In this document: one piece after another, positions 1-64,000 of the stretch
Numbering within the stretch: the first letter of the stretch is position 1
How the letters are laid out: every line of letters starts with the position of its first letter
IMG/VR virus record: IMGVR_UViG_2861079508_000001
Origin: a virus
Taxonomy: Duplodnaviria > Heunggongvirae > Uroviricota > Caudoviricetes
Reading direction: 5' to 3' (one strand)
DNA length: 64,000 nt
The notes under the pieces: model-generated
Database searches by the model: none
What the model was told of the DNA's origin: nothing
The model's input: the letters and a program-made list of their open reading frames with translations, nothing else
Made by a program: the position numbers and the translations under genes

Positions 1-367
1 TGTTACATAGGCTAATCCCAACGCCAGCTTTCGGATCTTTTAAGAGGAAACGACGGAAGACGTCCTGCCCATCGGCGCACATTGACGCCACGATAGACTC
101 AACAGCAACTATTGCTGCGTTCCCCGTCAGCTCGCGAGAGGCCAGCTTATTCAGTATATCAATGGCTTTTTCGTCACTTGGGACGGACTCACTAAGCGGC
201 TCTGCCACTTTGTATTTTTTTACCCCAAAACGGATGAAAGGGTTGAGCATCAATGAAACCATGCTTTGCTCGAAGTCATCCATGTTGGCCAATGCCTCTT
301 TTTTTGCATTGGTTCCCATAGCTTTCATTTCGTCCAGCTTATGCTTAAGTGCGATCAACTTTTTCAT
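1..367 (-). CDS. ATP-dependent DNA ligase, N-terminal ~122 codons only (gene runs off the window start)
   Basis: Minus-strand ORF from ATG at 365-367 (ATGA overlap with upstream stop) open to position 1; translation contains RELTGNAAI and DVFRRFLLKD...GVGIS, resembling the N-terminal region of T4-type ligases; KxDG adenylation motif would lie outside the window. Confidence 0.4.
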   Translation of the reverse strand, partial: MKKLIALKHKLDEMKAMGTNAKKEALANMDDFEQSMVSLMLNPFIRFGVKKYKVAEPLSESVPSDEKAIDILNKLASRELTGNAAIVAVESIVASMCADGQDVFRRFLLKDPKAGVGISLCN

Positions 368-834
368 TGTTGTTTTACCTCCATATGTTGATCGATTTGC
401 TCATGTGTTTCTTTTGTTGTTTCTTCAAGCAACGCCGCATACACGTCAGTGATCGCTGTTTGTGATGTGGTGCTCTTCTTAACCATGCTATTAATCGTTA
501 CACTGTCACGTTTTCGTTTTATAGTTCTGGCTTGTTTATTCCGTTCTTCAACCTCCTTAATGAGCGCGGTCATATCTTCGAAATACAGAGATTCTCCTTT
601 ACGAATCTCTTCAACCATCATTTTTAACGCCTTGCATTTGCCTGCTTTAATAGCGGTTGCGCACGACTGGAAAGAAGTTCGAGGAAGACGGTTTTCTTTG
701 AAGGCAAGAATGGTGTGCTGGCAAACGGAATAGCTGCAATATGTCGACTCACCGTTTATCTTTACTTCCTCACAACGAAGTGAATAACCGTTATTTCCTG
801 AAATAGAAGGGATTTTTGACAAATCAGCTTTCAC
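364..834 (-). CDS. hypothetical protein (Cys-rich N-terminus)
   Basis: 156-aa ORF in the same orientation as flanking replication genes; stop overlaps ligase start; no family recognised. Confidence 0.45.
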   Translation of the reverse strand: MKADLSKIPSISGNNGYSLRCEEVKINGESTYCSYSVCQHTILAFKENRLPRTSFQSCATAIKAGKCKALKMMVEEIRKGESLYFEDMTALIKEVEERNKQARTIKRKRDSVTINSMVKKSTTSQTAITDVYAALLEETTKETHEQIDQHMEVKQQ

Positions 835-900
835 AATTACCGCCAGAAATAATCTTGTGCTTACCTATCATTATTTGCGTAAAAACGACACACAGAGAGC

Positions 901-1677
901 TTACCAACTTCCCCAGCTAATCATCTTGCGCTGATCGCTTTCTAAGCGATAAGGGGCAAGAAGCTCTGTGACATGATTGGTGGCGTATGATTTAGCCTCT
1001 TGCTTAATCATCGGTAATTCGTTAGCAATCCTGACCATCTTCCCAGCAAATTCCGCCATTACGCCATCACAAGCCTTCCCCGCATCAACAACGATATGCA
1101 CAAGATCCAACTGGCTTTTGCACATATCCCAAAGAGACGCGTATTCACTCTCTCTGATTACATTTACGGCACTATTAGCCCCTTTATTAATCAAAACTTC
1201 CAACAGATTTTTCGGGGTAACGAAATCTGCTTTCAGAGATAATGTCTTTTCACCACTTATCGAACGCAAGTACTCTTCGTAGTTATTCTTCATCAAACCG
1301 CTGCTGCGCATTGCTAGAACTGCTTCTTGAATGGCCGCTTCAATAGTTTCGTCGTTTGAAAGACAAAAAACGGTATTTGTGTAGATCACTCTGCCATCAA
1401 GCCATGCTCCAACCTGCACTTTAAGACTGAGCGGGTTTTCTTTGCTAATAAAAACAACTAATGCAGAACGCCGTGCACAAGAAGGTTCGCCCCATACGTG
1501 TAACTCAACCTTCAGATAAGGCAACCCTGGTAGCGGGATCTCGTCCATACGAGCAGCGATATGATTCATTGCTGTATTGACGGCCTTTCCAATGATGTCT
1601 AGTCGACTGCCCTCGCTGATTTCTAAACCTGTTTTATCAATGATGTCACAGGCCAATTTCTGAATTTCGTCTTTCAT
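901..1677 (-). CDS. hypothetical protein
   Basis: 258-aa ORF; RBS-like AGGAG upstream of ATG; no recognisable motifs. Confidence 0.5.
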   Translation of the reverse strand: MKDEIQKLACDIIDKTGLEISEGSRLDIIGKAVNTAMNHIAARMDEIPLPGLPYLKVELHVWGEPSCARRSALVVFISKENPLSLKVQVGAWLDGRVIYTNTVFCLSNDETIEAAIQEAVLAMRSSGLMKNNYEEYLRSISGEKTLSLKADFVTPKNLLEVLINKGANSAVNVIRESEYASLWDMCKSQLDLVHIVVDAGKACDGVMAEFAGKMVRIANELPMIKQEAKSYATNHVTELLAPYRLESDQRKMISWGSW

Positions 1678-1718
1678 ACCAACTCCTAGCTAACAGATGA
1701 AAGTATTCTTACAAAAAA

Positions 1719-1744
1719 CTAAGTATGTATCTACTTATCATTTT
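1719..1744 (-). promoter_or_regulatory. motif 2 element (TACTTATCA family)
   Basis: CTAAGTATGTATCTACTTATCATTTT upstream of gene 901..1677. Confidence 0.45.
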
Positions 1745-1802
1745 AGGCGCAATAGTTCCCTATACGAAGATGCCGGGCTTATAGTCTGCCCGGCATTCAC
1801 CA

Positions 1803-2216
1803 TTAATGAGCTACAGCCTCACTGTTGCACATCTTTCTGTAGACCTGCTTATAACGCTGTAAGTCATGAGGATCATTAGGTGCCAACGACTTCGATAGGA
1901 TTTTGTATACCACCCCTTTCGAAAACATGCCCTTTGGCTTCATTTCGAGTTCAACAACATATGAGTGATAGCCCACGTATGCACCAAAGCCATTTTTGGC
2001 GTTCAATTCTCCGCACACAAAGCCTGTCACACTCCCATCGTCATGATCAGTCCTGACAAACTTATCTTTCCTAAACATCACCGACGTGGGATCTTTCATA
2101 TCATCCGCAATTGCTTGTTGGCCCAGAGCAATAGCCTTCTCGTCTGTAGGCTTACACCCCACTAAAGCAAACAAAGACAATAAAGCTCCTGTTAAAATCA
2201 GCTTATTTTTGCTCAT
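1803..2216 (-). CDS. putative lipoprotein
   Basis: N-terminal signal peptide with lipobox LVGC (MSKNKLILTGALLSLFALVGC). Confidence 0.55.
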   Translation of the reverse strand: MSKNKLILTGALLSLFALVGCKPTDEKAIALGQQAIADDMKDPTSVMFRKDKFVRTDHDDGSVTGFVCGELNAKNGFGAYVGYHSYVVELEMKPKGMFSKGVVYKILSKSLAPNDPHDLQRYKQVYRKMCNSEAVAH

Positions 2217-2449
2217 GTTGGCTTCCCTTTATTTATATTTATCGCAGGTATTAGTTAATCAAAACACGAGCAGTGCCACAATAATTAAATGGCGTACTAT
2301 TTCTTATGGTTATTAGTTTCCTAGTAACTTTACCGACCATAAACTAAATCAACAAAGCTGACATATTAACTAAATTTAAGTACCATTTTTCGCACACTTG
2401 ACACTTGCCGCGTCTAAACTGTTCATCCTATATCAACAGAACAAAAAAT

Positions 2450-3595
2450 ATGAAATACATAAAATCTTCATCGTTGCTGGCATTAACTTTGCTTTTTAGC
2501 TCTGGATTCGTTAACGCAGACAATAAACAAACGCTGATAGAAGCCGCTACCGCAGGGGATACCGCAGCACAAAGTGAGTTAGGGACAAATTATTTTGATG
2601 GTATCAATGGTTTTGATAAGGATGTAGTTGAGGCCAAGAAGTGGATTGATCTCGCTGCAGAAAAGGGAGACAAAGTAGCATATTATGCACTTGGGGTTAT
2701 GTACACATTTGGCGAGGGTGTAGATAAAGACTTAAATAAAGCAGTTGAGTACTACAAACTTGCGGGAGATGCTCGTGAAGGTAGAGCCTATAACAATCTT
2801 GGTGCTATTTATCAAAAGGGGATGCTTGGTAAAGTAGATCATGCGCTCGCCATTAAATACTTCAAACTAGCCTCTGATGCCGGGTATGTTAAAGCTAGCT
2901 ACCTTCTTGGTGCGTATTACCAATATGGTAAAGGTGTACAAAAGAGTTATAAAAAAGCTTTTACTTATTACAAAAAAGCGGCGGATCAAGGTAGTTCAGA
3001 TGGCATGTTCGCATTAGGCACCTTATACGATGACGGTTTAGGTGTTAAACGCAACGATGCCGAAGCAATTAAGTGGTATAAAAAAGCTGCTGAACTCGGA
3101 AACGCCGATGCCATGACAAATCTTGGCATTATGTATGAGTATGGTGAAGGGGTTAAAAAAGACTATAAAAAAGCAGCTGAGCTTTATCAGGCTGCTTGTG
3201 ATAAAGAAGATAAAAATGGCTGTGATTACATTGCAGAACTGAAAGAAAGCGGCAAATATCGAGCGCCGGCTTCCAAAGCCAAAACAAAATCCGCCACCCA
3301 GCGACTTATTGCTAAATCCATTGATAAGGGCGTTAACGCTACATTTACCTGGCAGGGTGATGATGCTACCTTCACCGCTAATGATGGCAAAGTTGACTGC
3401 ACCTTCCTGAAGGATTTTTCAGAGAAAGGAGGCAATCTGGCTACCTCGTTTGTTTGCACCGATAACGTTCAAATCATACTGAAGCAATTCAGAGATACCA
3501 AGAATGCCTACCTCGCGGTAATGACTGACAACTTCAACACAGAAGTTAAATCATTTTCGGTCAATGTGTACGTGACTAATACTGGTTCAAACTAA
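2450..3595 (+). CDS. secreted Sel1-like repeat (TPR-like) protein
   Basis: Start moved to internal ATG giving signal peptide MKYIKSSSLLALTLLFSSGFVNA; at least 6 tandem ~36-aa repeats with the Sel1 pattern (A..YY..A..QG...A...LG.MY..G.GV.KD...A..WYKKAA). Confidence 0.65.
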   Translation: MKYIKSSSLLALTLLFSSGFVNADNKQTLIEAATAGDTAAQSELGTNYFDGINGFDKDVVEAKKWIDLAAEKGDKVAYYALGVMYTFGEGVDKDLNKAVEYYKLAGDAREGRAYNNLGAIYQKGMLGKVDHALAIKYFKLASDAGYVKASYLLGAYYQYGKGVQKSYKKAFTYYKKAADQGSSDGMFALGTLYDDGLGVKRNDAEAIKWYKKAAELGNADAMTNLGIMYEYGEGVKKDYKKAAELYQAACDKEDKNGCDYIAELKESGKYRAPASKAKTKSATQRLIAKSIDKGVNATFTWQGDDATFTANDGKVDCTFLKDFSEKGGNLATSFVCTDNVQIILKQFRDTKNAYLAVMTDNFNTEVKSFSVNVYVTNTGSN

Positions 3596-4768
3596 TGCTG
3601 CTATGCCTTTTACCTTGCTTAAAAGTTCAAGCTGTCGTGAGTAAGGTTTTGCGCAATAGTAGGCTTTGATAATCTGCCCCGGGGTCGCATCGCCGGGGTC
3701 GAGTCCTTCCTCGCCCAAACATGCAATTTTCACATTAAGACCGATACTGGTCAGTCGCCTGGCTGCGGCCATAGTGTTTCGTATAGCTTGCTTTTCACTA
3801 TCCCACATCATGATCACATTACGTAATCCACGCGCCTTGAGCGTCAGGAACGCGCCCAACTGATCTTCTGCATCCTGAGTGGTGTTACCAGATAGATGCA
3901 TCCCGAACGTTCCTATTGGTTCCACGTAATCGCGTAATGTTTCTTCGTCAAAAATAGCTCGTTTGACCCCCATAACATCGAACGCCCCCTCACAGACAAC
4001 TACAGTCTGTTTGCCGACTGCATTGTGGCCGTTGTAGAGAAACTTACCTGAAGCTGGAAGCTGCATAGGAAAGAGGTAGCGGCGTTCTGCTGTACCGGTA
4101 ATGTCTCGTCCTTGAAATGTCTTCATTACCCCATCCAGATCGTAAACCGGTATCAGTATTCGCATATCGAAAATCTGTCCTTTAACCTGATCTGTATACG
4201 GATCTACATAAGCGTGCTTGCCTTCGACGCAGTATCGTAGGTCAAAATACTTTGCCATTTCAGGCGATATATTTCGTTCAACCAGATAGTCTGGAAGATG
4301 GCCATCTATAGGAAGATCGTAATGACGAGGGAGTGCAACTGGTCCCTCTAACTCGACTGTGCTTGCAAGCACTATCTCTTCTTTCTTTGGTGCCCACCCC
4401 TGGGAAAGAAGAGCGTTCTGCACATATTCCTCGAACTGTCGTCGTGATTTACCGCTGTAGTGCTTGAGGAAGACCAGCTTATTGAACTGAATCTCTTCGG
4501 GATGATCACCAGCGAAGCATTTACCGACGCCACTGGTCAGATTGAAATATACCTTCCAGTTGGAGCTGCCGCATACCGGACACTCCTTGATATTCACTTC
4601 ACGACCGCGAGTACTCACGCCTCCACGTCGATAAACGATACCTTCAGTATCCAACCATTGTTCAAAATCTAATTCGGTAATTAGCTCTTTCAGCTCGCTC
4701 ACGATAATTCCACTTTTAACAGGCAATATTGTGACCAACCTAAATGTTGATATAACATAAAGGCTCAT
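3587..4768 (-). CDS. DNA primase (zinc-ribbon + TOPRIM)
   Basis: CPVCGSS...C zinc-binding motif followed by TOPRIM-like VVVCEGAFD and MMWDSE acidic motifs; start uncertain (track start is GTG inside a hairpin; first ATG used here). Confidence 0.55.
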   Translation of the reverse strand: MSLYVISTFRLVTILPVKSGIIVSELKELITELDFEQWLDTEGIVYRRGGVSTRGREVNIKECPVCGSSNWKVYFNLTSGVGKCFAGDHPEEIQFNKLVFLKHYSGKSRRQFEEYVQNALLSQGWAPKKEEIVLASTVELEGPVALPRHYDLPIDGHLPDYLVERNISPEMAKYFDLRYCVEGKHAYVDPYTDQVKGQIFDMRILIPVYDLDGVMKTFQGRDITGTAERRYLFPMQLPASGKFLYNGHNAVGKQTVVVCEGAFDVMGVKRAIFDEETLRDYVEPIGTFGMHLSGNTTQDAEDQLGAFLTLKARGLRNVIMMWDSEKQAIRNTMAAARRLTSIGLNVKIACLGEEGLDPGDATPGQIIKAYYCAKPYSRQLELLSKVKGIAALV

Positions 4769-4849
4769 GTGTTTTTCTTTTGTGGTTTGGCAAAAGAAAA
4801 GTTGTTTCACCAATGAATCAAGCGTGGAGGTGTTCTCCACGCTTATTTT

Positions 4850-6190
4850 TTAGGTAACGTCTAAGATTCGCTCAATGAAGCGCATTTGTTCGAGGTTTTG
4901 TTTAACGCGAATGCTGATCCCTCCCTGCTGGTTACGCGAACCAGCAAAGTAGAGACGAGCCTCTCCTTTCGCTTCTTCTTCTTCGGTTTTGTTGATCGTT
5001 ATTACCAGGTCAGCAATACGTACTTTTTCGATGTTGTCGGCAGCGTGCATCATTGTGGCAACTTCTGACGCGCCACCTTCACGGTTTGTTTGCGACGCCG
5101 TGATACCAGCAACGTTATGCTTGTCATAAAGAGCACGTAAATCGGTGTAGATACTACGAATGTTGGCGCGATCATCACGAAGGTCATAACTGGCACGCAT
5201 CAAATCTGCGTAGTCGACAACAACCATGTCAGGCACCATGCCATTGGCTTTCATACTGTTAAGCATACGGTCCAGATCTGCCGGTGACATACTTCCTGAC
5301 GGACGCTCAACAACCCACAAACTACCAATCCCCTTCGTGGCTCCCAACTCTGCCAACTTGCGATGAACTTCATCGCGCCGTTCCACCAGCTTGGACATTT
5401 CCGTCTCCGACAATCTTGCATCAAAACGGTCGGACAAAATGGTGGTGTGAACCTCCAGCGAGAGATACAGAACATTGTAGCCAGCAAGCGTAGCGTTTAT
5501 GGAAAACTCACCCATTGCGGTCGATTTACCGGATTTAGCAAAACCCATGAAGAGCACCATTTCGCGCTTTGCCCAGCCTTTTTGGTACAGCAATCTATCA
5601 AGCAGAGGGAGTCCAGTTGTAATGCTGTTTGGCACATACTCCTCTGAAGCCTCATATTCACGCGCTTTCAATCGCTCACTTGCGGAGGTGTAGTAGTCAT
5701 AGATTCCGGTCGCTTCGTTCGAGCCTATCTGCTGAACCTTGGCCATGATTGCCATCGCCCCCTGAAAGTCGCCCTTCTCTTTCAGTTCAGCAGCTTTAAT
5801 CAGAGCATCATCAAACGCTACACTTTTTGCGAATGTGGATACCTGGTCAACCATGTACGAGGTATCAGACAATTTTTCTGCAAGGATGCGCTTAAACGCA
5901 GCAACAACATCCGGGAAGAGTTCCTCACGGATGGTCTTATCGCGTTTCGCACGCTTAAGCATATCCAGAATCGCAGATGAAGAAGGCGCGCTCTTGTACA
6001 TACGGTAATAGCCCGAAACCATATTAACCAATATGGCATTGGCCGCATTGGCAAATTGGCTAGGCACAACCAGATCTCCCGCACGAGTAAGAAACTCGTG
6101 ATCACGACAAAAATATGCCGTCAGTCTGTTCTGGAAATCTTCATCAAACTCTTCGGACAGCCCGCGTCCTGTATGGCAAAGTTCGGTCAT
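4850..6190 (-). CDS. DnaB-family replicative DNA helicase
   Basis: RecA-like core with Walker A GFAKSGKST and Walker B-like MVVVDYADLM; 446 aa; immediately upstream of primase. Confidence 0.75.
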   Translation of the reverse strand: MTELCHTGRGLSEEFDEDFQNRLTAYFCRDHEFLTRAGDLVVPSQFANAANAILVNMVSGYYRMYKSAPSSSAILDMLKRAKRDKTIREELFPDVVAAFKRILAEKLSDTSYMVDQVSTFAKSVAFDDALIKAAELKEKGDFQGAMAIMAKVQQIGSNEATGIYDYYTSASERLKAREYEASEEYVPNSITTGLPLLDRLLYQKGWAKREMVLFMGFAKSGKSTAMGEFSINATLAGYNVLYLSLEVHTTILSDRFDARLSETEMSKLVERRDEVHRKLAELGATKGIGSLWVVERPSGSMSPADLDRMLNSMKANGMVPDMVVVDYADLMRASYDLRDDRANIRSIYTDLRALYDKHNVAGITASQTNREGGASEVATMMHAADNIEKVRIADLVITINKTEEEEAKGEARLYFAGSRNQQGGISIRVKQNLEQMRFIERILDVT

Positions 6191-6209
6191 GTGCTTTCCT
6201 TTGTTTTTT

Positions 6210-6225
6210 AAACAAATTGTTTTCT
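6210..6225. promoter_or_regulatory. motif 1 operator-like palindrome (AAACAAATTGTTTTCT)
   Basis: In the 43-bp gap upstream of the helicase gene start. Confidence 0.5.
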
Positions 6226-6233
6226 AGTATTAG

Positions 6234-6983
6234 TTAATTAGATAGGGGATCAATAAACCGCCGTGCTTCTTCCAGTTCTTCTGGAAAGTGGGCGGAAATA
6301 AGGCGCTCTGGAACGATTTCCATTAGCCAGATAGCGGAGAAAATTGCGCGTATGCGCTTGCTGCGGGGGATGGTGCGTAAACGCTCCAGAATCCACTCAA
6401 AATAGCTTTCCTGGATCGGGTTGAACTGCATGTCTCCCATATGCTTAAAGCTAACTAGAGAGTCATCCAGACGGGTTGTTGCGCGTCTGGCTAATTTCTC
6501 TTCGAATATCTCAACCAGCTCTGGCTGCCATAAATGCTGTGGGCGCGGCAGCTTGTCCCACAGCCGTCGTGCAGCTGCGGAAAGAACGGTGGAGATAAAG
6601 TAGTCGTATGAGCAGCAATAGCGGTCAGCAAACTGGCGTGCTTTCCATAGAGACGTTTTATTGGCAGTCGACAACTCCTGATAAGGCAGGCGTTTTAACC
6701 CGGTGGTGAACGGAGCTGTTTCAAAGTGTTCGCGACCGTGCGTCAGCATGATATTTGAGTACTGACGTTTGTATGCCTCCGTAAAAAGACAGGTGGCCAT
6801 GAGAGGATGCATGTCGCGGTAATCAAACCACTTCGTCTCGAAGAGTTCAGCCTCGTCTTTACAGCGCGACAAACCAATGTTTTCAGCGACCCACTTGTCC
6901 ATAACAGCGGTATTCCACTCTGTCATGAAGTCGTACTGGTCGTTGTCGATGGTATCGAAAAAGATTTGGCTCATGTGGCTCAC
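6234..6983 (-). CDS. hypothetical protein
   Basis: 249-aa ORF; no family recognised; motif-2 element just upstream. Confidence 0.45.
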   Translation of the reverse strand: MSHMSQIFFDTIDNDQYDFMTEWNTAVMDKWVAENIGLSRCKDEAELFETKWFDYRDMHPLMATCLFTEAYKRQYSNIMLTHGREHFETAPFTTGLKRLPYQELSTANKTSLWKARQFADRYCCSYDYFISTVLSAAARRLWDKLPRPQHLWQPELVEIFEEKLARRATTRLDDSLVSFKHMGDMQFNPIQESYFEWILERLRTIPRSKRIRAIFSAIWLMEIVPERLISAHFPEELEEARRFIDPLSN

Positions 6984-6985
6984 CT

Positions 6986-7010
6986 GGTAGGTAGTTACTT
7001 ACTTATCACA
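6986..7010 (-). promoter_or_regulatory. motif 2 element
   Basis: GGTAGGTAGTTACTTACTTATCACA immediately upstream of gene 6234..6983. Confidence 0.45.
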
Positions 7011-7090
7011 ATGAGCGGATGATAGCGACTGGTGGCAGTTTTTGGAAGTGGAAACGGAAGGGAGTTGTTCTGGTGGTGTCTTTTAAAAGA

Positions 7091-7145
7091 CCTGCTTCCG
7101 TATATATTTAATAAGTTACTTATTATTTATATATACAGAAGCAGG
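7091..7145. repeat. 55-bp near-perfect palindrome, copy 1
   Basis: CCTGCTTCCGTATATATTTAATAAGTTACTTATTATTTATATATACAGAAGCAGG; identical copy at 41241-41295; centre AATAAGTTACTTATT is itself palindromic and motif-2-like. Confidence 0.6.
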
Positions 7146-7256
7146 CATAACTTGTCGTCTTAGACGCCCAGAAGCTCTACACTTTGAGCCTGTTAAATTG
7201 ATTAAAAACTTATGTGTAAAATAGAACGCATTAGTCAGTAGCAAAGAGATGCAATA

Positions 7257-8024
7257 ATGGACGATTTATCGGTATACGCGAGATCATTGGATAAGGCTAA
7301 ATACTATGTTTACTGTCTCTATGATACAGAAGACAAGATGAAAAGACCGTTTTACATAGGAAAAGGCAAATCGACTCGTTGTCTCGATCACATCAAGTAT
7401 CCCGATGACTCTCCCAAATCCATGCGGATCAAAGAACTTTTGGCTAATAAAAAATTAGGCATAGATATACTTCGTCATGGTATGGATGAAACCACAGCCA
7501 AACTTGTTGAGGCGACATGCATCGACCTTATGGGGGTCGGAGAGCTTACGAATAAGGTACGAGGAAGTGGTTCCATGATGGGCAGAATATCACTGGACGC
7601 CTACCATCACTTAGTGCTGCAAGAGGAAACTGAAATTGCTCCTGAGCACGCCGGTCTTGCCTTCCTGCTAAACAGCACCTACAAGTCAGGAATGTCCGCT
7701 CTGGCATTATATGAGGCTACGCGTGGCGTATGGGCAAAGGTTCCAAGAGACGAGAATCTCAAATATGCCTACGCTACATATGGTGGGCTGATAATGGAAG
7801 TTTATCAGATTGAATGCTGGGTCAAAGCCGGTTCTCAGCAGTACTTTACAAGGGATATAGCTCTTGGCCCCGACACAAAACGTTATGAATTTGTTGGCAG
7901 AATAGCCGATGAGCATATTAGAAAACTGTATGTAGGCAAATTAATCAAGAAGCCACCAAGCTACGGTAGCCCTTTTGTGAAGGTTGGGGTGGTTAGGACT
8001 GAACATAGTGTTAGCGCGGCATAA
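7257..8024 (+). CDS. GIY-YIG family nuclease (possible homing endonuclease)
   Basis: N-terminal VYCLYD-x9-YIGKG-x5-R...H matches the GIY-x(9-11)-YIG motif; gene is inverted relative to all neighbours and preceded by a large non-coding region. Confidence 0.5.
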   Translation: MDDLSVYARSLDKAKYYVYCLYDTEDKMKRPFYIGKGKSTRCLDHIKYPDDSPKSMRIKELLANKKLGIDILRHGMDETTAKLVEATCIDLMGVGELTNKVRGSGSMMGRISLDAYHHLVLQEETEIAPEHAGLAFLLNSTYKSGMSALALYEATRGVWAKVPRDENLKYAYATYGGLIMEVYQIECWVKAGSQQYFTRDIALGPDTKRYEFVGRIADEHIRKLYVGKLIKKPPSYGSPFVKVGVVRTEHSVSAA

Positions 8025-8076
8025 AGCTGACACTGTAGTTATGCATTGGCGCAATGTACGCGCCAATGCATGATTT

Positions 8077-8436
8077 TTAACCTTTCTTCATCAACTCTCG
8101 TTTGATTTCATCGGTACGCATCGTGACATCGGCAGCGGTGATCGCCTCATTCAATTTCACGATGTCCTCGATTTCCTGCGGTGACTTCTCTGCCAGATGG
8201 AAAATGGCTGCTCGAATCACGTCAGAACGAGTGAACTTCTCGAAGCGAGGGATGAACTTCATCATCTCCAGCAGTTCGAAGTATTCGTCCTCCAGTGACA
8301 TTGTGCGGCTTTTAATTTTCTCTTTGCCACGAGTCGGGCGTCCCTGTGGTCTGACTGGTTGGCGCAAAGGAGTTGTGTTCTTAGCCGGTGCATCAGGCTC
8401 TTTGCGCTTTGCTAGGTCACCCATTTTCATGGACAT
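8077..8436 (-). CDS. small partition partner protein (ParG/RHH-like), putative
   Basis: 119-aa protein with basic N-terminal tail and a C-terminal segment (FTRSDVIRAAIFHL) compatible with ribbon-helix-helix; directly downstream of ParA with start/stop overlap at 8436. Confidence 0.4.
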   Translation of the reverse strand: MSMKMGDLAKRKEPDAPAKNTTPLRQPVRPQGRPTRGKEKIKSRTMSLEDEYFELLEMMKFIPRFEKFTRSDVIRAAIFHLAEKSPQEIEDIVKLNEAITAADVTMRTDEIKRELMKKG

Positions 8437-9104
8437 TATTCTTCTTCCTCCAGACTCAACAGATAATCTACAAATTCTTCAAACTCGGCTTCCGCCTTTT
8501 TGTCGCGCTCGCTACCGGTCATTTCAAAGATAGAACGACCAGACTCTTCCGCATCATCATAGACGTTGCGGTTATATAGATTGACTGGCGCAGACTCGAT
8601 GCCAAACGTCTCAACAATCTCTTTAGCCGCCAGAATGCGAGACACTTGTGATGGCAAAGCCGGGCACTGGTTCATGACCGCGCGGACCTTCACTTTATCG
8701 TTTACATTACGAACATTGTCGATAATAGGATCGATGTCACGCAGAGATTTCAAATCACGACGCTTAGGACGAAGCGGGATAATGATAACGTCGGCCATCA
8801 GCATCGCTTGTCGCTGAATTTCGGAGTCAAAGCCACCAGCATCTACCACTACATACTCAGCTCTACCCTGAAGCGATTTTAGGTGCTTAATGATGTCATC
8901 CTGAACGTATGCAAAAGGAATCAGCTCAAGGTCTTCGTTCTGTCGACGGTCTTCACACCAGCTCGTTGTCGTGCGCTGAATATCTATATCGGTGATATAA
9001 ACCTTCTTCTTCTTTTTGACTTTCAGGCAAACGGCAATTTGCTGGGCAACGGTGGATTTGCCAGGCCCGCCCTTTGTGCCGCCAACCACAAAGATCTTGG
9101 TCAT
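8436..9104 (-). CDS. ParA/MinD-family partition ATPase
   Basis: Deviant Walker A GGTKGGPGKST at N-terminus; 222 aa. Confidence 0.7.
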   Translation of the reverse strand: MTKIFVVGGTKGGPGKSTVAQQIAVCLKVKKKKKVYITDIDIQRTTTSWCEDRRQNEDLELIPFAYVQDDIIKHLKSLQGRAEYVVVDAGGFDSEIQRQAMLMADVIIIPLRPKRRDLKSLRDIDPIIDNVRNVNDKVKVRAVMNQCPALPSQVSRILAAKEIVETFGIESAPVNLYNRNVYDDAEESGRSIFEMTGSERDKKAEAEFEEFVDYLLSLEEEE

Positions 9105-9138
9105 TGGAGAGTTCCCTTTGCGTATATAATTATCGTCT

Positions 9139-9155
9139 GAAACAACTTGTTTTCT
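9139..9155. promoter_or_regulatory. motif 1 operator-like palindrome (GAAACAACTTGTTTTCT)
   Basis: Upstream of parA, next to TATATAATTATCG. Confidence 0.5.
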
Positions 9156-9243
9156 TATATGTGATATAGCCTAAATGCCTACGGCTGTGGTGTAAAGGTT
9201 AAATGGTAGGTGCTGCCTTAGAATTTTTAGGCGAGAATCAATG

Positions 9244-9276
9244 GCTGTTAACAAAAAAGGCGACCAAAGTCGCCTG
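9244..9276 (-). terminator. rho-independent terminator after gene 9281..10033
   Basis: Minus-sense AGGCGAC-TTTG-GTCGCCT followed by TTTTTTGTT. Confidence 0.55.
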
Positions 9277-9280
9277 ATTT

Positions 9281-10033
9281 TTAATCTTTTAGGTATAAAC
9301 CTACTGGAGTTCTTGTTTTGCGGGAGATGATAAGTACGATAAATTTCTGAACGTTAACTTGCACTTTGTTTGGGAGCCAAGAGCTTAACTCTGCATCAAG
9401 CAACAATCCTCTGTTCCACGGCAAAAATCCGGTTTCTTTCCCCATCCCGTACTCGCCTAACACATCCTCGAACGTTTCTGTTTTGGCATTGTATATACGC
9501 ACATCGCCGGTTCGCATGAGAGGCCCTGCCCAGATCTTAGCACCAGGAATGGTTTGTGTATCGTCGCAGACTAAATGCTCATACCAATGAAGAAGAAAGA
9601 GATAGGTACGGTGACACAATCCTCGCTGACGACGCTCTCTGACAGTTTCGACACCGGCTACCTGGTAACATTCGATCTCATTACCGTCTTCAACAAAACT
9701 ATATTCACGCAGAGCTATCCTACCAGCGATCGTATTTTTGTTTTCGTCCAGAAGCCCGGACTGGAGCACCTCTTTGATAATCTCTTCTTCAGGGGCATCT
9801 TCATCCGCTCGATCTAAGATGAATTCGCTCAGGTCGCCTTGGTCGCGCGCACCTACAAGTTCCATAGAGACATACAGGCAAATGTCATCTTCTGGTTCAA
9901 TGATTTCAATTTCTGAGATTTTATAGAGGGAGGCTTCATTGATAAGAAAGCCAAAACGAACAACACGAGTCTCCCCTTTATGAGGAAACTCGCTTAGATC
10001 TTTTGAATATGCGCTATCTAGTGTAGGAGCCAT
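9281..10033 (-). CDS. hypothetical protein
   Basis: 250-aa ORF followed on the minus strand by a hairpin plus T-run. Confidence 0.45.
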   Translation of the reverse strand: MAPTLDSAYSKDLSEFPHKGETRVVRFGFLINEASLYKISEIEIIEPEDDICLYVSMELVGARDQGDLSEFILDRADEDAPEEEIIKEVLQSGLLDENKNTIAGRIALREYSFVEDGNEIECYQVAGVETVRERRQRGLCHRTYLFLLHWYEHLVCDDTQTIPGAKIWAGPLMRTGDVRIYNAKTETFEDVLGEYGMGKETGFLPWNRGLLLDAELSSWLPNKVQVNVQKFIVLIISRKTRTPVGLYLKD

Positions 10034-10401
10034 TTTGTAGCAGAATCATCAGCCTTAACCGTGCTGACAATGCTACCATGATTGCGTAAGAAGCGGCGAA
10101 TAGAATGTTCAATAACCTCCGAAAAAGCCTCGATAAAACGAGACAGCTCAGGGTACTGTTTAGCTGGCTTGACTACAAAACGAACACGACCATTCAGGTA
10201 AATTGCTTCAGCTAATGGCTTCACGCTTGCACCAGCGCGCTCAACATCGTCTTTGAAGGTAACGATGAAGCGTGAGTCTTCCGGTTCAATAGCGTCATTA
10301 TTGAGCTTACGTACTTCAAGCTTGTGCTGATTCAGCACATGAGTCTCGATAATACTCGTGCAATCGCGAATAGTTTGTATAGAACGTTTCTCGTTCAGCA
10401 T
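10018..10401 (-). CDS. hypothetical protein
   Basis: 127-aa ORF overlapping downstream gene start; no motifs recognised. Confidence 0.45.
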   Translation of the reverse strand: MLNEKRSIQTIRDCTSIIETHVLNQHKLEVRKLNNDAIEPEDSRFIVTFKDDVERAGASVKPLAEAIYLNGRVRFVVKPAKQYPELSRFIEAFSEVIEHSIRRFLRNHGSIVSTVKADDSATKWLLH

Positions 10402-10625
10402 GTGTCCACCTTAGCCGTTAACACAAGTGTCATTGCGGCACCCCTCTCGGGGTTGAAGGCTACGAGGATGCGTAGCCTGTATGTGCCCACTTACGTGGAT
10501 GCCTAATAAATCTACATCAAATTACTAAATGATTCAACATGAGCTTGAGTGAACAGGCGTGTATATGAGTGAAGATGCCATCTTTAGGATAAAAGGTAAA
10601 CTGAGACCACTCATCAATCATCGAC

Positions 10626-10862
10626 TCAGTTCAGGTGCCCCCACTCACACAGCCTTTCACCTATCGTATTGTGGATAAGCAACTGTCGCTCCGTTTCCTC
10701 AGTCATAAAATCCTCTCTACTCACATAAATAGGATTTGCAGCATCGCAGAATAGCACGCCTGGAGCCTGCGTCTTAATCACGCACCCATTTATCAAACAG
10801 CTCGCGATGAACACCAGAGGCATCTTTTTGCCGCACTTCATTAACCGTTTCATTTTTGACAT
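10626..10862 (-). CDS. candidate o-spanin (small outer-membrane lipoprotein), overlapped with i-spanin gene
   Basis: Internal start gives lipoprotein signal MSKMKRLMKCGKKMPLVFIAS|C (lipobox IASC); begins inside the upstream i-spanin ORF in another frame, as in Rz/Rz1-type pairs; start choice ambiguous. Confidence 0.3.
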   Translation of the reverse strand: MSKMKRLMKCGKKMPLVFIASCLINGCVIKTQAPGVLFCDAANPIYVSREDFMTEETERQLLIHNTIGERLCEWGHLN

Positions 10863-11025
10863 CCACTGTGCTTTGAAGTCGTTTTCTGTCTTCCTGTTTT
10901 GCCTTCTCTTCCATTGCTCGTCGCGCCGCATTTCCGCCCATCGTGTAAGCGCCGACAAGAACGAAAAGAACGGCAGCCAGCGTAATCAAAGCAACTTTTA
11001 GCTTTGTCATCAGGCTGCCTAGCAT
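10774..11025 (-). CDS. candidate i-spanin (N-terminal TM + periplasmic coiled coil)
   Basis: 83 aa with hydrophobic segment LKVALITLAAVLFVLVGAYT followed by charged helical region; located in lysis cluster. Confidence 0.45.
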   Translation of the reverse strand: MLGSLMTKLKVALITLAAVLFVLVGAYTMGGNAARRAMEEKAKQEDRKRLQSTVDVKNETVNEVRQKDASGVHRELFDKWVRD

Positions 11026-11026
11026 A

Positions 11027-11719
11027 TTAGACCATCCCTTTCTGGTGTTTTCTTACCTGCGACCAGGCAATGAATCCTGCCACAACAATAGTGGCAATAC
11101 CGAAGATGATGCGTACTGTATCCCCGCTAGAGATATGACCTTGTGCTTTATCCATAGCAGCGGAAACCTGCGGCATAACATCGGCAAGCTGCGCCAGACC
11201 AATACCTGCTGTGACAGTTGCGCCTGCGGTTTCTTTAGTTACAGGAACAGCCTTCACGGTTTTCACCGGCTTAACGACGCCGGCTCGACGCAGACCTTCC
11301 TCAATAACTTCTGCCGCATACCAGGTGTTCAGCGTTTTTAGTGGACCTCGACCATTCTCGTGGCGAATGATTGCCTCAACCAAAGGTCGAAGGATGTCGT
11401 AATCATGCAGATCGATGATCATGTCTGCGGTTACACCAACGGCTTTAGACACCTCATTAATGTAGGCGTCAGTGTTGTTTTCATTCGGCGGTGCCCAACG
11501 TTCAATAACTTCACGAATGGTATCGATACTTGAGCCGTCTTTTGCGCGACGTTTGTCGTGGTAGGTAATTAGAGTCACCGCCAGCGCACGAATCCCCCAA
11601 ACAGGGTCTTTAAACGTGCAAAAGCGCGGTTCGTCTGGATTCGCAACCAGACCTTGCCACGGTGATCCTTTATCAAGATTACCGGGGTTATTATTACGAA
11701 TGCCTCTCGGAGTCTTCAT
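11027..11719 (-). CDS. lysis-cluster protein with C-terminal membrane anchor (possible cell-wall hydrolase; family uncertain)
   Basis: Start set at second ATG preceded by AGGAGA; contains GIRNNNPGNL motif and C-terminal hydrophobic helix IIFGIATIVVAGFIAW; sits between holin-like and spanin-like genes. Confidence 0.4.
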   Translation of the reverse strand: MKTPRGIRNNNPGNLDKGSPWQGLVANPDEPRFCTFKDPVWGIRALAVTLITYHDKRRAKDGSSIDTIREVIERWAPPNENNTDAYINEVSKAVGVTADMIIDLHDYDILRPLVEAIIRHENGRGPLKTLNTWYAAEVIEEGLRRAGVVKPVKTVKAVPVTKETAGATVTAGIGLAQLADVMPQVSAAMDKAQGHISSGDTVRIIFGIATIVVAGFIAWSQVRKHQKGMV

Positions 11720-11732
11720 CCTTGATCTCCTG

Positions 11733-12068
11733 TTATTGCAGTCCATTTTTTACGCCATACGCGGCTAACCCCAAAAGCAGTGCAGTAATAATGAACGACG
11801 TTATTTTAGAAACAATGCCGCCAAAGAACCCACTGGAGATGGAATCTAACCGGTTAAGGAGTTTGTCCAGATTGGAGTGTTGAATACTATGTTGCGCCGG
11901 GGTCATATCACCAAAGTAGGTTTTCAGCTGATCATTGACCTCCTGGCCAATTTCTTCACGTAGCTCTTTACCTAATTTGCCAACAACCTCCCGAGCAACG
12001 ATCGCGGCAATACGCTCAACTTGCTCTGTTGTAACGCTCGCCATCTCGTTCGACATGTTTTCCTCCAT
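11733..12068 (-). CDS. holin-like small membrane protein
   Basis: 111 aa, C-terminal TM segment ITSFIITALLLGLAAYGV; first gene of lysis cluster. Confidence 0.4.
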   Translation of the reverse strand: MEENMSNEMASVTTEQVERIAAIVAREVVGKLGKELREEIGQEVNDQLKTYFGDMTPAQHSIQHSNLDKLLNRLDSISSGFFGGIVSKITSFIITALLLGLAAYGVKNGLQ

Positions 12069-12117
12069 GAAAAGTCAAATCGGGATGGCGGATTTATATC
12101 ACATTTCACCCTTTTAT

Positions 12118-12143
12118 TGTAGGTGTGTACCTACCTATCATTC
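12118..12143 (-). promoter_or_regulatory. motif 2 element
   Basis: GTGTACCTACCTATCATTC upstream of holin-like gene. Confidence 0.45.
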
Positions 12144-12371
12144 AGCATTGCAACGGACTGATGAGAAAGCACCTACTCCTACCCATCGCCAGTTATAGAT
12201 ACTACCCGCTTTGTATAAGGTATAGTCGTTCACTTTTTTAACAGCATATATGGGTATGACTGTCTCCTGTCCACCAATGATAGCCTCACCGTAACATATA
12301 GGTGTCGGCAATTTCTGGCAGCCAGTAAGAGAGAGAACAACAGCTATTATTAGAAATAATCTTTTCATCAT
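12138..12371 (-). CDS. small lipoprotein (candidate superinfection-exclusion/receptor-blocking lipoprotein)
   Basis: 77 aa with signal peptide and lipobox LTGC; located immediately downstream of tail-fibre-associated genes, the position occupied by Llp/Cor-type lipoproteins in other siphoviruses. Confidence 0.45.
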   Translation of the reverse strand: MMKRLFLIIAVVLSLTGCQKLPTPICYGEAIIGGQETVIPIYAVKKVNDYTLYKAGSIYNWRWVGVGAFSSVRCNAE

Positions 12372-12378
12372 TTACTCA

Positions 12379-12987
12379 TCAGTTATACAGATTTCTATTT
12401 ATTACCGGTACTCTGCCATTTACGCTAAAACTATGGCCGCCATTAAGTTGGTTTACGAATATCGAGCTAACAGTATTTCCATATGCCGCATATCCATAAA
12501 CCATTGTCATGGCTCCGCCCGGTACTGGAACAGCGAACACATTCGCATATGTTGGGATTATCGCTGGTGGGTAATCAAAAACATGCCCTCCAGAGCTGTT
12601 CCACTCCGTATTATTAAGAAAGGTAAATGAAAGTGGGATATTTGCCGTATTATAGATTTCCTCCCCTTGTGCATTGAAAAAACTCATGCCCCAAGTTTCT
12701 TTTTTGGCTATACCTTTCGAAAATACGTATATCGTGGCACTAGAGTCGCTACCCTGACCTCCGAAACTGTAAATCACCTGGTTGTTACGCACTATTCTGT
12801 TGGCTATTAATGAAACAGCTTTCGAATAGGCAACAAAAATCATCGGTGAACGATCTGGAGATATTTGGGTGTTAAACTCTGTCCCGCCGGACAAAGAAAC
12901 AACCTGCTTTCTCTGAAAAACGATAGGAGACAAAGAAGGAGACATCCAGACCTTCCCGTCAGATCGATATATCTTGCTTCCGTACAT
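12379..12987 (-). CDS. hypothetical tail-fibre-associated protein
   Basis: 202 aa; start overlaps stop of upstream gene (TAATG), suggesting co-translation with 12987..13241. Confidence 0.45.
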   Translation of the reverse strand: MYGSKIYRSDGKVWMSPSLSPIVFQRKQVVSLSGGTEFNTQISPDRSPMIFVAYSKAVSLIANRIVRNNQVIYSFGGQGSDSSATIYVFSKGIAKKETWGMSFFNAQGEEIYNTANIPLSFTFLNNTEWNSSGGHVFDYPPAIIPTYANVFAVPVPGGAMTMVYGYAAYGNTVSSIFVNQLNGGHSFSVNGRVPVINRNLYN

Positions 12988-13241
12988 TATTTTTGAAAAA
13001 CCAATATGTTTAAATTACCACTAGCTCCAGACCACGAAATGGTATTTCCAGAAACCGTAAGACTTGTGTATTTTCCATTGGTTACGTCCATTATGTAATA
13101 GTCGATTCCCAATCCCGCCTCAACCTCATATGTTCTACTTCCTGAACCAGAGGGAGTAAAATAATCGAGGTAATAAACAGGGGCCAACGCATCGACCATC
13201 TCCTGTCTTGATGGCGACCAAACCTGTGCACCATAGCTCAT
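12987..13241 (-). CDS. hypothetical tail-fibre-associated protein
   Basis: 84 aa; immediately downstream of long tail fibre gene. Confidence 0.4.
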   Translation of the reverse strand: MSYGAQVWSPSRQEMVDALAPVYYLDYFTPSGSGSRTYEVEAGLGIDYYIMDVTNGKYTSLTVSGNTISWSGASGNLNILVFQK

Positions 13242-13301
13242 AAATATATCCTTATACTTTTAAGCAGGGGCTGGTTTAGTTCCAGCCCCGATTGAAGTTG
13301 T

Positions 13302-16300
13302 TTATTCTTTAGGTGAATTTAACTTCGTTTCAAGCTCCTCAACCCTTTTGGTCAATTGCTGAATATGATGAATGAGTGGTACAACCAAACGCTCATACAT
13401 CACTCCTTCAGCGACCATACCATTTGAGGAAATATCTTCTGGAGAATCATTATTTGTTGGTTCACGCCAATGGACATATTGCGGGGCAATCTCACCAACC
13501 TCTTCAGCAATAAGGCCGTAATACCCCCAATCCTTTCGGTCACCTCGACAAATTGAACGATACCAAACAGGTCTTAATGACAAAAGTTCATCAGCATATC
13601 GATCTTGTAATGTTTCAATATCCTTTTTATAGCGCCTTGAAGAGGTTGAACGCCAAACTGTATTGATACCTGGGTTTGGATCAATGTACATATTGGCACC
13701 GCTAGTAGTTGTGCCAATATCCCATATAGCAAACCCTCCACTACCGCCTGATTTGACAACCAGTGTTTCAGCAATAATATCCAGGTTGCCACTATAGCCT
13801 GTCAGTGATGATCTGCTTGCATAGGAACTTAGAAGGTTTGTTACCTCTGTTTTCGTGTAAGCATTAAGGTTAGCCGCAGTCAAAGTTATATCGGCAGAGC
13901 CATCAAACGCCACACCAGCAATTTTCCTTGCTGTCTGCAATTTTGTGGCGGTTGCGGCATTACCAGTAGTGTTCTGATTACCAGTTGTATTCACACCAGG
14001 GATTGAATCCTTAGCGGTATATACCTGCGCCCACGCTGACCATGCCGCACCTGTGTTATCTCTTCGTGAGCGAATGAAAACTGGCGCATGTGCACCGCTC
14101 GTACCACTCCAGCCAATAAGCAACTCTCCCTCACCAGCAGCACTCGCACCTTTCATGTGCAATACGTTGCCATACATGGTCGGGTAGCTATTGTTGTACG
14201 CCTCGTACATTTGAATGCCAGCAGTGCCTTGAGTAGAGCCGCTTAACGCCGTAACTCGGCCACGAGATACCAATGTATTAATGTTGATATCGCCTGAGCC
14301 ATCAAACTTAACACCATTGATGTTTCTCGCTGTTTGCAACTTCGTAGCTGTTGAAGCATTACCGTTCAAACTACCATTTACGCCACCAGTCACATTTAGT
14401 CCATTACCAATTGATACAGCACCGCTGGTATTATTAATTGTAATAGGTCGCAAACCGTTCCATGAACCTAATGTGTCTCCTGATGCTGTTAGCATGAAAT
14501 ATGTGTTCGATCCATCATTACGGATAAAGAACCCAAAGCTACCGTAAGCAATGCGGAAACCATTTGCATATTTTGAAATGATCTCGCCAGAAGATGTCAA
14601 ACCTCCAGATAATGTACCACCGGTAAGAGGTAATGCACCGACATCAGAGGCTGTTGGTTTGTTTTTCGTGTTATATACTCTTCGCCATCCCGGAGAATAA
14701 TCTGTGCCATTAAATACATAGATAAACTCCGCATTAGTGAGAGCACCAGAGACACTCGTCGTTGTGGCCGTTGTTATACGGATCGTATAATTGTTTGAGC
14801 TACTACCGTTATTAAATACCTCTATAACAGCTCCTGCCAATGGAATAACGCCACAACCAGTTTCACTATTTGGTATGGTTGCACTATTGGCATAGGCCCA
14901 CGCACATCGAGCAATCCATGACTTTGTGTTAAATGCTCCATTATTTTGCAATAACGTCACTAACTGTGCTGTTGTTATTGCTCCGCCATTACTTCCTGTA
15001 GTTAACCAACCAGTAGGAGATGCCGGGCAACCTATATTTGCTGGCGACAAGGAAATATTTGCCGAGCCGTCAAACGACACCCCATTGATAGTACGCGCAG
15101 TCTGCAACTTCGTAGCAGTAGCCGCGTTGCCCGTTGTATTCTGATTACCAGTCGTATTAACACCTGGCAAATTAATATTCGCAGTACCATCAAAGCTCAC
15201 GCCGCCGATAGTTCTTGCCGTCTGAAGTTTTGTAGCAGTTGCAGCATTACCAGTGGTGTTCTGATTACCCGTAGTATTTACACCTGGAAGGTTGATATTT
15301 GCAGAACCGTCGAAACCAACTCCACCGATAGATCTTGCCGTCTGCAATTTCGTTGCTGTACTTGCATTACCATTTAATGTTCCGGTGATCCCACCAGTAA
15401 CAGACAACGGACCTGAAACTGTTCCTCCGGTTGTTGGCAGTGCTCCAATATCTAACGGCGTCGGTTTCTGATGTGTGCTATACATCGTATAAACAACACC
15501 ATCGGTAACGCTGGAAGGCTTACTAGCTGAATATGTTGGCGATGTATAAATAGAAACTGTCGCATTTGCAGTACAATCCCAATGGATATTTACACGAGTC
15601 GCATAATTGCCAATCTCAACGTAAATATCATATGTATCGCCGGATGTGTTGATCCAGGCGAAATTCGTTAATCCGACAGCTGTACGCTTCCACAAAGCAC
15701 CTGTAATCCCTTTGGGGTTTCCATTGCCTGCTCGTAGAACCAGTTCTGAAATGCCTGCCTGATGTGGGGAGCCGACGTTGTAACCAGCGCCACCAATCAA
15801 TGCGATGTAAACGATGGAACTCGCTTGTGGCATGGTAACCGTAGCCAGTTTGAACCACCCTGCCCCGCCAGAGAAAGACATCGTTACTGAATTTAAAGTA
15901 CCAATATCTTTCGGCGTTAATGTGATATCCGCAGTCAGTGCTTTACCGTTAACTTTTCGGTTAGATGGCACCCTGCTATTCGCATTGTCATTGGCTGCTT
16001 TAACTGCTTTTGGCGTTGCGGCCAGCGATTCACTGGTGCTGTCGACAGCACTGCTAAGTTTCACAACACCTTTAGTTGTAAGGCTTGCGTCTTCCATCGC
16101 AACTGCACCGGCAATCTCTTCAGCACGATCAGCAGCAGCTTCCGCACGGGTCGCAGCGGATTCAGCAGCAGTTTTGCTCTGAGATGCTGCCGTCGCACTG
16201 CCTGCCGCCTCTGTTGCTTTCGTGGATGCCGTCGTGGCGCTGCCCTTCGCTGCTGACGCCTGTCTGGTCGCCTCATCTTTTGAAGCAGACGCAGATGATG

Positions 16301-17459
16301 CCGATGACGCTGCCGAACTGGCGGACGATGCGGCTGCCGTTTTTGAGGATTCTGCACGGGTTTCCGACGCTTTCGCGTTCGTTTCGGATGTCTTCGCTGC
16401 GGAAGCAGACCTCGCTGCTGCGCTGGCCTGTTCAGTGGCTTCGCCAGCCTTCGTTGTGGCTGTTGAAGCAGACGATGCGGCACTTTCTGCCGATTTTCCG
16501 GCGGCTGTGGCACTGGCTGAGGCCTGCCCGGCACTTGTTGACGCGGCACTGGCAGACGACGCAGCCGCTGTTTTTGAGCCTGCTGCAGCCGAGGCGCTCT
16601 GTCCCGCTGCCGTTTCAGAAGACTTGGCGTTCGTCTCGGACGTTTTTGCCGCCTTCGCGGAATTTCCTGCCGCCGTTGCCGAGGAAGCTGCGCTACTGGC
16701 GCTCGAGGATGCGTTCGTTTCTGATGATTTCGCTGCCTCTTTTGAGGCCGCCGCATCCCGGGCTGAGGTGGCAGCTTCTGACGCTTTCGTGGTCGCGGTG
16801 GATGCAGAAGTGGCTGCTGATTGTTGTGACGCTGCGGCATTCGTTTCAGATTTTTTCGCAGCAGTTGCACTCGCACTTGCGGCACTTTGTGAGGATGCCG
16901 CAGCGGATGCACTTTGAGACGCTTGAGAGGCTTTTTCTCCAGCGGTATTGGCGCTTTCTGCTGCTGCGGCAGCACTGGCCGCCGCCTCACGAGCTTTGTC
17001 GCCAGCAGCATCAATCGCGTCAGTGTTATTTTTATACCACTCAACGTTTTCGTTGTGCTCGTTGACGATCTGCATTAGCGGCTTAACGGTTACTTCTGAA
17101 CCGTCTTCACGCTCGATTGTCACCTCATCCAGAGCAGTCAACCAACTGCGCATGGACTTGGAATCAGCCGACATACGCGACATTAGTGCTGTAAAGCGCG
17201 CGCTAAACTGTGTTAAGTCGCCTTCATAGGTCGTAATGATTCGGCACGGAACTTCAGACTGAGTTTCGCCGGTATAAGGTTCTGAGAGAACAATGTTCGT
17301 ATCACTGGTTACGCGCTTGATCTCATACAGCTTATTGTCGGGGCCAATGACGATCATCCCCGGCAACACACCATTAGCTGTTACGTTCCAGGCTGTCCCT
17401 GCCCCAACCAGAGTATTGCTGCCCTGTGTAAATGTGATAGTACCTTCCCTGTACCACAT
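13302..17459 (-). CDS. long tail fibre protein with C-terminal intramolecular chaperone (peptidase S74-type) domain
   Basis: 1385 aa; ~280-aa Ala/Ser/Thr-rich low-complexity region; tandem phage-fibre repeats (ASTATKLQTAR.IGGV.FDGSANINLPGVNTTGNQNTT x3-4); C-terminal YGLIAEEVGEIAPQYV-type chaperone motif. Confidence 0.75.
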   Translation of the reverse strand: MWYREGTITFTQGSNTLVGAGTAWNVTANGVLPGMIVIGPDNKLYEIKRVTSDTNIVLSEPYTGETQSEVPCRIITTYEGDLTQFSARFTALMSRMSADSKSMRSWLTALDEVTIEREDGSEVTVKPLMQIVNEHNENVEWYKNNTDAIDAAGDKAREAAASAAAAAESANTAGEKASQASQSASAAASSQSAASASATAAKKSETNAAASQQSAATSASTATTKASEAATSARDAAASKEAAKSSETNASSSASSAASSATAAGNSAKAAKTSETNAKSSETAAGQSASAAAGSKTAAASSASAASTSAGQASASATAAGKSAESAASSASTATTKAGEATEQASAAARSASAAKTSETNAKASETRAESSKTAAASSASSAASSASSASASKDEATRQASAAKGSATTASTKATEAAGSATAASQSKTAAESAATRAEAAADRAEEIAGAVAMEDASLTTKGVVKLSSAVDSTSESLAATPKAVKAANDNANSRVPSNRKVNGKALTADITLTPKDIGTLNSVTMSFSGGAGWFKLATVTMPQASSIVYIALIGGAGYNVGSPHQAGISELVLRAGNGNPKGITGALWKRTAVGLTNFAWINTSGDTYDIYVEIGNYATRVNIHWDCTANATVSIYTSPTYSASKPSSVTDGVVYTMYSTHQKPTPLDIGALPTTGGTVSGPLSVTGGITGTLNGNASTATKLQTARSIGGVGFDGSANINLPGVNTTGNQNTTGNAATATKLQTARTIGGVSFDGTANINLPGVNTTGNQNTTGNAATATKLQTARTINGVSFDGSANISLSPANIGCPASPTGWLTTGSNGGAITTAQLVTLLQNNGAFNTKSWIARCAWAYANSATIPNSETGCGVIPLAGAVIEVFNNGSSSNNYTIRITTATTTSVSGALTNAEFIYVFNGTDYSPGWRRVYNTKNKPTASDVGALPLTGGTLSGGLTSSGEIISKYANGFRIAYGSFGFFIRNDGSNTYFMLTASGDTLGSWNGLRPITINNTSGAVSIGNGLNVTGGVNGSLNGNASTATKLQTARNINGVKFDGSGDININTLVSRGRVTALSGSTQGTAGIQMYEAYNNSYPTMYGNVLHMKGASAAGEGELLIGWSGTSGAHAPVFIRSRRDNTGAAWSAWAQVYTAKDSIPGVNTTGNQNTTGNAATATKLQTARKIAGVAFDGSADITLTAANLNAYTKTEVTNLLSSYASRSSLTGYSGNLDIIAETLVVKSGGSGGFAIWDIGTTTSGANMYIDPNPGINTVWRSTSSRRYKKDIETLQDRYADELLSLRPVWYRSICRGDRKDWGYYGLIAEEVGEIAPQYVHWREPTNNDSPEDISSNGMVAEGVMYERLVVPLIHHIQQLTKRVEELETKLNSPKE
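15050..15420 (-). repeat. tandem ~110-bp coding repeats inside tail fibre gene
   Basis: Encode the repeated ATKLQTAR.IGGV.FDG fibre motif. Confidence 0.6.
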
Positions 17460-17501
17460 GTTGAATATGCTCCTTGATTTGGTGGGCTATCCTTGCCCAC
17501 C

Positions 17502-17529
17502 ATTAAGTATGTACCTACTTATTTTTACC
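17502..17529 (-). promoter_or_regulatory. motif 2 element
   Basis: ATTAAGTATGTACCTACTTATTTTTACC upstream of tail fibre gene. Confidence 0.45.
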
Positions 17530-17551
17530 GATATAAATATTTTTTTCTACA

Positions 17552-20500
17552 TTACAGAAGGCCAATTCTTACTCGTAGGACGTTGTTATCGTCATAAACG
17601 TCAATCCGCTGACCATTTATGACCAGTCGCCCATTACCCCCGCTATTACCGTTGATCTCAAGCGTTCCATTTTTGCCGAACCGCCATCCAGATCTACCGC
17701 TAACAAAATTGGTAGATTGCAGATCGCCTACTTTTGCATTGGTGATTGTGCCATCCTTGATATACGCACCATTCATATAGGCGATACTGTTTTCGATAAC
17801 AAATGGCGTGGTGATCTTCCCGTTAACAGAGTTGACCAAACCAAACCTGTCAGCCTGCACCAAAAACTGAGAAAGGCCAGTGGTGTCGATACCAAGCGCA
17901 ATACCAGCAACATACTTCTGCCCTCCGCTCGTTGAAGTTTCCATTTTCAACGTCCACGCGGTTGACACTTTTTTGTTGGTATCAGCAATAGCTGTTGCCT
18001 GCTGTTGAATTGTCGCGGTATTTCCATCCACCTCTGCTTTCAGAGTATCGATTCGCCCACTCAGAGCATTATCTGCCTGCGTTCTCGCTGTCGTTTCAGT
18101 TGTTACCGCCGCGGAAATGTTGGCTGCCGTTTGAGACTCTAAGTTTGTGATTTGAGTCGCCAATGCAGCATCTTGCTCTGTACGCGTTTTCGTTTCGGTT
18201 GCTACAGCCGCTTTAATATCCTCTTTGTATTGAGAGGTCAGCTTGGTGATCTGAGACGACAACGCCGAGTCAGCATCAGTTCGAGCCTGCGTTTCAACTG
18301 CAACGGCCGCACTAATATCTTTCGCTGTCTGTGCTTTTAAACTTGAAACCTCTTTTGTTAAAGCGGTATCACCATCAGCACGAGCCGTTGTTTCTCTGGC
18401 AAGAGATGCCTCGAGATCATTAGCTTTTGCTGTAAGAGACGAAATCTGAGTGGACAATGCACTATCGGCATCAGTCCTTGCCTTTGTCTCTACAGCAACC
18501 GCTGCGGCAATATCAGTTCCGGTTTGTGCTCGCAGGCTGTTAATTTCTCGTGAGAGCGCCTGGTCAGCACTTGCTCTGGCCTCCTGCTCCTGAGTGATGG
18601 CAGCGGATATATCACCGTCAACCTTTGACTGAAGCTGGTTTATTTGTTTGGCTAACGCAGAGTCCCCGCTTGCTCGGGCCTCCTGCTCACTACGTATTGC
18701 AGCAGAAATATCATCATCAACCTTTGCCTGAAGTTGGGTGATCTGGCTTGCCAGAGCCGAATCTTCCGTTGCTCGGGCTTCTTGCTCTTCCTTAATAGCT
18801 GCGACGATATCGTTGCTTACTTTCGACTCAAGCTGAGTGATCTGTGTCGTCAGAGCTTCATCGGCAGATGTGCGAGCCTCCTGCTCTGTACTAATCGCCG
18901 CGCTGATATCTCCTTCAAACTTAGATTGCAGCTGAGTGACACGCTTTGCCAACGCTTCATCGCCATCGGCACGAGCGGTGGACTCTTCCAGAATACTGGC
19001 CTTAATGTCTTCGCCAATTTCTACGCGAATTTCCTCAACCTTCGTGGCCATTGCAGACATATCATCAGCAAAGGTTTTCTGTGTTGTTGCGATCTTCGCG
19101 TTATTGACCATCTGCTTGTGCTGGTCTTCATCTTGACGAAGAGCTAGGTCAATATTTGTTTTGGCTAACGCCTCAATGTTCGTAGTCAGTTCTGCACTGG
19201 CACGATCGACCTCTGCAACCGTCTTTTTCATTTCTTCAACGGCAGCGGAGCTTTCCTCTACCGTTGACTGCAACACTTCCAGTTGTTTAGCGTTTGCAGC
19301 ATCGCCTTCAACACGAGCCTCGCTTTCCTTAGCAATAAGAGCCGCCGCTTCATCTCTTGCAGCCTTTATTGCCTCGACTGTATTAGCGAGAGCTTTATCG
19401 TGTTCAGATACGGTGTTTTCGATTTCAACAATTGCAGCATCAGTAGCATCAATTTTTTCAAACGCTTCATTGACCTTGTCGATCGTTGCCGAAACCTCAC
19501 CTTTAAGCTCGGTTTGTGCGTTCTCCAAAGCATCGCTACGCTCGTTGAATTTTATTTCAAAACCCGCGAGGTTATCGCTGAACTGCTTATCTAATTCAGC
19601 TATATCTTCCTTAACGTCGTTTACCGACCCCTCCAAAGATTCGACGCTCTGGTTGATATGCTCATTTAACTCGTCAACTGCTTCTTGAGAGGCTTTGCTG
19701 TTGATGTCCTCAAGCAGAGCCTGACCAAGCTCGGAAGATGTAATTTTGCCAGCCAGGAACGACAGTACATCGCGAGTTGTCGCCTCTGTACCCAAGTTTG
19801 AGTTCGGAGGGCTTAACATACCTCGCTTGTTCGATGCTCGAACCCAGTAATACCACGTTTCGCTATCCCCAAGACCAGCATGTGTAAAGGTGGTGCTTGC
19901 AGACTCTGCGATCAGTTTCGCCGTATCCAGATTGTTGGTCTGGGATGCGTAAACATTAATGTGATCAAGGTCTACCGAATCTGGATTAACCCAATTCAGT
20001 ATCACATTACGATAGTCTCCAACGGCCGTTAATGACGTTGGTGCATCCGGCGGTGTCATTGTGCCCAGCACCTGATAAACGGTACTGATAATTTCTGTTT
20101 TTTTACCGTTGAATGAAACCGCATACAGTTGGAAGTCGTAGCGTCCATTCTCCGCGACATTAACGATTTCGTATTGTTCTTCGGTTACACGCGCCGATTG
20201 CCAGTTCGATACATTGTTTTCATCAGAACGTCGCCAACTGATCCAATACTCTGGAGATTTCCCTTCCCATGTTGCAGTCAGTTTTACTGACAGGTTGCCC
20301 GGGCTTGAGAGGTAAGTCCCTTCAGTGATTTGCAAATTAGACGGCTTGGAGTAAGTCGGGTCCAATACCGTCGTATTCTGCGGGATAAGCGTTGCACCAT
20401 TGTCGATCGCCTCATATTTAGACGGATTGTTTTCAACAGCGGTGATGTCAAAGCTACCCGACGTTTCCCCCTGAGCGATGTTAACGATGCGAACGCGCAT

Positions 20501-22270
20501 AGGTTCGAGATCTGGTTCTGTAATTGTCCAGACACCGTTCAAAACAGGCGTTTCCGCTGACGACAGAGCTTTTGAAAACGTAACCTTTGTTATGTTTTCG
20601 CCAGTTTCAAGAACATCGCGCTCAACGATTTTGCCTTCCTGATTCAATATCCGAATAAAGCTGCCGCTTTTAGCTAACGACACAGGCGCATCGAGAGTGA
20701 TGCTGTTTTTGGTAAACTCCACAATTCGACCGGAGTTACGTTTACCTGCACGATATTTGTTCTGAATCAGAACGGTTTCACCGGGCATCAGAAATGAGGC
20801 GTCTAAGCCGGCAGTAAATGTAATTACATCCGACTCCATTCTGGCGGTATACAAAAGCCACAAACCAACTCGGTGAGCCTGGCCTCGGCTTGTACATCCA
20901 AATGCTACGACTTCTGTTTTACGCTCACCATAACGGCGCATTGCGTCCTGATCTTCAACGTACTCGATGTTTTGCTTATAACCGTCCTCCTTGTTGTTGT
21001 AGGTTACGAGCGCAACGGATGGGCGATCTTTACGCGCAGAACCTTTATAGGTAAACAGTCCATCTTTGACGTTGGAGTTGGTAAACATCATTACTGGATC
21101 TGATGGGCTATCCTGCATGATGTTAACCATGCCACCAGCCCAAAACACCATGCCGCGGAATGCACCGGCAATATCCTGAATTAATCGGTATGCGTCTTGT
21201 CGACTGGTGATCTGCGTATTGATTGCAAAGCGTTTCTCTTTACCCCCAAAGCCATCATCGACCTCTTCGTCACAATATCGACCAATCTGGTAGAGCTGGC
21301 CGAGGTCAATCATGGATTCCGACACAAATTGCCCAAGACCATACCGAGTATTGGTAAGCAAATCGTAGAGAATCCACGCAGGGTTTGAAGAAGACAACAG
21401 CTTAAAAGTACCGTCCCATACGCCGACATAAGTATTGGTGTATTCGTTGTCTCGGATTTTGATACCGCGCACCAAATACGAACGGGAAGGCATTGTGCTA
21501 CCAAACTGCTCTGAATTGACCTTCAAGCCAACAAGAGCAGAGTTAGGGTAGTTCATTGGCGTGTCGACAATCTCACCTATGGAATCAACCCATGTGTCGT
21601 TGTAGAGGTACTGGCTACTGTTATCATCTGTAAGACGAATCACCCTAACCTTGTATGCACGACCAGGCTTAGGTAGTTTCAGCTCATAGCTACGGTAATA
21701 CACGCCGGTTTTCTTTGCCGTTAGCGTGATATCAACGCTTTTCTCACCTTCTGCCACTACATCAGAAAATGTTGCGTCTCCGTTGGCGATCTGGAATTTG
21801 TACTTCACCGTAGTGCCATTTGTATCGCCAGAGCTTTTATCAACGCTACGTAAAGAGGGGAATTTCATGATGACACGAACGCGATCAGCTTCATCGTTAT
21901 CGATTGAAACCGTAACGTCGTGTGTTTTTTTAAGCTGAATATTTACGGACTTAGGCGTTTCGACAAAATCAAAACCAGCCATTGGCGTCTGGTCTTGTGA
22001 GCCGTCACGAAAATCCCATGTAATACCGCTGAAGTTGGAAGAGCCATCTTCATTCAAGATCGGTAAATCGTCGATGAAGATCGACTTTGCGCCATTTACC
22101 AGGCCACCGATAACCCCCTCGCCAAGAAGGTCGAGGATGGCTGCCATAGCACGAGAATTGACAGTATCATCAGCTTCAACCGGGGTACGGCTGGAGCTTT
22201 TACTTTTCTTGCCACCAGCACCGGCAATAAGAAGCGGTAATTTTTTCTTCTTGAACTGTTCCATGTCCAA
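17552..22270 (-). CDS. tail tip / host-specificity protein (lambda gpJ-like) with tandem coiled-coil repeat insertion
   Basis: 1572 aa; AFGCTSRGQAHRVGLWLL and KYVAGIALG...SQFLVQADRF match conserved gpJ blocks; ~12 tandem ~30-aa repeats (D.SAA...EQEARA..D.AL..QI..L..KV). Confidence 0.75.
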   Translation of the reverse strand: MDMEQFKKKKLPLLIAGAGGKKSKSSSRTPVEADDTVNSRAMAAILDLLGEGVIGGLVNGAKSIFIDDLPILNEDGSSNFSGITWDFRDGSQDQTPMAGFDFVETPKSVNIQLKKTHDVTVSIDNDEADRVRVIMKFPSLRSVDKSSGDTNGTTVKYKFQIANGDATFSDVVAEGEKSVDITLTAKKTGVYYRSYELKLPKPGRAYKVRVIRLTDDNSSQYLYNDTWVDSIGEIVDTPMNYPNSALVGLKVNSEQFGSTMPSRSYLVRGIKIRDNEYTNTYVGVWDGTFKLLSSSNPAWILYDLLTNTRYGLGQFVSESMIDLGQLYQIGRYCDEEVDDGFGGKEKRFAINTQITSRQDAYRLIQDIAGAFRGMVFWAGGMVNIMQDSPSDPVMMFTNSNVKDGLFTYKGSARKDRPSVALVTYNNKEDGYKQNIEYVEDQDAMRRYGERKTEVVAFGCTSRGQAHRVGLWLLYTARMESDVITFTAGLDASFLMPGETVLIQNKYRAGKRNSGRIVEFTKNSITLDAPVSLAKSGSFIRILNQEGKIVERDVLETGENITKVTFSKALSSAETPVLNGVWTITEPDLEPMRVRIVNIAQGETSGSFDITAVENNPSKYEAIDNGATLIPQNTTVLDPTYSKPSNLQITEGTYLSSPGNLSVKLTATWEGKSPEYWISWRRSDENNVSNWQSARVTEEQYEIVNVAENGRYDFQLYAVSFNGKKTEIISTVYQVLGTMTPPDAPTSLTAVGDYRNVILNWVNPDSVDLDHINVYASQTNNLDTAKLIAESASTTFTHAGLGDSETWYYWVRASNKRGMLSPPNSNLGTEATTRDVLSFLAGKITSSELGQALLEDINSKASQEAVDELNEHINQSVESLEGSVNDVKEDIAELDKQFSDNLAGFEIKFNERSDALENAQTELKGEVSATIDKVNEAFEKIDATDAAIVEIENTVSEHDKALANTVEAIKAARDEAAALIAKESEARVEGDAANAKQLEVLQSTVEESSAAVEEMKKTVAEVDRASAELTTNIEALAKTNIDLALRQDEDQHKQMVNNAKIATTQKTFADDMSAMATKVEEIRVEIGEDIKASILEESTARADGDEALAKRVTQLQSKFEGDISAAISTEQEARTSADEALTTQITQLESKVSNDIVAAIKEEQEARATEDSALASQITQLQAKVDDDISAAIRSEQEARASGDSALAKQINQLQSKVDGDISAAITQEQEARASADQALSREINSLRAQTGTDIAAAVAVETKARTDADSALSTQISSLTAKANDLEASLARETTARADGDTALTKEVSSLKAQTAKDISAAVAVETQARTDADSALSSQITKLTSQYKEDIKAAVATETKTRTEQDAALATQITNLESQTAANISAAVTTETTARTQADNALSGRIDTLKAEVDGNTATIQQQATAIADTNKKVSTAWTLKMETSTSGGQKYVAGIALGIDTTGLSQFLVQADRFGLVNSVNGKITTPFVIENSIAYMNGAYIKDGTITNAKVGDLQSTNFVSGRSGWRFGKNGTLEINGNSGGNGRLVINGQRIDVYDDNNVLRVRIGLL
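18000..18960 (-). repeat. tandem ~90-bp coding repeats inside gpJ-like gene
   Basis: Encode ~12 copies of a 30-aa coiled-coil unit. Confidence 0.6.
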
Positions 22271-22281
22271 AAAATCCTTGA

Positions 22282-22872
22282 TTACATAAGCTGGTCGATG
22301 GTGATAGAAGAACTCACGACCTGTGAGCCAACTAAAATTTCCTCGCCATAGATAAGCTGTACAGGGTTCCCCTGGTTTGTTGTGTTTTGAGGTCCATCAA
22401 AGTAATAAGAGTTCGAGTTATCCGCCTGCCTCACACTTTCGTTAGTGGCTTGCGGAGATATGATTTGCGCTATACCGCCCATCATCAGTGACAAACCGAG
22501 AGGCGCAAGAGCGGGCACCCATATCGAGGCAACCATTAATACTGCTCCAACAACCGTCTGAAACCATCCAAAAGCAGATCCACCACTTCCTCGCGGAACA
22601 GGGGTAATGCGGATTTTTGCAATATTGTCAGACTGCCCCATCATCTGATATTCACTCTCGTCCACAGACCACTTGTGGCCCTGTTTATTGGTGATCTGGA
22701 TGTGGTATCTGTCATAGGTTTTGATATTGCGCTTCATCCATGCTTTAAACCCAGGCTTGTTGGCCTCAATTAAATCCAGAGCCTGTTTTGTATTACGCAC
22801 CTTTAGATGCCAGTGGCGGCCAAAATGTTTGGCCATAGGGCCGCCAAGCTGCACATGAACTAACTCAGACAC
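22282..22872 (-). CDS. tail assembly protein (gpI-like)
   Basis: 196 aa with C-terminal hydrophobic region; position between K-like and J-like genes. Confidence 0.5.
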   Translation of the reverse strand: MSELVHVQLGGPMAKHFGRHWHLKVRNTKQALDLIEANKPGFKAWMKRNIKTYDRYHIQITNKQGHKWSVDESEYQMMGQSDNIAKIRITPVPRGSGGSAFGWFQTVVGAVLMVASIWVPALAPLGLSLMMGGIAQIISPQATNESVRQADNSNSYYFDGPQNTTNQGNPVQLIYGEEILVGSQVVSSSITIDQLM

Positions 22873-23684
22873 GTCTCATCTCCCTTGAGCAAGTCTCTGT
22901 GACGCAAGTGATGCGTCGTATGTTTCTGATACATTCCGCCGTAATAAGCACGACAACTTAGGCGGTCGATCTGGTGATGAAGAATCATTCCATCGCCGAT
23001 ATAAACCGCGCAGTGGTCAGGCATTTTCCCGTATTGGATAAAGAATACGTCCCCACGTTGAGGCTCTGTTCCGGGCGCAAGACGCACCAATCCCTCGTTA
23101 CGGTAGTTCTGATCGAGAATGTCGTTATCGCCGGTGTACCACGATGGAATATGCAGGTGTGCGTTCGGGTTTAGTTCGACGTTAAACTCACGCTTCAAAT
23201 AGTCCCGACACAACATCCAGCAATCAAATACGCCAAATACATACGGTCTGCCCAGGTATGGCATTTCGAAACCATCAGGTGTGATCACATTCATCTCGCT
23301 AAAATGGAAAGGGGCATCTCCCTCAACATTCTTGCGAATAGCCAGAATCATCCACGGAACTTCCGTCGCTTCGCAGCCTGCACGATCGGCATCAGATGCT
23401 TCTGCTGATTCATCAGTATGTGAATGCCAGATTGCGATAACATCACCCGCATCCTCTGCCGCCATAATGTCGTCAACGTGCATTACAAAAGTGTTCTGCG
23501 GGTTCTCCGAAACATTCCGCGCTTCCATAAAGCGATATTTGTCGCCATTAGTTCTAACCAGAAAGCCACACGCTTCATTAGGGTAGCGATTTATGGCGCA
23601 GAGATAGATTTGCTGCATAACGTCAGAGCCAAGCTCAGGGATTGCTTTATTACCCATACCGCGTAGCTCCAATAAATCCGCCAA
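22860..23684 (-). CDS. tail assembly protein (gpK-like; MPN/JAMM + NlpC/P60-like)
   Basis: JAMM motif HSHTDESAEASDAD (H-x-H-x7-S-x2-D) followed by Cys-containing C-terminal domain; gene order M-L-K-I-J. Confidence 0.65.
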   Translation of the reverse strand: MADLLELRGMGNKAIPELGSDVMQQIYLCAINRYPNEACGFLVRTNGDKYRFMEARNVSENPQNTFVMHVDDIMAAEDAGDVIAIWHSHTDESAEASDADRAGCEATEVPWMILAIRKNVEGDAPFHFSEMNVITPDGFEMPYLGRPYVFGVFDCWMLCRDYLKREFNVELNPNAHLHIPSWYTGDNDILDQNYRNEGLVRLAPGTEPQRGDVFFIQYGKMPDHCAVYIGDGMILHHQIDRLSCRAYYGGMYQKHTTHHLRHRDLLKGDETCLS

Positions 23685-24381
23685 AATGGATCACACCGTC
23701 GGCAAAATAATTCCGACGCGCATTACAGGCGTCATAACGTTTTGTGCAGTAATCCGCACCAGACATAGACGTCTGCTGGTTATTTTTGTCGAAATATGGA
23801 CCGGTATAGCCGCATTCTGGCCCTCGGTATTTCCACGGGCAGGTGTTTTTAATGATCTGACGATACGGCAGTTGCACCCCCATCAAATCGAACACACTGG
23901 ACAATTCAAACTCGACAACCTGATGAGTTTCGAGAGTTTTCTGTTCGATAAACCACATTTCATCCGGGAAATGTTGGTTTGGATCTGCTGTTGGGTTGCC
24001 GTCTTTAAAATTAACGGCATCGAGGAAGCGAGCCAGCGTCATCTTGCGAATAATGCGGCAGCCAACAAGATCGTCGTTCGCCTGAACTTCCGCAGAGACG
24101 GTTCCGGCAAAGTTCGATACCTGAATTTTTGGACGTGGCAACGTTCCCTGGCCCGTTTTGTCAAAGCCTGATGCTTTTATTGGCCACGGCTCGTATGTCA
24201 CTCCTTGCCAGACGACCGGTTGCATCAGTTCGTTTGTTCCGGCGTGGAAGAATAGCTTCCCCCCTGAAGTTGTGTTCGACATATCCAGTACGAACAACTC
24301 AATGAGTGCAGAGGGAGATAAGCTCTGAATATCAGCTTTAATTCCCATTGTTTCATCCTTGAAATAAGTAGGCGCTAACAT
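23650..24381 (-). CDS. minor tail protein (gpL-like)
   Basis: 243 aa; position and size in conserved tail-tip gene order; Cys cluster near C-terminus. Confidence 0.5.
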   Translation of the reverse strand: MLAPTYFKDETMGIKADIQSLSPSALIELFVLDMSNTTSGGKLFFHAGTNELMQPVVWQGVTYEPWPIKASGFDKTGQGTLPRPKIQVSNFAGTVSAEVQANDDLVGCRIIRKMTLARFLDAVNFKDGNPTADPNQHFPDEMWFIEQKTLETHQVVEFELSSVFDLMGVQLPYRQIIKNTCPWKYRGPECGYTGPYFDKNNQQTSMSGADYCTKRYDACNARRNYFADGVIHFGGFIGATRYG

Positions 24382-24398
24382 CCTGTCAGCGCCACAAT

Positions 24399-24424
24399 GA
24401 TAGTAAATCAGTACTTACTTATCC
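24399..24424 (-). promoter_or_regulatory. motif 2 element
   Basis: GATAGTAAATCAGTACTTACTTATCC upstream of gpL-like gene. Confidence 0.45.
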
Positions 24425-24430
24425 AGATGC

Positions 24431-24766
24431 TTAAGCCTCAAATACTTGTCTGAATGTAGCAGTTAAGACACAGTACCCCTGATATCGCTTGACCGTATGA
24501 CTGTCACATACAACTACAATCTGCTTGCCTCTTGGATTAACCCAATAGAACGATTCAACGCCTGATCGCTCAGTCAGGAAGTCATCGATTGCATTAATTT
24601 CGTTGTATGATCTGGTAAAGGTTAACGACCATTCTTCTTTAATACGATTAAGACCTTGAGCCTGTCGCTGCTCGTAGTCATCACCAAAATTAAGTACCGT
24701 TACATTCGGTTTTACGCTTTTTTCAGATTCGTAATCTGGATACCAATTAAACGTTTGTCTTTCCAT
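24431..24766 (-). CDS. minor tail protein (gpM-like)
   Basis: 111 aa; position directly downstream of tape measure gene. Confidence 0.45.
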   Translation of the reverse strand: MERQTFNWYPDYESEKSVKPNVTVLNFGDDYEQRQAQGLNRIKEEWSLTFTRSYNEINAIDDFLTERSGVESFYWVNPRGKQIVVVCDSHTVKRYQGYCVLTATFRQVFEA

Positions 24767-24808
24767 CTCACATCCTTGTGAGACTGCCCCGGTCGGGGCA
24801 GTCGATAG

Positions 24809-27800
24809 TTAGTTACGTTGAGTGTTTGGGTTGAGAGATCCGCCAGGGCGTTTCTCTTGAGCGATAGTCTCAAGCGCGATTGCTTTCATCCGTTGAGCGG
24901 CATTGTTCCATATGCTTTCTGTATCGCCGGATTCAGTTGTGCTACCGTCACTATGGACGTTGATCTCAATTGATACCGGAGAAAGAACATTTCCTCCTCC
25001 ACTCATACCATCGGTACTGAGCGTTACAGGGATTGTTCGACCATCAGGCAATGGAACATACGCCTCATTCATATCGCCTTCCCCAAACAACGCCAATTGA
25101 GGTGAGTTGGCGATACCGCCTTTCTGGTATGCCCGGAGCGGGATCACGCCGTCTTTTCCGAATATGCCACCATTTGCAAACTTCGGAATTGCAGGAATAC
25201 CATTCGTGCCATCGGCAGCAGAACTGGTCAGATTGTTGAACCCGGAAGTTGAGCCAGAAGAACCGGACATCAATCCATCGAATCCACCACCAGCCCATAC
25301 TGAAACCAAACCAGATGCAACTGTCGCGCCGAAATTCAACCACTTATTACCAGAGCCGGAAGCATTAGCTCCAAGCATTGCAAACGCGGCAGACAGAGCG
25401 CCGGTAACAGAGCTGAGGTTCTGCATCGAGAAGATGGAGTCCTTCACTGCTTTTGTCTCAGCATCTTTGGCTTCGGTGCTATCAAATAGCCCCGATACCC
25501 AGCTACCAATCGCATTTGTTGCTGTGCCAATTGCGCTGGTGGTCTGCTGTGTTGTTTGCCCCAATCCAGTTACCGAACTGGACGTCTCCTTCGTGGCTTC
25601 TCCTACCGACTTGTCGCCATTAACAGTGTTGCCCATTCGTACACCTTGATTGGCAACGGCAGAAGCAACTCCAGTGAGCAAATTGCCACTCTGTGAACTA
25701 CCAGCTGCGGTGGTTCCCATCCCCAACATGTTCATTAGAGGCAGCGTGATTTGCGACTTCACGACCATATTGGTGATATCTTTCAAAATGGACTGAGATA
25801 GGCTGGAGAAGCTCATCTTCCCGTTAATAACGAAATCAGTCAGGACATCAGTTAAGCCACTAAACAAATCAGTCCAGGTGCTTTCGATCTGCTCTGCCAA
25901 GTTTTCGTATTCCAGTGCCAACTTCTGCGTCGCAGTCCCCGTCTCTTTAATAAGCGCGGTATTGCCAGCAGCAATCAGTTGATTGATTTTCTTTGTATAA
26001 AGCGCCACAACTTTAGGATCAGACGCCTTATCACGAAGTTCTATCAACGCTTTGAGATTGCGGTTGTAGGTGTCTTCGAAATCGGCAACTTTCTCTTCGC
26101 GAGACGGCGTATAGCCAGCACTAATAATGGAATCCGCCTCCGGTGCCCAAGTGGAGATCATCTGCTCAACATTGCGGCGATTAAACATCTCACGATATTC
26201 AGGTGTCGCATTTTTGAGGTCTTCAAGACGTTTTTTCGCCTTGTCGATCATCTCTTGAGTGATGAACTCGTTAGGAACCGCATTAGCCAAATCTGTCAGC
26301 GATTTCGTTGTATCGCGAAGAGACTGATCAAACGATACCGTAGCCTTAGAGCTTTCACCCATTTGCCCCATAAGCTGATCGGCTTTGTCCAGAGCCTTCT
26401 GGTATCCGGCTGCCAGTTTCTGTTGCGCTGCCTGTTCCTTCTTGGCCGCACGCTGCGAGGCGTTAGCTGATCGTTGGGCTGCTTTCTCGGCAGCTGCTGC
26501 ATCCTGTTCACGAGCTTTAGTTAGTGCAGCAATGGCTGCGGCACGCTCTTCATCGCTCATTTTCTCCAGAGAGCTGGCGCTGGATGCTTTCTGCAAATTA
26601 AGCTGCGTCTTGAGTTGTTTAGGCCCAATAATCGGCTTACCTTCGAAGTCCATCATCGGAGTGCCGTCAGGCAAAGTACGCTGATAAGTCGCAGAATTCA
26701 TCTGGTTTCGCATATATTGCGCCAACGCCTTCTGAGCAGCTTTATCAGTTGTACCTAACCCAAGAACAGTCCCCTGGTTTGACATTACGCCCTTACCAGT
26801 TTTGGCCGCGTTATCTCTCTCGAACTCTGCCTGAGTAAGTTCCTGAGCAACGGCTTCCAAATGCTCCTGATAACCACGAATACTGCCTTGCAGTTTCTGG
26901 ATTTGCTCGGTATTGCCATCCTTTTTGGCTTTTTCAAGCTGATCATTAAGAGTCGCGATTTGCTTCTCGGTCGCATTCTTACGAGAAGAAAGTGAATCAA
27001 CCAGTTTTTGCGCAGGCTCCAGATAGCTTTTGTTTACCGTTTCACGTAACGGTGCCAATAGCTTGTTCTTTTCGTCATCTGAAAGTGAACCGTCATCATT
27101 GATTTTCTGGATCTTATCCAGAGCCTCCTGCCGGGCTTTCACGAATGTTGCCGCGAAAATCTGGTTTTCCGCTCGAATTTTCTCAATCTGAGATTCGGCA
27201 GCCTCTTTAGCCAAACGCTTTGCTACAGCGCCGTCACCAAGAGCTATCGTGCCGGTTATCTTTTGATACTCTTCCTGATTTTTTTTCAGGCGTGCTTCGA
27301 TGTCAGCCTTCGACTCTTTGTGAGTAATAACACCGGCAGAGTTAGATACGTAATTAACACCCTCACCAGTTTTTAATGCTCGTTGATCAGCAAGAATCTG
27401 CTTTTCGAGCTTTTCTGCGCGGTCGGCCATTTGTGCACGTTTGGCCGCCGTCATCGCCTCTGGTATTTTCCTAATCTCGTCAACGACCTTTGAAGTTTCG
27501 CTGCGGAGCATGGTCATGTACGTGATTAGGCCAGCAACAGCTACAGTGGCAACTGTAAATGCTGCCCCTATAGGGTTTGCTGCAATGAACGCCGTTAATC
27601 CAGCAAAAGCGCCTTTAAGCCCCGTAATCGCCCCACGGATGGCGAAAATAAGAGAGGGGATCGGAGCCAGCCCCATACGTGCCGCACGATTGAATCGGGT
27701 TACTGCTGTAGCGCCGAGGTTAAATGGAGTCTGTATGGCGGTCGCCATCGTGGCAAAGGTGCTAACCATCTGGCTGCCTGCGCCAACTACCCCCATGATC

Positions 27801-28547
27801 CCTGCTCGCATCAGTTTGAACGCAACCATCGCGGCCACGACCTTACCGAGATTAATTACCAGCTCTTGGTTCTTTGCTAACCATTGAGCAAGCTGACGCA
27901 ACCCATCAATTGCCGTCGTTAACCCCGAGCCTAAAGAATTGGCAAACGAAATCCCTTCGGCGCTATTCATGATTGAAGCCAGTTCTTTCATCCCCTTCGA
28001 TAGAGAATCCAGATATCCGGCCTGACCAACCCGATCAGCAAATAACGTGAATGACGTCTGAAGTTGCGCCAGCGCACCTGTGTAGGTTTGCATCATGTCT
28101 TTCGCTGCGTTCTCATTCTCCGCACGCAGACCAACAAACATCAGAGACAACGCCTGTTTTGCCTCAACCGTACCGCTGGCAACGGCTTTAGTCAGTTCCC
28201 CCATAGTGATGCCTGCGGCGTCTGCCATTGCCTGCATCGCGTTAGGAACGGCTTCACCTAATTGCTGACGTAGCTCTTCCATTGACACAACGCCCTTACC
28301 GGACATCTGCTGAACGGCCACAGCCGCACGTTTCAACAGCTCACTATCACCACCAAAACGAGCAACGGAGTCCACCAGCGCCTTCAGAGAACCATCGGTT
28401 GGATCTAAGCCAGCAGAACGAAACTTCACGAAGGAATCTGTTAACGCCTGCATCGCGAACGGCGCATTTTGCGCCATGTCTACGATGTACTTCATATCAT
28501 CAGCGGCAGCCTGGCCAGGGTTGGACTTCTCCTTATTCAACCCTCGA
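24809..28547 (-). pseudogene. tape measure protein, 3' portion (gene interrupted by IS insertion)
   Basis: Long mostly helical ORF (1243 aa from an internal TTG) downstream of chaperone genes; reading frame is continuous with the 29858..30714 fragment once the IS and one TSD copy are removed. Confidence 0.7.
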
Positions 28548-28601
28548 TGAACCGCCCCGGGAATCCTGGAGACTAAACTCCCTGAGAAAGAGGTAAACAG
28601 G

Positions 28602-28928
28602 ATGACTAAAAATACTCGTTTTTCCCCCGAAGTCCGTCAGAGGGCGATTCGTATGGTTCTGGAAAGTCAGGGCGAATATGACTCACAGTGGGCGGCAATT
28701 TGTTCCATTGCCCCAAAGATTGGCTGTACACCGGAGACTCTGCGTGTCTGGGTACGCCAGCATGAGCGGGATACCGGAGGCGGTGATGGCGGGCTCACCA
28801 CCGCTGAACGTCAGCGTCTGAAAGAGCTGGAACGTGAAAATCGTGAACTGCGCCGCAGTAACGATATCCTTCGCCAGGCTTCCGCTTATTTTGCGAAGGC
28901 GGAGTTCGACCGCCTCTGGAAAAAATGA
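28602..28928 (+). CDS. IS3-family transposase OrfA (HTH/leucine-zipper part)
   Basis: 108 aa [23 protein letters not shown]...; I recognise this as the IS629/IS3-group OrfA; ends at an A-run slippery site. Confidence 0.8.
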
Positions 28929-29815
28929 TGCCACTGCTGGATAAGCTGCGTGAGCAGTACGGGGTCGGACCGCTATGCAGCGAACTGCATATTGCCCCGT
29001 CAACGTATTACCACTGTCAGCAACAGCGACATCATCCGGATAAACGCAGTGCCCGTGCGCAGCGCGATGACTGGCTGAAGAAAGAGATACAGCGCGTATA
29101 CGATGAAAATCATCAGGTGTACGGTGTGCGTAAAGTCTGGCGTCAGTTGTTACGGGAAGGTATCAGAGTGGCCAGATGCACTGTGGCACGTCTCATGGCG
29201 GTTATGGGACTTGCCGGTGTTCTCCGGGGTAAAAAGGTCCGTACGACCATCAGCCGGAAAGCCGTTGCCGCAGGCGACCGCGTAAACCGTCAGTTCGTGG
29301 CAGAACGACCTGACCAGCTGTGGGTGGCTGATTTTACTTACGTCAGCACATGGCGGGGCTTCGTCTATGTGGCGTTCATCATTGATGTGTTTGCCGGATA
29401 CATCGTGGGGTGGCGGGTCTCATCGTCTATGGAAACGACATTCGTGCTGGATGCTCTGGAGCAGGCGTTATGGGCCCGTCAACCGTCCGGCACAGTCCAT
29501 CACAGTGATAAAGGTTCTCAGTATGTATCGCTGGCCTACACACAGCGGCTTAAGGAAGCCGGATTACTGGCATCAACAGGAAGTACTGGTGACTCGTATG
29601 ACAACGCGATGGCGGAGAGCATCAATGGCCTTTACAAAGCGGAGGTAATACACCGTAAGAGCTGGAAAAACCGGACAGAAGTGGAGCTGGCCACACTCAC
29701 GTGGGTGGACTGGTATAACAATCGACGATTGCTGGAAAGGCTGGGCCATATCCCACCGGCAGAAGCAGAAAAAGCTTATTATGCTTCCATCGGAAACGAT
29801 GATCTGGCAGCCTGA
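28925..29815 (+). CDS. IS3-family transposase OrfB (DDE catalytic part)
   Basis: 296 aa overlapping orfA in the -1 frame at AAAAAATGA; integrase-type DDE core (e.g. [16 protein letters not shown]). Confidence 0.8.
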
Positions 29816-29857
29816 GTTCACAGATAAAACACTCTCCAGGAAACCCGGGGCGGTTCA

Positions 29858-30714
29858 CGAAGCATCACCCGCATACGTTCCATTTCGGCCGCAGCTTCAA
29901 CAATAGGCTTCTGCCACCCAAACATGATGTCAGTAACCGTTCTGGCTGCATCTCCGATCTCGCCAAGCAGGAAAATGTTGCCACGAAGGCCAGAGAACAT
30001 ACCTCCTTCGTTACTTTTACCGCTATGGCCAGAAGCGCCGCTACGCCGCCCGCTACCACCATCGCCACTTCCAGATGTACGAACGCGTACCGGCTTGCTA
30101 ATCAGTTGCTGACGTCCGATAACTTCGTCCATCTGCTCACGAACCTTTTTCAGTCCCTCGGCAGCCTGACTCGTTGTGACACCCCAATTACTGAGTCGCT
30201 TCGTCGTGGTATTAAGGCGCGTATTCATGCCACTCACGGACGCAGAGGCTTCTTTGACCTCCGTACCAAAGCGGCTTGCGCTTTTGCTTGCATAGGTCGC
30301 CCAATCAGAGAAATCATTTAGCTCTGATTGCACTTTACGTAATGACGCGGTGAGTTTATCTACTGAAGAAGTTGTCGTATCGACGCGCTCAATCAGGGCT
30401 TTAAGACCAGAATTGAGGCTGGTGATGTTGCCACGCATTTTACGCGTAGCATCTGAAGCAAGCTCAAAACCGGCAGCTACATCCTGTAGTTTATCTGCTG
30501 TAGAATCGAGCTTGCTTTCCAGAACGCCAATGATACGGGCGACCGAACCCAAAGAGCGTTCAAAGGTTTGGATTTTTTGAGCAGGCTTTGTTACCTGCTC
30601 ACCAAATCGAGTAAGCAGTTTCCCCGCACGATCGATTGACGCTGTAAACTGTTTGTCTTCCAGCGACAGGATAAACTCTACGTTTTGTGACATTCCCTTG
30701 TCATCCTCTGCCAA
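29858..30714 (-). pseudogene. tape measure protein, 5' portion (truncated by IS; last 13 codons of ORF are IS-derived)
   Basis: ORF 29818..30714 reads from TMP start into the IS right end; codon 285 ends in the CGA target duplication. Confidence 0.7.
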
Positions 30715-30970
30715 ATATTTGCATCAGTTGCTCTTTGGCGTCAGGGTCTGCCTTATCCTGGCTTGGATCGTAGACTTTATCTGTTACGACTGGTCTTCCA
30801 ATCCTGAGTTGCAAACCCTCCATGAACGCCTTCACAGCCTCGCCATCCGCCTGGGACGCACGAGCGACTTGTAAGTTGCGGACATCCTCTTCCGCACGCA
30901 GACGGTCTATATTGCGACTGAGCATCCAGAACATCGTGAGAGGAACGTTCAGTAGCTCTAATGGCGACAC
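30701..30970 (-). CDS. possible tail assembly chaperone (gpT-like frame)
   Basis: 89-aa ORF between G-like gene and TMP; may be expressed by frameshift from upstream gene as in lambda G/GT; not verified. Confidence 0.3.
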   Translation of the reverse strand: MSPLELLNVPLTMFWMLSRNIDRLRAEEDVRNLQVARASQADGEAVKAFMEGLQLRIGRPVVTDKVYDPSQDKADPDAKEQLMQIFGRG

Positions 30971-31050
30971 GGCGTAGTGAGCAACTACACGACTGAAATA
31001 GAATCCGAGATCTATTGAGACGGTCCTTGTCCCGGATTCATCGCGGGAAA

Positions 31051-31368
31051 TTACTTTGCCCCTTCGCCAGCCGCTTTTTCGTTTTCTTCATCAATCACTT
31101 CCATAGCGAAGGTGAAGATCTGCTGGAGTTGCGGAACAGTCAGTTTTTCAAGAACTTCATCAGGCACTGAAGGGATAACCTTACGAACCAGATCTGCATA
31201 AGCTGTCACTTGCTCAACAGGAGACATGTTCATGAGATCTTTGCCTTCCATCTGCTTGATGGAAACGAACAAACCTACCGTCATTTCAACGATGGGATAT
31301 TCCTGACCGCCAAATTTGATGCTTTTCTTCGGAGGCAGAATGGAATCGAGATCGAGTAATTTGGTCAT
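31051..31368 (-). CDS. tail assembly chaperone (gpG-like)
   Basis: 105-aa acidic protein immediately downstream of major tail protein gene. Confidence 0.45.
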   Translation of the reverse strand: MTKLLDLDSILPPKKSIKFGGQEYPIVEMTVGLFVSIKQMEGKDLMNMSPVEQVTAYADLVRKVIPSVPDEVLEKLTVPQLQQIFTFAMEVIDEENEKAAGEGAK

Positions 31369-31423
31369 TGGTTTAAATCCTTTTAAAAGAGAGGCTCATC
31401 CTGAGCCTCTGCTTAGTTACTGA

Positions 31424-32170
31424 TTAATCTGCGGAGTTAATCGTTACTGACTTAGTAGCCTTCTTAGAACCGCTATTGCTGGTGAAGGAGATGTTTGCAG
31501 TACCCTGCGCCACACCGCGCACAAGACCCGTTTGATCTACCGTGGCCTTTTCCTGGTCTTCGGATTCCCAAACACCGGTTTTGTCTGCGGCATCAGCTGG
31601 AGTGATTTCGGCTGTCAGTTGCACAGTTTCTCCAGCTTTTACGGTTGGAGATTCCGGTTTGATCGACACGGTTTTTACCGGTTTAGGGCCGCTCATTCTT
31701 CCCAGAACGCCTTCGTCATCAGGGTACGCACTGAACTGAACAGAGAACACACGAACATCATCAGACTGGTAAGTCATGGTGAAGTTACCTGCGGTCGCAG
31801 CTTTCGGGATGGTCAGAACGTAGTCGGTAGTGTCCTGCGGAGTCAGAACCAGCTCTTTGGCTACGTCGATCAGGTTGACACCCTGTGCGGAAGTGATGGT
31901 CACAGCGTTGTCGTCTTCGTTCAGAGTAGACCCCGGCATCAGATCGACCATATTTTTCAACACAGACTCGGCCAGCGGCGCAGTAATGGTAATGTTACGA
32001 CCCTGCACCAGCTCGGACATAATTGTCTGCCCGTGCTGGTCGACAGTGACTTTCAGCGTTTCAGTGGCTACTTCAACCTGAACACCACCTTTGGTGTAAC
32101 CCAAATCCACACCACCAAACGACACCTTACAGGCACCAAGTTTGATGTTTTTTACATGGGTATTAGACAT
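31424..32170 (-). CDS. major tail protein with C-terminal Ig-like (Big_2) domain
   Basis: Start set at ATG preceded by AAGGAG; C-terminal segment VKAGETVQLTAEITPADAADKTGVWESEDQEKATVDQTGLVRGVAQGTANISFTS matches Big_2 pattern. Confidence 0.6.
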   Translation of the reverse strand: MSNTHVKNIKLGACKVSFGGVDLGYTKGGVQVEVATETLKVTVDQHGQTIMSELVQGRNITITAPLAESVLKNMVDLMPGSTLNEDDNAVTITSAQGVNLIDVAKELVLTPQDTTDYVLTIPKAATAGNFTMTYQSDDVRVFSVQFSAYPDDEGVLGRMSGPKPVKTVSIKPESPTVKAGETVQLTAEITPADAADKTGVWESEDQEKATVDQTGLVRGVAQGTANISFTSNSGSKKATKSVTINSAD

Positions 32171-32206
32171 TGATGGAAAACTCCTTTTTCCGTTAATTCT
32201 ACGCAT

Positions 32207-32234
32207 TCATTGCGCTAATAGTAAGTATATACTT
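32207..32234 (-). promoter_or_regulatory. motif 2 element (contains perfect palindrome GTAAGTATATACTTAC)
   Basis: Upstream of major tail protein gene. Confidence 0.45.
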
Positions 32235-32244
32235 ACCGATTAAC

Positions 32245-32601
32245 TTAATTCAATAAATAGCCAGCAAATTCAACAGGAATGCCTGCTTCTATTAATGCTC
32301 CATCATTTTTGGGATAAATGATTGGCATCGCAATCGGTCGTACCAGTCGAAAATAAACACCACCAGATTCCGTTTCCTCTACTGGAAACATCTCAATGAT
32401 TTTATTGGCTTTCTCAACCGTCGTAGTAATTGACGAACCACGCACAATGATTGTGAATGATTCGTGATAAAAGCCCTGTAGCTCATGATCGATGCTGATA
32501 CCGGTATTTGGGTTAATAAGCAGGACGCCAGATTTCACATTGGCAGGCAAGTAGTGACAGAAAATGTCAGTCCCGACCGTGCCAATCTTTGCCTTCTGCA
32601 T
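32245..32601 (-). CDS. hypothetical head-tail joining / tail completion protein
   Basis: Start trimmed to internal ATG to avoid 120-nt overlap with upstream gene; position between head and tail genes. Confidence 0.35.
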   Translation of the reverse strand: MQKAKIGTVGTDIFCHYLPANVKSGVLLINPNTGISIDHELQGFYHESFTIIVRGSSITTTVEKANKIIEMFPVEETESGGVYFRLVRPIAMPIIYPKNDGALIEAGIPVEFAGYLLN

Positions 32602-32629
32602 CAAACTTGCAAACGCTTCAATAAACACA

Positions 32630-33103
32630 TTAACCTCTCGTAAATCCGGCTTTTCTGGCAGCCTCAAGAATCGCTTCTGAGAACTGCTTCTCGCTAATTT
32701 CCACCGCTCTTTCCAGAAAGTGTGGCCCAACACGGGGTTTAACACCGGCAATTGGTGGGTTTGTCACGTTCTTCATTCGAGAAAGATAACCGAGTCGGTA
32801 TTTACCCAGCTCCATGTACTTAGCATAGTCACCTACTTCTACGCCCGGATGCCCCTGACGTGGTTTTGCTCCAGACACAGAAAGCTCAATACGCAGCCCT
32901 GAATAACCTTCTTTAATCACCCTGGCAAAGATGGCTGTCTCCAGAGATCCGGTTTCCAGCGGGGCCATTGCACGGCTGAGGCGCTCAACCAAACGCGCCA
33001 GCTTTTCCATGTCCCGAATAAGATATCGCTTAAATGCTTTCTGGCTGTTGTTGAGTCTATTCCCCGCACGTTTGAACTGATGCGCATCGTATTTCAGACC
33101 CAT
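32630..33103 (-). CDS. hypothetical head-tail joining protein
   Basis: 157 aa; position in morphogenesis operon. Confidence 0.4.
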   Translation of the reverse strand: MGLKYDAHQFKRAGNRLNNSQKAFKRYLIRDMEKLARLVERLSRAMAPLETGSLETAIFARVIKEGYSGLRIELSVSGAKPRQGHPGVEVGDYAKYMELGKYRLGYLSRMKNVTNPPIAGVKPRVGPHFLERAVEISEKQFSEAILEAARKAGFTRG

Positions 33104-33534
33104 ATATTCGCCCCTACTTCAAGATGCCCAGGTCTTCCTCGTAGCCCCCAGCGGCGATGAACACTGGACACCTTTAATTTTTGACCTTCAAGGATCAGTA
33201 CATCATCAAGTTGTACAGCCGCTTCTAAAGGGACAACTAACACAGCATCAAACAGCTCCAGACTCGCCTTACCACGACTACCAGAGCTATCAGCACGAAC
33301 TGACGATTTCTCATTACTCTGTTCGAACTTAACCACGCCGACATTCGTCTTCCTGACGAATTGTAATTGCGCCTCACCGTAAACGTTCTTTGCGCCAAAG
33401 CGGTAGATCGCAATTTCTGTTTGCCATGAAATATTCATGCTCTCTCCCTGTTGTTGTCGGTCGCTCTCATTACTGGCCAAAAAACCTTTCGACCAAAAGT
33501 AAATAATGCGACTGGCGTTACGCACGGCGAACAA
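33094..33534 (-). CDS. hypothetical head-tail joining protein
   Basis: 146 aa; overlapping start/stop with neighbours. Confidence 0.4.
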   Translation of the reverse strand: MFAVRNASRIIYFWSKGFLASNESDRQQQGESMNISWQTEIAIYRFGAKNVYGEAQLQFVRKTNVGVVKFEQSNEKSSVRADSSGSRGKASLELFDAVLVVPLEAAVQLDDVLILEGQKLKVSSVHRRWGLRGRPGHLEVGANIWV

Positions 33535-34351
33535 TCATACGGTTGTTGATGTAACTGACCAGCAAGCGCCAGGTACTACGAGCCACATGCACGTTTGCAG
33601 CTTTACCGGTACGGTACATGTTGGTTGTTTCACCGATGGACTCTGACAAAATGCCATCCTCTCGTGCTGCGGCTACATCATTGCCATTTGCGATCTCACA
33701 CGCTTCGTTGACAACGGCAAGCATCAACGCTTCTTTGAAGTAGTCAGGGAACTCTTCAAACTTCTCCTGCGTCATCTTTTCCCAATCGACTAAATCATGC
33801 CGGTACGCTCCATCTGCTTCCCACGGAATGTCATACACATTCAGCATATTTTGAGGGCGATCGTATCGGTCAAAGTCGATACGTAGAATTTTGCGGATTG
33901 AGAACGGTAAAGTTTTAATTCGTCTGGTAGCCTCAATGAGACGCTTGCGCATTAAGCCTTCACCATCCGACAGCAAAGTGTCCCCATTCAGCATATCGAT
34001 CGCCTGCATTTGAGCATCAGCGACAGTTGCAAACGACTGTTCTGGTATCGACAGTTCAAAACTATTCAGCAGAACATACATTTGCCGCTCTTCATGCGTC
34101 AGACCCGATGCAACAGCCTTCACAATGACGTACCGCAGATCTCGCTCTTTCTCAGAGAGCTGGTTATATTCAGCCGACACGACAACCGGAATCGACATTT
34201 GACCGCTGGTAATTTCTAGCGGCTCGCCATCAACGAGAATAGCCCCGGTGCTGTCCTTTACTGTGTAGGTGGCAGATTCGATATCCAGCACGTTGAAGGC
34301 AAATGAAAGAGAAACAGCTTCACCGCTACGATACGAGTCGATCTGCGCCAT
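33518..34351 (-). CDS. hypothetical morphogenesis protein
   Basis: 277 aa; within operon, ATGA-type overlap with upstream gene. Confidence 0.4.
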   Translation of the reverse strand: MAQIDSYRSGEAVSLSFAFNVLDIESATYTVKDSTGAILVDGEPLEITSGQMSIPVVVSAEYNQLSEKERDLRYVIVKAVASGLTHEERQMYVLLNSFELSIPEQSFATVADAQMQAIDMLNGDTLLSDGEGLMRKRLIEATRRIKTLPFSIRKILRIDFDRYDRPQNMLNVYDIPWEADGAYRHDLVDWEKMTQEKFEEFPDYFKEALMLAVVNEACEIANGNDVAAAREDGILSESIGETTNMYRTGKAANVHVARSTWRLLVSYINNRMIVRRA

Positions 34352-34785
34352 TACTCACCGCCTTGTGCTTTCAGGATGCCGTCAATCATTTCGACAATTC
34401 CTTTCGCTTTGACACCAACCTGATTACCAATAACTCGTAGACCGGCAATACCTTCGTTGTCTGCAATTGACTCCAGCTCTTCTCGTGTGAAAGTCTGGAT
34501 CTGTTTGGCCGGTTCATCTGGTGTCCCACGTTTCATTGGCACAATGTCAGGCGCTGCTGGCTCGGTAATCAGGTCTGCTGTCAATTCACCACGATCACTG
34601 TATGCGGCAGACGGAGAAACATTTTTGCCCTCTACTGTTGACGCTCGCATTGAAGCACAAATCCTCTGCTGATCGATAAAAGGCAACTCCGCTACGGATA
34701 CCCCGTTCTCGAACTGAACGCCACACAGCATTCCCGAATAACCGGAAAATTGCGGTTCTAATAAAACAATTTTTGCTGGTTTCAT
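34351..34785 (-). CDS. hypothetical morphogenesis protein
   Basis: 144 aa; downstream of decoration-like gene. Confidence 0.4.
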   Translation of the reverse strand: MKPAKIVLLEPQFSGYSGMLCGVQFENGVSVAELPFIDQQRICASMRASTVEGKNVSPSAAYSDRGELTADLITEPAAPDIVPMKRGTPDEPAKQIQTFTREELESIADNEGIAGLRVIGNQVGVKAKGIVEMIDGILKAQGGE

Positions 34786-34829
34786 AACGCTTTCTCTCCA
34801 CTTGGGCGGCGAAAGCCGCCCAATATCGG

Positions 34830-35750
34830 TTATTCCTGTGCGGCAGTAACTTCTACAGTTGCTGTCGCTTTGTGGCTACCATCTTGGGTAGTAACCTCGA
34901 TTGTGGCAGTACCAGCCGCAACACCAGTTACAACACCGGTTTCGCTGTCAACCGTTGCAAACTCGGTATTTTTGGATTCCCAAGTAACGGTTTTATTTGT
35001 GGCTCCTGCCGGCTCGACATTTGCTGTCAGCTGAACAGTTTTGTTTGCCTCAACGGTTGTGCTATTTGGGTCGATTTCGACGCCGGTAACAGCCACAACA
35101 GGCGCAGTTACTTCCACCGTTGCAGTTGCCTTTTTGCTGCCATCTTGGGAAACGATCTCAATCGTCGCAGTGCCAACTTCTACACCAGTAACGTTCCCGC
35201 TCTGGTCTACCGTTGCCTTATCTTCATTTTTGGAAGACCAGGTAACAGCCTTATTCGTCGCATTTGACGGCTGAACATTCGCTTTCAGACTGACTGATTT
35301 CCCTTTCTCAACAGACGTTGATTCTGGCGTTACCGTTACGGATTGAACGGCTACCGGATTTACGGTGACTTCCACTGAAGCGGAAAGCTGGGTTTCCTGA
35401 TCAGTTGCAGTAATTTTTACTTTGCCTGGTGCTACGCCAGTTACTAATCCAGTGCCGTTAACGGTTGCAATTTGGTCATTGGCTGACTTCCAGGTGAATG
35501 AACTGGCACTCTTACCCATACTAATACCTGCACTAAGTTGAACAGTTTTCCCAACCAAAACTGACGGTGAAGCCGGGGTTATGTTTACGGATTGGGAGAG
35601 GGGAACCGCCTGCAAACAAGCAGATAGCTGACTTTGTTGCCGCTCGGTTAAAGGTTCATCGGAGATAGAATTGGTAAATCCGGCACGGCACATATGCCCC
35701 GTAAAATCCGAAAATGCCTCTTCCGTAATCTTCATCTTTTGTTCTGGCAT
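34830..35750 (-). CDS. Ig-like (Big_2) repeat protein, probable head decoration protein
   Basis: Three tandem Big_2-like repeats (e.g. VTWSSKNEDKATVDQSGNVTGVEVGTATIEIVSQDGSKKATATVEV); immediately after capsid gene and its terminator. Confidence 0.5.
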   Translation of the reverse strand: MPEQKMKITEEAFSDFTGHMCRAGFTNSISDEPLTERQQSQLSACLQAVPLSQSVNITPASPSVLVGKTVQLSAGISMGKSASSFTWKSANDQIATVNGTGLVTGVAPGKVKITATDQETQLSASVEVTVNPVAVQSVTVTPESTSVEKGKSVSLKANVQPSNATNKAVTWSSKNEDKATVDQSGNVTGVEVGTATIEIVSQDGSKKATATVEVTAPVVAVTGVEIDPNSTTVEANKTVQLTANVEPAGATNKTVTWESKNTEFATVDSETGVVTGVAAGTATIEVTTQDGSHKATATVEVTAAQE

Positions 35751-35763
35751 TTCTCGCTCCTAC

Positions 35764-35794
35764 AAAAAGGGTGGGCGTATAGCCCACCCTTTAA
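35764..35794 (-). terminator. rho-independent terminator between capsid and decoration genes
   Basis: Minus-sense GGGTGGGC-TATAC-GCCCACCC followed by TTTTTGT, 13 nt before the next RBS. Confidence 0.65.
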
Positions 35795-35820
35795 CATAGA
35801 TAACTACTTATCTACTACAC
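35795..35820 (-). promoter_or_regulatory. motif 2 element
   Basis: CATAGATAACTACTTATCTACTACAC between capsid stop codon and terminator hairpin. Confidence 0.45.
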
Positions 35821-35823
35821 TGA

Positions 35824-36699
35824 TTAAATTTTTACATTGGTCAGTGCAGCGATAGCCTTATCGTGCTTATTCGCCAGAGAGCAGTACCACTTCACACGGG
35901 TACGTACTGCGTCTTTGTTCTGTACAGTACCAATGTTTTCAACAACGATACCTGCGTTATCGCCGCCATACAGACCAGTAACGCCGTTCTCTTCTGACAG
36001 ATGCAAGCAGTAGATGCTTGCTTTGCCAGAATCAGTCGGGATGAAGTCGTTGATGATGAACGGAACACCGTTATGACACAGCATCGGACGACCGAAGTTC
36101 TCCATCATGATTTCAGACGGACCTACGTTTACTGTACGCAGCAGCGCACGGTAAGCACGAAGGTGCTCTGAACGCATCATGATGCAGTCAGCACCAAGAT
36201 CTTTCACCGCATCGACCAGTTCGTCGAACATAGAGAAAGTCATAGATGCACCGGCGATATCGATCTTCTGATCTGCGTGCATCAGGCGTGGAATGCCGTC
36301 AAACGCTTTGTTGTTGGTGCTGGAGTCACCCAAAATCAGATTGCGACGGAACGCACGAGCCAGACCTTTAACTTTCTGACGAACCTGAATAGCCAACTGG
36401 TTATTGGTGTCGGCCATAGTGGTTGCCAGGAATTTATCAACGTCTACGTCACCAGCCAGAATACGCAGTTTCGCAACGCATTCTTCGAAGGTTGCTGCAC
36501 CTTCCGGGATGGTGTCGTTAACGTCGATGAAGGTAGCCTCACTCAGCGTTTTTTCACGGTTGTACAGATATGCCTTTGAAGTAATTTTCATAAAAGGCAG
36601 GATGGCAAACAGGTCATCGCGATCGATGATGGTTTCAATCACGCCCTGTTCAAGTTCGTTGTTAGACAGCTTTTCAGCTTCTTCACGCAGTAATGGCAT
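35824..36699 (-). CDS. major capsid protein (putative)
   Basis: 291 aa following scaffold-like gene and followed by a strong terminator; assignment by order, not by motif. Confidence 0.5.
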   Translation of the reverse strand: MPLLREEAEKLSNNELEQGVIETIIDRDDLFAILPFMKITSKAYLYNREKTLSEATFIDVNDTIPEGAATFEECVAKLRILAGDVDVDKFLATTMADTNNQLAIQVRQKVKGLARAFRRNLILGDSSTNNKAFDGIPRLMHADQKIDIAGASMTFSMFDELVDAVKDLGADCIMMRSEHLRAYRALLRTVNVGPSEIMMENFGRPMLCHNGVPFIINDFIPTDSGKASIYCLHLSEENGVTGLYGGDNAGIVVENIGTVQNKDAVRTRVKWYCSLANKHDKAIAALTNVKI

Positions 36700-36724
36700 C
36701 TATCAATTCCCTTTGATTTAGATG

Positions 36725-37612
36725 TTACTTAAGTCCAATTTTCCCCAGACCGGAGGCCAACTTATCCATAGTCGACTTGTTCTTCGGTTGGGATATTGTG
36801 TAGGTCGATTTGGAATGTGAGCCTACACCCTGCTTGGCTTCGCTACGCATCAATGCGTCAGCTTCCGGATCTGCCCGCACAATGCGTTCAATCGCGGATT
36901 CAAACGGCAACGGCTTACCTTCACCGTCAACCAGAACAGCTCGTTCTTTATGACCTGCCGGTTTGTCATAACCCACTACGCTACCGTCTTCACCCACTTC
37001 AAAATGAGAACCGTAGATCACGCGGGCTTTTGCCGGAGTCATCAGAACTTTGTCACGTAGGAAGAGAGAGTTACTGAAGGAAGCGCCCACGGTCATCTCG
37101 ACTAATTGAGATTTCAGTGATGCGTTTTCACTTTCCAGTGCTGCATAACGTTCGTCACGCTGTGCCAGCTCTGCCTGGTGTGCTTCGATCATCTGTTTTT
37201 TAACAGCATCGAACTCACCACGACGCTCCAGTTCAGCTTGCTCCGCCTCACGACGTGCGTTTTCTGCGGCCTGTTCAGCTTCTAAAAGCTGGCGAGCACG
37301 CGCCGGGTCGATTTCACCGTACTGAGCAAGCTGATCGGCCAATGTGCGCTCTTTCTCTTTGCGCTTCATGTTCTCTTTCAGCAGTTCAGCACCAGCTTTC
37401 TTGGTTTTGCGAAGTTCGGCCAGTAACTCTTCATGAGTCATGCCAGCGTATTCGTCATCACCCTTCGGCTGCTCTTTTTGTTCACCCTGCTTGTCAGGAT
37501 CTTGTGTACTCTGCTCATTATCAGCAGCTACACCGCCAGCGCCCCCACGCTCATGCGCTTCAGCAACATCCATCAGACCACGACGGGCCAAAAGCATTTG
37601 CCACAGTTTCAT
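36725..37612 (-). CDS. scaffolding protein (putative)
   Basis: 295 aa, highly charged Glu/Ala/Arg-rich helical sequence between portal and capsid genes. Confidence 0.45.
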   Translation of the reverse strand: MKLWQMLLARRGLMDVAEAHERGGAGGVAADNEQSTQDPDKQGEQKEQPKGDDEYAGMTHEELLAELRKTKKAGAELLKENMKRKEKERTLADQLAQYGEIDPARARQLLEAEQAAENARREAEQAELERRGEFDAVKKQMIEAHQAELAQRDERYAALESENASLKSQLVEMTVGASFSNSLFLRDKVLMTPAKARVIYGSHFEVGEDGSVVGYDKPAGHKERAVLVDGEGKPLPFESAIERIVRADPEADALMRSEAKQGVGSHSKSTYTISQPKNKSTMDKLASGLGKIGLK

Positions 37613-37633
37613 AAAAATTCCCTTTGTTACTTA

Positions 37634-39208
37634 TCACTCGTTCTCTTGAGTAGATGAGTCCCCATTCCCTCGGGGTTGATCTTGCCCGCTTTCTTGGGCT
37701 GCACCACGATCATAAGTAAGTACTGACTTATTTTCAAGGGTATTTAGATCATTTTTTGGCGGAAAATTCAAGAGATCTTTATCAAATTCCTTTTTCATCG
37801 CCTCAGTAATGTTCGGGAAAATCTTCTCAATAAGCATTTCCATCTGGTGACGACGTACAGAGTCCGGTGCCTGAAGTAATGACAGTTTCTCGGCAACAGA
37901 AAATTCATCTGTAAGGCCACGAATATCGAAACTTTCTGGATACGCAATTAAAGAGTGGTCTTCGTCCAGATCTACCCCCATCCATTTCGCAACCAGTAGC
38001 ATGATTTGGCGTTCAGCCCTTTCCAGACGCTCTGCTTTTGTGACAAGCAAGCTATTTACACGCTGGAAGTCATACATTTTTGCGGCACCAGATGAGTTAT
38101 CAATTCCCTGTGCGTTGTCCTGCTTCGTTCGCTCACCAGCGACACCAACTGAATGGTAGATTTCGTTAATCACCGTCTTAATCGTAGTGATGATCATCTG
38201 AGCTTGTTTCGGGTCTGGTGACAAATAAAACGGCTGGTTTCCACCTTCAGAATCGTAGGTGAAGACTCGCTTTGTGCCCATTTCAAGCACTTTAGTGTGG
38301 TTTTCATCACCAGGTAAAAGCGACTGTACTGGTATAGCCAACTGGCTAAATGTCTGATCCTGAATAATGGCATCAAGGTTTGACAGATAGTTTGCAACCG
38401 CACGATCAAGATAAGCGATATCATCGATCAACGATGGGCTGAAATACGGTGATTCACTTTCTCCAATACAATCAACAGGAAACACAGGAACTACGCTGAG
38501 ATTATGCTCACCGCTATCCTCTAAAATAACTTTTGCCTGACGGCGACCTGCTCCACCAGCGCCCTTCTTCACTTCCTCACGGAACAGATACCACTCGTTT
38601 TGTGTCCACAGACGATAACGTTGGTATTCCTGACCTGTAGAAGTAAAAGGATCTGCGTCATCACGAGCGACTTCCACAATTAACGCCCACAACATATTCC
38701 CGTCGTCGTCCCATGCCACATCCAGCATTTGCTGAGGTGAAATCCAGTAGGCGTAGGCGCGAGCATCTTTCTTTTTCTCGTCAGCTACTGACTCAACATC
38801 ACCACTCATCGTGCTATCGACAACAACCCATATGCGACCGTAAATAGACGACTGCAAATCAATAGCGGCCATAAATGAGTCAATAGAGGCATTCTGGCGA
38901 GTCGCACGTTTCCAGAAATTGCGGATCTGCTCTGGTGCCTCTTCGATATTTCTATGAATGTCTTCTTTAAAGAGATATTTGTTGATGAGGTTTACCACCT
39001 CACGAGTGTGGTTGAAGCGATAAGCACGCTCAACTCGCTCCTTAAACTCCTGATCTCCCTCTTTAAAGTAACGAAAGATATTGTCTGTAAACCAACCACG
39101 CCCGCCAGCGTAAGTGCTGGCGAGGAAGTCCCAATGTTCTTTTTTCTTTTCGTATTCCGGGTGGCGTCGCGCCACCAGATCCTTAATTTGTTTGTCGTTC
39201 AATTCCAT
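37634..39208 (-). CDS. portal protein
   Basis: 524 aa directly downstream of terminase large subunit; acidic C-terminus. Confidence 0.6.
   Translation of the reverse strand: MELNDKQIKDLVARRHPEYEKKKEHWDFLASTYAGGRGWFTDNIFRYFKEGDQEFKERVERAYRFNHTREVVNLINKYLFKEDIHRNIEEAPEQIRNFWKRATRQNASIDSFMAAIDLQSSIYGRIWVVVDSTMSGDVESVADEKKKDARAYAYWISPQQMLDVAWDDDGNMLWALIVEVARDDADPFTSTGQEYQRYRLWTQNEWYLFREEVKKGAGGAGRRQAKVILEDSGEHNLSVVPVFPVDCIGESESPYFSPSLIDDIAYLDRAVANYLSNLDAIIQDQTFSQLAIPVQSLLPGDENHTKVLEMGTKRVFTYDSEGGNQPFYLSPDPKQAQMIITTIKTVINEIYHSVGVAGERTKQDNAQGIDNSSGAAKMYDFQRVNSLLVTKAERLERAERQIMLLVAKWMGVDLDEDHSLIAYPESFDIRGLTDEFSVAEKLSLLQAPDSVRRHQMEMLIEKIFPNITEAMKKEFDKDLLNFPPKNDLNTLENKSVLTYDRGAAQESGQDQPRGNGDSSTQENE
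37711..37735 (-). promoter_or_regulatory. motif 2 element (inside 3' end of portal ORF)
   Basis: CATAAGTAAGTACTGACTTATTTTC upstream of scaffold gene. Confidence 0.4.
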
Positions 39209-39220
39209 TTGAATAACCTT

Positions 39221-39242
39221 AGATAATTACCTACCTATCGAG
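39221..39242 (-). promoter_or_regulatory. motif 2 element
   Basis: AGATAATTACCTACCTATCGAG between terminase and portal genes. Confidence 0.4.
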
Positions 39243-40491
39243 AACCACCAAGAATAACACGGTTTTTGACTGGATACCTACGATGTACTGGATAGCCCAA
39301 TGCGTCTGCACTATGCTCAATGCCACCTGTCTTATCCATATCTCGTGTTCCAGGCTTGTAGATGACTTTTTCCAGTGAATCAATCAAATGCTTGCACTTC
39401 GGATCGATATACAACCGGATATCTCCAGATGCGGTCATCAGCATTCGGTTAACAGCATTAACACGATCCGCAATTGGCGGGTGCTTTTTCGAATAATCGA
39501 CACGTAAGAATCCCTTCTCTTTGAATATGTCGACGTCAGACTCCCCGCGAGCATGTTGGCGATAAGCACCTGCCGGATCTGGAAATACCGTTATCTGTGA
39601 TTTCCAGCGCCAGAAGCGTCTCTCAAGCTCATCACAAACCTCTGCCGTGTTAGAGGAAAAGAGCACCAATTCATCAATTGCCCATAGCTCACCATTTGGC
39701 TGAGGTTGCAAAATTACTGAAGACATCGGGTCAATGTTGAAGTCCTGCCCTACCCATATAGGCAACCGAGGGTTGAACTGAAGCGGTTTTACATGCACGT
39801 TACGATCGAACGGGTAGTAAACGCGCCCGGACATGTTCTCAAAGCTCGCCAGGTACTCCTGAGCGAACGATTTCGGGTCCATATCGTTCTTAGCAGCTTC
39901 AATTTCCGCCGTAGGCACAAACGGAGAATCGGCAGTTACAAACTGCCAGCTCTTCCACTGTCCCTTTCTTTGCAGCTCTACGTTCTGGCCTATAGTCCAC
40001 AGTTTGTGAAATTCCGAGAAACCTTTTGGCGTACCAATGATAAGTGCACCGCCGCGTGTCGATGAAAGAGTAGGTCGTAACACCTTGTACCAGGTGTCAG
40101 CCTTCATATCCTGAAATTCATCAAGCACTACAAAATGCAACGCTACGCCGCGCAGAGTGTCAGGCTTATCAGCACCTTTGAGGGCGATCTCCGAACCGTT
40201 CTTCAACACGATTGTCATCGTGGTGTCGTTCTTTTTCCTAACCCACTTACGAGGCAGAACTTCCTGTAGATCGTCCCACAAAATCTGGCGAGCCATCTGG
40301 TAAGTAGGAGCGACATACCAGACCCTTTGCTTTTTTTCCTTTGCCGCCGCACGAATAATAGTGGAGATCGACAACCGGGATTTTCCCCAGCGTCGACCAG
40401 CACAAACAACTTTAAATCGATGCGGAGACTGGAAGACTTTCATCTGTCCAGAATGCAGTTGCACAAGACTGAGCGAGGACGGGATTGCCAT
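39235..40491 (-). CDS. terminase large subunit
   Basis: Walker A VVCAGRRWGKS and Walker B FVVLDEFQD in N-terminal ATPase domain; C-terminal nuclease-like half. Confidence 0.8.
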   Translation of the reverse strand: MAIPSSLSLVQLHSGQMKVFQSPHRFKVVCAGRRWGKSRLSISTIIRAAAKEKKQRVWYVAPTYQMARQILWDDLQEVLPRKWVRKKNDTTMTIVLKNGSEIALKGADKPDTLRGVALHFVVLDEFQDMKADTWYKVLRPTLSSTRGGALIIGTPKGFSEFHKLWTIGQNVELQRKGQWKSWQFVTADSPFVPTAEIEAAKNDMDPKSFAQEYLASFENMSGRVYYPFDRNVHVKPLQFNPRLPIWVGQDFNIDPMSSVILQPQPNGELWAIDELVLFSSNTAEVCDELERRFWRWKSQITVFPDPAGAYRQHARGESDVDIFKEKGFLRVDYSKKHPPIADRVNAVNRMLMTASGDIRLYIDPKCKHLIDSLEKVIYKPGTRDMDKTGGIEHSADALGYPVHRRYPVKNRVILGGSR

Positions 40492-41123
40492 TATTCGTCC
40501 TCCCCTTCACTTCCATCATCTGTCGCATCAAATTCGCTTAGAGCTTCTTCTTCCAACGTCTCAAGCAATTCGTCATCGATGATTTCAGGCTCGTCGTCTT
40601 CCTGACGTAATTTCGCCACCTGGGAAGGCGTAAGCTCACCAAATACCAGGTTCGGAATTTCTTCCTCGTCATTTTCCGCATGATCCATGCCCAATGCTTT
40701 GGACGAAACTTCAAAGCATTTTGCAAGGGTATTACTGGCTCTCTGTAAGCTCTTGAGAGAATCCTCAATCGCCCCTAAAGGCTTACCCTCACGTTTGGCC
40801 GTAGTGACTTCGACCATCACCATCTGCCCCAACGCATACGCCCAGCCGTCATAACGTGTACGACGTTCTTCTATCTTTTCCGCACGGGCTTTAGCGCGAA
40901 GCTCTGCGTCAGATTTAAGAGACTCACGAACCATCTTCCCAACAGAGTCCGCGCCTTTCTCTAATCCTCGCTTTTTGAAATGTCTGGAGAGTGTTTCACG
41001 ACGAATGCCGTACTCTTCCTCCAGCTTTGAGAGTGTATATTCGCCTGACGTCCATTTGGCTTCAGCTTCGGCCCACTCCGCTGGTGTCAGGCGAGTTTTT
41101 ACCTCGTCTTTTTCGACCGTCAT
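40491..41123 (-). CDS. terminase small subunit (putative)
   Basis: 210 aa with N-terminal HTH-like YTLSKLEEEYGIRRETLSRHFKKRG and acidic C-terminal tail; stop overlaps TerL start. Confidence 0.5.
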   Translation of the reverse strand: MTVEKDEVKTRLTPAEWAEAEAKWTSGEYTLSKLEEEYGIRRETLSRHFKKRGLEKGADSVGKMVRESLKSDAELRAKARAEKIEERRTRYDGWAYALGQMVMVEVTTAKREGKPLGAIEDSLKSLQRASNTLAKCFEVSSKALGMDHAENDEEEIPNLVFGELTPSQVAKLRQEDDEPEIIDDELLETLEEEALSEFDATDDGSEGEDE

Positions 41124-41163
41124 AGATCCCTCTAAAACACACAGAGCGCGTCCATGCGCTCTA

Positions 41164-41204
41164 AAACAACTTGTTTACTGCATTTTCTAACCAACTTGTT
41201 TTCT
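41164..41204. promoter_or_regulatory. two motif 1 copies (AAACAACTTGTTTA; CCAACTTGTTTTCT)
   Basis: In the intergenic region upstream of the small terminase gene and downstream of the wHTH gene. Confidence 0.45.
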
Positions 41205-41240
41205 GGGTTGTTTAATTAGGTCTGGGCATGTCTTATTAAG

Positions 41241-41295
41241 CCTGCTTCCGTATATATTTAATAAGTTACTTATTATTTATATATACAGAAGCAGG
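41241..41295. repeat. 55-bp near-perfect palindrome, copy 2
   Basis: Identical to 7091-7145; lies in the non-coding region just upstream of the small terminase gene. Confidence 0.6.
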
Positions 41296-41319
41296 TCTTT
41301 AAATAAGCTCCCAGACCGA

Positions 41320-41586
41320 TTACATCACCAGTAACTTCGCTTTGGCTCGACCTAAAGTGGTTAACCCAAGAGTTCGGCGGTGATAGCGATTGTCACTGCG
41401 TTGGCGCGTATGCCCTTTCTCCACAAGCCCCTTTTTTATCAGAGCGCGAATTGAGAACTGGATACTTTGCTTGGTTGTCTTGTACGGCAAAACTTCAAGC
41501 AATTCGTCCAGATCAAGTAGATAACCTCGCTCATAACCGAGATTGAGCGTTTTGATGATGTCCTTTTGTTTATCGGTTAACGTCAT
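41320..41586 (-). CDS. small winged-helix DNA-binding protein
   Basis: 88 aa; wHTH-like segment (QSIQFSIRALIKKGLVEK); adjacent to two operator-like motif-1 copies. Confidence 0.4.
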   Translation of the reverse strand: MTLTDKQKDIIKTLNLGYERGYLLDLDELLEVLPYKTTKQSIQFSIRALIKKGLVEKGHTRQRSDNRYHRRTLGLTTLGRAKAKLLVM

Positions 41587-41595
41587 GGCAAATCC

Positions 41596-42486
41596 TTATG
41601 CCGGTAAAGCAATTTCTAACGGTTTATCCAAAGGTTGTTTGTCGAATGCCAGCAGTGGCAGCGTGTCAGGCAGTCGACGACCAAAGTCAGGGTTTCGATA
41701 CACCCCATACAACGGAGACGTAAAGCTCAGGTTGTGAATGTCCTTGAGCAACTTCACAATGCAGGCCTCGTCCACCAGACTGTCGGCAATGTCCTGAATC
41801 GTCGTGCCACGATTCCGCCCAGCTTTTGCCAGGGAACTGTTCTTGTGGTAGTCCGCCACCAGATCACGCAGTGCACGGCGACGACGAGACTCGCTCATTG
41901 CGAACAACTCTTTGACGATCGCCTCGTTATCACCCGGGTCGGAACGGAAATGGCGCTGGAATACACGCAGTGCACTTTCATAGCTCTTCGGTCGCTCAGG
42001 GCGGATGAACTTAAACCCTGCTTTCATGGCGAAGGGATTGTATTTGCTCATCGAGGACTGGATCTCAATGATTGGCCGGTCATGCATCCTGCTAACCAGG
42101 TTAATCATTCGATAAGAGACGCCTACGCCACGATACTGAGTATCCACAACTGAGCGACTGATCACCGCAAAGTTGTTATTCACGTACCGACCCCAGTACT
42201 GGTTAGCCACGGTGGTATTAGTGGTTGGTTTCAACTTAGGAAACATGCGGTGGCGAGGTGCCAACAGTAGTTTCGGGTAAGCCATAACCACGACGCCCAC
42301 CAGACGGTCATCAAGTTCGCAGCGATAGTAAGTTGGCGCGAAAGGTTTGCCGTCTGTTTTGTAGTGAAGCGACTTAAGAGCGTGCCAGTCCTCTACAGTT
42401 CCCTTTGTAACAGTCATTCGCTCCAGAAAGTCCAGATGACGCGGAAACTCTTCAGGGCGGTAGCGTTTAATGATGATGTCCGTCAT
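41596..42486 (-). CDS. GNAT-like acyltransferase-fold protein (function unknown)
   Basis: Segment VVDTQYRGVGVSYRMINLV...NPFAMKAGFKF resembles GNAT acetyl-CoA binding motifs A/B; 296 aa with long extensions; 4-bp overlap with upstream gene. Confidence 0.4.
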   Translation of the reverse strand: MTDIIIKRYRPEEFPRHLDFLERMTVTKGTVEDWHALKSLHYKTDGKPFAPTYYRCELDDRLVGVVVMAYPKLLLAPRHRMFPKLKPTTNTTVANQYWGRYVNNNFAVISRSVVDTQYRGVGVSYRMINLVSRMHDRPIIEIQSSMSKYNPFAMKAGFKFIRPERPKSYESALRVFQRHFRSDPGDNEAIVKELFAMSESRRRRALRDLVADYHKNSSLAKAGRNRGTTIQDIADSLVDEACIVKLLKDIHNLSFTSPLYGVYRNPDFGRRLPDTLPLLAFDKQPLDKPLEIALPA

Positions 42487-43148
42487 GAATGGACCTCATC
42501 GTGACTACCATTGTGATATTCCACCTTCACGCGTTCTTTGTAGTGCTTGGTGATCTGCATATCCGGGCGCAGCGCGTTCTTCAGGTCTTCGTGAGTCGTC
42601 GCCACCATTACCGTCGCACCAACCTTTCGAGCGGCACGCTGGAGGTTAGACGCCACAACCTGAGCGGTTACACGGTCGAGAACAGCGCCGAACTCGTCAG
42701 CAGCCCACACTTTAGCGCCTGACTCAATCAGTTTGGCAATCTTGAGACGATATTTCTGGCCGTCTGACATTTCAGAAGGCTTGCGAACAAACAGATATGC
42801 ATCGTTCAGACCAGCCATAGATAACAACCCAAGCGCATCACTGGTCGTTTTGCCCAACTGATCGATGACGTTAACCTCATTATCGAAGGTAAAATCATCG
42901 ATGGAGGCTACAGACAGCCCTTCATCCTTCATCTGTCGTTGCAACTCGCGCAGCACAACGGATTTGCCGGAACCGGATTGGCCGGTGATGTACACCACAT
43001 CGCCCTGCTTCACTTCCAGCTCCAGATTGTCGTAAAGCGTCCACTCTTTTTCGTCCAGGCCAAGCCCGAACGACTCAGCGATTTCCAACGTGCGCGTGGT
43101 TTTATTTACGCGTGTCTGAAACGATACGTTGATGATGTATTTGCTCAT
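42483..43148 (-). CDS. soluble ABC-type ATPase
   Basis: Walker A GQSGSGKS, ABC signature MSDGQKYRL, Walker B VWAADEF, H-loop TTHED; no transmembrane domain. Confidence 0.6.
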   Translation of the reverse strand: MSKYIINVSFQTRVNKTTRTLEIAESFGLGLDEKEWTLYDNLELEVKQGDVVYITGQSGSGKSVVLRELQRQMKDEGLSVASIDDFTFDNEVNVIDQLGKTTSDALGLLSMAGLNDAYLFVRKPSEMSDGQKYRLKIAKLIESGAKVWAADEFGAVLDRVTAQVVASNLQRAARKVGATVMVATTHEDLKNALRPDMQITKHYKERVKVEYHNGSHDEVHS

Positions 43149-43813
43149 GCAGCCATCTCCCCGGAAGAGATCTTCTCCGCATATGCCACAAATGCGTCTA
43201 CCCCGCTTTCTCCCGTCATTTCTTCCATGTGGGCAAGCAAATCACCAACAACAATGGCAGAGCCAGCAGGGAGCGTTTTAAAGCCCAATACGTCGACAAC
43301 ACGTACTTCTTCCGCTGCAACTTCACGACTGATCTCGGTGTGTTCATCCTTCTGTCGTTTAGTTTCTTCGCCAAGATCGATAACTAGCGAGTCGGTGTCC
43401 ATTTCTTCTGTCATACTGCCAACGAGAACATTCAACTCACGCTCTTCAAAGCCGAAAACCTCGATATCGTCCAGAACAAGCGACTCAAGCTCTTTCTGTA
43501 GCTTAATTGCATCGTAATCAATGCTGGCAAGTCGGTTATCTTCAAGGCGCTTCGCACGAACCTCGTCATCACTGAGATCATCGCGAACAATAACCGGTAC
43601 GCGCTCAAGTCCAGCAAAAATTGCAGCCTCACGGCGGCCGTGGCCAGTAATAATTACGTCGTTCTTATCGACCGTAATTGGCTGGTCAAATCCGCGCTTT
43701 TTAATGGCTGCGGCTAGATCTCGGATCTGCTGTTCATCATGCTTTTTGGCATTCATCTCATAGGGAATAAGATCTGCCGGGTCGCGATATACGATTTCAA
43801 ACTTTTTGGTCAT
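43145..43813 (-). CDS. ParB-like nuclease-domain protein
   Basis: ITGHGRREAA motif (ParB/Srx box); start set at ATG overlapping upstream stop (TAATG). Confidence 0.55.
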   Translation of the reverse strand: MTKKFEIVYRDPADLIPYEMNAKKHDEQQIRDLAAAIKKRGFDQPITVDKNDVIITGHGRREAAIFAGLERVPVIVRDDLSDDEVRAKRLEDNRLASIDYDAIKLQKELESLVLDDIEVFGFEERELNVLVGSMTEEMDTDSLVIDLGEETKRQKDEHTEISREVAAEEVRVVDVLGFKTLPAGSAIVVGDLLAHMEEMTGESGVDAFVAYAEKISSGEMAA

Positions 43814-44493
43814 TACATACGCTCCTTGTAGTAGTCGACCAGCCACACCAGAGCCTCACCAGCGTTCTCCATTTCATTACCGGTGTTAATAGCCTGCTCT
43901 TTGATGATGTTTTTTATGGTTTCTGCAACACGATCTGACGCATCGAAAGTTACTTTGAAGCGCATGGTCTGATGTTCCGCACCCACACGTTCGGTTTTCT
44001 CTCGTTTGTCGGTATCGACAGGCTCATCACTACCACGAGACAACGCCTCCAGTGCTTCAAGGTCGATTGCCGCCTCTTTTGCTAAAACCATCGAGATTTC
44101 GTCGTCATACGGGGCGATTTCAGACAGTTGATAGTCAAGTTCTGACTGAATTTCTTCAATGAAGCGTTGCAATGCGATTTGGTCGTCTTCACCGTATCGC
44201 TCGTTGTCCACCAGTGACATCTGTTTAGCTACGACATCGCTAATTTTGCCCACAGAAAGCACCGGAACCGTTGAAATTCCTTGCTCAATAGCAGCACGCC
44301 AGCGATGTTCGCCGCCGAGGATTTCAAAAAATCCATCTTCAAGTTCACGAGCCAAAATTGGCTTAAAAAAGCCCAATTTTTCGATAGAACCTTTCAGTTT
44401 TTCAAAATTCTGCGCACCAACCGAATTGGTGTTCCAGGTATTCGGGCGAAGGTTGGCAACATCAACCTGCAAAATCGTGATTTTTACATCCAT
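43813..44493 (-). CDS. ParB-like nuclease-domain protein
   Basis: LRPNTWNTN and ILGGEHRWRAA motifs (ParB N-terminal domain boxes); start set at first ATG. Confidence 0.6.
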   Translation of the reverse strand: MDVKITILQVDVANLRPNTWNTNSVGAQNFEKLKGSIEKLGFFKPILARELEDGFFEILGGEHRWRAAIEQGISTVPVLSVGKISDVVAKQMSLVDNERYGEDDQIALQRFIEEIQSELDYQLSEIAPYDDEISMVLAKEAAIDLEALEALSRGSDEPVDTDKREKTERVGAEHQTMRFKVTFDASDRVAETIKNIIKEQAINTGNEMENAGEALVWLVDYYKERM

Positions 44494-44507
44494 TTTATTG
44501 CTACAAT

Positions 44508-44536
44508 ACACTAAGTAACCACTTACTTATTATAAT
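44508..44536. promoter_or_regulatory. motif 2 element in divergent intergenic region
   Basis: ACACTAAGTAACCACTTACTTATTATAAT between ParB-like gene start and helicase gene. Confidence 0.45.
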
Positions 44537-44575
44537 AGCCAAATAACATACAAAAGGCACTAAGGAAAGAGGTTT

Positions 44576-46135
44576 ATGACTGTTCGGATTGTATCTAACG
44601 CAGTAAATGCGCTTATTTCTGGCGCAGATGACAAGGTAAAGCAACTGGTGCAGCAAATGTTGAGCTACGAAGTCGAGACTGGCGACTGGAAGGGCACAAG
44701 CACGATGTTCAACTGGAGTAAAAACTCGTTCCCTGCTGGCTTTGCCAAGCCTGTAGCGGCGAACTTGAACAAGGCGGGCATCAAATGTGTTCATATCCGC
44801 AAAGACAAAGCCCCGGCGCTTGGTAAACCAAATCCGGCGGTTAACCCATTCCCATACAATCCTGATTATGCGTATCAGGATCAGACTGTGGAAACACTGG
44901 TTCGAGAGGGAATGATGATTGCGCAGATCGCTACTGGTGGCGGGAAATCTAACGTTGCCTGCAAAGCAGCTGCACGTATCGGTCGAATGACATTATTTTT
45001 AACAACCCGCTCTGTTCTGATGTTTCAAATGGCCGAAAACTTCCAGAGATCCATCGACTACCGCGCCGAAAATGGCGAACCGTGGTTAAAAGACCAAAAG
45101 GTTGGAGTCATTGGCTCGGGTGAGTTCCAGGTATCACGACATATCAACGTCGCTACAGTTCAAACTCTTGCAAGTTTCCTCGAAGAACCACCACGCGATG
45201 CAACACCAGATAAGAAAAGCTACCACCTCAAACGTCGGGAGTTGGTGAAACGCTTCCTTTCAAGTGTCTCTCTTCTTATTCTGGAAGAGGCGCATGAGTC
45301 TTCAGGCTCAAATTTCTATGACATCGCCAGATTATGTGTGAACGCAGACTATCGTCTGGCGCTTACAGCCACGCCGTTCATGAAGGATTCGACGGAAGCC
45401 AACATGCGCCTGATGGCGGTGGCCGGGCGAATTGAAATTAAAGTCACAGAAAAGTACCTGATTGATCGAGGCATTCTGGCAAAGCCGTACTTCCTTTATC
45501 ATAAAGTTGCCTACAAGCCAGACGAGGCCAGAATCAAGGCCGAACTTGCCAACAAACACCTCAATTTTAGAGTTGGTATGAGCACCGCCTACCAAAAGGC
45601 TTATCAGTTGGGGATCGTGTATAATTTGGGACGTAACGAGGCCATTGTTCGCGAAGCATTGCTCTATAAGCAACATTCTCTCAATTGTATGACTCTGGTT
45701 CGTCTTAAACGCCACGGGCAAATCCTGATGGAAATGATGAAAGAGTCCGGCCTTAGAGTTGACTTCATCTATGGGGAATCTAACCAGGCGACAAGGCAAG
45801 CAAAGCTGAACAGTTTAGCGTCTGGAGAAATAGATGTTTTAATAGGCTCGACTATTCTGGATGTCGGTGTTGATGTGCCAAGCGTTGGTGCGGTCATTCT
45901 TGCTGGTGGTGGGAAAGCAGAAGTTGAAATGAGGCAGCGTGTCGGTCGTGGCTTACGAGCCAAAAAAAATCAGGCAAACGTGTGTTTTATCACTGATTTC
46001 ATTGACATTAGCAACAAATACCTGTTGTCTCACTCTTATGAGCGAAAACACATCATCGACACCACACCTGGCTTTGCAGAAGGTGTATTGCCTATTGATG
46101 GAGCATTCGATTTTGGAGTTCTGAAACGAGATTAG
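44576..46135 (+). CDS. superfamily-2 DNA/RNA helicase
   Basis: Motif I ATGGGKS, motif II LEEAHE, motif III LTATP, motif VI QRVGRGLR; 519 aa; RBS AAGGAAAGAGG upstream. Confidence 0.7.
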   Translation: MTVRIVSNAVNALISGADDKVKQLVQQMLSYEVETGDWKGTSTMFNWSKNSFPAGFAKPVAANLNKAGIKCVHIRKDKAPALGKPNPAVNPFPYNPDYAYQDQTVETLVREGMMIAQIATGGGKSNVACKAAARIGRMTLFLTTRSVLMFQMAENFQRSIDYRAENGEPWLKDQKVGVIGSGEFQVSRHINVATVQTLASFLEEPPRDATPDKKSYHLKRRELVKRFLSSVSLLILEEAHESSGSNFYDIARLCVNADYRLALTATPFMKDSTEANMRLMAVAGRIEIKVTEKYLIDRGILAKPYFLYHKVAYKPDEARIKAELANKHLNFRVGMSTAYQKAYQLGIVYNLGRNEAIVREALLYKQHSLNCMTLVRLKRHGQILMEMMKESGLRVDFIYGESNQATRQAKLNSLASGEIDVLIGSTILDVGVDVPSVGAVILAGGGKAEVEMRQRVGRGLRAKKNQANVCFITDFIDISNKYLLSHSYERKHIIDTTPGFAEGVLPIDGAFDFGVLKRD

Positions 46136-46137
46136 TT

Positions 46138-46416
46138 ATGAGCGAAAAGAAAACAACTTATTGTCAGGTAGCATTGTCTGATAAGGCCAATGACAAACTT
46201 GGAAAGTTTCAAGTGAAACTAAAAGAAAAAAATATCAAAATGTCTAAGGCTGAAGTCATAAATACCATTCTGGAACAATTGACAATGGCCGACTTTGACA
46301 AGGTTATATCTTCTGTCGGGGCTTCCGCTAAGACTCGTGAGAAAATCATGCGTATCTATGAGAACTCTAATATGACAAAGGAAGATCTCGAAACGCTATT
46401 AAGCAGATTAAAATAA
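46138..46416 (+). CDS. hypothetical small protein
   Basis: 92 aa starting 3 nt after helicase stop; charged helical; possible DNA-binding. Confidence 0.4.
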   Translation: MSEKKTTYCQVALSDKANDKLGKFQVKLKEKNIKMSKAEVINTILEQLTMADFDKVISSVGASAKTREKIMRIYENSNMTKEDLETLLSRLK

Positions 46417-46484
46417 TCACGCTATCAATTAGGGAGACAAAGATGAAGTCTCCCATACTGTTCACTTTCTGTTCTAAAACTATC

Positions 46485-46907
46485 ATGAAATACTCGCTTC
46501 TCCCTCTACTAACGTTACCAGTGTTGATGCTTACCGCGTGCCAATCACGCCCAATATCAATCCATGACGCCAAACCAGCACCGCAGGCCAAAGTGTTCAA
46601 GTATCAAAGCGCAGCGCCAGCTACGTTGGTGGTAATGAGAGACACAGGTTTTGTAGGAGCTGGATGTGATGCTTCCATTTTCATCAACGGCGAAACTGTC
46701 GCAAAACTGGCTACAGGCGAAAAAGCGACTTTCCATTTAAATGCCGGAGAATTAATTGTGGGTGCATCTCTTGAAGGTGCAGGTTTATGTGCTCTAAACC
46801 CCGCTCGTCAAGAGCGAGAAACGACTCTGAAGAATGGAGACACAAAAGCGTTCAGGGTGTTCACCAGCAATTCTGGTGACATCGACATTCTGCCAACAAC
46901 TCTGTGA
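46485..46907 (+). CDS. putative lipoprotein
   Basis: Internal start gives signal peptide MKYSLLPLLTLPVLMLTAC with lipobox LTAC. Confidence 0.5.
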   Translation: MKYSLLPLLTLPVLMLTACQSRPISIHDAKPAPQAKVFKYQSAAPATLVVMRDTGFVGAGCDASIFINGETVAKLATGEKATFHLNAGELIVGASLEGAGLCALNPARQERETTLKNGDTKAFRVFTSNSGDIDILPTTL

Positions 46908-46911
46908 TGAC

Positions 46912-47436
46912 ATGACAACCAAAGATATTACCTACGGTATCCAAGCTGAACTCTGGCCGCGAGATTACACTAACGTTGAAAAACTACTGATGTTCTGGCG
47001 CAGAGAACAAATTCCTGTAAGGGTCACTCTCGAAGATGGCCAGGCGTTTTGCATGTACGTTTATGGCCTCATGCCATCTCGTAACAAAGTTGACCTTTGC
47101 CCAGCCCCTTTTGACAAAGAAAATCGTATAAGGCTCCCACTTGAACGCATTAGTACAATTGAATCAGGTGTGGTTGACAGTATCGCTCACGATTTCAAAG
47201 GTCGACTAACAGTTCACCCTGATTATGTCGATAATCGGCCATCACGCCGCGATTTTTTTGCAATTTGCAACCAAGCCTACAAAGCAAACAAATCTATAAG
47301 GGTGTACATGGCGGATGGCCGTGAAATTGAGGGGGTGTCAGCAGGCGCAGATGCTTGTCAGGTTACACTACGTGTCGAGAACGGTAGAAAAATAGTTGTT
47401 TTGTTCGATTGGGTTGAACGAATTTTGCCTTTTTGA
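46912..47436 (+). CDS. hypothetical protein
   Basis: Start trimmed to first ATG after upstream stop; ~175 aa. Confidence 0.4.
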   Translation: MTTKDITYGIQAELWPRDYTNVEKLLMFWRREQIPVRVTLEDGQAFCMYVYGLMPSRNKVDLCPAPFDKENRIRLPLERISTIESGVVDSIAHDFKGRLTVHPDYVDNRPSRRDFFAICNQAYKANKSIRVYMADGREIEGVSAGADACQVTLRVENGRKIVVLFDWVERILPF

Positions 47437-47439
47437 GTT

Positions 47440-47748
47440 ATGAAATCGATATTGTTACCACCATTATTTTTACTTTGCTCAGTTACGGCAAATGCAATGG
47501 ACTATAAGCCTGTCATTCAGTCGCTGATGAATGACGTGTGCTCAACGTCTCAGAATGTATCAGTTTGCATGTATCAATTTTCGGCAGCCGTAAAAGCAGG
47601 AAAAGCGATAGGTGAGAATGTGGAACTGTGTAAGAAAGTGGCAAATGAAGAAAGGGCAATGTTGGATTGCGAATCTAGCGAGTCATCGGCACAGTTCGTT
47701 GATGCGCTATTTGACACCAATCGTAAGGCTGTAGAGTCTGTTCAATAA
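47440..47748 (+). CDS. small secreted Cys-containing protein
   Basis: Signal peptide MKSILLPPLFLLCSVTANA; 4 further Cys; followed by hairpin terminator. Confidence 0.5.
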   Translation: MKSILLPPLFLLCSVTANAMDYKPVIQSLMNDVCSTSQNVSVCMYQFSAAVKAGKAIGENVELCKKVANEERAMLDCESSESSAQFVDALFDTNRKAVESVQ

Positions 47749-47760
47749 ATCTATAAGGTT

Positions 47761-47790
47761 AATAACCGGCTAAGTCCGGTTATTATTTTT
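47761..47790 (+). terminator. rho-independent terminator after gene 47440..47748
   Basis: AATAACCGG-CTAAGT-CCGGTTATT followed by ATTTTT. Confidence 0.55.
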
Positions 47791-48030
47791 CACATCACTT
47801 CTTTATATCTACAAATCAAATAACCTAAATATATATAAGGTCTAAAGCCGCAATCGATTATTTATTTAGGGAACACCTTCGACGATCTCGCTTTTATTTC
47901 TAGGACTTTCATCCCTGCAAAAAATTTTAAAAAACACTTGCAATCTATTTTCGCGTATCGATAATTGAGCTCGTCGAAAGCGAAGACGCTAACGACAATA
48001 AATTTTAAATTTACATAAGGAAAAATTATC

Positions 48031-48681
48031 ATGGCTAACATTATCATTTCTAAAAAATCCATCATTGAAGCTGCTTCCATTGTATCCGATGAACTGCGCG
48101 AAAAAGCAGATCTGGCAACTCAAACATATAACGAACATTATAAAAATGGTACGCACACTAAAGCAGACAAAGCAAATATGCAAGCTGCGACCACTAAACT
48201 TGCTTACTTCATCAACAACGTCGTAAACGCAGTAGAAGACGAAAAATTATGCTCTGTTTTCTACTATGCGATTAAAGCAAGCAAACAAGCGCCAGAAGTA
48301 TTTTTCCGTGATGCAATGACTAATAGTTATTCTCTGGAAAAACTGGTTTATCTGGTTAAATCAATTAAATCTGGTAAATGCGTTTATTCCATCGCTGATA
48401 TGTCAGGATCTCGTGTATTCGCTTTAATCGATATGATTAACGACGAGATCGACACGTTCACCAATGGCGCTGTTTTCGATTTAATGAATGAAGCTAAAAA
48501 AGCGTGCGAAATTAAATTGGACGCTGGCTATACTCAAGCCAACCAGTTGATCAATCTTTGCGAACGTCTTGGACTTGTTGAGAAAGTCAAAGGAATGGGA
48601 AGCGCAAAAGCTGGTACACAGCAATATCGCTTTATCAAGAATGATTTCTACAATTATTTAGCTGATGCTTTTAAAGCGTAA
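48031..48681 (+). CDS. hypothetical protein
   Basis: 216 aa; preceded by TTGCAA-N16-GATAAT promoter-like sequence and followed by GCGCCCACTATGGGCGC hairpin. Confidence 0.5.
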   Translation: MANIIISKKSIIEAASIVSDELREKADLATQTYNEHYKNGTHTKADKANMQAATTKLAYFINNVVNAVEDEKLCSVFYYAIKASKQAPEVFFRDAMTNSYSLEKLVYLVKSIKSGKCVYSIADMSGSRVFALIDMINDEIDTFTNGAVFDLMNEAKKACEIKLDAGYTQANQLINLCERLGLVEKVKGMGSAKAGTQQYRFIKNDFYNYLADAFKA

Positions 48682-48692
48682 TTAATGGAATC

Positions 48693-48713
48693 AAGCGCCC
48701 ACTATGGGCGCTT
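48693..48713 (+). terminator. hairpin terminator (GCGCCCACTATGGGCGC) after gene 48031..48681
   Basis: Same hairpin reused at 49192-49217; short T-run. Confidence 0.45.
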
Positions 48714-48731
48714 TAAAGGAGCTTTAAAAAA

Positions 48732-48935
48732 ATGGTCAGCTATGACAAGATCCGCGCAAAGTATCGCGCAAAGTATCGCGCTTATAAACTGGAATTAATC
48801 GATGATTTGATCGCGCAACGCGACCAATTAAATTTTACGTTTTCTGATTTGCTTAACAGCAAGCGAGATTGCAAGCGCAAACGTGAATACTTACGTTTAA
48901 GCGCATTAATCGGAAAACTTCAAAATTCTATTTAA
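48732..48935 (+). CDS. hypothetical small basic protein
   Basis: 67 aa; contains direct DNA repeat CGCGCAAAGTAT x2 near its 5' end. Confidence 0.35.
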   Translation: MVSYDKIRAKYRAKYRAYKLELIDDLIAQRDQLNFTFSDLLNSKRDCKRKREYLRLSALIGKLQNSI

Positions 48936-48956
48936 TTTTTTTTAAGGAGCTTAATC

Positions 48957-49187
48957 ATGTTTGTTCTTATCGCTGGCGTTAACGTCCATAATGAATATTA
49001 TGTTAATCGCATCGCTGGGATCGCTGGTTACGCTGGGCGCGCAGTCGAGCTTATAGATGAAACGACGCGCAAAATTGACTTATTGAGCGACCAGGAGCGA
49101 AAAAAAGCAGACGTGAACGACGCTGATATATTTTTAATGTTAAAAGCGTTTGTAGAAATGGGATTTAAAATCAGTTTACACAAATAA
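48957..49187 (+). CDS. hypothetical small protein
   Basis: 76 aa; RBS AAGGAG upstream; strong terminator downstream. Confidence 0.4.
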   Translation: MFVLIAGVNVHNEYYVNRIAGIAGYAGRAVELIDETTRKIDLLSDQERKKADVNDADIFLMLKAFVEMGFKISLHK

Positions 49188-49191
49188 AATC

Positions 49192-49217
49192 GAGCGCCCA
49201 CTATGGGCGCTTTTTTT
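49192..49217 (+). terminator. rho-independent terminator after gene 48957..49187
   Basis: GCGCCCACTATGGGCGC followed by TTTTTTT. Confidence 0.65.
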
Positions 49218-49238
49218 CGTTTCCAATACACCTACCAT

Positions 49239-49266
49239 AACGCGCCATCATTGGCGCGTTTTTATT
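49239..49266 (+). terminator. second tandem terminator
   Basis: ACGCGCCA-TCAT-TGGCGCGT followed by TTTTTATT. Confidence 0.55.
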
Positions 49267-49659
49267 GTCTTTAACTCACTCCAACAACATAAAAATAAGC
49301 GCCAAAATAACGCCATAGACGCGCTTTTATATCCTTACCAGTACATGCCCATTACTTAACACATTAACGCGCTTAAAACGCATTATATTGCGCTATAGAG
49401 TATGGTTAATCATTGGCTTTTAGTCTTGCTATGTGATCCGCGTTTATTTGTCGGTGCGGATCGGCATTTTGTTTTGTTCTGTATCCGCTCGCGTATTATG
49501 TGCGCGTAATTTTTCACATAATCACACCACTTAATCACGTATGTGATTATGCTACGAAAGAAATCTGGATGTCTCAGGCGACGAAAGTCATCATAATTTC
49601 CCCCGCTCACCTGTCCGACAACCGCTGGTTGGATTCCACCAGCTTCCCGATGTTTTTTC

Positions 49660-49800
49660 TACACAAAGGCGAATGCAGCCGTTTCCCGAAAAAATCCTGG
49701 CCGTTCCCCGTCGGCTCATGAATACGTTCCTCGCCGTTTCTGAAAATTTCCCTGCGGCAGCTGGTGGCTATAGAGAAAGGGCCGTTTCTGGCCCTCTTCT
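49660..49800 (+). repeat. iteron-like direct repeat array A (unit ~CCGTTTCCCGAAAA)
   Basis: At least 4 degenerate copies (AGCCGTTTCCCGAAAAAA, GCCGTTCCCCG, CGCCGTTTCTGAAAATTTCCC, GCCGTTTCTGG) in a region without convincing ORFs. Confidence 0.5.
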
Positions 49801-49803
49801 CAG

Positions 49804-50286
49804 TTACACGCCATCAAGGATGTGGATGCGGTTGCTTGCGTATACATTCAGCATAAAGTTAGCGCAAAACAGTTTCCATGTATCAACGCCAGCGGTATAC
49901 GTAATGTTTTTGCATTTAATTGCATTGTTGGCGATCCGCATCCCCTGCGATACTGCTTCATCGTCGGAAAATTTGAACGACGATTGAGTTTTAATCCAGA
50001 CAGAAATCTGCGTAGCGAACTCAATCAGCTTGGACTGGCAGAATCGCCCGGAGCGCACCGGAAGGACGAACGTTCCGAATCCAGAATTTACCACATATGC
50101 TTTCTCAAATACCCGCGAGTAACGACGATTGCCAATGATGTCGCGTGCAATAATGCATTTTTCTTGTGCTGACAGTTCTACCGTCTCATTGTCGCGCCAT
50201 GCACCAAGTACTCGTTTTTCAATGTCAGAGAACGTTACAGCGATATTGCCATGTGCGGGTGCGTTTACAGTAGCGATAAAATTCAT
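49804..50286 (-). CDS. hypothetical protein
   Basis: 160 aa; own promoter with motif-1 operator between GATAAT and RBS. Confidence 0.45.
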   Translation of the reverse strand: MNFIATVNAPAHGNIAVTFSDIEKRVLGAWRDNETVELSAQEKCIIARDIIGNRRYSRVFEKAYVVNSGFGTFVLPVRSGRFCQSKLIEFATQISVWIKTQSSFKFSDDEAVSQGMRIANNAIKCKNITYTAGVDTWKLFCANFMLNVYASNRIHILDGV

Positions 50287-50307
50287 GATTAATTCCTTAT
50301 CGTAAAT

Positions 50308-50322
50308 AACAAATTGTTTTCT
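50308..50322. promoter_or_regulatory. motif 1 operator-like palindrome
   Basis: Minus-sense layout GATAAT - 8 nt - AGAAAACAATTTGTT - RBS - ATG of gene 49804..50286. Confidence 0.55.
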
Positions 50323-50636
50323 TGTTGGTGTTAATTATCGTTGTACGAATAAGGCGTCAAAGTGGAAAGTTGCGGTAGCCGGACGGGAACAGGTGGGTTT
50401 GTCGGTTGCCTGGAGGTAAGAGGTTGGTGTTATTAGCCTGAGGGAAACAGGATGGTCATTTAAGACCACCAATGCTGGTGGCCTTAATAATTATCGCCCG
50501 ATTACGCTAAGGATCTTTTCCTCAACTGATTTGTTGTTGCGACTAAACTGCCTTGCGTATCTGATGACAGAAGAGGCGTTTTGCTTTCTGACCATCTCGG
50601 CTCTTTCCTTCAGGCGTTTCTTGAAATCGCCCATAT

Positions 50637-51011
50637 TTACCACCAGGCGCAGAAGGTCAGTCTGTTATTGTGAAAGTCGTGGTTCTTAATCAGATCTTCC
50701 ACAAGCTCTTTCAACTGCCCCACATCATGCCAGTAACCTTCGTCGTACTCCTGACTGCCGAAGAAAAAACCTTCCCGAGTAGGCAAGTACTCTTCGCAAT
50801 TGCTTTCGTTTATGTGCATCAAATGAGCTTTCAGAAGACAAATGTCATTCATCGTTAATTCTAAAAGCTCACAATTTTCGACTTCACCTACGTTGCGCTC
50901 CATCCACCCAACGAGCGCATTGAACTTACGGAAGTAAGCAACCTGCTTTCTGGATGCCTCGTTATTCAGATCGTTTTTAGGCTGTGTCTCGATATAGATA
51001 TCAAGTCCCAT
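50637..51011 (-). CDS. hypothetical acidic protein
   Basis: Start set at ATG preceded by GGAA; highly acidic; motif-1 variant upstream. Confidence 0.45.
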   Translation of the reverse strand: MGLDIYIETQPKNDLNNEASRKQVAYFRKFNALVGWMERNVGEVENCELLELTMNDICLLKAHLMHINESNCEEYLPTREGFFFGSQEYDEGYWHDVGQLKELVEDLIKNHDFHNNRLTFCAWW

Positions 51012-51067
51012 GATGGTTTCCTTATTAACTTGCTTCAGTAAAATCATTTTCACAAATCAGATAAGGC

Positions 51068-51083
51068 AGAAAACAAATTGTTA
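51068..51083. promoter_or_regulatory. motif 1 variant (AGAAAACAAATTGTTA)
   Basis: Upstream of gene 50637..51011. Confidence 0.45.
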
Positions 51084-51095
51084 TCTGGCTTAATA

Positions 51096-51120
51096 AAATG
51101 GCGCGGTTTACGCGCCATTT
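51096..51120 (-). terminator. rho-independent terminator after amber-interrupted gene
   Basis: Minus-sense AAATGGCGCG-TAAA-CCGCGCCATTT followed by TATT. Confidence 0.6.
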
Positions 51121-51128
51121 AAAGAGGA

Positions 51129-51524
51129 TTAAGCGAATACGCTTTCAGGGATTAAGGTGTCGGCAGGAATGCCAGAGGTAATGCGCAGGCCGTACTGACC
51201 AATCCAGGTAGTGTTGGTATTCAGGCTGGAGGCGAATACGGTGTTAACCATATTCATCATGGTTTCAAACACCTCTTCATCAACCTAGCGGAAGTAGTTC
51301 TCGATTTTCAGCAGCAGCGGGTCAGTTGCATCGAGAATGGACTGGTATTGAGTCGCGTACTCGCCGCCGGAGGCATCACCTTTACGCACGATCGTACTGG
51401 CCTGGACTTCGGCACCAGTTTCGGTGTTGTACGTAACAACGGTAATTTTTGCCACATTCTTACCTTCGGCGGTTTCAGAGGCATAGTAAACATCAACTGT
51501 CAGTTTTTCGCGTTTAACGGTCAT
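51129..51524 (-). pseudogene. hypothetical gene interrupted by in-frame amber (TAG) codon at 51285-51287
   Basis: 79-codon ORF ends at TAG but the same frame continues for 52 protein-like codons to TAA at 51129-51131, which is immediately followed by a hairpin+T-run terminator. Confidence 0.5.
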
Positions 51525-51562
51525 TTCACTCTCCGTAGTGTATTGGTTATTTTTATATTCTA

Positions 51563-51587
51563 TAATCGTAAGTATTTACTTACAATA
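51563..51587 (-). promoter_or_regulatory. motif 2 element
   Basis: AATCGTAAGTATTTACTTACAATAC upstream of amber-interrupted gene. Confidence 0.4.
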
Positions 51588-51649
51588 CAAAAAGCCCCGT
51601 AAGGATGGCGGGGCTGTCGTACTGTCGACTAATTGCCACTTGCACATTA

Positions 51650-51961
51650 TCAGGCTATTGCCATCACTGATGCTCTCTGAATTTCTTGCTGGGCCACGCG
51701 GTTAACTTCCATCAAGGCCAGTTCGAGCTGATGTTCCGGCCACATTCTTTGAAACGCCATCCAGCCTTTTCCACGCTGGCGACGAACATTCATTACATAA
51801 CGAGTAAAGGTGTTTTTATCGAAAGACACCGCTGTTTCACGGAACAGACGAATAGAGGTTCCATTGGCAACGATGTCCAGCAAAGTTAATTGAGCAACCA
51901 GCGCAGGCTTCTCTTTTCTCTTCTGGTCTTTGTCCAGACCAAGAACCAATGATTTTTTCAT
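51650..51961 (-). CDS. hypothetical basic protein
   Basis: Start set at internal ATG (MKKSLVLGLD...) because the motif-1 operator overlaps the longer ORF. Confidence 0.45.
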   Translation of the reverse strand: MKKSLVLGLDKDQKRKEKPALVAQLTLLDIVANGTSIRLFRETAVSFDKNTFTRYVMNVRRQRGKGWMAFQRMWPEHQLELALMEVNRVAQQEIQRASVMAIA

Positions 51962-51972
51962 CACAACTCCGT

Positions 51973-51988
51973 AAACAACTTGTTTTCT
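51973..51988. promoter_or_regulatory. motif 1 operator-like palindrome
   Basis: Between TATTATTTA (-10-like) and ATG of gene 51650..51961. Confidence 0.55.
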
Positions 51989-52115
51989 CAATGGCGTAAA
52001 TAATACCAATAAGAAAACGGCTACAAAGCATAATGATCAGGTGCATGAGCGATATGCAGGTTCTTCCCTGCGGCTACAGATTAAGTTAAGCCAGCAATGC
52101 TGGCTTTGGTTGGGA

Positions 52116-52445
52116 TTACGCGAATACCTCAAGAAACTCCTGAACGTCCCAATGCTGGACGAGGTGAAGATAGACCTTAGAAATCACGTCATTTTCGCTA
52201 TCGCATGTGAAGTAGTACTTCTGGCTGCGGTTGTATGTGTCCACACAAAATTCGCTCATATCCATAAAGTCAGCATCATCACCCAGGTCGCTAATCATCA
52301 AAGCAGGTGCATCATCACGAGTCATCAGCTCCAGCACCCATCTTGAATTAATCAGAGTGGAAGACCAACCTTCCAGCTCATAAAACTGGTCAAACTCTTT
52401 TTGAGTCAATTTCTTAATTTGGTTGATGTCGATATTTGCAAACAT
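52116..52445 (-). CDS. hypothetical small acidic protein (candidate DNA-mimic/anti-restriction-like)
   Basis: Start at ATG preceded by AAGGA; ~110 aa with many Asp/Glu; GATAAT + motif-1 operator upstream. Confidence 0.45.
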   Translation of the reverse strand: MFANIDINQIKKLTQKEFDQFYELEGWSSTLINSRWVLELMTRDDAPALMISDLGDDADFMDMSEFCVDTYNRSQKYYFTCDSENDVISKVYLHLVQHWDVQEFLEVFA

Positions 52446-52458
52446 AAAGCAATCCTTA

Positions 52459-52474
52459 AACAAGATGTTTTCTT
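52459..52474. promoter_or_regulatory. motif 1 variant (AGAAAACATCTTGTTT)
   Basis: Between GATAAT and RBS AAGGA of gene 52116..52445. Confidence 0.5.
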
Positions 52475-52789
52475 AATGGTGTTATTATCGCAATAACGCA
52501 CAGGCGAAAAAGGATTTTATTCCGGTGAATGTGGTTTTGGCAGTGAGTTTTCAGGTTCAGTACAGAGTACACTTTTTACATTATTCTGATTTAGTGGCCG
52601 AAGATGGCTGGTGGGCAGAATAATCATCTCCCCGAAAACCTACTGAAATCGATTGTGACCCGTTGGCTGTCTGGCACAATTACGCTGTAACTGGGCATTC
52701 AGAGGGAATCCAGCGGTAAGTAGGTTCGCCTTCACGTGAGCGCCTCTCTTCTTCCCGCACATTACAGGTGGGTAGCCGCAACTCTCCCT

Positions 52790-52950
52790 CTCGCTATGCC
52801 GGTACGCCGCCGTTCCTGAACCGGCATCGAGCCTTTTCCCGAAATCCACACAGGCAACTCGACCGTTTCCCTGAAAACCTCCAGCCGTTCCCCGAAGGCA
52901 ACCCAGCCGTTTCTGTAGCGGGATGCAACCTTTTCCCTGTATGGACCGAA
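52790..52950 (+). repeat. iteron-like direct repeat array B (same unit family)
   Basis: ~6 tandem ~22-bp units (CCGTTCCTGAACC, CCTTTTCCCGAAATCC, CCGTTTCCCTGAAAACC, CCGTTCCCCGAAGGC, CCGTTTCTGTAGC, CCTTTTCCCTGTATGG). Confidence 0.5.
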
Positions 52951-53049
52951 GGCTGACCGTAGGGGTGTTACGGGGGATAAAATCAGGAGTTGAATAAATA
53001 CGAAAAAGGAGGCGACACCCCTCCTTCCCTCCCCACTTATACATACCTG

Positions 53050-53900
53050 GCTTCTTCGCTATACATGTTGTGTTTTATCTGTCTCAACCTCTCTATAGGC
53101 GTTAATGCTCACTCCTTCCAGAATGTTCTATACGGCAACTATTTCTGTTGGTGAATTGGGTGTGTTGTTCTCTCTGTCGGTGTATGTGGTTTCGTTCGTT
53201 TTGCGGTGGTTCTTCTATGGGGTGTTCTCGTCGTTTTGGTGATTGTTCTTCTCCGTGTATGGAGTAATGGCAGGTGGGCGATTCCTTTCGTTGTTGTGTT
53301 TGAGTTGTTTGTCTGGAGTGTGTGAAAGGCTTTTGCAGTTATTCGTGTATTGGGTAATGGCATTTCCCGTGATTGTTGTGTTTCGTGTCTTTTGGGATTG
53401 AGAGAAACCTTGCGGTTACAGGCTTCGTTGGGGTTTCAGTGATTCTGGTGTTCTTCGCTGTTTGGGGAATGGCGTGTCGTGGGTATCGCGCGTATGAATG
53501 TTTTCGGATTGCCTGTGAAAGTTAGGTTGGTTGTCCGGTAGCCTGGGGAGAAGAGGTGGGTCTTTTCGGTAGCCTGCCATAAAGAGGTTGGTTGTTTTTG
53601 GAAATGGCATTTGTGTTATTTAGTTGTTTTGTTATGCCTGAAAATAAGTTGTTTATATGGTTGTGTAACGCAACGGGAGCGATTTTGAGCGTGTGTTTTT
53701 GTTGGTAGTGTGTTGGGTCGTCTGTGGTGAAAATTGGACGCTGTGGCGCTGTCTGCTGCGTAGAGTTACGGGTATAAGCAGTGATGTGTGAAAACGTCAA
53801 TTTTTTAGACCAAATCGGGTGAAAGCGTTGATGTTTCGTTGATCTGTTATTCAGTTGTTTTCTTGATTGTATAAACAACTATAACTTATTGATATTTAAG
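53050..53900 (+). repeat. GT-skewed non-coding region with periodic GGnTAATGGCA-type repeats
   Basis: Plus strand almost exclusively G/T-rich; recurring TGGAGTAATGGCAGG, TTGGGTAATGGCATTT, GGGGAATGGCGTG, TGGAAATGGCATTTG at ~85-130-bp spacing; also CGGTAGCCTGGGGAGAAGAGGTGGGT duplicated and related to 50400-50430. Confidence 0.5.
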
Positions 53901-54009
53901 GATGTGATTGCGGGTATGGAAGAAGAGTAGTGGCGATCAACGGATTCTTATAGAAAAGAATCAAATTGTGACCGCCATTATCAACTGATTGATTTGTTTA
54001 CTTGTGTAG

Positions 54010-54408
54010 TCAGTTCTCGAAATGAATAGGGTCAACGTAATGCCGCTCACCGCTTTTACCATTACACAGCACTGTAACTTTCGCCTTTTCACTCCAGGCT
54101 GAGTATAGAAAGTTCCCATCAGGTTGAACATGGTAACGAGAGAAGTAAACATCGCCGACTGAGGCGTCGAACATGTTCCTATCTTTTTCACTTTGGGCAA
54201 GCGAGATGGATATCACCGAATTCCCATTTGGGGAAACGATTTTAAATTTATTCCCTATATCCATAACAATATTGTAACCAGGTAATTGCTTGTGTGTTTC
54301 CGGATCTATTTTCATGCATCGTGGGTACACGATAGTGTTAGGCTCTTCAACTGGCGTGGCATTAGCAGAAAGCACAAAAAATATTAGTGCCAATGGTGCA
54401 TATTTCAT
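54010..54408 (-). CDS. secreted protein of unknown function
   Basis: Signal peptide MKYAPLALIFFVLSANA; 132 aa. Confidence 0.5.
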   Translation of the reverse strand: MKYAPLALIFFVLSANATPVEEPNTIVYPRCMKIDPETHKQLPGYNIVMDIGNKFKIVSPNGNSVISISLAQSEKDRNMFDASVGDVYFSRYHVQPDGNFLYSAWSEKAKVTVLCNGKSGERHYVDPIHFEN

Positions 54409-54702
54409 TTATCCCTCACAATTTCCAATTTTCCAGACCATCGTCTATTTCAGCGTCAGGGTGGAATTGTACCGCATCAAATCCTACATCGAGCACCTTT
54501 CGAATGTTCTTGATGGTTTGCTATGTGACACCGTAATCACGCAGCTTTTCTTCCCTCCCCTGACTCCCCCATACTCCGTTTCTGTACCCAATTGAGTCCG
54601 AGATTGTATGGTGCTCGAAACAGATATTTGGTAGACACTCAGAGTCATGCTGTGTAACGAGGGTAGGGCTACTAACTGTCGTCTTATACAATTTGGTGAG
54701 TT

Positions 54703-54951
54703 TCAGCATTTTACCACCCCGTTCGGAAACAACTCATTCGCCGTAGTTGATATAACCTCCCAATTAACGCCGACATCAGCGTTATGGCATTGTCTGATTT
54801 TTTGCATCACCTGTACGCATTGTTCATCAGTGAGATCTGTCCTTACTTCAGCAATATCTTCTTTGTGCCACATAACCATGAGTAAGGGTTCGTCTTCTGG
54901 ATAGTTTTTCAGTTTCTCGATGATTTCTTTTGCTGTTCCAAACATCTTCAT
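54703..54951 (-). CDS. hypothetical small protein
   Basis: 82 aa; RBS GGAG; two motif-1 copies bracketing a GATAAT upstream, abutting the metG terminator. Confidence 0.5.
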   Translation of the reverse strand: MKMFGTAKEIIEKLKNYPEDEPLLMVMWHKEDIAEVRTDLTDEQCVQVMQKIRQCHNADVGVNWEVISTTANELFPNGVVKC

Positions 54952-54956
54952 CTCCT

Positions 54957-55021
54957 AAACAATTTGTTTTCTTATATGACTTATTATCTCAATCAACAAA
55001 AGGTAGAAAACAAATTGTTTT
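54957..55021. promoter_or_regulatory. promoter region with two motif 1 copies bracketing GATAAT
   Basis: AAACAATTTGTTTTCT (54957-54972) and AGAAAACAAATTGTTTT (55005-55021) upstream of gene 54703..54951; ~35 bp from metG terminator. Confidence 0.55.
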
Positions 55022-55058
55022 AGAGTTTGTTAAAGTCAGAAGGGGTTGTGTCTATATG

Positions 55059-55085
55059 AAAATGCCCGGCGTGTTGCCGGGCATT
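55059..55085 (-). terminator. metG rho-independent terminator
   Basis: Minus-sense AATGCCCGGC-AACAC-GCCGGGCATTTT directly after metG stop. Confidence 0.7.
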
Positions 55086-55104
55086 GCGAAGAGAGGTTGT
55101 TTAA

Positions 55105-57138
55105 TTACTTAACCTGGTGGCCAGGTTTAGCACCAGCATCCGGGCTTAACAGGAAGATATCTTTCCCGCCGGGGCCAGCAGCCATCACCATGCCTTCAGA
55201 GATACCGAAGCGCATTTTACGTGGTGCCAGGTTAGCCACCATAATGGTGTGACGACCAATCAGTGCCTGTGGATCTGGATAAGCGGAACGGATGCCTGAG
55301 AAGACATTACGCTTTTCACCACCGAGATCCAGCGTCAGGCGAAGCAGTTTGTCAGAACCTTCTACAAACTCTGCGTTTTCAATCAGCGCCACGCGCAGGT
55401 CAACTTTGGCGAAGTCGTCAAAGGTGATAGTTTCCTGAATCGGGTCGTCAGCCAGTGGGCCAGTTACCGGTGCGGCTGTGGCTTTCACTTCTTCTTTGGA
55501 TGCTTCCACCAGTGCTTCAACCTGCTTCATATCGATGCGGTTATACAGTGCCTTGAACGGATTCACTTTATGGCCCAGCAGCGGTTGCTGGATACCATCC
55601 CAGGTCAGTTCTGTATTCAGGAATGCTTCTGCACGTTCAGTCAGTTTCGGCAGTACCGGTTTCAGGTACGTCATCAGCACGCGGAACAGGTTAATGCCCA
55701 TAGAGCAAATCGCCTGCAGATCGGCATCGCGTCCTTCCTGCTTTGCCACCACCCACGGAGCCTGTTCATCAACATAGCGGTTAGCCAGGTCAGCCAGTGC
55801 CATGATTTCACGGATAGCTTTGCCAAATTCGCGGCTTTCCCATGCTTCGCCAATCACTTCAGCGGCATCAGTAAAGGTTTTGTACAGTTGCGGGTCAGCC
55901 AGTTCGCTTGCCAGCACGCCGTCAAAACGCTTGTTGATAAAGCCTGCATTACGGGAGGCCAGGTTAACCACTTTGTTAACGATATCGGCATTCACACGCT
56001 GAACGAAATCTTCCAGGTTGAGATCGATATCATCAATGCGCGAAGAGAGTTTCGCAGTGTAGTAGTAACGCAGGCTGTCGGCGTCAAAATGATTCAGCCA
56101 GGTGCTGGCTTTAATAAAGGTGCCGCGAGACTTGGACATCTTCGCGCCGTTCACCGTCACATAGCCGTGAACAAACAGGTTGGTCGGCTTGCGGAAGTTG
56201 CTGCCTTCCAGCATGGCAGGCCAGAACAGGCTGTGGAAGTAAACGATATCTTTGCCGATGAAGTGGTACAGCTCGGCGGTGGAGTCTTTCTTCCAGTATT
56301 CGTCGAAGCTGGTAGTGTCGCCGCGTTTGTCGCACAGATTCTTGAAGGAACCCATGTAGCCAATCGGCGCGTCCAGCCAGACGTAGAAGTATTTGCCCGG
56401 TGCGTTCGGAATTTCAAAACCGAAGTAAGGTGCGTCACGGGAGATATCCCACTGTTGCAGGCCAGATTCAAACCACTCCTGCATTTTGTTTGCCACCTGC
56501 TCCTGCAACGCACCGCTGCGGGTCCATGCCTGCAACATTTCGCTGAAAGAAGGCAGATCAAAGAAGAAGTGTTCGGAATCACGCATTACCGGTGTAGCGC
56601 CAGAAACCACTGATTTCGGCTCGATCAGTTCCGTCGGGCTGTATGTCGCGCCGCAGACTTCACAGTTATCGCCGTATTGATCCGGCGCTTTACATTTCGG
56701 GCATGTGCCTTTTACAAAACGGTCCGGCAGGAACATGCCTTTTTCCGGGTCGTACAGCTGAGAGATGGTGCGGTTTTTAATAAAACCGTTCTCTTTCAGG
56801 CGAGTATAGATAAGCTCGGACAACTGACGGTTCTCTTCGCTGTGCGTCGAGTGATAGTTGTCATAGCTGATGTTAAAGCCTGCGAAATCAGTCTGATGTT
56901 CCTGACTCATTTCGCCAATCATCTGTTCCGGTGTGATACCAAGCTGCTGTGCTTTCAGCATGATTGGCGTACCGTGGGCATCGTCGGCACAGATGAAATT
57001 AACCTCGTGGCCGCGCATTCGCTGGTAACGAACCCAGACATCAGCCTGGATGTGCTCCAGCATATGGCCGAGGTGGATTGAGCCGTTAGCGTACGGCAGC
57101 GCGCACGTCACCAGAATTTTCTTCGCGACTTGGGTCAT
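55105..57138 (-). CDS. metG: methionine--tRNA ligase
   Basis: 677-aa product from the ATG at 57136-57138 (track ORF is 43 codons longer from an upstream alternative start); HLGH and KMSKS class-I motifs; sequence I recognise as Escherichia-type MetG. Confidence 0.95.
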
Positions 57139-57295
57139 AGTAGGCATTACTTCTTTGTAGTGAAAAGGGGCTTGATAGTAACAAAATGGCCTTATGTCTG
57201 CCATGTGATAACAGCATTTCTCATAAATGATTAAATGTCGTAGCTGGAGTACACTACAAGGCGACAATTGCGCAAATTAAAATAAAGGAGACGGG

Positions 57296-58396
57296 ATGAG
57301 CGAGTCCAAATCGCCGGATGCCCTGAGAGCAATGGTAGCCGGTACGCTGGCTAATTTTCAGCACCCAACCCTGAAACACAACCTGACTACGCTTAAAGCG
57401 TTACACCATGTTGCGTTGATGGATGACACACTGCATGTCGAACTAATCATGCCTTTCGTGTGGAATAAGCCTTTTGAAGACCTGAAAGAGCAATGTAGTG
57501 GTGATCTGCTCCGTATCACTGGCGCAAAGGCTATTGACTGGAAGCTGTCGTACAACATTGCCACGCTTAAGCGCGTCAAAAACCAACCAGGCATTAATGG
57601 CGTTAAGAACATTATCGCCGTCAGCTCAGGCAAGGGCGGCGTGGGTAAATCCTCCACGGCGGTAAACCTGGCACTGGCGTTGGCTGCTGAAGGTGCGAAA
57701 GTTGGTATTTTGGATGCCGATATCTATGGTCCATCAATTCCAACCATGCTGGGCGCGGAAAACCAACGTCCAACCTCACCGGACGGTACTCACATGGCAC
57801 CTATCATGTCTCATGGCCTGGCAACCAACTCTATTGGTTATCTGGTCACCGACGACAATGCAATGGTGTGGCGTGGACCGATGGCCAGCAAGGCGCTGAT
57901 GCAGATGTTGCAGGAAACACTGTGGCCTGATCTGGACTATCTCGTTCTCGATATGCCACCGGGCACTGGTGATATTCAATTGACGCTGGCGCAGAACATT
58001 CCTGTAACTGGTGCGGTTGTGGTAACTACGCCGCAAGACATCGCGCTGATCGATGCGAAGAAAGGCATTGTGATGTTCGAAAAAGTCGAAGTGCCGGTAC
58101 TGGGTATCGTTGAAAACATGAGTGTGCATATTTGCAGTAACTGCGGTCATCACGAGCCAATTTTTGGCACCGGTGGCGCACAGAAACTGGCCGAGAAATA
58201 CAACACGCAGTTGTTAGGCCAAATGCCACTTCATATCTCTCTTCGTGAAGATCTGGATAACGGAACACCAACCGTTATTAGTCGTCCAGATAGTGAATTT
58301 ACGGCTATTTATCGTGACCTCGCAGATCGCGTTGCTGCCCAAATGTATTGGCAAGGTGAAGTAATACCTGGCGAAATCGCATTCCGCGCAGTGTGA
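57296..58396 (+). CDS. apbC: iron-sulfur cluster carrier ATPase ApbC/Mrp
   Basis: P-loop [10 protein letters not shown], CxxC (CSNCGH); divergent from metG as in the Escherichia chromosome. Confidence 0.95.
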
Positions 58397-58583
58397 TAAA
58401 AAGGTGGTGCTTTTGCCGTTACGCACCACCCCGTCAGTAGCTGAACAGGAGGGACAGCTGATAGAAACAGAAGCCACTGGAGCACCTCAAAAACACCATC
58501 ATACACTAAATCAGTAAGTTGGCAGCATCACCGAGCGCCAGCGGCGAACATATGAGCTTCGGAAATACTAGACATTCTTAACT

Positions 58584-58642
58584 CCGTTGTTTTCTAGTTG
58601 TGGTTATTTTCACAAATAAGAAAAGATAGAAAACAATTTATT
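58584..58642. promoter_or_regulatory. motif 1 half-sites (TTGTTTTCT ... AGAAAACAA) separated by ~32 bp
   Basis: Downstream of apbC; no obvious gene served; possibly degenerate. Confidence 0.3.
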
Positions 58643-58694
58643 TAAGGCCACAACTTATGGCCTTTATTTATTCATGCCGAAGGATTTGTAGCGT

Positions 58695-59075
58695 CTAATT
58701 GCCGGATAAAATGGGGTGAGGTGCTTGCCAGTAGGCTCCACCGTTCCATGTGAACCCCATGCGAATAAGAGTGTTTATTGCGGCTTTGGTAGACTCCGAT
58801 TCGACACTGGCTTTACGAAACTCTTGAACCTCTTTCGCCAACTTGTATGTAATTGTGCAGGGGACGATTGCAGCCCAGCCTTTCTCATGACTGTTAATGA
58901 CCATCTGGATGTGACCATCCAGAATAGGTTGATTAGGCATGTTATTGAAAATGTCTGCCTGTTTTTGAATGTGAAGAAAAAGCCTTGCCAGCGCCATTTG
59001 CTCACTACGAGACAAGGGATTATCAAGAGGGCTTTTTGCAAAAGCTGCTATACGCTGTGCATCAATGCCAAACAT
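58695..59075 (-). CDS. hypothetical protein
   Basis: 126 aa; start overlaps stop of upstream 234-aa gene. Confidence 0.45.
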   Translation of the reverse strand: MFGIDAQRIAAFAKSPLDNPLSRSEQMALARLFLHIQKQADIFNNMPNQPILDGHIQMVINSHEKGWAAIVPCTITYKLAKEVQEFRKASVESESTKAAINTLIRMGFTWNGGAYWQAPHPILSGN

Positions 59076-59779
59076 CAGCGCACCTCACCATCTTTATGGC
59101 TGGAGTTAACTTCCGTCATTAAATGTCTGACGTAATCGACAAGAGAGCCGCCTGGTGGAATCTGGCATTCCTCAACTAACTGGAAGTAGATATCCGCTGC
59201 ATTACGTGTATTGCTACCCGCGCATATTCTTTCTTCCCGAAGTGCATGAAGCTCGTTGATCAAACGGTCACACTCTCCGTTACGCTGATCCACAACGGCC
59301 TCAAGCTCTGCGACGCGTTCACCTGGCGTCTTACCTTCTTTGCGTTGGATGGTAACGACGAAATCGCCAATTGCAGGGACGTTGTAATCCAGCTCAAGGT
59401 AGTTTTTGGCACCGCTGCGGACGAACTCACCCGCGAACATGGTGGCGAACATCGCAGAGGCCACTTCTCCGTTGAAAAGTGACTCCAGATCTAACGGAGT
59501 CCCGGCAGCAAGAGCCTCTTTTGCTGTATCCATTGCATCCATGAACCGATCAAACTCACTAGCGCGCTTTTCCAGGTCTTTCCATTGCTCGCTCCAACGT
59601 TTGGCAACGAAGTCTATGAATGTTTTCGCGGATTCATCAAAATTCCCCTCAAACTTAACGATGCCTTTATCAATAATGATCTGGCCTACCGCATCCTCTG
59701 CATAACCTTTCAATGTAAACTTGAAAGGAAAATCGGAATGGCCTGTGACGTTAAAATGCTCTAACTGGAGGTTGCTCAT
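59075..59779 (-). CDS. hypothetical protein
   Basis: 234 aa; motif-2 element upstream. Confidence 0.45.
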   Translation of the reverse strand: MSNLQLEHFNVTGHSDFPFKFTLKGYAEDAVGQIIIDKGIVKFEGNFDESAKTFIDFVAKRWSEQWKDLEKRASEFDRFMDAMDTAKEALAAGTPLDLESLFNGEVASAMFATMFAGEFVRSGAKNYLELDYNVPAIGDFVVTIQRKEGKTPGERVAELEAVVDQRNGECDRLINELHALREERICAGSNTRNAADIYFQLVEECQIPPGGSLVDYVRHLMTEVNSSHKDGEVR

Positions 59780-59820
59780 GTGTTTTTCTCTTATCGTTTA
59801 GTAACTACATTCTTACATAA

Positions 59821-59849
59821 ATTAAGTAAGCATTTACCTATCATTTAAC
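59821..59849 (-). promoter_or_regulatory. motif 2 element
   Basis: ATTAAGTAAGCATTTACCTATCATTTAAC upstream of gene 59075..59779. Confidence 0.4.
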
Positions 59850-61526
59850 GCGTTTGAAAACGTATACGCTGACTGTGATCCCTGTGTCTTCAAACTCGTT
59901 GGTAAACGACTTCCCTCTGGCATAAACGTAATTATCCATCGTCATCCAGTCCAGTATTGGCGCAGTGCCCGGCAATACTGCTACAAGACGCCCGCCGACT
60001 TTCAGATGCCCCAGCGCAGCCAGCGTGTGCTCTCTATGACGACCAAGCGAGTACGGCGGGTTCATAACGATTTTGTCGAACTGATAACCTGCGTTGTCCT
60101 CAGACCACTTTATGAAGTCGCAGCAAATCGTGTTCGTATACCCTTTTCCACGCAGGATATCAGCGAAGAGAGGTGCGATTTCTATGCAGGTAACATCTTC
60201 CAGATCGGCGTCAATATAGGCCAGAAGATCCCCACGTCCGGCTTGAGGCTCCAACAGCTTCTCACCAGGCTTCAATTCAGTGGCTCTTGCAACGTACTCA
60301 GCAATCAAGCGTGGGGTAGGGTAGAACTGGTGTGATTTTGTATCCGGTATTAAACCGGTAGCCACAATCGTATTTAGCGTATGGCCGATGTCATACGGGA
60401 ACTGCCAGTGCTTTTTCTCCTGCACGCCGCCAATGAAGCTCAGTGTGCGCTCAAGCTCTTCCACCTGCGACTTCTGGAGAGCTGAATCAGAGAAGTACCA
60501 TACACCTTTGTCTTTGCTCAATCGCCCGTCACGAAGCGCAGTGCGAACCGGCACGGAGATCGTCTTCTGGATTAAACCGAACTGCTTTGGTGCCCGTGTT
60601 TTTGGCGCAGTTCGGCATGGCGCGGGGATTGCAGCAGGCATACTGTAAGCCAGCACCTCATTCAACTTCCAGGCCACGTCAGGATGTATTTCAAAGTGAA
60701 CGTTGCCGTTCTTGAACATCTTCACGCGCATCAGATTTCCATCGACGTTCATCCAGTCACCGGTCTGGCAGTCGTTTGCCCGATACGCAGCTGATAGCAC
60801 CTCAGCAGTGCGGTTGATGGTAATAAATTCTTTGTGCGCGAAGAAATGAAGCAAGACACGCAGATCGTCGATGTAGTCCTCTTTGCGATAGTTCACGCTA
60901 ACGCTGTCCCGCCAGAAATCAGAAATGCAGTCAGCGATTATCAGCCGCTCGCTGAAACCATTTGTCTTATTTGTCTTGTGCACAGGACTCAGCGCCTTAA
61001 ACAAGCCATACACGCGCTCAGAGAGATATTTGTGCCTGTCATTCAGCAAATTAAGCATCGTGGGTATGACCGTTTCTGCTTTGAACTCCGGTACACCAAC
61101 GAACTCTTTAACCTTCATCTGGTAGCCGGTTCTGTCAGTTTTGATGACTTCCTGTTTGCCCTCTATAAACTGCTCGCGCCACTCATCTCGACGGGAAGCT
61201 GGCATGATCAGCAAAACGTTAGTCATGTCCGTGACCTTCCTCCAGTACTCGGCCCAAATATTCTGTTTCACCCATTCCAGATCGACTTTATCCAACCAAC
61301 CTCGATTTAAACGCGAGCGATCTTCATCTGGTCGATGGTTTAGTTTCAGCAGGCGATTAATCATGTTGTGGCGTTCGTCGCCATAAACGAAGTTGTGAAC
61401 CTGATACATGAAGGCGATCTCTTTCTCGCACTCGGCCACAATTTCGTGGATAACGTTCATTTCCTGACGATAATCGATAGCAGTGTTTGAGCTGGCATCG
61501 TCGATGATGGAAAGGGCTGTATTCAT
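59841..61526 (-). CDS. N6-adenine DNA methyltransferase with large N-terminal domain of unknown function (no adjacent restriction gene seen)
   Basis: C-terminal region has FYPTP...LEPQAGRGDLL (SAM-binding motif I region) and IVMNPPY (motif IV NPPY); 561 aa. Confidence 0.65.
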   Translation of the reverse strand: MNTALSIIDDASSNTAIDYRQEMNVIHEIVAECEKEIAFMYQVHNFVYGDERHNMINRLLKLNHRPDEDRSRLNRGWLDKVDLEWVKQNIWAEYWRKVTDMTNVLLIMPASRRDEWREQFIEGKQEVIKTDRTGYQMKVKEFVGVPEFKAETVIPTMLNLLNDRHKYLSERVYGLFKALSPVHKTNKTNGFSERLIIADCISDFWRDSVSVNYRKEDYIDDLRVLLHFFAHKEFITINRTAEVLSAAYRANDCQTGDWMNVDGNLMRVKMFKNGNVHFEIHPDVAWKLNEVLAYSMPAAIPAPCRTAPKTRAPKQFGLIQKTISVPVRTALRDGRLSKDKGVWYFSDSALQKSQVEELERTLSFIGGVQEKKHWQFPYDIGHTLNTIVATGLIPDTKSHQFYPTPRLIAEYVARATELKPGEKLLEPQAGRGDLLAYIDADLEDVTCIEIAPLFADILRGKGYTNTICCDFIKWSEDNAGYQFDKIVMNPPYSLGRHREHTLAALGHLKVGGRLVAVLPGTAPILDWMTMDNYVYARGKSFTNEFEDTGITVSVYVFKRVK

Positions 61527-61538
61527 AATTACACCATT

Positions 61539-61554
61539 AAATAATTTGTTTTCT
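61539..61554. promoter_or_regulatory. motif 1 operator-like palindrome
   Basis: Upstream of methyltransferase gene, followed by GGTGTAATTATCG as at 50323-50340. Confidence 0.55.
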
Positions 61555-61667
61555 GATTGGTGTAATTATCGCAAACTTGAAAAGGCATAAAAGCTGCATT
61601 CATAGGCGTTACAGCAGATTTAAGGCGTAAAAATGGGGGCTGTCGCCCCCTGTCGACTGGTGCTGTA

Positions 61668-62234
61668 TTAGAGTGCGTATTGCGTTTTGTGCGGCTGCTT
61701 ATTCAAGTCATGGCGATGCGTGAGCTCCCGCATCATGTCTTCAAGGCGACTCTTTGTGTCGTCGAGCTGGTCGGCCATTGCACCTAAAAGCTGGCGAACG
61801 GCCATCGGATCGTCGCTGTTTAGTGATGGCATTTTAGAACCTGCTTTAGAAGACATAAGGTTGATTGCAGACATCAACATCGTTAGAGAGGATTTAAGCC
61901 CGGCAATTTCACGATCTTTGCTGGCAATAATCGTCTCACTTTTGTTACCGTCATCAGTTTCTTGAGTCTCGCTCACCATATCCAAAGTCGCTTGCAACTT
62001 ATCAGCTCTCTCTTTTTCAGCAAGGTAATGAACACCGAAATGGTGTGCCAAAGCTACAATCTGAGTTGGCTCTTCAAAGGTGGAATTAAAATTAAGTATT
62101 GTAAACAGTCTCTCAAATATGGAAACGTCTTCTATTCCTCGAAGAATGGCTAACATTTTGACCAGTTCATTAGCATCCATTTCTTCGAATAAGGCGTTTT
62201 GTTCATCAGCTATCGCTTTGCATTTCTTGCACAT
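61668..62234 (-). CDS. hypothetical protein
   Basis: 188 aa; N-terminal CxxC; motif-1 operator upstream. Confidence 0.45.
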   Translation of the reverse strand: MCKKCKAIADEQNALFEEMDANELVKMLAILRGIEDVSIFERLFTILNFNSTFEEPTQIVALAHHFGVHYLAEKERADKLQATLDMVSETQETDDGNKSETIIASKDREIAGLKSSLTMLMSAINLMSSKAGSKMPSLNSDDPMAVRQLLGAMADQLDDTKSRLEDMMRELTHRHDLNKQPHKTQYAL

Positions 62235-62252
62235 GTGTTTTTCCTAATGCTT

Positions 62253-62268
62253 AAACAAGTTGTTTTCT
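62253..62268. promoter_or_regulatory. motif 1 operator-like palindrome (AAACAAGTTGTTTTCT)
   Basis: Upstream of gene 61668..62234. Confidence 0.55.
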
Positions 62269-62531
62269 TATTGTCTTTATTGTGATGTGGCATAAAAGGG
62301 GAGCAAGCTAAACGTAAAGGTGCAAACTCTCTATTTCGGTCAACGAAACACAAGGGCCATTTGGCCCTTGTCATTAACACTTTGCTTTACGAACTAACGG
62401 ATAAGCGAAGTAGATCGCCAAACCAATGAGGACGCCATCAGAAATGACAGACATCATCTTTCCCGTAAAATCCACCAACACCGCCATCACCAGAAGAGCA
62501 ATGACGATCACAAGCCGGAATCTCTCAAGCA

Positions 62532-62957
62532 TTAGAGATAAGCATCCAGTGACAACTGAAGCGCCTGGGCGATCTTTTTCAGTGCCTGCTCTTCTTGTTC
62601 ACCAATGCCGTCCTGATCGGCAATATCAAGGCACAGACACAGAACATCGACCGCCTCTGGAGTACCCGCAATATCAGACAGCTCACGAATAGCCTGTGCA
62701 TTAGCAGAACGAGGGGACGCTTCGTAACGAGCACGGATATTGGCGCTCATTTGGGCAATTTCACCAGCAAACGGAGAAAACGCAGGCAGAGCTGCAATTG
62801 TCTTCTCAAGAATGGCAATTTCTTTTGCGTCACATGTGCCGTCGGCATAGGAGATCATGTACGCGCCCCACACGGTGGCCTCAACCGCATCACGGTTCTC
62901 CATTTTTTTGACTTCGATAACAGCTTTACGAGTTTTCTTTTTGAAGAAACCTAACAT
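62532..62957 (-). CDS. TerB-like domain protein (tentative)
   Basis: 141 aa helical protein with pattern reminiscent of TerB/DjlA-N domains (ISYADG...EIAILEK...DIADQDG...EEQALKKIA); family call from pattern only. Confidence 0.35.
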   Translation of the reverse strand: MLGFFKKKTRKAVIEVKKMENRDAVEATVWGAYMISYADGTCDAKEIAILEKTIAALPAFSPFAGEIAQMSANIRARYEASPRSANAQAIRELSDIAGTPEAVDVLCLCLDIADQDGIGEQEEQALKKIAQALQLSLDAYL

Positions 62958-62980
62958 GTGCTTTCCTTTTATTATTTGTC

Positions 62981-62997
62981 AAAACAAGTTGTTTTCT
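62981..62997. promoter_or_regulatory. motif 1 operator-like palindrome (AAAACAAGTTGTTTTCT)
   Basis: Upstream of TerB-like gene. Confidence 0.55.
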
Positions 62998-63050
62998 AAT
63001 TACATAAATTGCTTACGCAGAGATGGTCAATGCATATGCACTAACAGCCG

Positions 63051-63239
63051 TCAGAAATAACCAAGTACCGAACCAACTGGAAAAACAAAAATCCCAACTA
63101 CACGAGCCAAGGTCATGCCAGCCTGAAACTGGAGATCGCCAGAGCAAACAAGTTTTATAATGTTCGATACCCAACCGGCGGCCATAAGGGCAAGAATTGC
63201 CAGCCAAATTTTTCCAAAGTGATTTGAAAACCAGTTCAT
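63051..63239 (-). CDS. small membrane protein
   Basis: 62 aa with two hydrophobic helices. Confidence 0.4.
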   Translation of the reverse strand: MNWFSNHFGKIWLAILALMAAGWVSNIIKLVCSGDLQFQAGMTLARVVGIFVFPVGSVLGYF

Positions 63240-63248
63240 ACAACCGCC

Positions 63249-63743
63249 TTAGTCACAGCATGATCCTGAGTAACTGGATGAACTTGAGGTATCGCATCCA
63301 CCGCCATCCCATCCAGAGTGACAGGACGCTCCACTGGAGTGGTGGTAATTGTCGTCGACGAAGGTGTGGTGATGGATGAATCCGGCATCAAAAGGCTCTG
63401 ACCGGCTGGAACGGCTACCGTCGCCAGTGAAACTATAATGAGAACGTAGGCCATTGGTTTCAGCCTCTTTCTTTGAAAATTTTCCATTCGAACTGTCCTT
63501 GTTGTTTTTCTCCTTCACTAAAGGCCGTGCATTTTTCGCTTCGCGTGAAGAACCAGAGGCAACAATCGCCCCCACGTTCGCAACAACTGACGCTTGATTA
63601 TCTAAACGTTCATTCAGCAACCGAACGGTAGTCTCTAGTTCATCAAGGCGTGACATAACACGACCGCTAAATAATTCGGCCAAAATTTGACGTAAAGAAC
63701 GAGGACGTTTAGTTACAGAAGTGAAATAGGTTTGACGTGCCAT
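63249..63743 (-). CDS. hypothetical protein (Ser/Gly/Cys-rich C-terminus)
   Basis: 164 aa; stop overlaps next gene start. Confidence 0.4.
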   Translation of the reverse strand: MARQTYFTSVTKRPRSLRQILAELFSGRVMSRLDELETTVRLLNERLDNQASVVANVGAIVASGSSREAKNARPLVKEKNNKDSSNGKFSKKEAETNGLRSHYSFTGDGSRSSRSEPFDAGFIHHHTFVDDNYHHSSGASCHSGWDGGGCDTSSSSSYSGSCCD

Positions 63744-63871
63744 GTGGACTCCATCCAGTGTCAGAAAGAGTTGCGGCTGGCGATTGCCAGCCGCCTTTCT
63801 CGTTCCATCCTGGAACTGTGTCTTACCGACACATTGTCATCCTGACGCCGATAAGATACATGATTTAAAAT

Positions 63872-63900
63872 GATAGGTAAAAACTTACTTACTATTTATT
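63872..63900 (-). promoter_or_regulatory. motif 2 element
   Basis: GATAGGTAAAAACTTACTTACTATTTATT upstream of gene 63249..63743. Confidence 0.4.
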
Positions 63901-64000
63901 ATAAACAAAACCAATATCTTTCTTGTGAGGCATATCTGCTGCTGAAAAAGCTGCGATCTTCGCGAGTCGATCACATATTTCATTTTCACGATGCCCGGCG

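Follow-up and report, generated by a model that had tools for sequence, protein, structure and literature searches.

A dispersed palindrome on predicted promoters of an SSU5-like phage-plasmid as a probable operator of a phage-encoded repressor

Background

Among the closest described counterparts of the element considered here is the operator of the C1 repressor of phage P1, likewise an enterobacterial plasmid prophage, in which a short sequence recurs throughout the genome and overlaps sigma-70 promoters, not always at the same place relative to -35 and -10, as in Olpa, Odmt, Oban and OpmgR (NC_005856). One repressor presides over replication, recombination and morphogenesis-related genes. 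Each C1 operator is a 17-mer without symmetry to which the repressor binds as a monomer, and most structural genes of P1 are controlled indirectly, via Lpa. A second counterpart is provided by the stoperators of the Cluster A mycobacteriophages (L5, Bxb1, TipsytheTRex), about 25-30 of which occupy the short spaces between genes in early as well as late lytic operons; some of these overlap promoters, and others stand without one (PMC9283540, PMC6550527). Stoperators are asymmetric, orientation-dependent 13-14-mers recognized by a two-domain HTH protein in monomeric form, and their motifs vary with the phage lineage, co-evolving with the repressor (PMC6550527). Finally, Arc and Mnt of phage P22 and CopG of pMV158 are ribbon-helix-helix (RHH) proteins that control one or two promoters.

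The window analysed here, a stretch of 64,000 nucleotides, derives from an SSU5-like phage-plasmid with 98% identity to Escherichia phage CMS-2020a and Cyrano. It carries a palindrome with the sequence features of a dispersed operator: the copies are many and above chance, they lie in short gaps where they overlap predicted promoters at variable positions, and the motif changes with the phage lineage. The asymmetry peculiar to stoperators is absent, as the inverted repeat is symmetric, with the layout 7-4-7, which also sets it apart from the sites of C1. The range of genes that we propose to be controlled is that of C1; unlike in P1, copies stand directly before the portal, scaffold/capsid, tail, fibre and holin genes, and unlike the sites of Arc, Mnt and CopG they form a genome-wide set, for which a CopG-like RHH protein encoded by the element is a candidate binder. 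No homologue of C1 was found in the window, Cyrano, SSU5 or the Klebsiella phage (tblastn E > 5). We propose that the palindrome is probably the operator, possibly also a stoperator-like roadblock, of a putative repressor encoded by the phage.

Sequence and distribution of the palindrome

Read on the plus strand, TACnTACTTATCA is one arm of the palindrome GATAAGTAAGTACTTACTTATC, the core of which is TAAGTAA-N4-TTACTTA, and in every copy in the window the element is an inverted repeat of 18-22 bp rather than a single arm. A sequence-only reading had reported a repeated conserved element, and this is borne out: TACNTACTTATCA with at most two mismatches has 14 matches, compared to 3.5 +/- 1.8 in dinucleotide shuffles, none of 100 of which reached 14. 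For the full palindrome, GATARGTA-N6-TACYTATC, 10 occurrences were observed versus 0.53 expected in the window at a threshold of at least 13 of 16 positions, and 4 versus 0.03 at a threshold of at least 14. We count 12 good copies and a weak, half-degenerate one, with the 18-nt cores at 63874, 59823, 44512, 39220, 37713, 35797, 32222, 24404, 17504, 12120, 6988, 1720 and 850 (the weak copy). Coding sequence makes up 89.5% of the window, yet twelve of the 13 copies fall outside it (binomial P = 2e-11). The copies do precede gene starts, as had been claimed, at distances from the start codon of about 11-130 nt instead of the suggested 30-70 bp.

The variable A/G of one arm and the T/C of the other assort independently (in Cyrano: AT 7, GC 4, GT 4 and AC 4), which argues against an RNA hairpin and for an element that acts at the DNA level. 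It is quite improbable that the transcribed palindrome forms a hairpin for processing, stabilization, termination or translational control, with the FljA-family protein encoded at 46834-47436 as a possible partner. A perfect copy could form a stem of 7-9 bp, the copies lie between co-directional genes, often near the ribosome-binding site and adjoining other hairpins, and the nearby PF03614 (FljA) protein is expressed in the lysogen. However, the arms do not covary (A-C is as frequent as G-T), so that the sequence is conserved and not the pairing; the predicted transcription starts are in many cases within the palindrome or past it; and none of the 54 loci from other lineages, which retain the motif, has the FljA-like gene. 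The stem lacks the compensatory pairing of a structured RNA and is A+T-rich, unlike the G+C-rich stem with a U tract of an intrinsic terminator; the genuine terminators in the vicinity are hairpins distinct from it.

Conservation across genomes and lineages

A whole genome contains about 20-25 copies; the sites in orthologous gaps number 19-22 for Cyrano, 17-20 for SSU5 and 15 for the Klebsiella phage. Roughly half of the copies in a genome stand before genes of replication, recombination and nucleotide metabolism or at the divergent parB/uvsW promoters, and the non-late genes so headed include ssb, nrdA, thyX, dam, sbcD and parB/uvsW. This contradicts the earlier proposal that the element marks specifically the boundaries of late and morphogenesis genes. 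Distant lineages exhibit the 7-4-7 layout at equivalent gene junctions, with arms TCAGTCA, TTAGTAA, TAAGTCA or ACAGTCA and a 4-nt spacer that is not conserved, and in a relative with 63% GC the same AT-rich palindrome forms the only AT-rich islands. Since the arm sequence changes with the phage lineage, the recognizing factor should be encoded by the element rather than by the host, and the lineage-specific arms point to a co-evolving protein of the element, as in the case of stoperators.

The position of the copies at gene boundaries, together with indels between the window and Cyrano near some of them, might suggest a recombination or boundary sequence that promotes the shuffling of modules, if not a chance AT-rich repeat devoid of function. 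We find this hardly credible, as neither dyad symmetry, nor conservation in genomes of 63% GC, nor symmetric arm changes between lineages, nor a directional association with promoters would be expected of such a sequence.

Copies in the window and their overlap with predicted promoters

In the right part of the window, the copy at 63872..63893 (core 63874-63891; orthologues at 79652 in Cyrano, 79905 in SSU5 and 35409 in the Klebsiella phage) lies 130 nt 5' of the minus-strand ORF 63249-63743, a homologue of CYRAN_83. That at 59821..59842 directly follows the stop codon of a DUF4942 gene, 43 nt ahead of the ORF 59075-59779 (minus strand), and is followed by an extended -10 element, TGTAAGAAT, at 59809-59817 (minus). 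The single copy at 44510..44531 is common to the divergent promoters of parB1 (minus) and of uvsW and the RHH gene (plus), with a predicted TATAAT at 44531-44536 (plus) for uvsW and a predicted TGTAGCAAT at 44497-44505 (minus) for parB1; the same divergent layout around the palindrome is found in all the distant lineages.

Among the morphogenesis genes, the copy at 39218..39239 (orthologues at 2032 in SSU5, 59605 in the Klebsiella phage, 7165 in L129 and 7190 in L133) overlaps the TerL stop codon 11 nt ahead of the portal ATG (39208). The copy that had been noticed inside the 3' end of the portal ORF was found at 37713-37730, where it fills the spacer of a near-consensus predicted sigma-70-like promoter, TTGAAA-17-TATGAT (37709..37737, minus), directed towards the scaffold and capsid genes; this is the best promoter-like match of the region 30-46 kb (12.1 bits) and is kept in Cyrano, SSU5 and the Klebsiella phage. 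The copy described between the capsid stop codon and a terminator is likewise present: a degenerate palindrome at 35795..35816 separates the stop codon of the major capsid gene (35824) from the terminator hairpin 35789-35773 (minus). It is perfect in the Klebsiella relative (AATAGGTAAGTACTTACCTATT) and occurs also in L129, L133, L157 and L169. Some copies, such as those after the capsid gene and before nrdA, lie directly 5' of terminator hairpins.

The internal palindrome indicated near 32215 corresponds to GTAAGTATATACTTAC at about 32220; this copy (core 32222-32239) lies 5' of the major tail gene (start 32206) and within a promoter-like TTGAAT-18-TATACT (32253..32224; whole element 32220..32253, minus), and precedes a small hairpin with covariation between relatives. 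Covarying hairpins also follow the copy at 24402..24423, between gpM (stop 24431) and gpL (start 24381), and that at 17502..17523, which has the stop codon of a J-like tail protein (17552) on one side and the start of the tail fibre gene (17459) on the other. The remaining copies are located at 12118..12139, 51 nt 5' of a holin-like gene (start 12068); at 6986..7007, 13 nt ahead of the ATG (6974) of a CYRAN_31 homologue; at 1718..1739, 5' of a CYRAN_34 homologue (start 1677) and followed by the extended -10 TGTAAGAAT at 1705-1713 (minus); and at 848..869, where a weak copy with the upstream arm alone intact precedes a CYRAN_35 homologue (start 834).

As had been stated, the element is not itself a sigma-70 promoter; it overlaps predicted promoters of this type, oriented with the genes, in several registers, with the palindrome centre at about -41.5, -20 or +2. 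In the GC-rich lineages a forward promoter of at least 12 bits was predicted at 26 of 55 sites, as compared to 2 in the mirror orientation, and the palindrome is centred at -41.5 (12 sites), about -20 (10), -36.5 (4) or +1.5 to +4.5 (7). Examples from other lineages include TTGACA-16-TATCAT with the palindrome 4 nt later, TGACTTG|ACA-17-TACAGT ahead of terS, and the scaffold/MCP promoters, where an operator-like pair of palindromes is placed at about -41.5 and about +1.5; a predicted promoter TTGAAA-17-TATCAT precedes CYRAN_56. In the AT-richer enterobacterial lineage the predicted promoters are weak, forward and mirror scores are often alike, and many copies carry TATCAT, TATTAT or TATGAT at the downstream end, with a weak -35 and the centre at -19.5 to -22.5. 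Such a variety of registers on sigma-70-type promoters is unlike a fixed-geometry activator or an alternative-sigma promoter and is what would be expected of a repressor operator.

The arrangement of this subset of enterobacterial copies, with the -10 at the downstream end, a weak or absent -35 and the palindrome centre at -19.5 to -22.5, resembles that of the Lpa-dependent late promoters of P1 (NC_005856). At -22 the latter carry an inverted repeat of 9 bp, AAGTGACTT or AAGTTACTT (AAGT(G/T)ACTT), similar to the central AAGTACTT of the perfect palindrome. By analogy, a phage activator bound near -20 could let the host RNA polymerase use promoters with a poor -35; steps up in RNA-seq coverage right past some copies under partial induction would agree with this, and -41.5, the commonest register in the GC-rich lineages, is the classical position of a class II activator. 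We nevertheless regard activation of this kind, the principal alternative, as unlikely. Copies also occur at -30, at -8.5, at -13.5, at +1.5 to +4.5 and in pairs that flank a promoter, and at these last positions, as at -8.5 and -13.5, an activator could not work; many of the predicted promoters, with a consensus -35 (good -35 boxes are found in other lineages), a good -10 and a 17-nt spacer, should need no activator; the repeat of P1 measures 9 bp as opposed to 18-22 bp; and the palindrome is not restricted to late genes. A homologue of P1 Lpa was not found (tblastn E > 0.9). Hence, of the earlier suggestion of a late promoter or activator site read by an element-encoded factor, the element-encoded recognizer agrees with the change of the arms between lineages, while the late promoter and the fixed activator fit poorly with the copies before non-late genes, the several registers and the failure to find an Lpa homologue. 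The more general idea, that of a regulatory element bound by a protein at the starts of transcription units, holds up as a prediction from sequence.

Expression in the lysogen

According to published RNA-seq of LF82, genes downstream of the palindromes are silent in the lysogen, and the copy at 6986..7007 forms the divide between lysogen-expressed and silent genes. CYRAN_4, 5 and 56 are at background level and rise jointly under partial induction, with steps up from CYRAN_3 to 4 to 5, at the promoter in the portal 3' end, and from CYRAN_11 to 12, at the palindrome 5' of the major tail gene. The near-consensus predicted promoters at CYRAN_4, 5 and 56 should need no activator, yet these genes are silent in the lysogen, which we count in favor of a repressor. 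The lysogen-expressed toxin-antitoxin, parA and repA modules have no palindrome at their heads, the sole exception being the uvsW-RHH operon.

The scenario we favor, that of a repressor operator, builds on promoter overlap, enrichment, intergenic placement, orthology, arm variants and lack of covariation, all of them in silico results; we infer from them repression, a roadblock effect and which protein binds. A symmetric (dimeric or tetrameric) DNA-binding protein of the phage would occupy an 18-bp inverted repeat, present about 25 times per genome on or adjoining the sigma-70-type promoters that head lytic transcription units, both the structural and lysis ones and those for replication, recombination and nucleotide metabolism. 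RNA polymerase could then not use these promoters, and the element would remain silent while maintained as a plasmid prophage. In very short gaps that lack a convincing promoter, such as TerL/portal in the enterobacterial lineage, the copies may block read-through in the style of mycobacteriophage stoperators; this part of the proposal is conjectural. Against a repressor operator count the expression in the lysogen of CYRAN_34 and of the tRNA region, both downstream of palindrome-bearing promoters, the weak promoters and Lpa-like geometry of many enterobacterial copies, and the copies that adjoin terminator hairpins, where an operator would have no evident function. The authors of the Cyrano paper proposed another protein, CYRAN_45, as the master repressor; the CYRAN_45 module is apparently absent from SSU5.

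Candidate binding proteins

Members of the ParB family recognize palindromic sites, and the operators of KorB are numerous. Every lineage keeps two ParB_N proteins, encoded next to the terminase genes (43813-44511 and 43145-43846 in the window, minus strand) and immediately downstream of a palindrome, which could be their loading or binding site, the proteins serving as a KorB/VirB-like regulator or DNA organizer in lytic growth or packaging. We consider this improbable. In the lysogen the expression of CYRAN_119 and 120 does not exceed background, so that they cannot silence genes there, and as a lytic-phase repressor the ParB proteins would shut off the late genes. Moreover, the palindromes parS, OB and NBS are contiguous, unlike the 7-4-7 repeat with its non-conserved 4-nt spacer.

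Returning to a dedicated repressor, a MarR-like winged-helix protein of 88 aa (41320..41586, minus; CYRAN_123 homologue, phrog_900) is encoded just 5' of terS and is present in 19 of 19 representative lineages, with a conserved recognition helix, TKQSIQFSIRAL, and MarR-like matches at E = 3e-4. Its recognition helix differs between two lineages with the same palindrome arms, which counts against it, and on a rough division it is a doubtful candidate; that some other protein binds the palindrome is a more substantial possibility.

The foremost candidate, although at slightly less than even chances, is a CopG-like RHH protein of 92 aa (46138..46416, plus; CYRAN_117 homologue), the gene of which is translationally coupled to uvsW (44576-46135). 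The palindrome can be read as two subsites with centres about 11 bp apart, both of them a pseudo-symmetric T.AGT.A, which presumably fits a dimer of dimers as in Arc and CopG. The family profile matches CopG (1b01/2cpg) with E = 3e-4, the protein of the window joins the family with E = 1.7e-4 in hhalign and E = 0.003 in hmmsearch, and the CQV.L of the beta-strand is invariant. At the corresponding locus of the L192 lineage no member of the family was found, and a model of the monomer was poor (pLDDT 50) and uninformative. If the repressor is this protein, encoded just past uvsW, the parB1/uvsW palindrome would confer autoregulation; the uvsW-RHH operon is moderately expressed in the lysogen, as expected in that case, with CYRAN_117 at 12x background in the published RNA-seq.

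A palindrome conserved at gene junctions

The sequence that recurs upstream of many genes in the window is a real and strongly conserved regulatory element, apparently undescribed so far; the searchable literature contained nothing relevant on the motif or on the regulation of SSU5. Read in the sense of the downstream gene, its copies take the form tGATAAGTAaGTA..TACTTATCa, a 22-bp inverted repeat whose perfect version is GATAAGTAAGTACTTACTTATC and whose core, TAAGTAA-N4-TTACTTA, has a 7-4-7 layout. The pattern TACNTACTTATCA, with at most two mismatches allowed, has 14 matches compared to 3.5 +/- 1.8 in shuffled sequence, and scoring of the window for the palindrome itself gives 10 sites with at least 13 of 16 matches (0.53 expected) and four with at least 14 of 16 (0.03 expected). 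We accepted 13 copies, of which 12 are good and one is a half-copy; all but one of them (12 of 13) lie in the non-coding 10.5% of the window (P = 2e-11). The sequence-only reading had already placed one copy inside the portal gene and another between the capsid stop codon and a terminator, and had noticed the internal palindrome GTAAGTATATACTTAC, all of which we find as described. However, its spacing of 30-70 nt to the start codons must be widened to 11-130 nt, and its view of the element as a mark of late and morphogenesis genes does not hold, since whole-genome scans place copies also before replication, recombination and nucleotide genes.

The stretch 30000-42000 of the window is 98% identical to Escherichia phage CMS-2020a (CP053388) and Cyrano (OV696614), 82% to Salmonella phage SSU5 and 79% to the Klebsiella SSU5-like phages. 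Because of these matches we regard the window as about 60% of an SSU5-type phage-plasmid, reversed with respect to the Cyrano record and with most of its genes on the minus strand. Whole-genome scans reveal about 22 sites in Cyrano, 17-20 in SSU5 and 15 in a partial Klebsiella record, at orthologous junctions. These comprise late-gene junctions (portal, scaffold, major tail, gpL, fibre, holin), non-late genes (gp32-like ssb, sbcD, nrdA, thyX, dam), several small genes, the tRNA cluster and the divergent parB1/uvsW promoters; none of the toxin-antitoxin, parA and repA modules in the scanned Cyrano, SSU5 and Klebsiella genomes is headed by a copy.

A pattern scan of viral contigs and protein-anchored fetches yielded over 60 loci from distant relatives, which share the gene order parB1-parB2-ATPase-ATPase-wHTH-hairpin-terS-terL-portal-scaffold-capsid, with uvsW divergent from parB1. 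In a member with 63% GC, the palindrome recurs at the corresponding junctions as the sole AT-rich islands, and other lineages retain a 7-4-7 inverted repeat there with the arms TCAGTCA, TTAGTAA, TAAGTCA or ACAGTCA, so that nnAGTnA-N4-TnACTnn is invariant. The symmetric, lineage-specific changes of the arms indicate that the element is read by a symmetric DNA-binding protein encoded by the phage-plasmid rather than by a host factor. The known sites of CRP, Fur, LexA, NarL (heptamers) and IHF do not seem to fit in spacing or orientation, and the lineage-specific arms also speak against such an assignment. A further sequence, GATAAGTACAATGATACTTATC or its reverse complement, occurs once per contig in many unrelated viral contigs of 36-38% GC (L009, L011, L018, L034, L037 and others); it fits the outer arms of the pattern, yet it is a distinct conserved element.

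It could be argued that an inverted repeat so close to start codons functions as an RNA hairpin, but its arms do not covary. The sole common variable position is A or G in the left arm and T or C in the right, and the two assort independently: the left/right combinations AT, GC, GT and AC number 7, 4, 4 and 4 in Cyrano, 7, 4, 1 and 3 in SSU5, and 3, 2, 6 and 4 in Klebsiella. Selection has therefore acted on the sequence and not on pairing.

Relation to promoters and to expression in the lysogen

All promoters discussed here are predictions, and their hexamers stand out best in the GC-rich lineages, where a forward sigma-70-type promoter of at least 12 bits accompanies 26 of 55 distinct sites, compared to two in mirror orientation. 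The centre of the palindrome is most often at -41.5 (12 sites) or around -20 (10 sites), followed by +1.5 to +4.5 (seven sites) and -36.5 (four sites). In these lineages, the right arm overlaps the consensus -35 box of the terS promoter (...TGACTTG|ACA-17-TACAGT), the scaffold and capsid promoters carry one operator at -41.5 and a second beginning within the -10 box, in the TerL/portal gaps the left arm is immediately preceded by TTGACT or TTGCAT and the palindrome ends on the right with a -10-like hexamer, and in TTGACA-16-TATCAT the palindrome follows after 4 nt. In the window, no sequence between 30 and 46 kb resembles a promoter more closely than TTGAAA-17-TATGAT, and the portal-internal copy occupies its spacer. 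The major-tail copy lies within TTGAAT-18-TATACT, and the copy shared by parB1 and uvsW is bordered by a consensus TATAAT on the uvsW side and by an extended -10 on the parB1 side. The idea that each copy is followed by a -10 box at a set distance was rejected, as only about 6 of 51 sites have one, and the spacing or orientation does not seem to suit an alternative sigma factor or a T4-late-like -10 (GATAAGTA vs TATAAATA). Several registers, all overlapping core promoter elements, are what one would expect of repressor operators; for an activator, as for an alternative sigma factor, a single geometry is required. An activator role at some promoters, for which the P1 late promoters with their similar AAGTnACTT box and "inverted repeat at -22" offer a parallel, appears improbable; homologues of the P1 late activator Lpa and of the P1 repressor C1 were not found here.

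The RNA-seq values reported for each Cyrano gene in strain LF82 (PMC9928086) allow for a comparison with expression. In the lysogen, palindrome-headed genes stay at background, including CYRAN_4/5 and CYRAN_56, which are preceded by near-consensus predicted promoters (TTGAAA-17-TATCAT for CYRAN_56). If promoters of this quality are shut in the lysogen, a repressor is needed, and the only conserved element on them is the palindrome. Upon partial induction in macrophages, the same data exhibit log2 step-ups just past the copies between CYRAN_11 and 12 (+2.5), 33 and 34 (+2.4), 55 and 56 (+3.6), and 59 and 60 (+3.7), consistent with promoters located at those copies, with the caveat that the values are low and that step-downs occur at terminators after some copies. 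On the other hand, the lysogen expresses CYRAN_34 and the tRNA region although a copy lies upstream. On balance, we consider it probable that a phage-encoded repressor uses the palindrome as its operator and thereby keeps both early and late lytic promoters of SSU5-type phage-plasmids silent.

Candidate repressors

Two conserved small proteins are candidates for the repressor. The first, of 92-105 aa, is encoded directly after uvsW in nearly all lineages; its family profile matches the CopG repressor (E = 3e-4) over the entire ribbon-helix-helix (RHH) and includes the 92-aa window protein at 46138-46416 (+). Its N-terminal strand CQV.L is invariant in enterobacterial homologues that have the same operator, its homologue CYRAN_117 is expressed at 12 times background in the lysogen, and autoregulation would follow if it binds, as a palindrome lies on the uvsW-RHH operon promoter. 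Arc and CopG bind as a dimer of dimers to two subsites, and by analogy the RHH candidate would fit two subsites 11 bp apart, each with a local T.AGT.A pseudo-symmetry. The monomer AlphaFold model (pLDDT 50) was too poor for a fold search, and the family was not found at the equivalent place in the L192 lineage. In this GC-rich lineage (L192 1008-1892 (-), L193, L196), uvsW is followed by a ParA ATPase and a ParG-like RHH protein with a palindrome before each, so that the partition operon appears to be under the same control.

The second candidate, an 88-aa MarR-like winged-helix (wHTH) protein upstream of terS (41320-41586, -), is present in 19 of 19 representative lineages with a highly conserved recognition helix, and it is barely expressed in the lysogen. 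When specificity was compared with phylogeny, the DNA-reading residues of both candidates followed lineage. Among the rejected candidates, ParB1 and ParB2 (ParB_N proteins) are conserved but silent in the lysogen, and the FljA-family protein (PF03614; 46834-47436) is expressed in the lysogen, yet it is missing from 54 of 54 loci in which other lineages retain the palindrome.

It is tempting to speculate, though we regard this only as tentative, that the whole SSU5 supergroup, from enterobacterial to 63% GC hosts, maintains lysogeny by one RHH repressor co-transcribed with the UvsW helicase, which would use a symmetric 18-bp operator present about 25 times per genome to gate early and late sigma-70 promoters directly and to block read-through. 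Such a system would be a palindromic, RHH-based counterpart of the mycobacteriophage stoperators. The closest layout is that of the P1 C1 regulon, with operators annotated at many promoters in NC_005856, and the stoperators of cluster A mycobacteriophages are also close (PMC9283540, PMC6550527). However, the palindrome is symmetric, unlike C1 operators and stoperators, and in contrast to P1 it sits directly on structural-gene promoters.

Escherichia, Salmonella and Klebsiella commonly harbour SSU5-like phage-plasmids, which carry resistance genes but whose lysis-lysogeny control is essentially undescribed. The motif provides a concrete map of the lytic regulon (about 25 operator-bearing promoters), two short-listed regulators and, from the arm classes, predicted immunity groups; if the RHH protein is the repressor, the arm variants would delimit immunity groups within these phage-plasmids and their antibiotic-resistance genes. 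It also allows promoter and operator positions to be placed in any family member, including uncultured GC-rich relatives.

Hairpins and other features of the window

Small hairpins that do covary (e.g. GCGCA/TGCGT, GCACC/GGTGC and GTGTC/GACAC before the major tail gene) follow several copies after a few nt and are separate from the palindrome. In the minus sense of the window, G+C-rich examples lie between the palindrome and the RBS of the major tail (32165-32215), gpL (24385-24400) and tail fibre (17465-17500) genes; their sequence differs between relatives while pairing is kept, and they are probably 5'-UTR stabilisers or attenuators.

Two nearly identical AT-rich hairpins of 58 nt (CCTGCTTCYGTATATAT..ATAAGTAACTTAT..ATATATACRGAAGCAGG) are found at 7089-7146 and 41239-41296. 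One lies between the wHTH gene and terS, at the point from which the Cyrano record is numbered, and the other separates the lysogen-expressed parA module from silent lytic genes. In SSU5 it is present three times (33472, 78318, 103277), and GC-rich relatives keep a long hairpin with their own motif in the loop (L129 5100-5170; L133 4773). Its function may lie in bidirectional termination or insulation, or in packaging.

The five-gene block immediately upstream of terS (41320-44511, -) occurs in every lineage examined (L129, L133, L138-L191) and encodes two ParB_N proteins, an ABC-type ATPase, an ATPase fused to an acetyltransferase-like domain and the small winged-helix protein; packaging, DNA modification and anti-defence are possible roles. 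The FljA-family protein ("repressor of phase-1 flagellin", E = 2.5e-84) is encoded on the plus strand within the uvsW operon, the lysogen expresses its homologue CYRAN_114, and flagellin expression of the host is a possible target. A full-length methionyl-tRNA synthetase with the C-terminal tRNA-binding domain (55105-57267, -) adjoins an Mrp/NUBPL-type P-loop ATPase (57296-58396, +). Finally, an ORF with a LEM-3-like GIY-YIG nuclease domain (7257-8024, +) adjoins a palindrome and a long hairpin in a region where the window departs from Cyrano; it may be a homing endonuclease that has inserted there.

What the first reader, a model, noticed from the sequence alone, without database searches (positions are those of the whole stretch)
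1803..3595. Moron-like pair near the replication genes: lipoprotein and secreted Sel1-repeat protein
A 137-aa lipoprotein (minus) and a 381-aa secreted Sel1/TPR-like repeat protein (plus, own promoter region) interrupt the replication block. Sel1-repeat proteins are unusual phage cargo and in bacteria often mediate protein-protein interactions at the envelope or with host factors; the pair may modify the host cell surface (lysogenic conversion or exclusion).
Basis: partly seen in the sequence, partly recalled or inferred. Interest (0 to 1): 0.45.

Follow-up and report, generated by a model that had tools for sequence, protein, structure and literature searches.

The report
Two independent envelope cargo genes
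A plasmid-like temperate phage of E. coli carries, in a cargo hotspot beside its DNA primase gene, two unrelated add-on genes for envelope proteins; both are real and conserved, each also occurs alone at this site in related elements, and their function is untested (a protective role is my guess).

Summary
Observation confirmed; interpretation partly supported. The window is the SSU5-like phage-plasmid pSJC33-2 of E. coli.

**The two genes**
- 1803-2216(-) encodes a 137-aa lipoprotein: lipobox LVGC, cystatin/NTF2-like fold, no Pfam family.
- 2450-3595(+) encodes a 381-aa protein with a Sec signal peptide, six Pfam Sel1 repeats and an unclassified C-terminal beta domain.
- Both are under purifying selection (dN/dS 0.04 and 0.12-0.21).

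**The cassette**
- The ~1.87-kb block (1739-3611, 41% GC against a 47% median) is replaced by 39 bp in the closely related phage PhiR41_1.
- About 22% of SSU5-type plasmids carry the Sel1 gene.

**Not a functional pair**
The site between the phrog_4248 gene and the primase is a hotspot with five states: empty, lipoprotein only, Sel1 only, both, or an unrelated gene (SSU5_041). Each family is also cargo in other temperate phages. The lipoprotein usually sits just upstream of the tape-measure gene, the HK97 gp15 moron slot. The Sel1 protein also occurs after tail-fibre genes at a lambdoid prophage end.

**Function**
Function is untested. A periplasmic protective role (superinfection exclusion, toxin immunity or control of cell-wall hydrolases) is my inference. 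This is a new member of a known kind, of moderate interest.

The parts
1739..3611 (.). Accessory cassette (~1.87 kb) in the hotspot between the phrog_4248 gene and the primase gene
   Evidence: BLAST against phage PhiR41_1 aligns window 339-1738 and 3612-8000. The cassette is replaced there by 39 bp (L001 4408-4446). GC is 41.1%, the 3.5th percentile of same-size windows (median 47.1%).
1803..2216 (-). Gene for a 137-aa lipoprotein. The signal peptide is codons 1-20 (2157-2216) and the lipidated Cys21 codon is 2154-2156. The mature domain has a cystatin/NTF2-like fold
1770..1796 (-). Stable 9-bp GC-rich hairpin just downstream of the lipoprotein stop codon; a possible terminator without a clear U-tract
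   Evidence: RNA fold of 1745-1810(-): stem AUGCCGGGC/GCCCGGCAU; the whole 66-nt stretch folds at -22.6 kcal/mol, z = -2.64 against shuffles. The terminator scan did not list it.
2217..2449 (.). Divergent AT-rich intergenic region (33% GC), the presumed promoter region for both genes
   Evidence: Composition. One sigma-70-like site at 2358-2386(+), CTGACA-17-TACCAT, 9/12 matches. The number of sites in the region is no higher than in shuffles.
2450..3595 (+). Gene for a 381-aa exported Sel1-repeat protein. The signal peptide is 2450-2518, the Sel1 solenoid is 2516-3250 (residues 23-267) and the C-terminal beta domain is 3302-3577 (residues 285-376)
3587..3595 (.). 9-bp convergent overlap between the 3' ends of the Sel1 gene and the primase gene. 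The cassette's right junction lies inside the primase 3' end
   Evidence: Coordinates. The same overlap is seen in Citrobacter and Enterobacter. The last ~12 primase residues are LELL(S/A)K(V/I)KGIAAL(V/L) where the Sel1 gene is present and LELQSKVLGIKAL(S/V) where it is absent.
3587..4840 (-). DNA primase gene (context, right flank). RefSeq starts it at 4702
   Evidence: phrog_47 E 1.1e-62; Toprim/DnaG_N.
901..1677 (-). phrog_4248 gene of unknown function (context, left flank)
   Evidence: phrog_4248 E 2.1e-131. It is conserved next to the hotspot in all relatives examined.

Best explanation
The region holds two independent accessory ('moron'-type) genes in a cargo hotspot of an SSU5-like phage-plasmid. 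It is not a two-gene system.

Shown:
- One gene encodes a lipoprotein with a cystatin/NTF2-like domain. By the +2 Lys rule it should be anchored in the outer membrane.
- The other encodes a Sec-exported, disulfide-containing protein. It has a six-to-seven-hairpin Sel1 solenoid joined to a conserved, unclassified beta domain.
- Each gene is gained, lost and exchanged on its own among related phage-plasmids.
- Each family is also carried as cargo by other kinds of temperate phage.

Inferred:
- Both act in the periplasm of the lysogen as binding or neutralising proteins that protect the carrier cell.
- The lipoprotein most likely blocks an envelope-crossing step of incoming phages. This would be superinfection exclusion of the HK97 gp15, Cor or Llp type.
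- The Sel1 protein would use its fast-diverging repeat surface to bind a variable periplasmic ligand. Candidates are an incoming phage or toxin protein, or a peptidoglycan hydrolase, as IltA does with MltF. Its conserved beta domain would dock on a constant partner.
For: Identity of the element:
- 100% match to plasmid NZ_CP080257.1 and ~96% to phages CMS-2020a, PhiR41_1 and Cyrano.

Accessory status:
- The cassette is replaced by 39 bp in PhiR41_1.
- The site is empty in an E. hormaechei plasmid and holds the unrelated SSU5_041 in SSU5.
- It holds Sel1 only in Citrobacter, Enterobacter and one metagenomic contig, and lipoprotein only in E. hormaechei and Cronobacter.
- Of 404 PLSDB records with this primase and helicase, 90 carry the Sel1 C-terminal domain and 80 a lipoprotein homologue.
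- In E. coli complete genomes, 61 of 5,426 carry it, always on plasmids.
- Cassette GC is 41% against a 47% median.

Real, constrained genes: dN/dS 0.04 and 0.12-0.21.

Envelope location:
- Lipobox and Sec signal peptide.
- The lipobox Cys is conserved in at least 90% of the family and in 74 of 75 viral homologues.
- Invariant Cys pairs are present in both proteins.

Cargo in other phages:
- At least 433 lipoprotein relatives are in IMG/VR. In 45 of the 80 best loci the gene lies 9-69 bp upstream of the tape-measure gene, after the major tail protein and phrog_791.
- This is the slot of the HK97 gp15 exclusion moron (PMC3594210).
- In P2-like SEN5 the gene lies between ogr and int.
- A Sel1-plus-beta-domain homologue (46% identity) lies after tail-fibre genes at a lambdoid prophage end.

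Binding or inhibitor flavour:
- Cystatin, latexin and Cmi-like fold.
- Some family members carry SPOR or SH3 domains.
- In the Sel1 gene the repeat part has dS up to 1.66, against 0.10 in the beta domain, and the repeat number varies from 5 to 7.

Precedents:
- Sel1E is a T6SS immunity protein (PMC7108748).
- IltA (Sel1-like) and LiiA (outer-membrane lipoprotein) control the lytic transglycosylase MltF (PMC10746161).
- Phage lipoproteins in structural clusters exclude phages (PMC11893012).
Against: - No functional datum exists for either family. All sources call them hypothetical or TPR proteins.
- There are no PADLOC, NCBIfam or Pfam hits for the lipoprotein.
- The fold matches are generic, with Z no higher than 8.3.
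- The gp15 analogy rests on gene position only. gp15 is an unrelated inner-membrane protein.
- In this element the lipoprotein is not near tail genes, and a canonical cor gene is already present at 12138-12371.
- In lipoprotein-only relatives the gene lies 30-45 bp after the primase on the same strand. There it could simply be part of the replication operon rather than prophage-expressed.
- Promoter and terminator evidence is weak.
- The beta domain model has only moderate confidence (pLDDT 60-70).
Confidence: 0.45

Rival explanations
1. Orphan immunity genes. One or both proteins neutralise periplasm-acting toxins delivered by competitors (T6SS effectors, CDI toxins or colicins). The phage-plasmid would then protect its host in interbacterial warfare rather than against phages.
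For: - Sel1-repeat proteins are proven T6SS immunity proteins (Sel1E against VgrG4, PMC7108748).
- The 56%-identical full-length homologue in Pseudenterobacter timonensis lies among orphan CdiA fragments carrying Fil_haemagg_2 and PT-VENN domains.
- The variable-repeat, conserved-anchor pattern fits an arms race.
Against: - No effector gene lies next to either gene in the window or in any phage-plasmid examined.
- Similarity to known immunity proteins is only the generic Sel1 repeat.
- The other chromosomal contexts are unrelated (Pantoea) or prophage ends.
- The CDI context is a single case.
Confidence: 0.2
2. A coupled pair that tunes the host cell wall. As with IltA and LiiA of P. aeruginosa, the periplasmic Sel1 protein inhibits a lytic transglycosylase or other peptidoglycan hydrolase. 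The outer-membrane lipoprotein modulates that inhibition.
For: - There is a direct precedent for a periplasmic Sel1-like protein plus an outer-membrane lipoprotein controlling MltF (PMC10746161).
- The two genes share a divergent intergenic region and co-occur in about 55 Escherichia plasmids.
- Some lipoprotein-family members are fused to the peptidoglycan-binding SPOR domain or to SH3.
Against: - Each gene occurs alone at the same site and alone in other phages and chromosomes.
- Histories differ. Against plasmid L011 the lipoprotein is identical while the Sel1 gene has dS 0.21.
- Architectures differ from the precedent. IltA has 3 repeats and no beta domain. LiiA has a helical N-terminal domain plus an OmpA-like C-terminal domain, not a cystatin-like fold.
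Confidence: 0.1
3. Host-interaction or virulence factor. The Sel1 protein acts outside the bacterium on animal host factors, as proposed for EsiB (c5321), HcpA/HcpC and LpnE.
For: - The closest solved structures are 6ok3 (Oxalobacter formigenes Sel1-repeat protein, E 1.6e-73), EsiB/c5321 of uropathogenic E. coli (E 9.3e-66), LpnE and HcpC.
- Carriers include human stool, urine and blood isolates.
Against: - Only a Sec signal peptide is present. Nothing indicates export beyond the periplasm.
- Carriers are just as often from soil, wastewater, poultry, pigs and cattle.
- Similarity is confined to the generic repeat scaffold.
- The conserved beta domain is absent from those proteins.
Confidence: 0.08
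4. Ordinary core genes of the phage-plasmid, needed for replication or virion assembly, and not cargo at all.
For: - Location inside the replication block.
- Lipoprotein homologues lie inside tail gene clusters of many prophages.
- In some relatives the lipoprotein is co-directional with, and close to, the primase.
Against: - Absent from the viable phages PhiR41_1, Cyrano and SSU5 and from about 78% of SSU5-type plasmids.
- Both products are exported.
- GC is lower than in the flanks here and in 73 of 75 viral loci.
Confidence: 0.02

Closest known systems
HK97 gp15 moron (superinfection exclusion; Cumby et al. 2012, reviewed in PMC3594210)
   Same: Small exported or envelope protein encoded by an add-on gene. 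In 45 of the 80 best viral loci the lipoprotein family sits in the same slot, between the tail chaperone region and the tape-measure gene. Its GC is lower than that of the flanks.
   Different: No sequence or fold relation. gp15 is a YebO-like inner-membrane protein, whereas this is a lipoprotein with a cystatin/NTF2-like domain. In the window the gene lies by the primase, not in the tail module. Exclusion has not been tested.
Phage exclusion lipoproteins Cor (phi80/N15/HK022), Llp (T5) and the mEp Lpp proteins (PMC11893012)
   Same: Prophage-borne lipoproteins with a lipobox that act at the envelope. The mEp examples also lie in structural gene clusters.
   Different: No detectable homology. 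This protein is larger (137 aa). The same element carries a separate annotated cor gene at 12138-12371.
Bacterial Sel1-like repeat proteins with solved structures: 6ok3 (Oxalobacter formigenes), EsiB/c5321, LpnE, HcpC
   Different: This protein has an extra conserved ~95-residue beta domain with its own Cys pair, which has no Pfam or PDB relative. It is phage-plasmid or prophage borne.
IltA/LiiA of P. aeruginosa (PMC10746161) and Sel1E of K. pneumoniae (PMC7108748)
   Same: Sel1-like repeat proteins that bind and neutralise an enzyme or toxin. IltA is a predicted periplasmic protein and has an outer-membrane lipoprotein partner.
   Different: Different sizes and domain make-up. No adjacent effector or hydrolase gene here. 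The lipoprotein fold differs from that of LiiA. The two genes here are not inherited together.
Cystatin / NTF2-like periplasmic domains (cystatins, latexin, VirB8/TraM/DotI, colicin M immunity protein Cmi)
   Different: Sequence identity is only 4-14%. The family-specific motif KDPxSaxF...VCGevNAKNsfGaYvG and the C68/C130 pair are not features of those families.

Membership tests
Bacterial lipoproteins (Lgt/LspA/Lnt substrates) | N-terminal signal peptide ending in a lipobox [LVI][ASTVI][GAS]C | tested here: met
   MSKNK + LILTGALLSLFALVG + C21; lipobox LVGC. The Cys is conserved in at least 90% of 36 aligned members and a lipobox is present in 74 of 75 viral homologues.
Bacterial lipoproteins (Lgt/LspA/Lnt substrates) | Actual lipid modification and membrane sorting | not testable with these tools
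   Outer-membrane sorting is inferred only from Lys at +2 (no Asp), using the established Lol-avoidance rule.
Sel1 repeat family (Pfam PF08238) | Score above the Pfam gathering threshold, with multiple repeats | tested here: met
   175.9 bits against a cut-off of 30.7; six repeat matches.
Sel1 repeat family (Pfam PF08238) | Alpha/alpha solenoid structure | tested here: met
Phage moron (Juhala/Hendrix sense) | Present in one genome and absent at the same place in close relatives | tested here: met
   39 bp replace the cassette in PhiR41_1. Five site states were found across SSU5-like elements.
Phage moron (Juhala/Hendrix sense) | Nucleotide composition different from the neighbouring genes | tested here: met
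   41.1% GC, the 3.5th percentile of same-size windows. Lipoprotein homologues have lower GC than their flanks in 73 of 75 viral loci.
Phage moron (Juhala/Hendrix sense) | Own promoter and terminator | tested here: inconclusive
   One 9/12 promoter-like site at 2358-2386, with no more sites than in shuffles. There is a hairpin after the lipoprotein gene without a U-tract. The Sel1 gene ends inside the primase 3' end.
Phage moron (Juhala/Hendrix sense) | Expression from the repressed prophage | not testable with these tools
   No expression data were available.
Cor / Llp exclusion lipoproteins | Sequence homology to Cor or Llp | tested here: not met
   No NCBIfam or Pfam hit. RefSeq's Cor model hits a different gene, at 12138-12371.
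Known anti-phage defence systems (PADLOC-DB) | Match to a defence-system protein model | tested here: not met
   No hit for the lipoprotein. For the Sel1 protein there is only a weak repeat-type match to PtuA with no qualifying stretch (E 1.8e-5).
T6SS Sel1-type immunity proteins (Sel1E; PA5086-5088) | Gene adjacent to its cognate effector | tested here: not met
   Neighbours are the primase, the phrog_4248 gene and the lipoprotein gene. No T6SS or effector genes lie at this site in any of the phage-plasmid loci examined.
IltA/LiiA inhibitor/anti-inhibitor pair | Homology to IltA (3 Sel1-like repeats) and LiiA (helical N-terminal domain plus OmpA-like C-terminal domain) | not tested
   The sequences of PA3978 and PA5502 were not available to the tools. 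The architectures described in PMC10746161 differ from those found here.
Spanin outer-membrane subunit (Rz1-like) | Small proline-rich lipoprotein embedded in or next to an Rz gene in the lysis cassette | tested here: not met
   The protein is 137 aa and folded, lies next to the primase and has no Rz partner. SSU5 relatives have their Rz-like spanins elsewhere.

The most novel reading that the evidence does not exclude
The lipoprotein belongs to a large, unnamed family (at least 1,346 clusters at 50% identity; no Pfam entry). This family would be a new, widespread class of periplasmic superinfection-exclusion factor. It would be tethered to the outer membrane and use a cystatin-like inhibitor domain to block the tape-measure or tail-lysin step of genome entry, which would explain its habitual position just upstream of tape-measure genes. 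The Sel1 protein with its beta domain would be a phage-borne, fast-evolving inhibitor of cell-wall-degrading proteins. Both would target the wall-crossing step.
Probability: 0.15. Interest if true: 0.65.

Novelty: new member of a known kind. Interest (0 to 1): 0.35.

Why it matters
SSU5-like phage-plasmids are common in clinical and livestock Enterobacteriaceae and spread resistance genes such as CTX-M-15; pECOH89 carries this cassette. Knowing which cargo genes alter the host envelope bears on phage-therapy host range, on competition between mobile elements and on lysogen fitness.

The work identifies three things:
- A defined cargo hotspot beside the primase, with at least five alternative contents.
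- A very large uncharacterised phage lipoprotein family with a confident fold model. It recurs in a genomic slot known to hold an exclusion gene, and it is cheap to test.
- A Sel1 protein whose repeat surface is swapped between alleles while its C-terminal domain stays constant.

None of this overturns current ideas. It adds well-delimited candidates to the list of prophage-encoded envelope factors.

Tried and rejected
- **Pfam, NCBIfam, PADLOC and PDB sequence searches for the lipoprotein.** Nothing beyond the lipid-attachment site.
- **The C-terminal beta domain searched alone.**
  - The word-indexed protein search found only fragments of the same protein.
  - The PDB profile search found nothing at E<=10.
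  - Pfam gave only insignificant DUF3617 and DUF2691 hits.
- **The afdb50 fold library** was unavailable.
- **The BFVD viral fold search** returned only uncharacterised proteins.
- **Is SSU5_041, at the same site in SSU5, related to the Sel1 protein?** No.
- **Do chromosomal Sel1 homologues have a lipoprotein neighbour?** No.
- **Are the experimentally tested mEp exclusion lipoproteins relatives?** No mEp phage appeared among the 14 phage records with a lipoprotein homologue.
- **Literature searches linking Sel1 repeats with phage exclusion, or SSU5-like elements with Sel1/TPR proteins,** found nothing.
- **Spanin, structural-protein and core-replication readings** were rejected, as explained under the rival explanations.
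Full report
**What the window is.** Bases 1-8000 match the Escherichia phages CMS-2020a, PhiR41_1 and Cyrano at ~96% and Salmonella phage SSU5 at ~81%. Bases 1600-3700 are 100% identical to E. coli plasmid NZ_CP080257.1, pSJC33-2. The RefSeq annotation of that plasmid covers the whole window. The element is therefore an SSU5-like phage-plasmid. Around the finding the gene order, all on the minus strand, is DNA ligase, phrog_5055, phrog_4248, [finding], primase, DnaB-like helicase.

**Check of the observation.**
- The 137-aa ORF at 1803-2216(-) and the ORF ending at 3595(+) exist.
- For the plus-strand gene the mechanical ORF starts at TTG 2405 (396 aa). All full-length homologues start MK(Y/F/L)I, and RefSeq uses ATG 2450.
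- The lipoprotein has a positive n-region, a hydrophobic core and the lipobox LVGC with Cys21, followed by Lys.
- The Sel1 protein has a Sec-type signal peptide ending VNA|D and six Pfam Sel1 repeats (175.9 bits, cut-off 30.7).
- Both match PHROG families: phrog_2320 at E 1.9e-39 and phrog_8741 over its full length at E 4e-209.
- Against five to seven allelic copies, dN/dS is 0.04 for the lipoprotein and 0.12-0.21 for the Sel1 gene. Both are real, constrained genes.

**Anatomy of the proteins.**
- *Lipoprotein family.* An exhaustive HMMER search found 1,346 cluster representatives at E<=1e-3. An alignment of 36 shows the lipobox Cys, the motif KDPxSaxF...VCGevNAKNsfGaYvG, and Cys68 and Cys130 at 90% or more. 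No member matches a Pfam family apart from the lipid-attachment site. No source gives a name. Some longer members add a SPOR or SH3 domain.
- *Beta domain.* It is invariant at many positions, including C317 and C336. It has no Pfam or PDB relative. It was found only attached to Sel1 repeats or as fragments of such genes.
- *Location.* Conserved Cys pairs in both proteins fit an oxidising compartment. That is an inference.

**Is it accessory?** Yes.
- In phage PhiR41_1 the flanks align (339-1738 at 90%, 3612-8000 at 97%) and 39 bp replace window 1739-3611.
- The cassette has 41.1% GC, the 3.5th percentile of same-size windows. The intergenic part has 33%.
- Of 404 PLSDB records with this primase and helicase (221 Escherichia, 89 Enterobacter, 49 Salmonella, 23 Citrobacter), 48 hold at least 80% of the cassette at DNA level, all Escherichia except one uncultured-bacterium record.
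- 90 records encode the Sel1 C-terminal domain: Escherichia 59, Enterobacter 22, Citrobacter 8. Those listed lie beside the primase.
- 80 records encode a lipoprotein homologue: Escherichia 57, Cronobacter 8 and others.
- Among 5,426 complete E. coli genomes, 61 have a match. Every match is on a plasmid and none is on a chromosome.

**Is it a pair?** No. The site between the phrog_4248 gene and the primase has at least five states.

| State | Where seen |
|---|---|
| Empty | PhiR41_1; E. hormaechei pFJMB80002_2 |
| Lipoprotein only (~60% identity, same strand as the primase, 30-45 bp after it) | E. hormaechei pHD8642-1; Cronobacter pCsaC757b |
| Sel1 only (335-417 aa, 58-63% identity) | Citrobacter freundii; E. 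cloacae complex; a metagenomic contig |
| Both | The window and ~55 Escherichia plasmids |
| Unrelated 321-aa gene SSU5_041 | SSU5 |

Segment histories also differ.
- Against L011 the lipoprotein gene is identical, while the Sel1 gene has dS 0.21 and the primase dS 0.36.
- Against L009 the primase is identical, while the lipoprotein has dS 0.14 and the Sel1 gene dS 0.20.

The last ~12 primase residues co-vary with the presence of the Sel1 gene across genera. The Sel1 3' end overlaps the primase 3' end by 9 bp. The Sel1-bearing junction is therefore homologous in Escherichia, Citrobacter and Enterobacter.

**Both families are cargo elsewhere.**
- A scan of IMG/VR found at least 433 confirmed lipoprotein relatives.
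- In 45 of the 80 best loci the gene lies 9-69 bp (median 57) upstream of, and co-directional with, a tape-measure gene. It follows a major tail protein (phrog_853) and phrog_791.
- 74 of 75 homologues have a lipobox, and 73 of 75 have lower GC than their 3-kb flanks (median -6.8 points).
- This is the slot of the first named moron, HK97 gene 15. Its product blocks genome entry of superinfecting phages (PMC3594210).
- In P2-like Salmonella phage SEN5 the homologue lies between ogr and the integrase gene.
- A 46%-identical homologue of the Sel1 protein with the beta domain lies after the tail tip (J-like), tail-fibre and Peptidase_S74 genes, at the end of a lambdoid prophage and next to bacterial genes.
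- IS-truncated copies lie near prophage tail genes in Enterobacter kobei.
- Chromosomal copies occur in Pseudenterobacter, among orphan CdiA fragments, and in Pantoea. Neither has a lipoprotein neighbour.

**Evolution of the Sel1 gene.** The repeat part diverges far more than the rest. Against L004, dS is 1.66 in the repeats and 0.10 in the beta domain, with 0.09 in the adjoining primase. Repeat number varies: 335-, 381- and 417-420-aa forms exist. dN/dS stays at 0.11-0.21. This looks like exchange of repeat modules on a constant C-terminal domain. I read it, by inference, as a variable ligand-binding surface joined to a constant docking domain.

**Mechanism.**
- *Shown:* export signals, folds, accessory status, independent mobility and purifying selection.
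- *Inferred:* both act in the periplasm as binding proteins that benefit the lysogen.

For the lipoprotein, four things favour an exclusion-type role: the inhibitor-like fold, the conserved loop motif, the occasional SPOR or SH3 fusions, and the habitual place next to tape-measure genes. There are precedents for phage lipoproteins in structural clusters that exclude phages (PMC11893012).

For the Sel1 protein, precedents exist for neutralising binders. Sel1E is immunity to the T6SS effector VgrG4 (PMC7108748). IltA, a periplasmic Sel1-like protein, inhibits the lytic transglycosylase MltF and is itself bound by the outer-membrane lipoprotein LiiA (PMC10746161).

No experiment bears on either family. 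The promoter and terminator evidence is weak. The element already has a canonical cor gene. I therefore put only about 0.35 on a protective function, and about 0.9 on 'independent accessory envelope genes in a hotspot'.

**Comparison with the known, and novelty.** The genes are annotated in RefSeq as 'hypothetical protein' and 'tetratricopeptide repeat protein'. Nothing in the searched literature discusses them. They fit the known kind 'prophage moron encoding an envelope protein'. Neither belongs to a characterised exclusion, defence or immunity family. The lipoprotein family and the beta domain are unclassified. The verdict is a new member of a known kind. It is of moderate interest, mainly as a well-delimited and easily tested candidate.

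Noticed in passing
window 12138-12371 (-): RefSeq annotates a canonical 'phage exclusion lipoprotein Cor' downstream of the tail-fibre genes. The element therefore already has one known exclusion lipoprotein besides the one in the finding.
   Followed up: no
window 13302-17551: A tail-fibre pseudogene ('missing N-terminus', 13302-17021) is followed by ~530 bp with no annotated feature, then the tail tip fibre gene at 17552-22276. The tail-fibre region may be rearranged.
   Followed up: no
window 28883-28999 (+): Strong Rfam match to the ALIL pseudoknot (RF01497, 120 bits, E 1e-30). It lies on the strand opposite the tape-measure gene (24821-29392, -). No IS element is annotated there. Unexplained.
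   Followed up: no
window 53829-57201: The chromosomal-type genes metG (methionine-tRNA ligase, 53829-55862) and apbC (56020-57120) are carried on the phage-plasmid next to an IS1 transposase remnant (57127-57201). This looks like captured host DNA.
   Followed up: no
window 51142-53426: About 2.3 kb has no annotated gene in RefSeq. No tRNA was found anywhere in the window.
   Followed up: no
window 7257-8024 (+): A second opposite-strand island lies in the leftward replication/partition block. It is a LEM-3-like GIY-YIG gene (Pfam E 5.5e-7) with an AT-rich upstream region. SSU5, Enterobacter and Citrobacter relatives carry a DUF2971 gene or other genes at that place. It may be another cargo hotspot.
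   Followed up: partly
window 3587-3625 (primase 3' end); L001, L005, L006, L007, L008: The last ~12 residues of the primase differ according to whether the Sel1 gene is present (…LELLSKVKGIAALV against …LELQSKVLGIKALS/V), across three genera. The recombination junction therefore lies inside the primase gene.
   Followed up: yes
window 1715-1745; L006 and L007 upstream of the phrog_4248 gene: A conserved ~45-bp stretch with a short palindrome (AAGTATGTATCTACTTAT) lies upstream of the phrog_4248 gene in Escherichia, Enterobacter and Citrobacter elements. It marks the left edge of the hotspot. It could be a promoter or operator of the leftward operon.
   Followed up: no
P0192, P0232, P0180 (lipoprotein-family members): Some longer relatives of the lipoprotein carry a C-terminal SPOR domain (E 3e-14 and 3e-10) or a bacterial SH3 domain. 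Phage records annotate others as peptidoglycan-binding. This hints at work near the cell wall.
   Followed up: partly
Cronobacter sakazakii plasmids (H286-H288; L105): These SSU5-like plasmids have two places matching the lipoprotein. One is at the primase hotspot. The second copy was not located.
   Followed up: no
L002 5768-13894 (Pseudenterobacter timonensis chromosome): The chromosomal Sel1 homologue sits among CdiA fragments (Fil_haemagg_2, PT-VENN, DUF6862), small ORFs, a NERD-domain gene and IS remnants. This is a decayed contact-dependent-inhibition locus.
   Followed up: partly
window 61256-61681 (-): A gene annotated 'tellurite/colicin resistance protein' is on the same element. It is another possible envelope-protective cargo gene.
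   Followed up: no

Follow-up and report, generated by a model that had tools for sequence, protein, structure and literature searches.

An operator-like motif dispersed among the promoters of an SSU5/pHCM2-type phage-plasmid of E. coli

In the plasmid prophage of P1, the C1 operators are asymmetric 17-mers (ATTGCTCTAATAAATTT) that are dispersed and overlap the promoters of separate operons. The IncP plasmid RK2 carries OB and OA, the sites of KorB and KorA (TTTAGCSGCTAAA), as 13-bp palindromes of 6+1+6 geometry in about 12 copies; in one class of these sites the centre lies some 39-40 bp ahead of the transcription start, and the regulator doubles as a partition protein. In type Ib partition, the ribbon-helix-helix centromere-binding proteins omega (pSM19035) and ParG (TP228) combine partition and global repression in one protein, and their sites, built from inverted or direct sub-sites of 6-7 bp, are found in par and other promoters. 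N15 has four dispersed palindromic centromere sites for SopB, a type Ia ParB-family protein, and some of them lie in phage promoters.

The window analysed here, meaning the whole stretch of 64,000 nucleotides, is E. coli phage-plasmid DNA of the SSU5/pHCM2 type. It carries a 16-base word with a palindromic core, motif 1, at fixed distances from the -10 boxes of ~13 promoters (Table 1), and we class this motif as of the same kind as the dispersed operators of P1 C1, RK2 KorA/KorB and pSM19035 omega. The first-pass annotation had reported a recurrent operator-like word in at least 13 transcription units, and the recurrence is real. Allowing one mismatch, we find 15 copies of the 13-nt core AAACAAnTTGTTT (= AAACAANTTGTTT), where composition predicts 0.21; with up to three mismatches, AGAAAACAANTTGTTTTCT has 13 copies in the window, where shuffles predict 0.04. 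All 15 motif 1 sites lie upstream of annotated genes (binomial P of 2e-8 for intergenic placement, even with a crude ORF mask that wrongly covers four sites), and the structural block, 30 kb long (10 to 40 kb), has none. The annotated site positions were correct to within 1-3 nt (6210, 9140, 41164, 41189, 50307, 51071, 51973, 52458, 54957, 55008, 58631, 61539, 62253 and 62982). No Rfam family was matched by motif 1, and no description of it was found in the literature searched.

Table 1. Motif 1 sites in the window and the genes associated with them; promoter boxes are predicted.
Feature	Position	Strand	Context
DnaB-like helicase gene	4850-6190	-	promoter TTGATC-17-TAATAC/TAGTAT
Motif 1 site AGAAAACAATTTGTTT	6210..6225	-	directly abuts -10 box of DnaB-like helicase promoter; centre near +5
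ParG-like protein, 119 aa, leading candidate regulator	8077..8436	-	directly after parA; ORF overlaps parA stop codon
parA, small, type Ib-like, 222 aa	8436-9104	-	
Motif 1 site AGAAAACAAGTTGTTT	9140..9155	-	parA promoter; GATAAT box 5 nt downstream of site
Downstream site AGTAAACAAGTTGTTT of terS pair	41164..41179	-	25 bp from first site; followed by a terminator-like hairpin before the terS RBS
Upstream site AGAAAACAAGTTGGTT of tandem terS pair	41189..41204	-	terS/late-operon promoter and leader
Class A site	50307..50322	-	11 nt after GATAAT; gene downstream 49804-50286 (160 aa)
Class B site	51068..51083	+	16 nt upstream of TGtGAAAAT extended -10 box; upstream region of the minus-strand gene served ends at about 51053
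Class A site, perfect match	51973..51988	-	11 nt after TGgTATTAT; gene downstream 51650-51961 (basic, 103 aa)
Class A site AGAAAACATCTTGTTT	52458..52473	-	10 nt after TGcGATAAT; gene downstream 52116-52445 (acidic, 109 aa)
Weaker class B site TGAAAATAAGTTGTTT	53639..53654	+	upstream of minus-strand 64-aa ORF 53416-53610; absent from the first-pass list
Class A site, perfect match	54957..54972	-	10 nt after TGaGATAAT; DUF1380-family gene 54703-54951 downstream
Class B site, perfect match	55005..55020	+	same DUF1380 promoter; 16 nt upstream of GATAAT; 51 bp centre-to-centre from class A site
Lone half-site AGAAAACAA	58587..58595	-	downstream of -10 box served by 58628..58643; following ORF interrupted by IS1 end after 15 codons
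Class B site AGAAAACAATTTATTT	58628..58643	+	16 nt upstream of TGtGAAAAT
Class A site	61539..61554	-	10 nt after TGcGATAAT; DUF4942 methyltransferase-like gene 59841-61526 downstream
Class A site, perfect match	62253..62268	-	10 nt after CACAAT; gene downstream 61668-62234 (188 aa)
Class A site, perfect match	62982..62997	-	TciA-like gene 62532-62957 downstream

The motif had initially been described as a near-perfect palindrome of 17-19 bp. Its 13-bp core is indeed palindromic, with a free centre base, but the perfect 19-nt palindrome has no occurrence here. The AGA/TCT extension is present on one flank only in 56 of 59 sites from three genomes, and on both flanks perfectly in none of the 59. 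The consensus is therefore the asymmetric AGAAAACAAnTTGTTT, and the 19-nt form is a composite. The extended arm points toward the -10 box in every case. No compensatory changes were seen, and the stem is, as had been supposed, too weak for an RNA hairpin: folding energies of -0.7 to -1.8 kcal/mol (z about 0) are no better than those of shuffled sequence.

Relative to -10 boxes predicted from sequence, the sites fall into two classes. Class A sites lie 10-11 nt (sometimes 0-2 nt) downstream of the predicted box. Class B sites (51068, 53639, 55005 and 58628) have the opposite orientation and precede the box by exactly 16 nt. This places the centres at about +14 for class A, +5 at the helicase promoter and -38 for class B. 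The spacing is fixed, many of the -10-like hexamers carry a TGn extension, and one promoter (DUF1380) has sites of both classes. The order -10 box, palindrome, RBS that had been proposed for the motif holds for about three quarters of the sites; it does not hold for the four inverted ones, which are centred near -38. A simple -35/-10 scan calls none of the motif 1 promoters, because their -35 boxes are missing. Since the position varies relative to the -10 box and class B sites, judged by the predicted boxes, would stay outside the mRNA of the genes they control, the motif is unlikely to act as RNA or as part of the core promoter.

Motif 1 is under purifying selection. In an unbiased count, AAACAA-n-TTGTTT ranks first among palindromes in each of three diverged genomes: pSJC33-2 has 9 exact copies, SSU5 has 11 and CP027615.1, a distant plasmid of K. 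pneumoniae, has 16; with one mismatch allowed, they have 18-21 copies each versus 0.2-0.4 expected. At the helicase promoter no other non-coding stretch is as well conserved as motif 1: over 34 distinct IMG/VR sequences its entropy is 0.10, versus 0.53 in the 30 nt upstream. Cyrano has the tandem terS pair too, as does SSU5 (positions 53 and 78); both also share the DUF1380 pair (SSU5 88319 and 88367, Cyrano 93114 and 93162), and the weaker site at 53639..53654 has orthologous sites at SSU5 90740 and Cyrano 94605. The parA-promoter site is retained in SSU5, CP027615.1, L323 and L324. A related plasmid from Moellerella has no motif 1 palindromes; its parA promoter holds a half-site only, an exact AGAAAACAA (chance ~0.0025 for a 150-bp region, estimated from base composition), and its orthologous promoters have, behind the -10 box, an A-rich run resembling AAGAAAAACAA without the palindrome.

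Expression in the lysogenic state was taken from published RNA-seq of Cyrano, a near-identical lysogen. There the median for genes standing first behind a motif site is 7.45, against a background of 9.8, despite many TGnGATAAT boxes. Of the 13 such genes scored, 2 reach 25 or more, a proportion broadly similar to that in the remaining prophage. Most Cyrano prophage genes are silent in the lysogen, so this silence is compatible with repression via motif 1 and is not specific evidence for it. The motif-bearing parA operon reaches 5-9 times background, and repression of this operon, if any, would be only partial.

Taken together, the rigid placement, the conservation, the lack of a stable hairpin and the background-level downstream genes make the DNA operator of a plasmid-encoded repressor the best reading. 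We put at roughly 65% the probability that motif 1 is the double-stranded DNA operator of one regulatory protein encoded by the phage-plasmid, which keeps these promoters low in the plasmid state, and we infer that the sign of regulation is negative. An AGA extension on one arm only is not what a symmetric dimer would lead one to expect. The dispersed single-repressor regulon of the first-pass annotation stands in so far as the motif acts at the level of DNA, is tied to promoters, is conserved beyond its flanks and precedes genes silent in the lysogen; that silence, however, is common to most prophage genes. One phage-plasmid protein would bind at about 13 promoters in the window and 15-17 in the whole replicon, mostly extended -10 promoters without a good -35 box. 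Bound protein would cover +5 to +20 at class A sites, -5 to +11 at the helicase promoter and -44 to -29 at class B sites, and from each position it could hinder the binding or escape of RNA polymerase; for paired sites 51 bp apart, or about five helical turns, DNA looping may add to this. Promoters for replication, partition, modification, accessory genes and terS/late operon would thereby be kept low during plasmid prophage life.

Candidate regulators were ranked by conservation, expression and phyletic pattern. Among the four proposed at the outset, only the ParG-like protein survives. The 88-aa winged-helix protein (41320..41586) looks unlikely, being conserved in the motif-less relative and having mRNA at background in the lysogen. 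So is the second proposed winged-helix protein, of 92 aa (46138..46416), whose DNA-facing residues vary although motif 1 itself does not. Also unlikely is the basic protein of 103 aa (51650..51961), modelled as a beta-sheet plus helix with no DNA-binding fold match.

Our leading candidate for the binder of motif 1, though at less than even odds, is the ParG-like protein encoded after parA. Its segments PQGRPTRGK..I.SRTMS.EDE and FTRSDVIRAAI are invariant among lineages that are otherwise only 45-50% identical. Its orthologue CYRAN_29 is expressed in the lysogen at 89 versus a background of 9.8, about 9 times. The promoter of its own (parA) operon carries motif 1 in every lineage examined, in Moellerella as the half-site only, and the 222-aa ParA matches AAA_31, MipZ, CbiA and ParA and has no N-terminal DNA-binding domain. 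Every competing candidate falls short on at least one of these points. About 15 promoters besides that of parA have motif 1, and the protein would presumably bind these as well. The ParG-like protein gave no significant match in Pfam, in a PDB sequence search, in hhalign against ParG and omega, or in Foldseek. A low-confidence AF2 monomer (pLDDT 63), with residues 1-47 disordered and helices at 48-60 and 70-84, would fit a strand-helix-helix arrangement in a dimer. No contiguous array of 7-8-bp repeats was found near the par genes, only single sites, with few extra half-sites in CP027615.1, and no co-change of protein and motif was seen among the lineages examined. The plasmid from Moellerella retains this protein's conserved reading head but lacks the dispersed sites.

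If the ParG-like protein is the binder, it would be a partition protein doubling as a global repressor, like omega of pSM19035. It is doubtful, though worth stating, that this partition adaptor also silences about 15 phage and accessory promoters, including those of the terS/late operon and the helicase, with the ~20 operators doubling as a dispersed centromere. Were this true, one small protein would couple segregation, copy number and lysis-lysogeny state in a clinically widespread phage-plasmid family, and induction, by way of runaway replication, could titrate out the repressor so that all promoters fire.

The operator might be bound by a different protein of the phage-plasmid, namely the 88-aa winged-helix-like p88 (41320-41586), a KorB-like ParB_N protein (43145-44511, two) or an unannotated small protein, which we consider unlikely. 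The ParB-ParB-ABC-ABC-p88 operon is the best-conserved block of the phage-plasmid family (77-87% identity in CP027615.1 versus about 50-70% for most other genes), the p88 gene lies directly upstream of the tandem terS sites, and ParB-like 1 matches Spo0J and Noc and has a GGEHRWRAA box; the 6+1+6 core and the sites centred near -38 also recall the OB sites of KorB. However, the Cyrano lysogen has background mRNA levels (5-9.5) for p88 and for the two ParB-like proteins, the latter show no canonical helix-turn-helix of the ParB type beyond box III, and in the Moellerella plasmid, where motif 1 palindromes are lacking, the putative DNA-reading segments of all three are retained. The three proteins are better suited to motif 2, a motif found in every lineage. 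Alternatively, a host transcription factor of Enterobacteriaceae, missing or different in Morganellaceae, might bind the sites, which would plug these promoters into a host circuit: motif 1 is invariant in E. coli, Salmonella and Klebsiella phage-plasmids and absent from the Moellerella relative, yet most phage-encoded candidates are conserved there. This we hold to be quite improbable. In 596 Gb of species-representative genomes the perfect 19-mer was found in 104 stretches, and the roughly 80 matches listed include no enterobacterial chromosome, being scattered single occurrences mostly in AT-rich Bacillota and Bacteroidota. We know of no enterobacterial regulator box that matches motif 1, and host regulons seldom retain 20 near-identical sites, which also counts against a host factor.

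Two further explanations, that motif 1 acts in RNA or in the promoter itself, are each very improbable. Salmonella FljA blocks translation of fliC mRNA. Its action is post-transcriptional (PMC2652032). The phage-plasmid encodes an FljA-like protein (46912-47436) with a full-length match to Pfam PF03614 (E = 2.5e-84) and a weak Hfq-like match, and its gene occurs in each of the three lineages that have the motif but not in the plasmid from Moellerella. Class A sites, in fixed orientation, would lie in the 5' UTR as targets of such a protein. Class B sites, however, precede the predicted -10 box and so would be outside the mRNA, the predicted start at the helicase promoter lies inside the motif, and its RNA, as described above, folds no better than shuffled sequence. 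In addition, the E. coli fliC leader has no sequence similar to motif 1, and the FljA-like protein is only 33-83% identical among relatives with identical motifs, which better fits a host-directed accessory gene. As a positive or intrinsic promoter element, either a -35 substitute (cf. the MotA boxes of T4 middle promoters) or an initial transcribed sequence, motif 1 would mark a temporal promoter class. The fixed -10 spacing, the absent -35 box, the extended arm always directed toward the -10 box and the A-rich stretch kept without the palindrome in Moellerella would fit this. The three incompatible positions (about +14, +5 and -38) and the conservation of both arms of the palindromic core argue against it, and we know of no mechanism by which polymerase is recruited from a site centred at +14.

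The operator of a phage-plasmid-encoded repressor, our preferred reading, can be set beside the four systems described above. Like P1 C1, it would give one regulator many dispersed sites that overlap promoters, but motif 1 has no sequence likeness to the C1 consensus, and its sites lie directly in the late (terS) promoter. With RK2, motif 1 shares the 13-bp palindrome of 6+1+6 geometry and a class of far-upstream sites; the sequence differs, most motif 1 sites are downstream of the -10 box, and the ParB_N proteins of the phage-plasmid are not expressed in the lysogen, persist in the motif-less relative and have no clear helix-turn-helix. N15 likewise has scattered palindromic sites in a phage-plasmid, and the link of a partition protein to phage genes would be shared if the candidate is right; N15 has four sites versus about 20 for motif 1, and its type Ia system would then stand against a type Ib-like one here. 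The omega and ParG systems resemble the phage-plasmid in having a small ParA gene followed by a gene for a small basic protein, and sites in par and other promoters. They differ in their contiguous heptad arrays, where the phage-plasmid has single 13-16-bp sites, and the ribbon-helix-helix fold of the candidate is putative. To our knowledge, omega and ParG regulons do not reach phage replication and packaging genes, as the motif 1 regulon would.

Motif 1, a 16-nt word with a 13-bp palindromic core, recurs in the window far above chance. The first-pass annotation had described a palindromic operator-like site of 17-19 bp here, and the observation holds: its 19-mer, searched with up to three mismatches, gave 13 matches against 0.04 expected from shuffles, and the 13-nt core AAACAAnTTGTTT with at most one mismatch gave 15 (0.21 expected). 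The positions first listed were all correct within a few bases, and one further site was found (see table). All sites lie upstream of annotated genes and serve about 13 transcription units, while the 30-kb morphogenesis block is devoid of them except at the terS promoter preceding it. The consensus of 14 replicon sites, each oriented by its downstream gene, is AGAAAACAAnTTGTTT, in which the central base is free and AGA is kept on one flank only. This one-sided extension is seen in 56 of 59 sites from three genomes and a perfect 19-bp palindrome in none; the 19-mer thus combines the two orientations, and only the palindromic 13-nt core remains of the near-perfect 17-19-bp palindrome described at first. 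In CP027615.1, lone AGAAAACAA half-sites in direct repeat adjoin full motif-1 sites, which points to the 9-mer as the unit of recognition.

Positions of the sites, genes and other elements discussed (window coordinates unless another record is named)
Feature	Position	Strand	Remark
Motif-1 site, class B	51068		
Motif-1 site, class B	53639-53654		further site; orthologues in SSU5 and Cyrano
Motif-1 site, class B	55005		
Motif-1 site, class B	58628		
Motif-1 target: DnaB-like helicase			
Motif-1 target: parA			
Motif-1 target: terS and late operon			two sites
Motif-1 targets: seven small genes	49.8-55 kb		
Motif-1 target: promoter with gene cut by IS1 end			
Motif-1 target: DUF4942 methyltransferase-like gene			
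Motif-1 target: 188-aa gene			
Motif-1 target: TciA-like gene			
Full motif-1 sites, then lone half-sites in direct repeat	CP027615.1 12811-13400		spacings 25 and 17 bp
ParG-like gene	8077-8436	-	directly after the gene for the 222-aa ParA
p88, winged-helix-like	41320-41586		
First ParB_N protein	43813-44511	-	
Second ParB_N protein	43145-43846	-	
92-aa protein	46138-46416		
FljA-like protein	46912-47436	+	
IS1 terminal repeat	58400-58575	-	adjoins metG-apbC cargo
Terminator-like hairpin, terS leader	41125-41160	-	
ALIL pseudoknot	28883-28999	+	Rfam RF01497, 120 bits
Motif 2	6988-7005, 12120-12137, 35797-35814, 37713-37730, 39220-39237, 44512-44529, 59823-59840, 63874-63891		
55-bp palindromic element	7091-7145, 41241-41295		two identical copies
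CYRAN_43	OV696614.1 40268-40822; pSJC33-2 112263-112799		outside the window

From 40 to 64 kb, the window shares 99.9% identity with the E. coli plasmid pSJC33-2 (NZ_CP080257.1, 113,446 bp) and 96-98% with the Escherichia phages Cyrano, PhiR41_1 and CMS-2020a; across 40% of the length of this part, identity to Salmonella phage SSU5 and Klebsiella phage-plasmids is ~80-84%; the window thus belongs to an SSU5/pHCM2-type phage-plasmid. Elements of this type occur frequently in clinical E. coli, Klebsiella, Salmonella, Enterobacter and Citrobacter; resistance cargo of the ISEcp1 type is found on some of them. We compared the whole genomes of pSJC33-2, SSU5, Cyrano, CP027615.1 (a distant K. pneumoniae relative) and NZ_CP093251.1 (a still more distant Moellerella wisconsensis relative). 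When every 6+gap+6 palindrome was counted without bias in three of these genomes, AAACAA-n-TTGTTT ranked top, with 9 exact copies in pSJC33-2, 11 in SSU5 and 16 in CP027615.1; with one mismatch the numbers are 18, 20 and 21, and 18 in Cyrano, where 0.2-0.4 are expected. The sites occupy orthologous promoters whose flanks have diverged among the relatives compared. Across 34 distinct IMG/VR sequences of the helicase promoter, the entropy is 0.10 within the motif, compared with 0.53 over the preceding 30 nt and 0.24 from the motif to the ATG. The Moellerella plasmid keeps the gene order and has only 3 core matches, a chance-level number (0.74 expected); its orthologous promoters retain an A-rich stretch and not the palindrome, the exception being an exact AGAAAACAA upstream of parA. 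Among the matches listed in an IMG/VR motif scan, most are SSU5-type contigs. In 596 Gb of species-representative genomes the perfect 19-mer has 104 matches, of which the ~80 listed are scattered singles, mostly from AT-rich taxa, with no enterobacterial chromosome among them.

Promoter start sites were inferred from predicted -10 boxes, the start being assumed ~7 nt after the -10 box for the class A centre. In class A, the -10 box (GATAAT or TATTAT, often with TGn in front) is followed after 10-11 nt by motif 1, centred near +14, and in class A' the motif comes 0-2 nt after the -10 box, centred near +5, as in the helicase promoter (TTGATC-17-TAGTAT/TAATAC). Class B has the inverted word AAACAAnTTGTTTTCT, then exactly 16 nt, then the -10 box, so that the centre lies near -38; CP027615.1 has many further sites of this class, an arrangement used by most of its small-gene promoters. 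The proposal that the palindrome sits between the -10 element and the RBS consequently holds for classes A and A', but not for the four class B sites of the window, which lie upstream. The AGA-extended arm always points toward the -10 box. Some promoters have two sites: at the DUF1380 promoter a class B site is separated from a class A site by 51 bp, or about five helical turns, and the terS leader has two class A-type sites 25 bp apart. In the parA promoter, an additional GATAAT box follows the motif after 5 nt. A simple -35/-10 scan of the window did not detect the motif-1 promoters, since most have no -35 box.

Two of these neighbourhoods hold further features. The IS1 terminal repeat truncates the open reading frame behind a class B promoter after 15 codons; the equivalent place in Cyrano is instead occupied by Ea22-like genes and by a UmuD-like gene carrying a LexA box. 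In the terS leader, a terminator-like hairpin, AGAGCGCatggaCGCGCTCT followed by GTGTGTTTT, separates the two motif-1 sites from the RBS, which suggests that the late operon is under attenuation or antitermination control.

A palindrome near transcription starts could in principle work in the RNA or belong to the core promoter itself. The stem had been judged a poor RNA hairpin at first reading, and indeed it folds at only -0.7 to -1.8 kcal/mol, not better than shuffled sequence; an Rfam search at the sites gave no match, and in variant sites the pairing is broken on one side with no compensating change. The predicted start of the helicase promoter lies within the motif, and class B sites precede the predicted -10 box. 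Judged from these sequence features, motif 1 most probably acts as DNA, not RNA. A role as a core promoter element is unlikely because the same word is centred at about +14, +5 and -38.

Expression in the lysogen was taken from Cyrano, for which RNA-seq of every gene in an LF82 lysogen is available (Supplementary Table S1, PMC9928086); this phage is induced by ciprofloxacin (PMC9928086). With the sites mapped onto Cyrano, the first genes after them show a median of 7.45 normalised counts, where the prophage background is 9.8, and only three exceed the background (ParA 49.8, helicase 21.1, CYRAN_111 25.5). The low counts fit repression of promoters that look constitutive, though low expression is not specific to motif 1, since most prophage genes are silent. 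In the same data CYRAN_43 reaches 7084 normalised counts, ~720x background; it adjoins integrase and XRE genes, and its signal may point to a strongly expressed small RNA or an immunity factor. The high count of CYRAN_40 is explained by overlapping tRNA genes.

Candidate binders were ranked by expression in the lysogen, by conservation of the DNA-reading segment across lineages with identical motifs and by a site in their own promoter. The leading candidate is the ParG-like protein. Its mRNA is at about nine times background in the Cyrano lysogen, and motif 1 is present at its operon promoter in every lineage, in three of them in a nearly symmetric 19-bp form. The segments MGDLAK, PQGRPTRGK..I.SRTMS.EDE and FTRSDVIRAAI are invariant among lineages that are otherwise 45-50% identical. 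The family occurs in SSU5-type contigs only, and the gene is present in 796 plasmids of PLSDB; an IncFIB plasmid holds a 43%-identical match, a fragment disrupted by an IS. In the AF2 monomer (pLDDT 63) a disordered tail precedes helices 48-60 and 70-84, and a ribbon-helix-helix fold is only suggested by this model. Comparisons with Pfam and the PDB and by hhalign and Foldseek gave no significant match, the lineages compared include none in which protein and motif co-vary, and a search of IMG/VR for distant loci returned only relatives >91% identical. We therefore give the ParG-like protein a little better than one chance in three of being the binder of motif 1.

The other candidates fare less well. 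The 92-aa protein is expressed in the lysogen (114) and has a ribbon-helix-helix-like pattern, but its DNA-facing strand residues vary by lineage (Y/Q/A, H/Q/Q, S/H/K), which makes a different, lineage-specific target probable. Both ParB_N proteins and the winged-helix-like p88 show high conservation, yet their expression in the lysogen is at background, and their putative reading segments are kept in the Moellerella plasmid, which itself lacks motif 1. The ParB_N genes head the best-conserved operon of the family (ParB-ParB-ABC-ABC-wHTH), and the first has a GGEHRWRAA box of CTP-binding type and a C-terminal MRFKVTFDASDRV... segment with a ribbon-helix-helix look, not the usual ParB helix-turn-helix. 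The basic 103-aa protein is modelled (AF2, pLDDT 80) as a four-stranded sheet plus helix without a match to a DNA-binding fold, Foldseek giving only NTF2-like noise. The XRE 'putative repressor' encoded outside the window has a different palindrome, GGTAAGCACTTACC, in its own promoter, and is absent from SSU5 although SSU5 has both motif 1 and motif 2. FljA is a translational repressor of phase-1 flagellin, and the FljA-like protein matches PF03614 over its full length (E = 2.5e-84). The known mechanism of the family acts on RNA (PMC2652032). The protein was set aside because class B sites would stay untranscribed, the fliC leader is unlike motif 1, and the protein is hypervariable, with 33-100% identity among relatives with identical motif 1 and only 33-83% among relatives that are close in other respects. 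The Moellerella plasmid lacks the gene, which may serve as an accessory function for shutting off host flagellin.

Motif 2, a second dispersed palindrome of the element, reads TA(G/A)GTAAGnnCTTAC(C/T)TA, is usually flanked by ga...tc and, at the loosest threshold used, numbers ~20-27 copies in each genome. It is found in all lineages including Moellerella and within late operons, namely between terL and portal, behind the capsid gene and ahead of the genes for tail fibre and holin, and a perfect copy lies in the promoter of the XRE gene. From this distribution it looks like a separate, family-wide regulon. The 55-bp palindromic element CCTGCTTCCGTATATATTTAATAAGTTACTTATTATTTATATATACAGAAGCAGG has a third, partial copy in pSJC33-2 and three related copies in SSU5, whose deposited linear ends fall within one of them, just upstream of the terS promoter. 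The 55-bp element might serve in packaging or as a centromere. The tail-gene region contains, at a local GC rise, the ALIL pseudoknot that serves as frameshift signal in an IS3-family element.

For motif 1, we propose that a dimer or dimer of dimers would bind the 13-bp core, with stronger contact at the AGAAAACAA arm. Bound at class A and A' sites, the protein would block open-complex formation or promoter escape, and at class B sites it would fill the position of the missing -35 contacts; where two sites are paired, at 25 or 51 bp, cooperative binding or DNA looping could occur. On induction, relief could come from titration by replication or from an antirepressor, both being possible. The literature searched on SSU5/pHCM2-type elements describes neither motif 1 nor the silencing of lytic genes, and a literature string search for the motif matched only primers. 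A single 16-nt word at nearly every early or accessory promoter offers experiments a direct handle: with it the regulator can be fished out and the regulon defined in any relative from sequence alone, it makes it possible to test whether partition and lysogeny control form one circuit, and it supplies a co-regulated promoter set around small acidic and anti-defence-like genes.

By analogy, motif 1 would be a newly described member of an already known kind, the dispersed operators. The P1 C1 operators, the RK2 KorA/KorB operators, the pSM19035 omega regulon and the dispersed SopB sites of N15 appear to follow the same regulatory logic, with different sequences. Contiguous repeat arrays like those of omega/ParG centromeres were looked for near the par genes and not found; what it shares with the omega/ParG type is the gene organisation and the distribution of sites.
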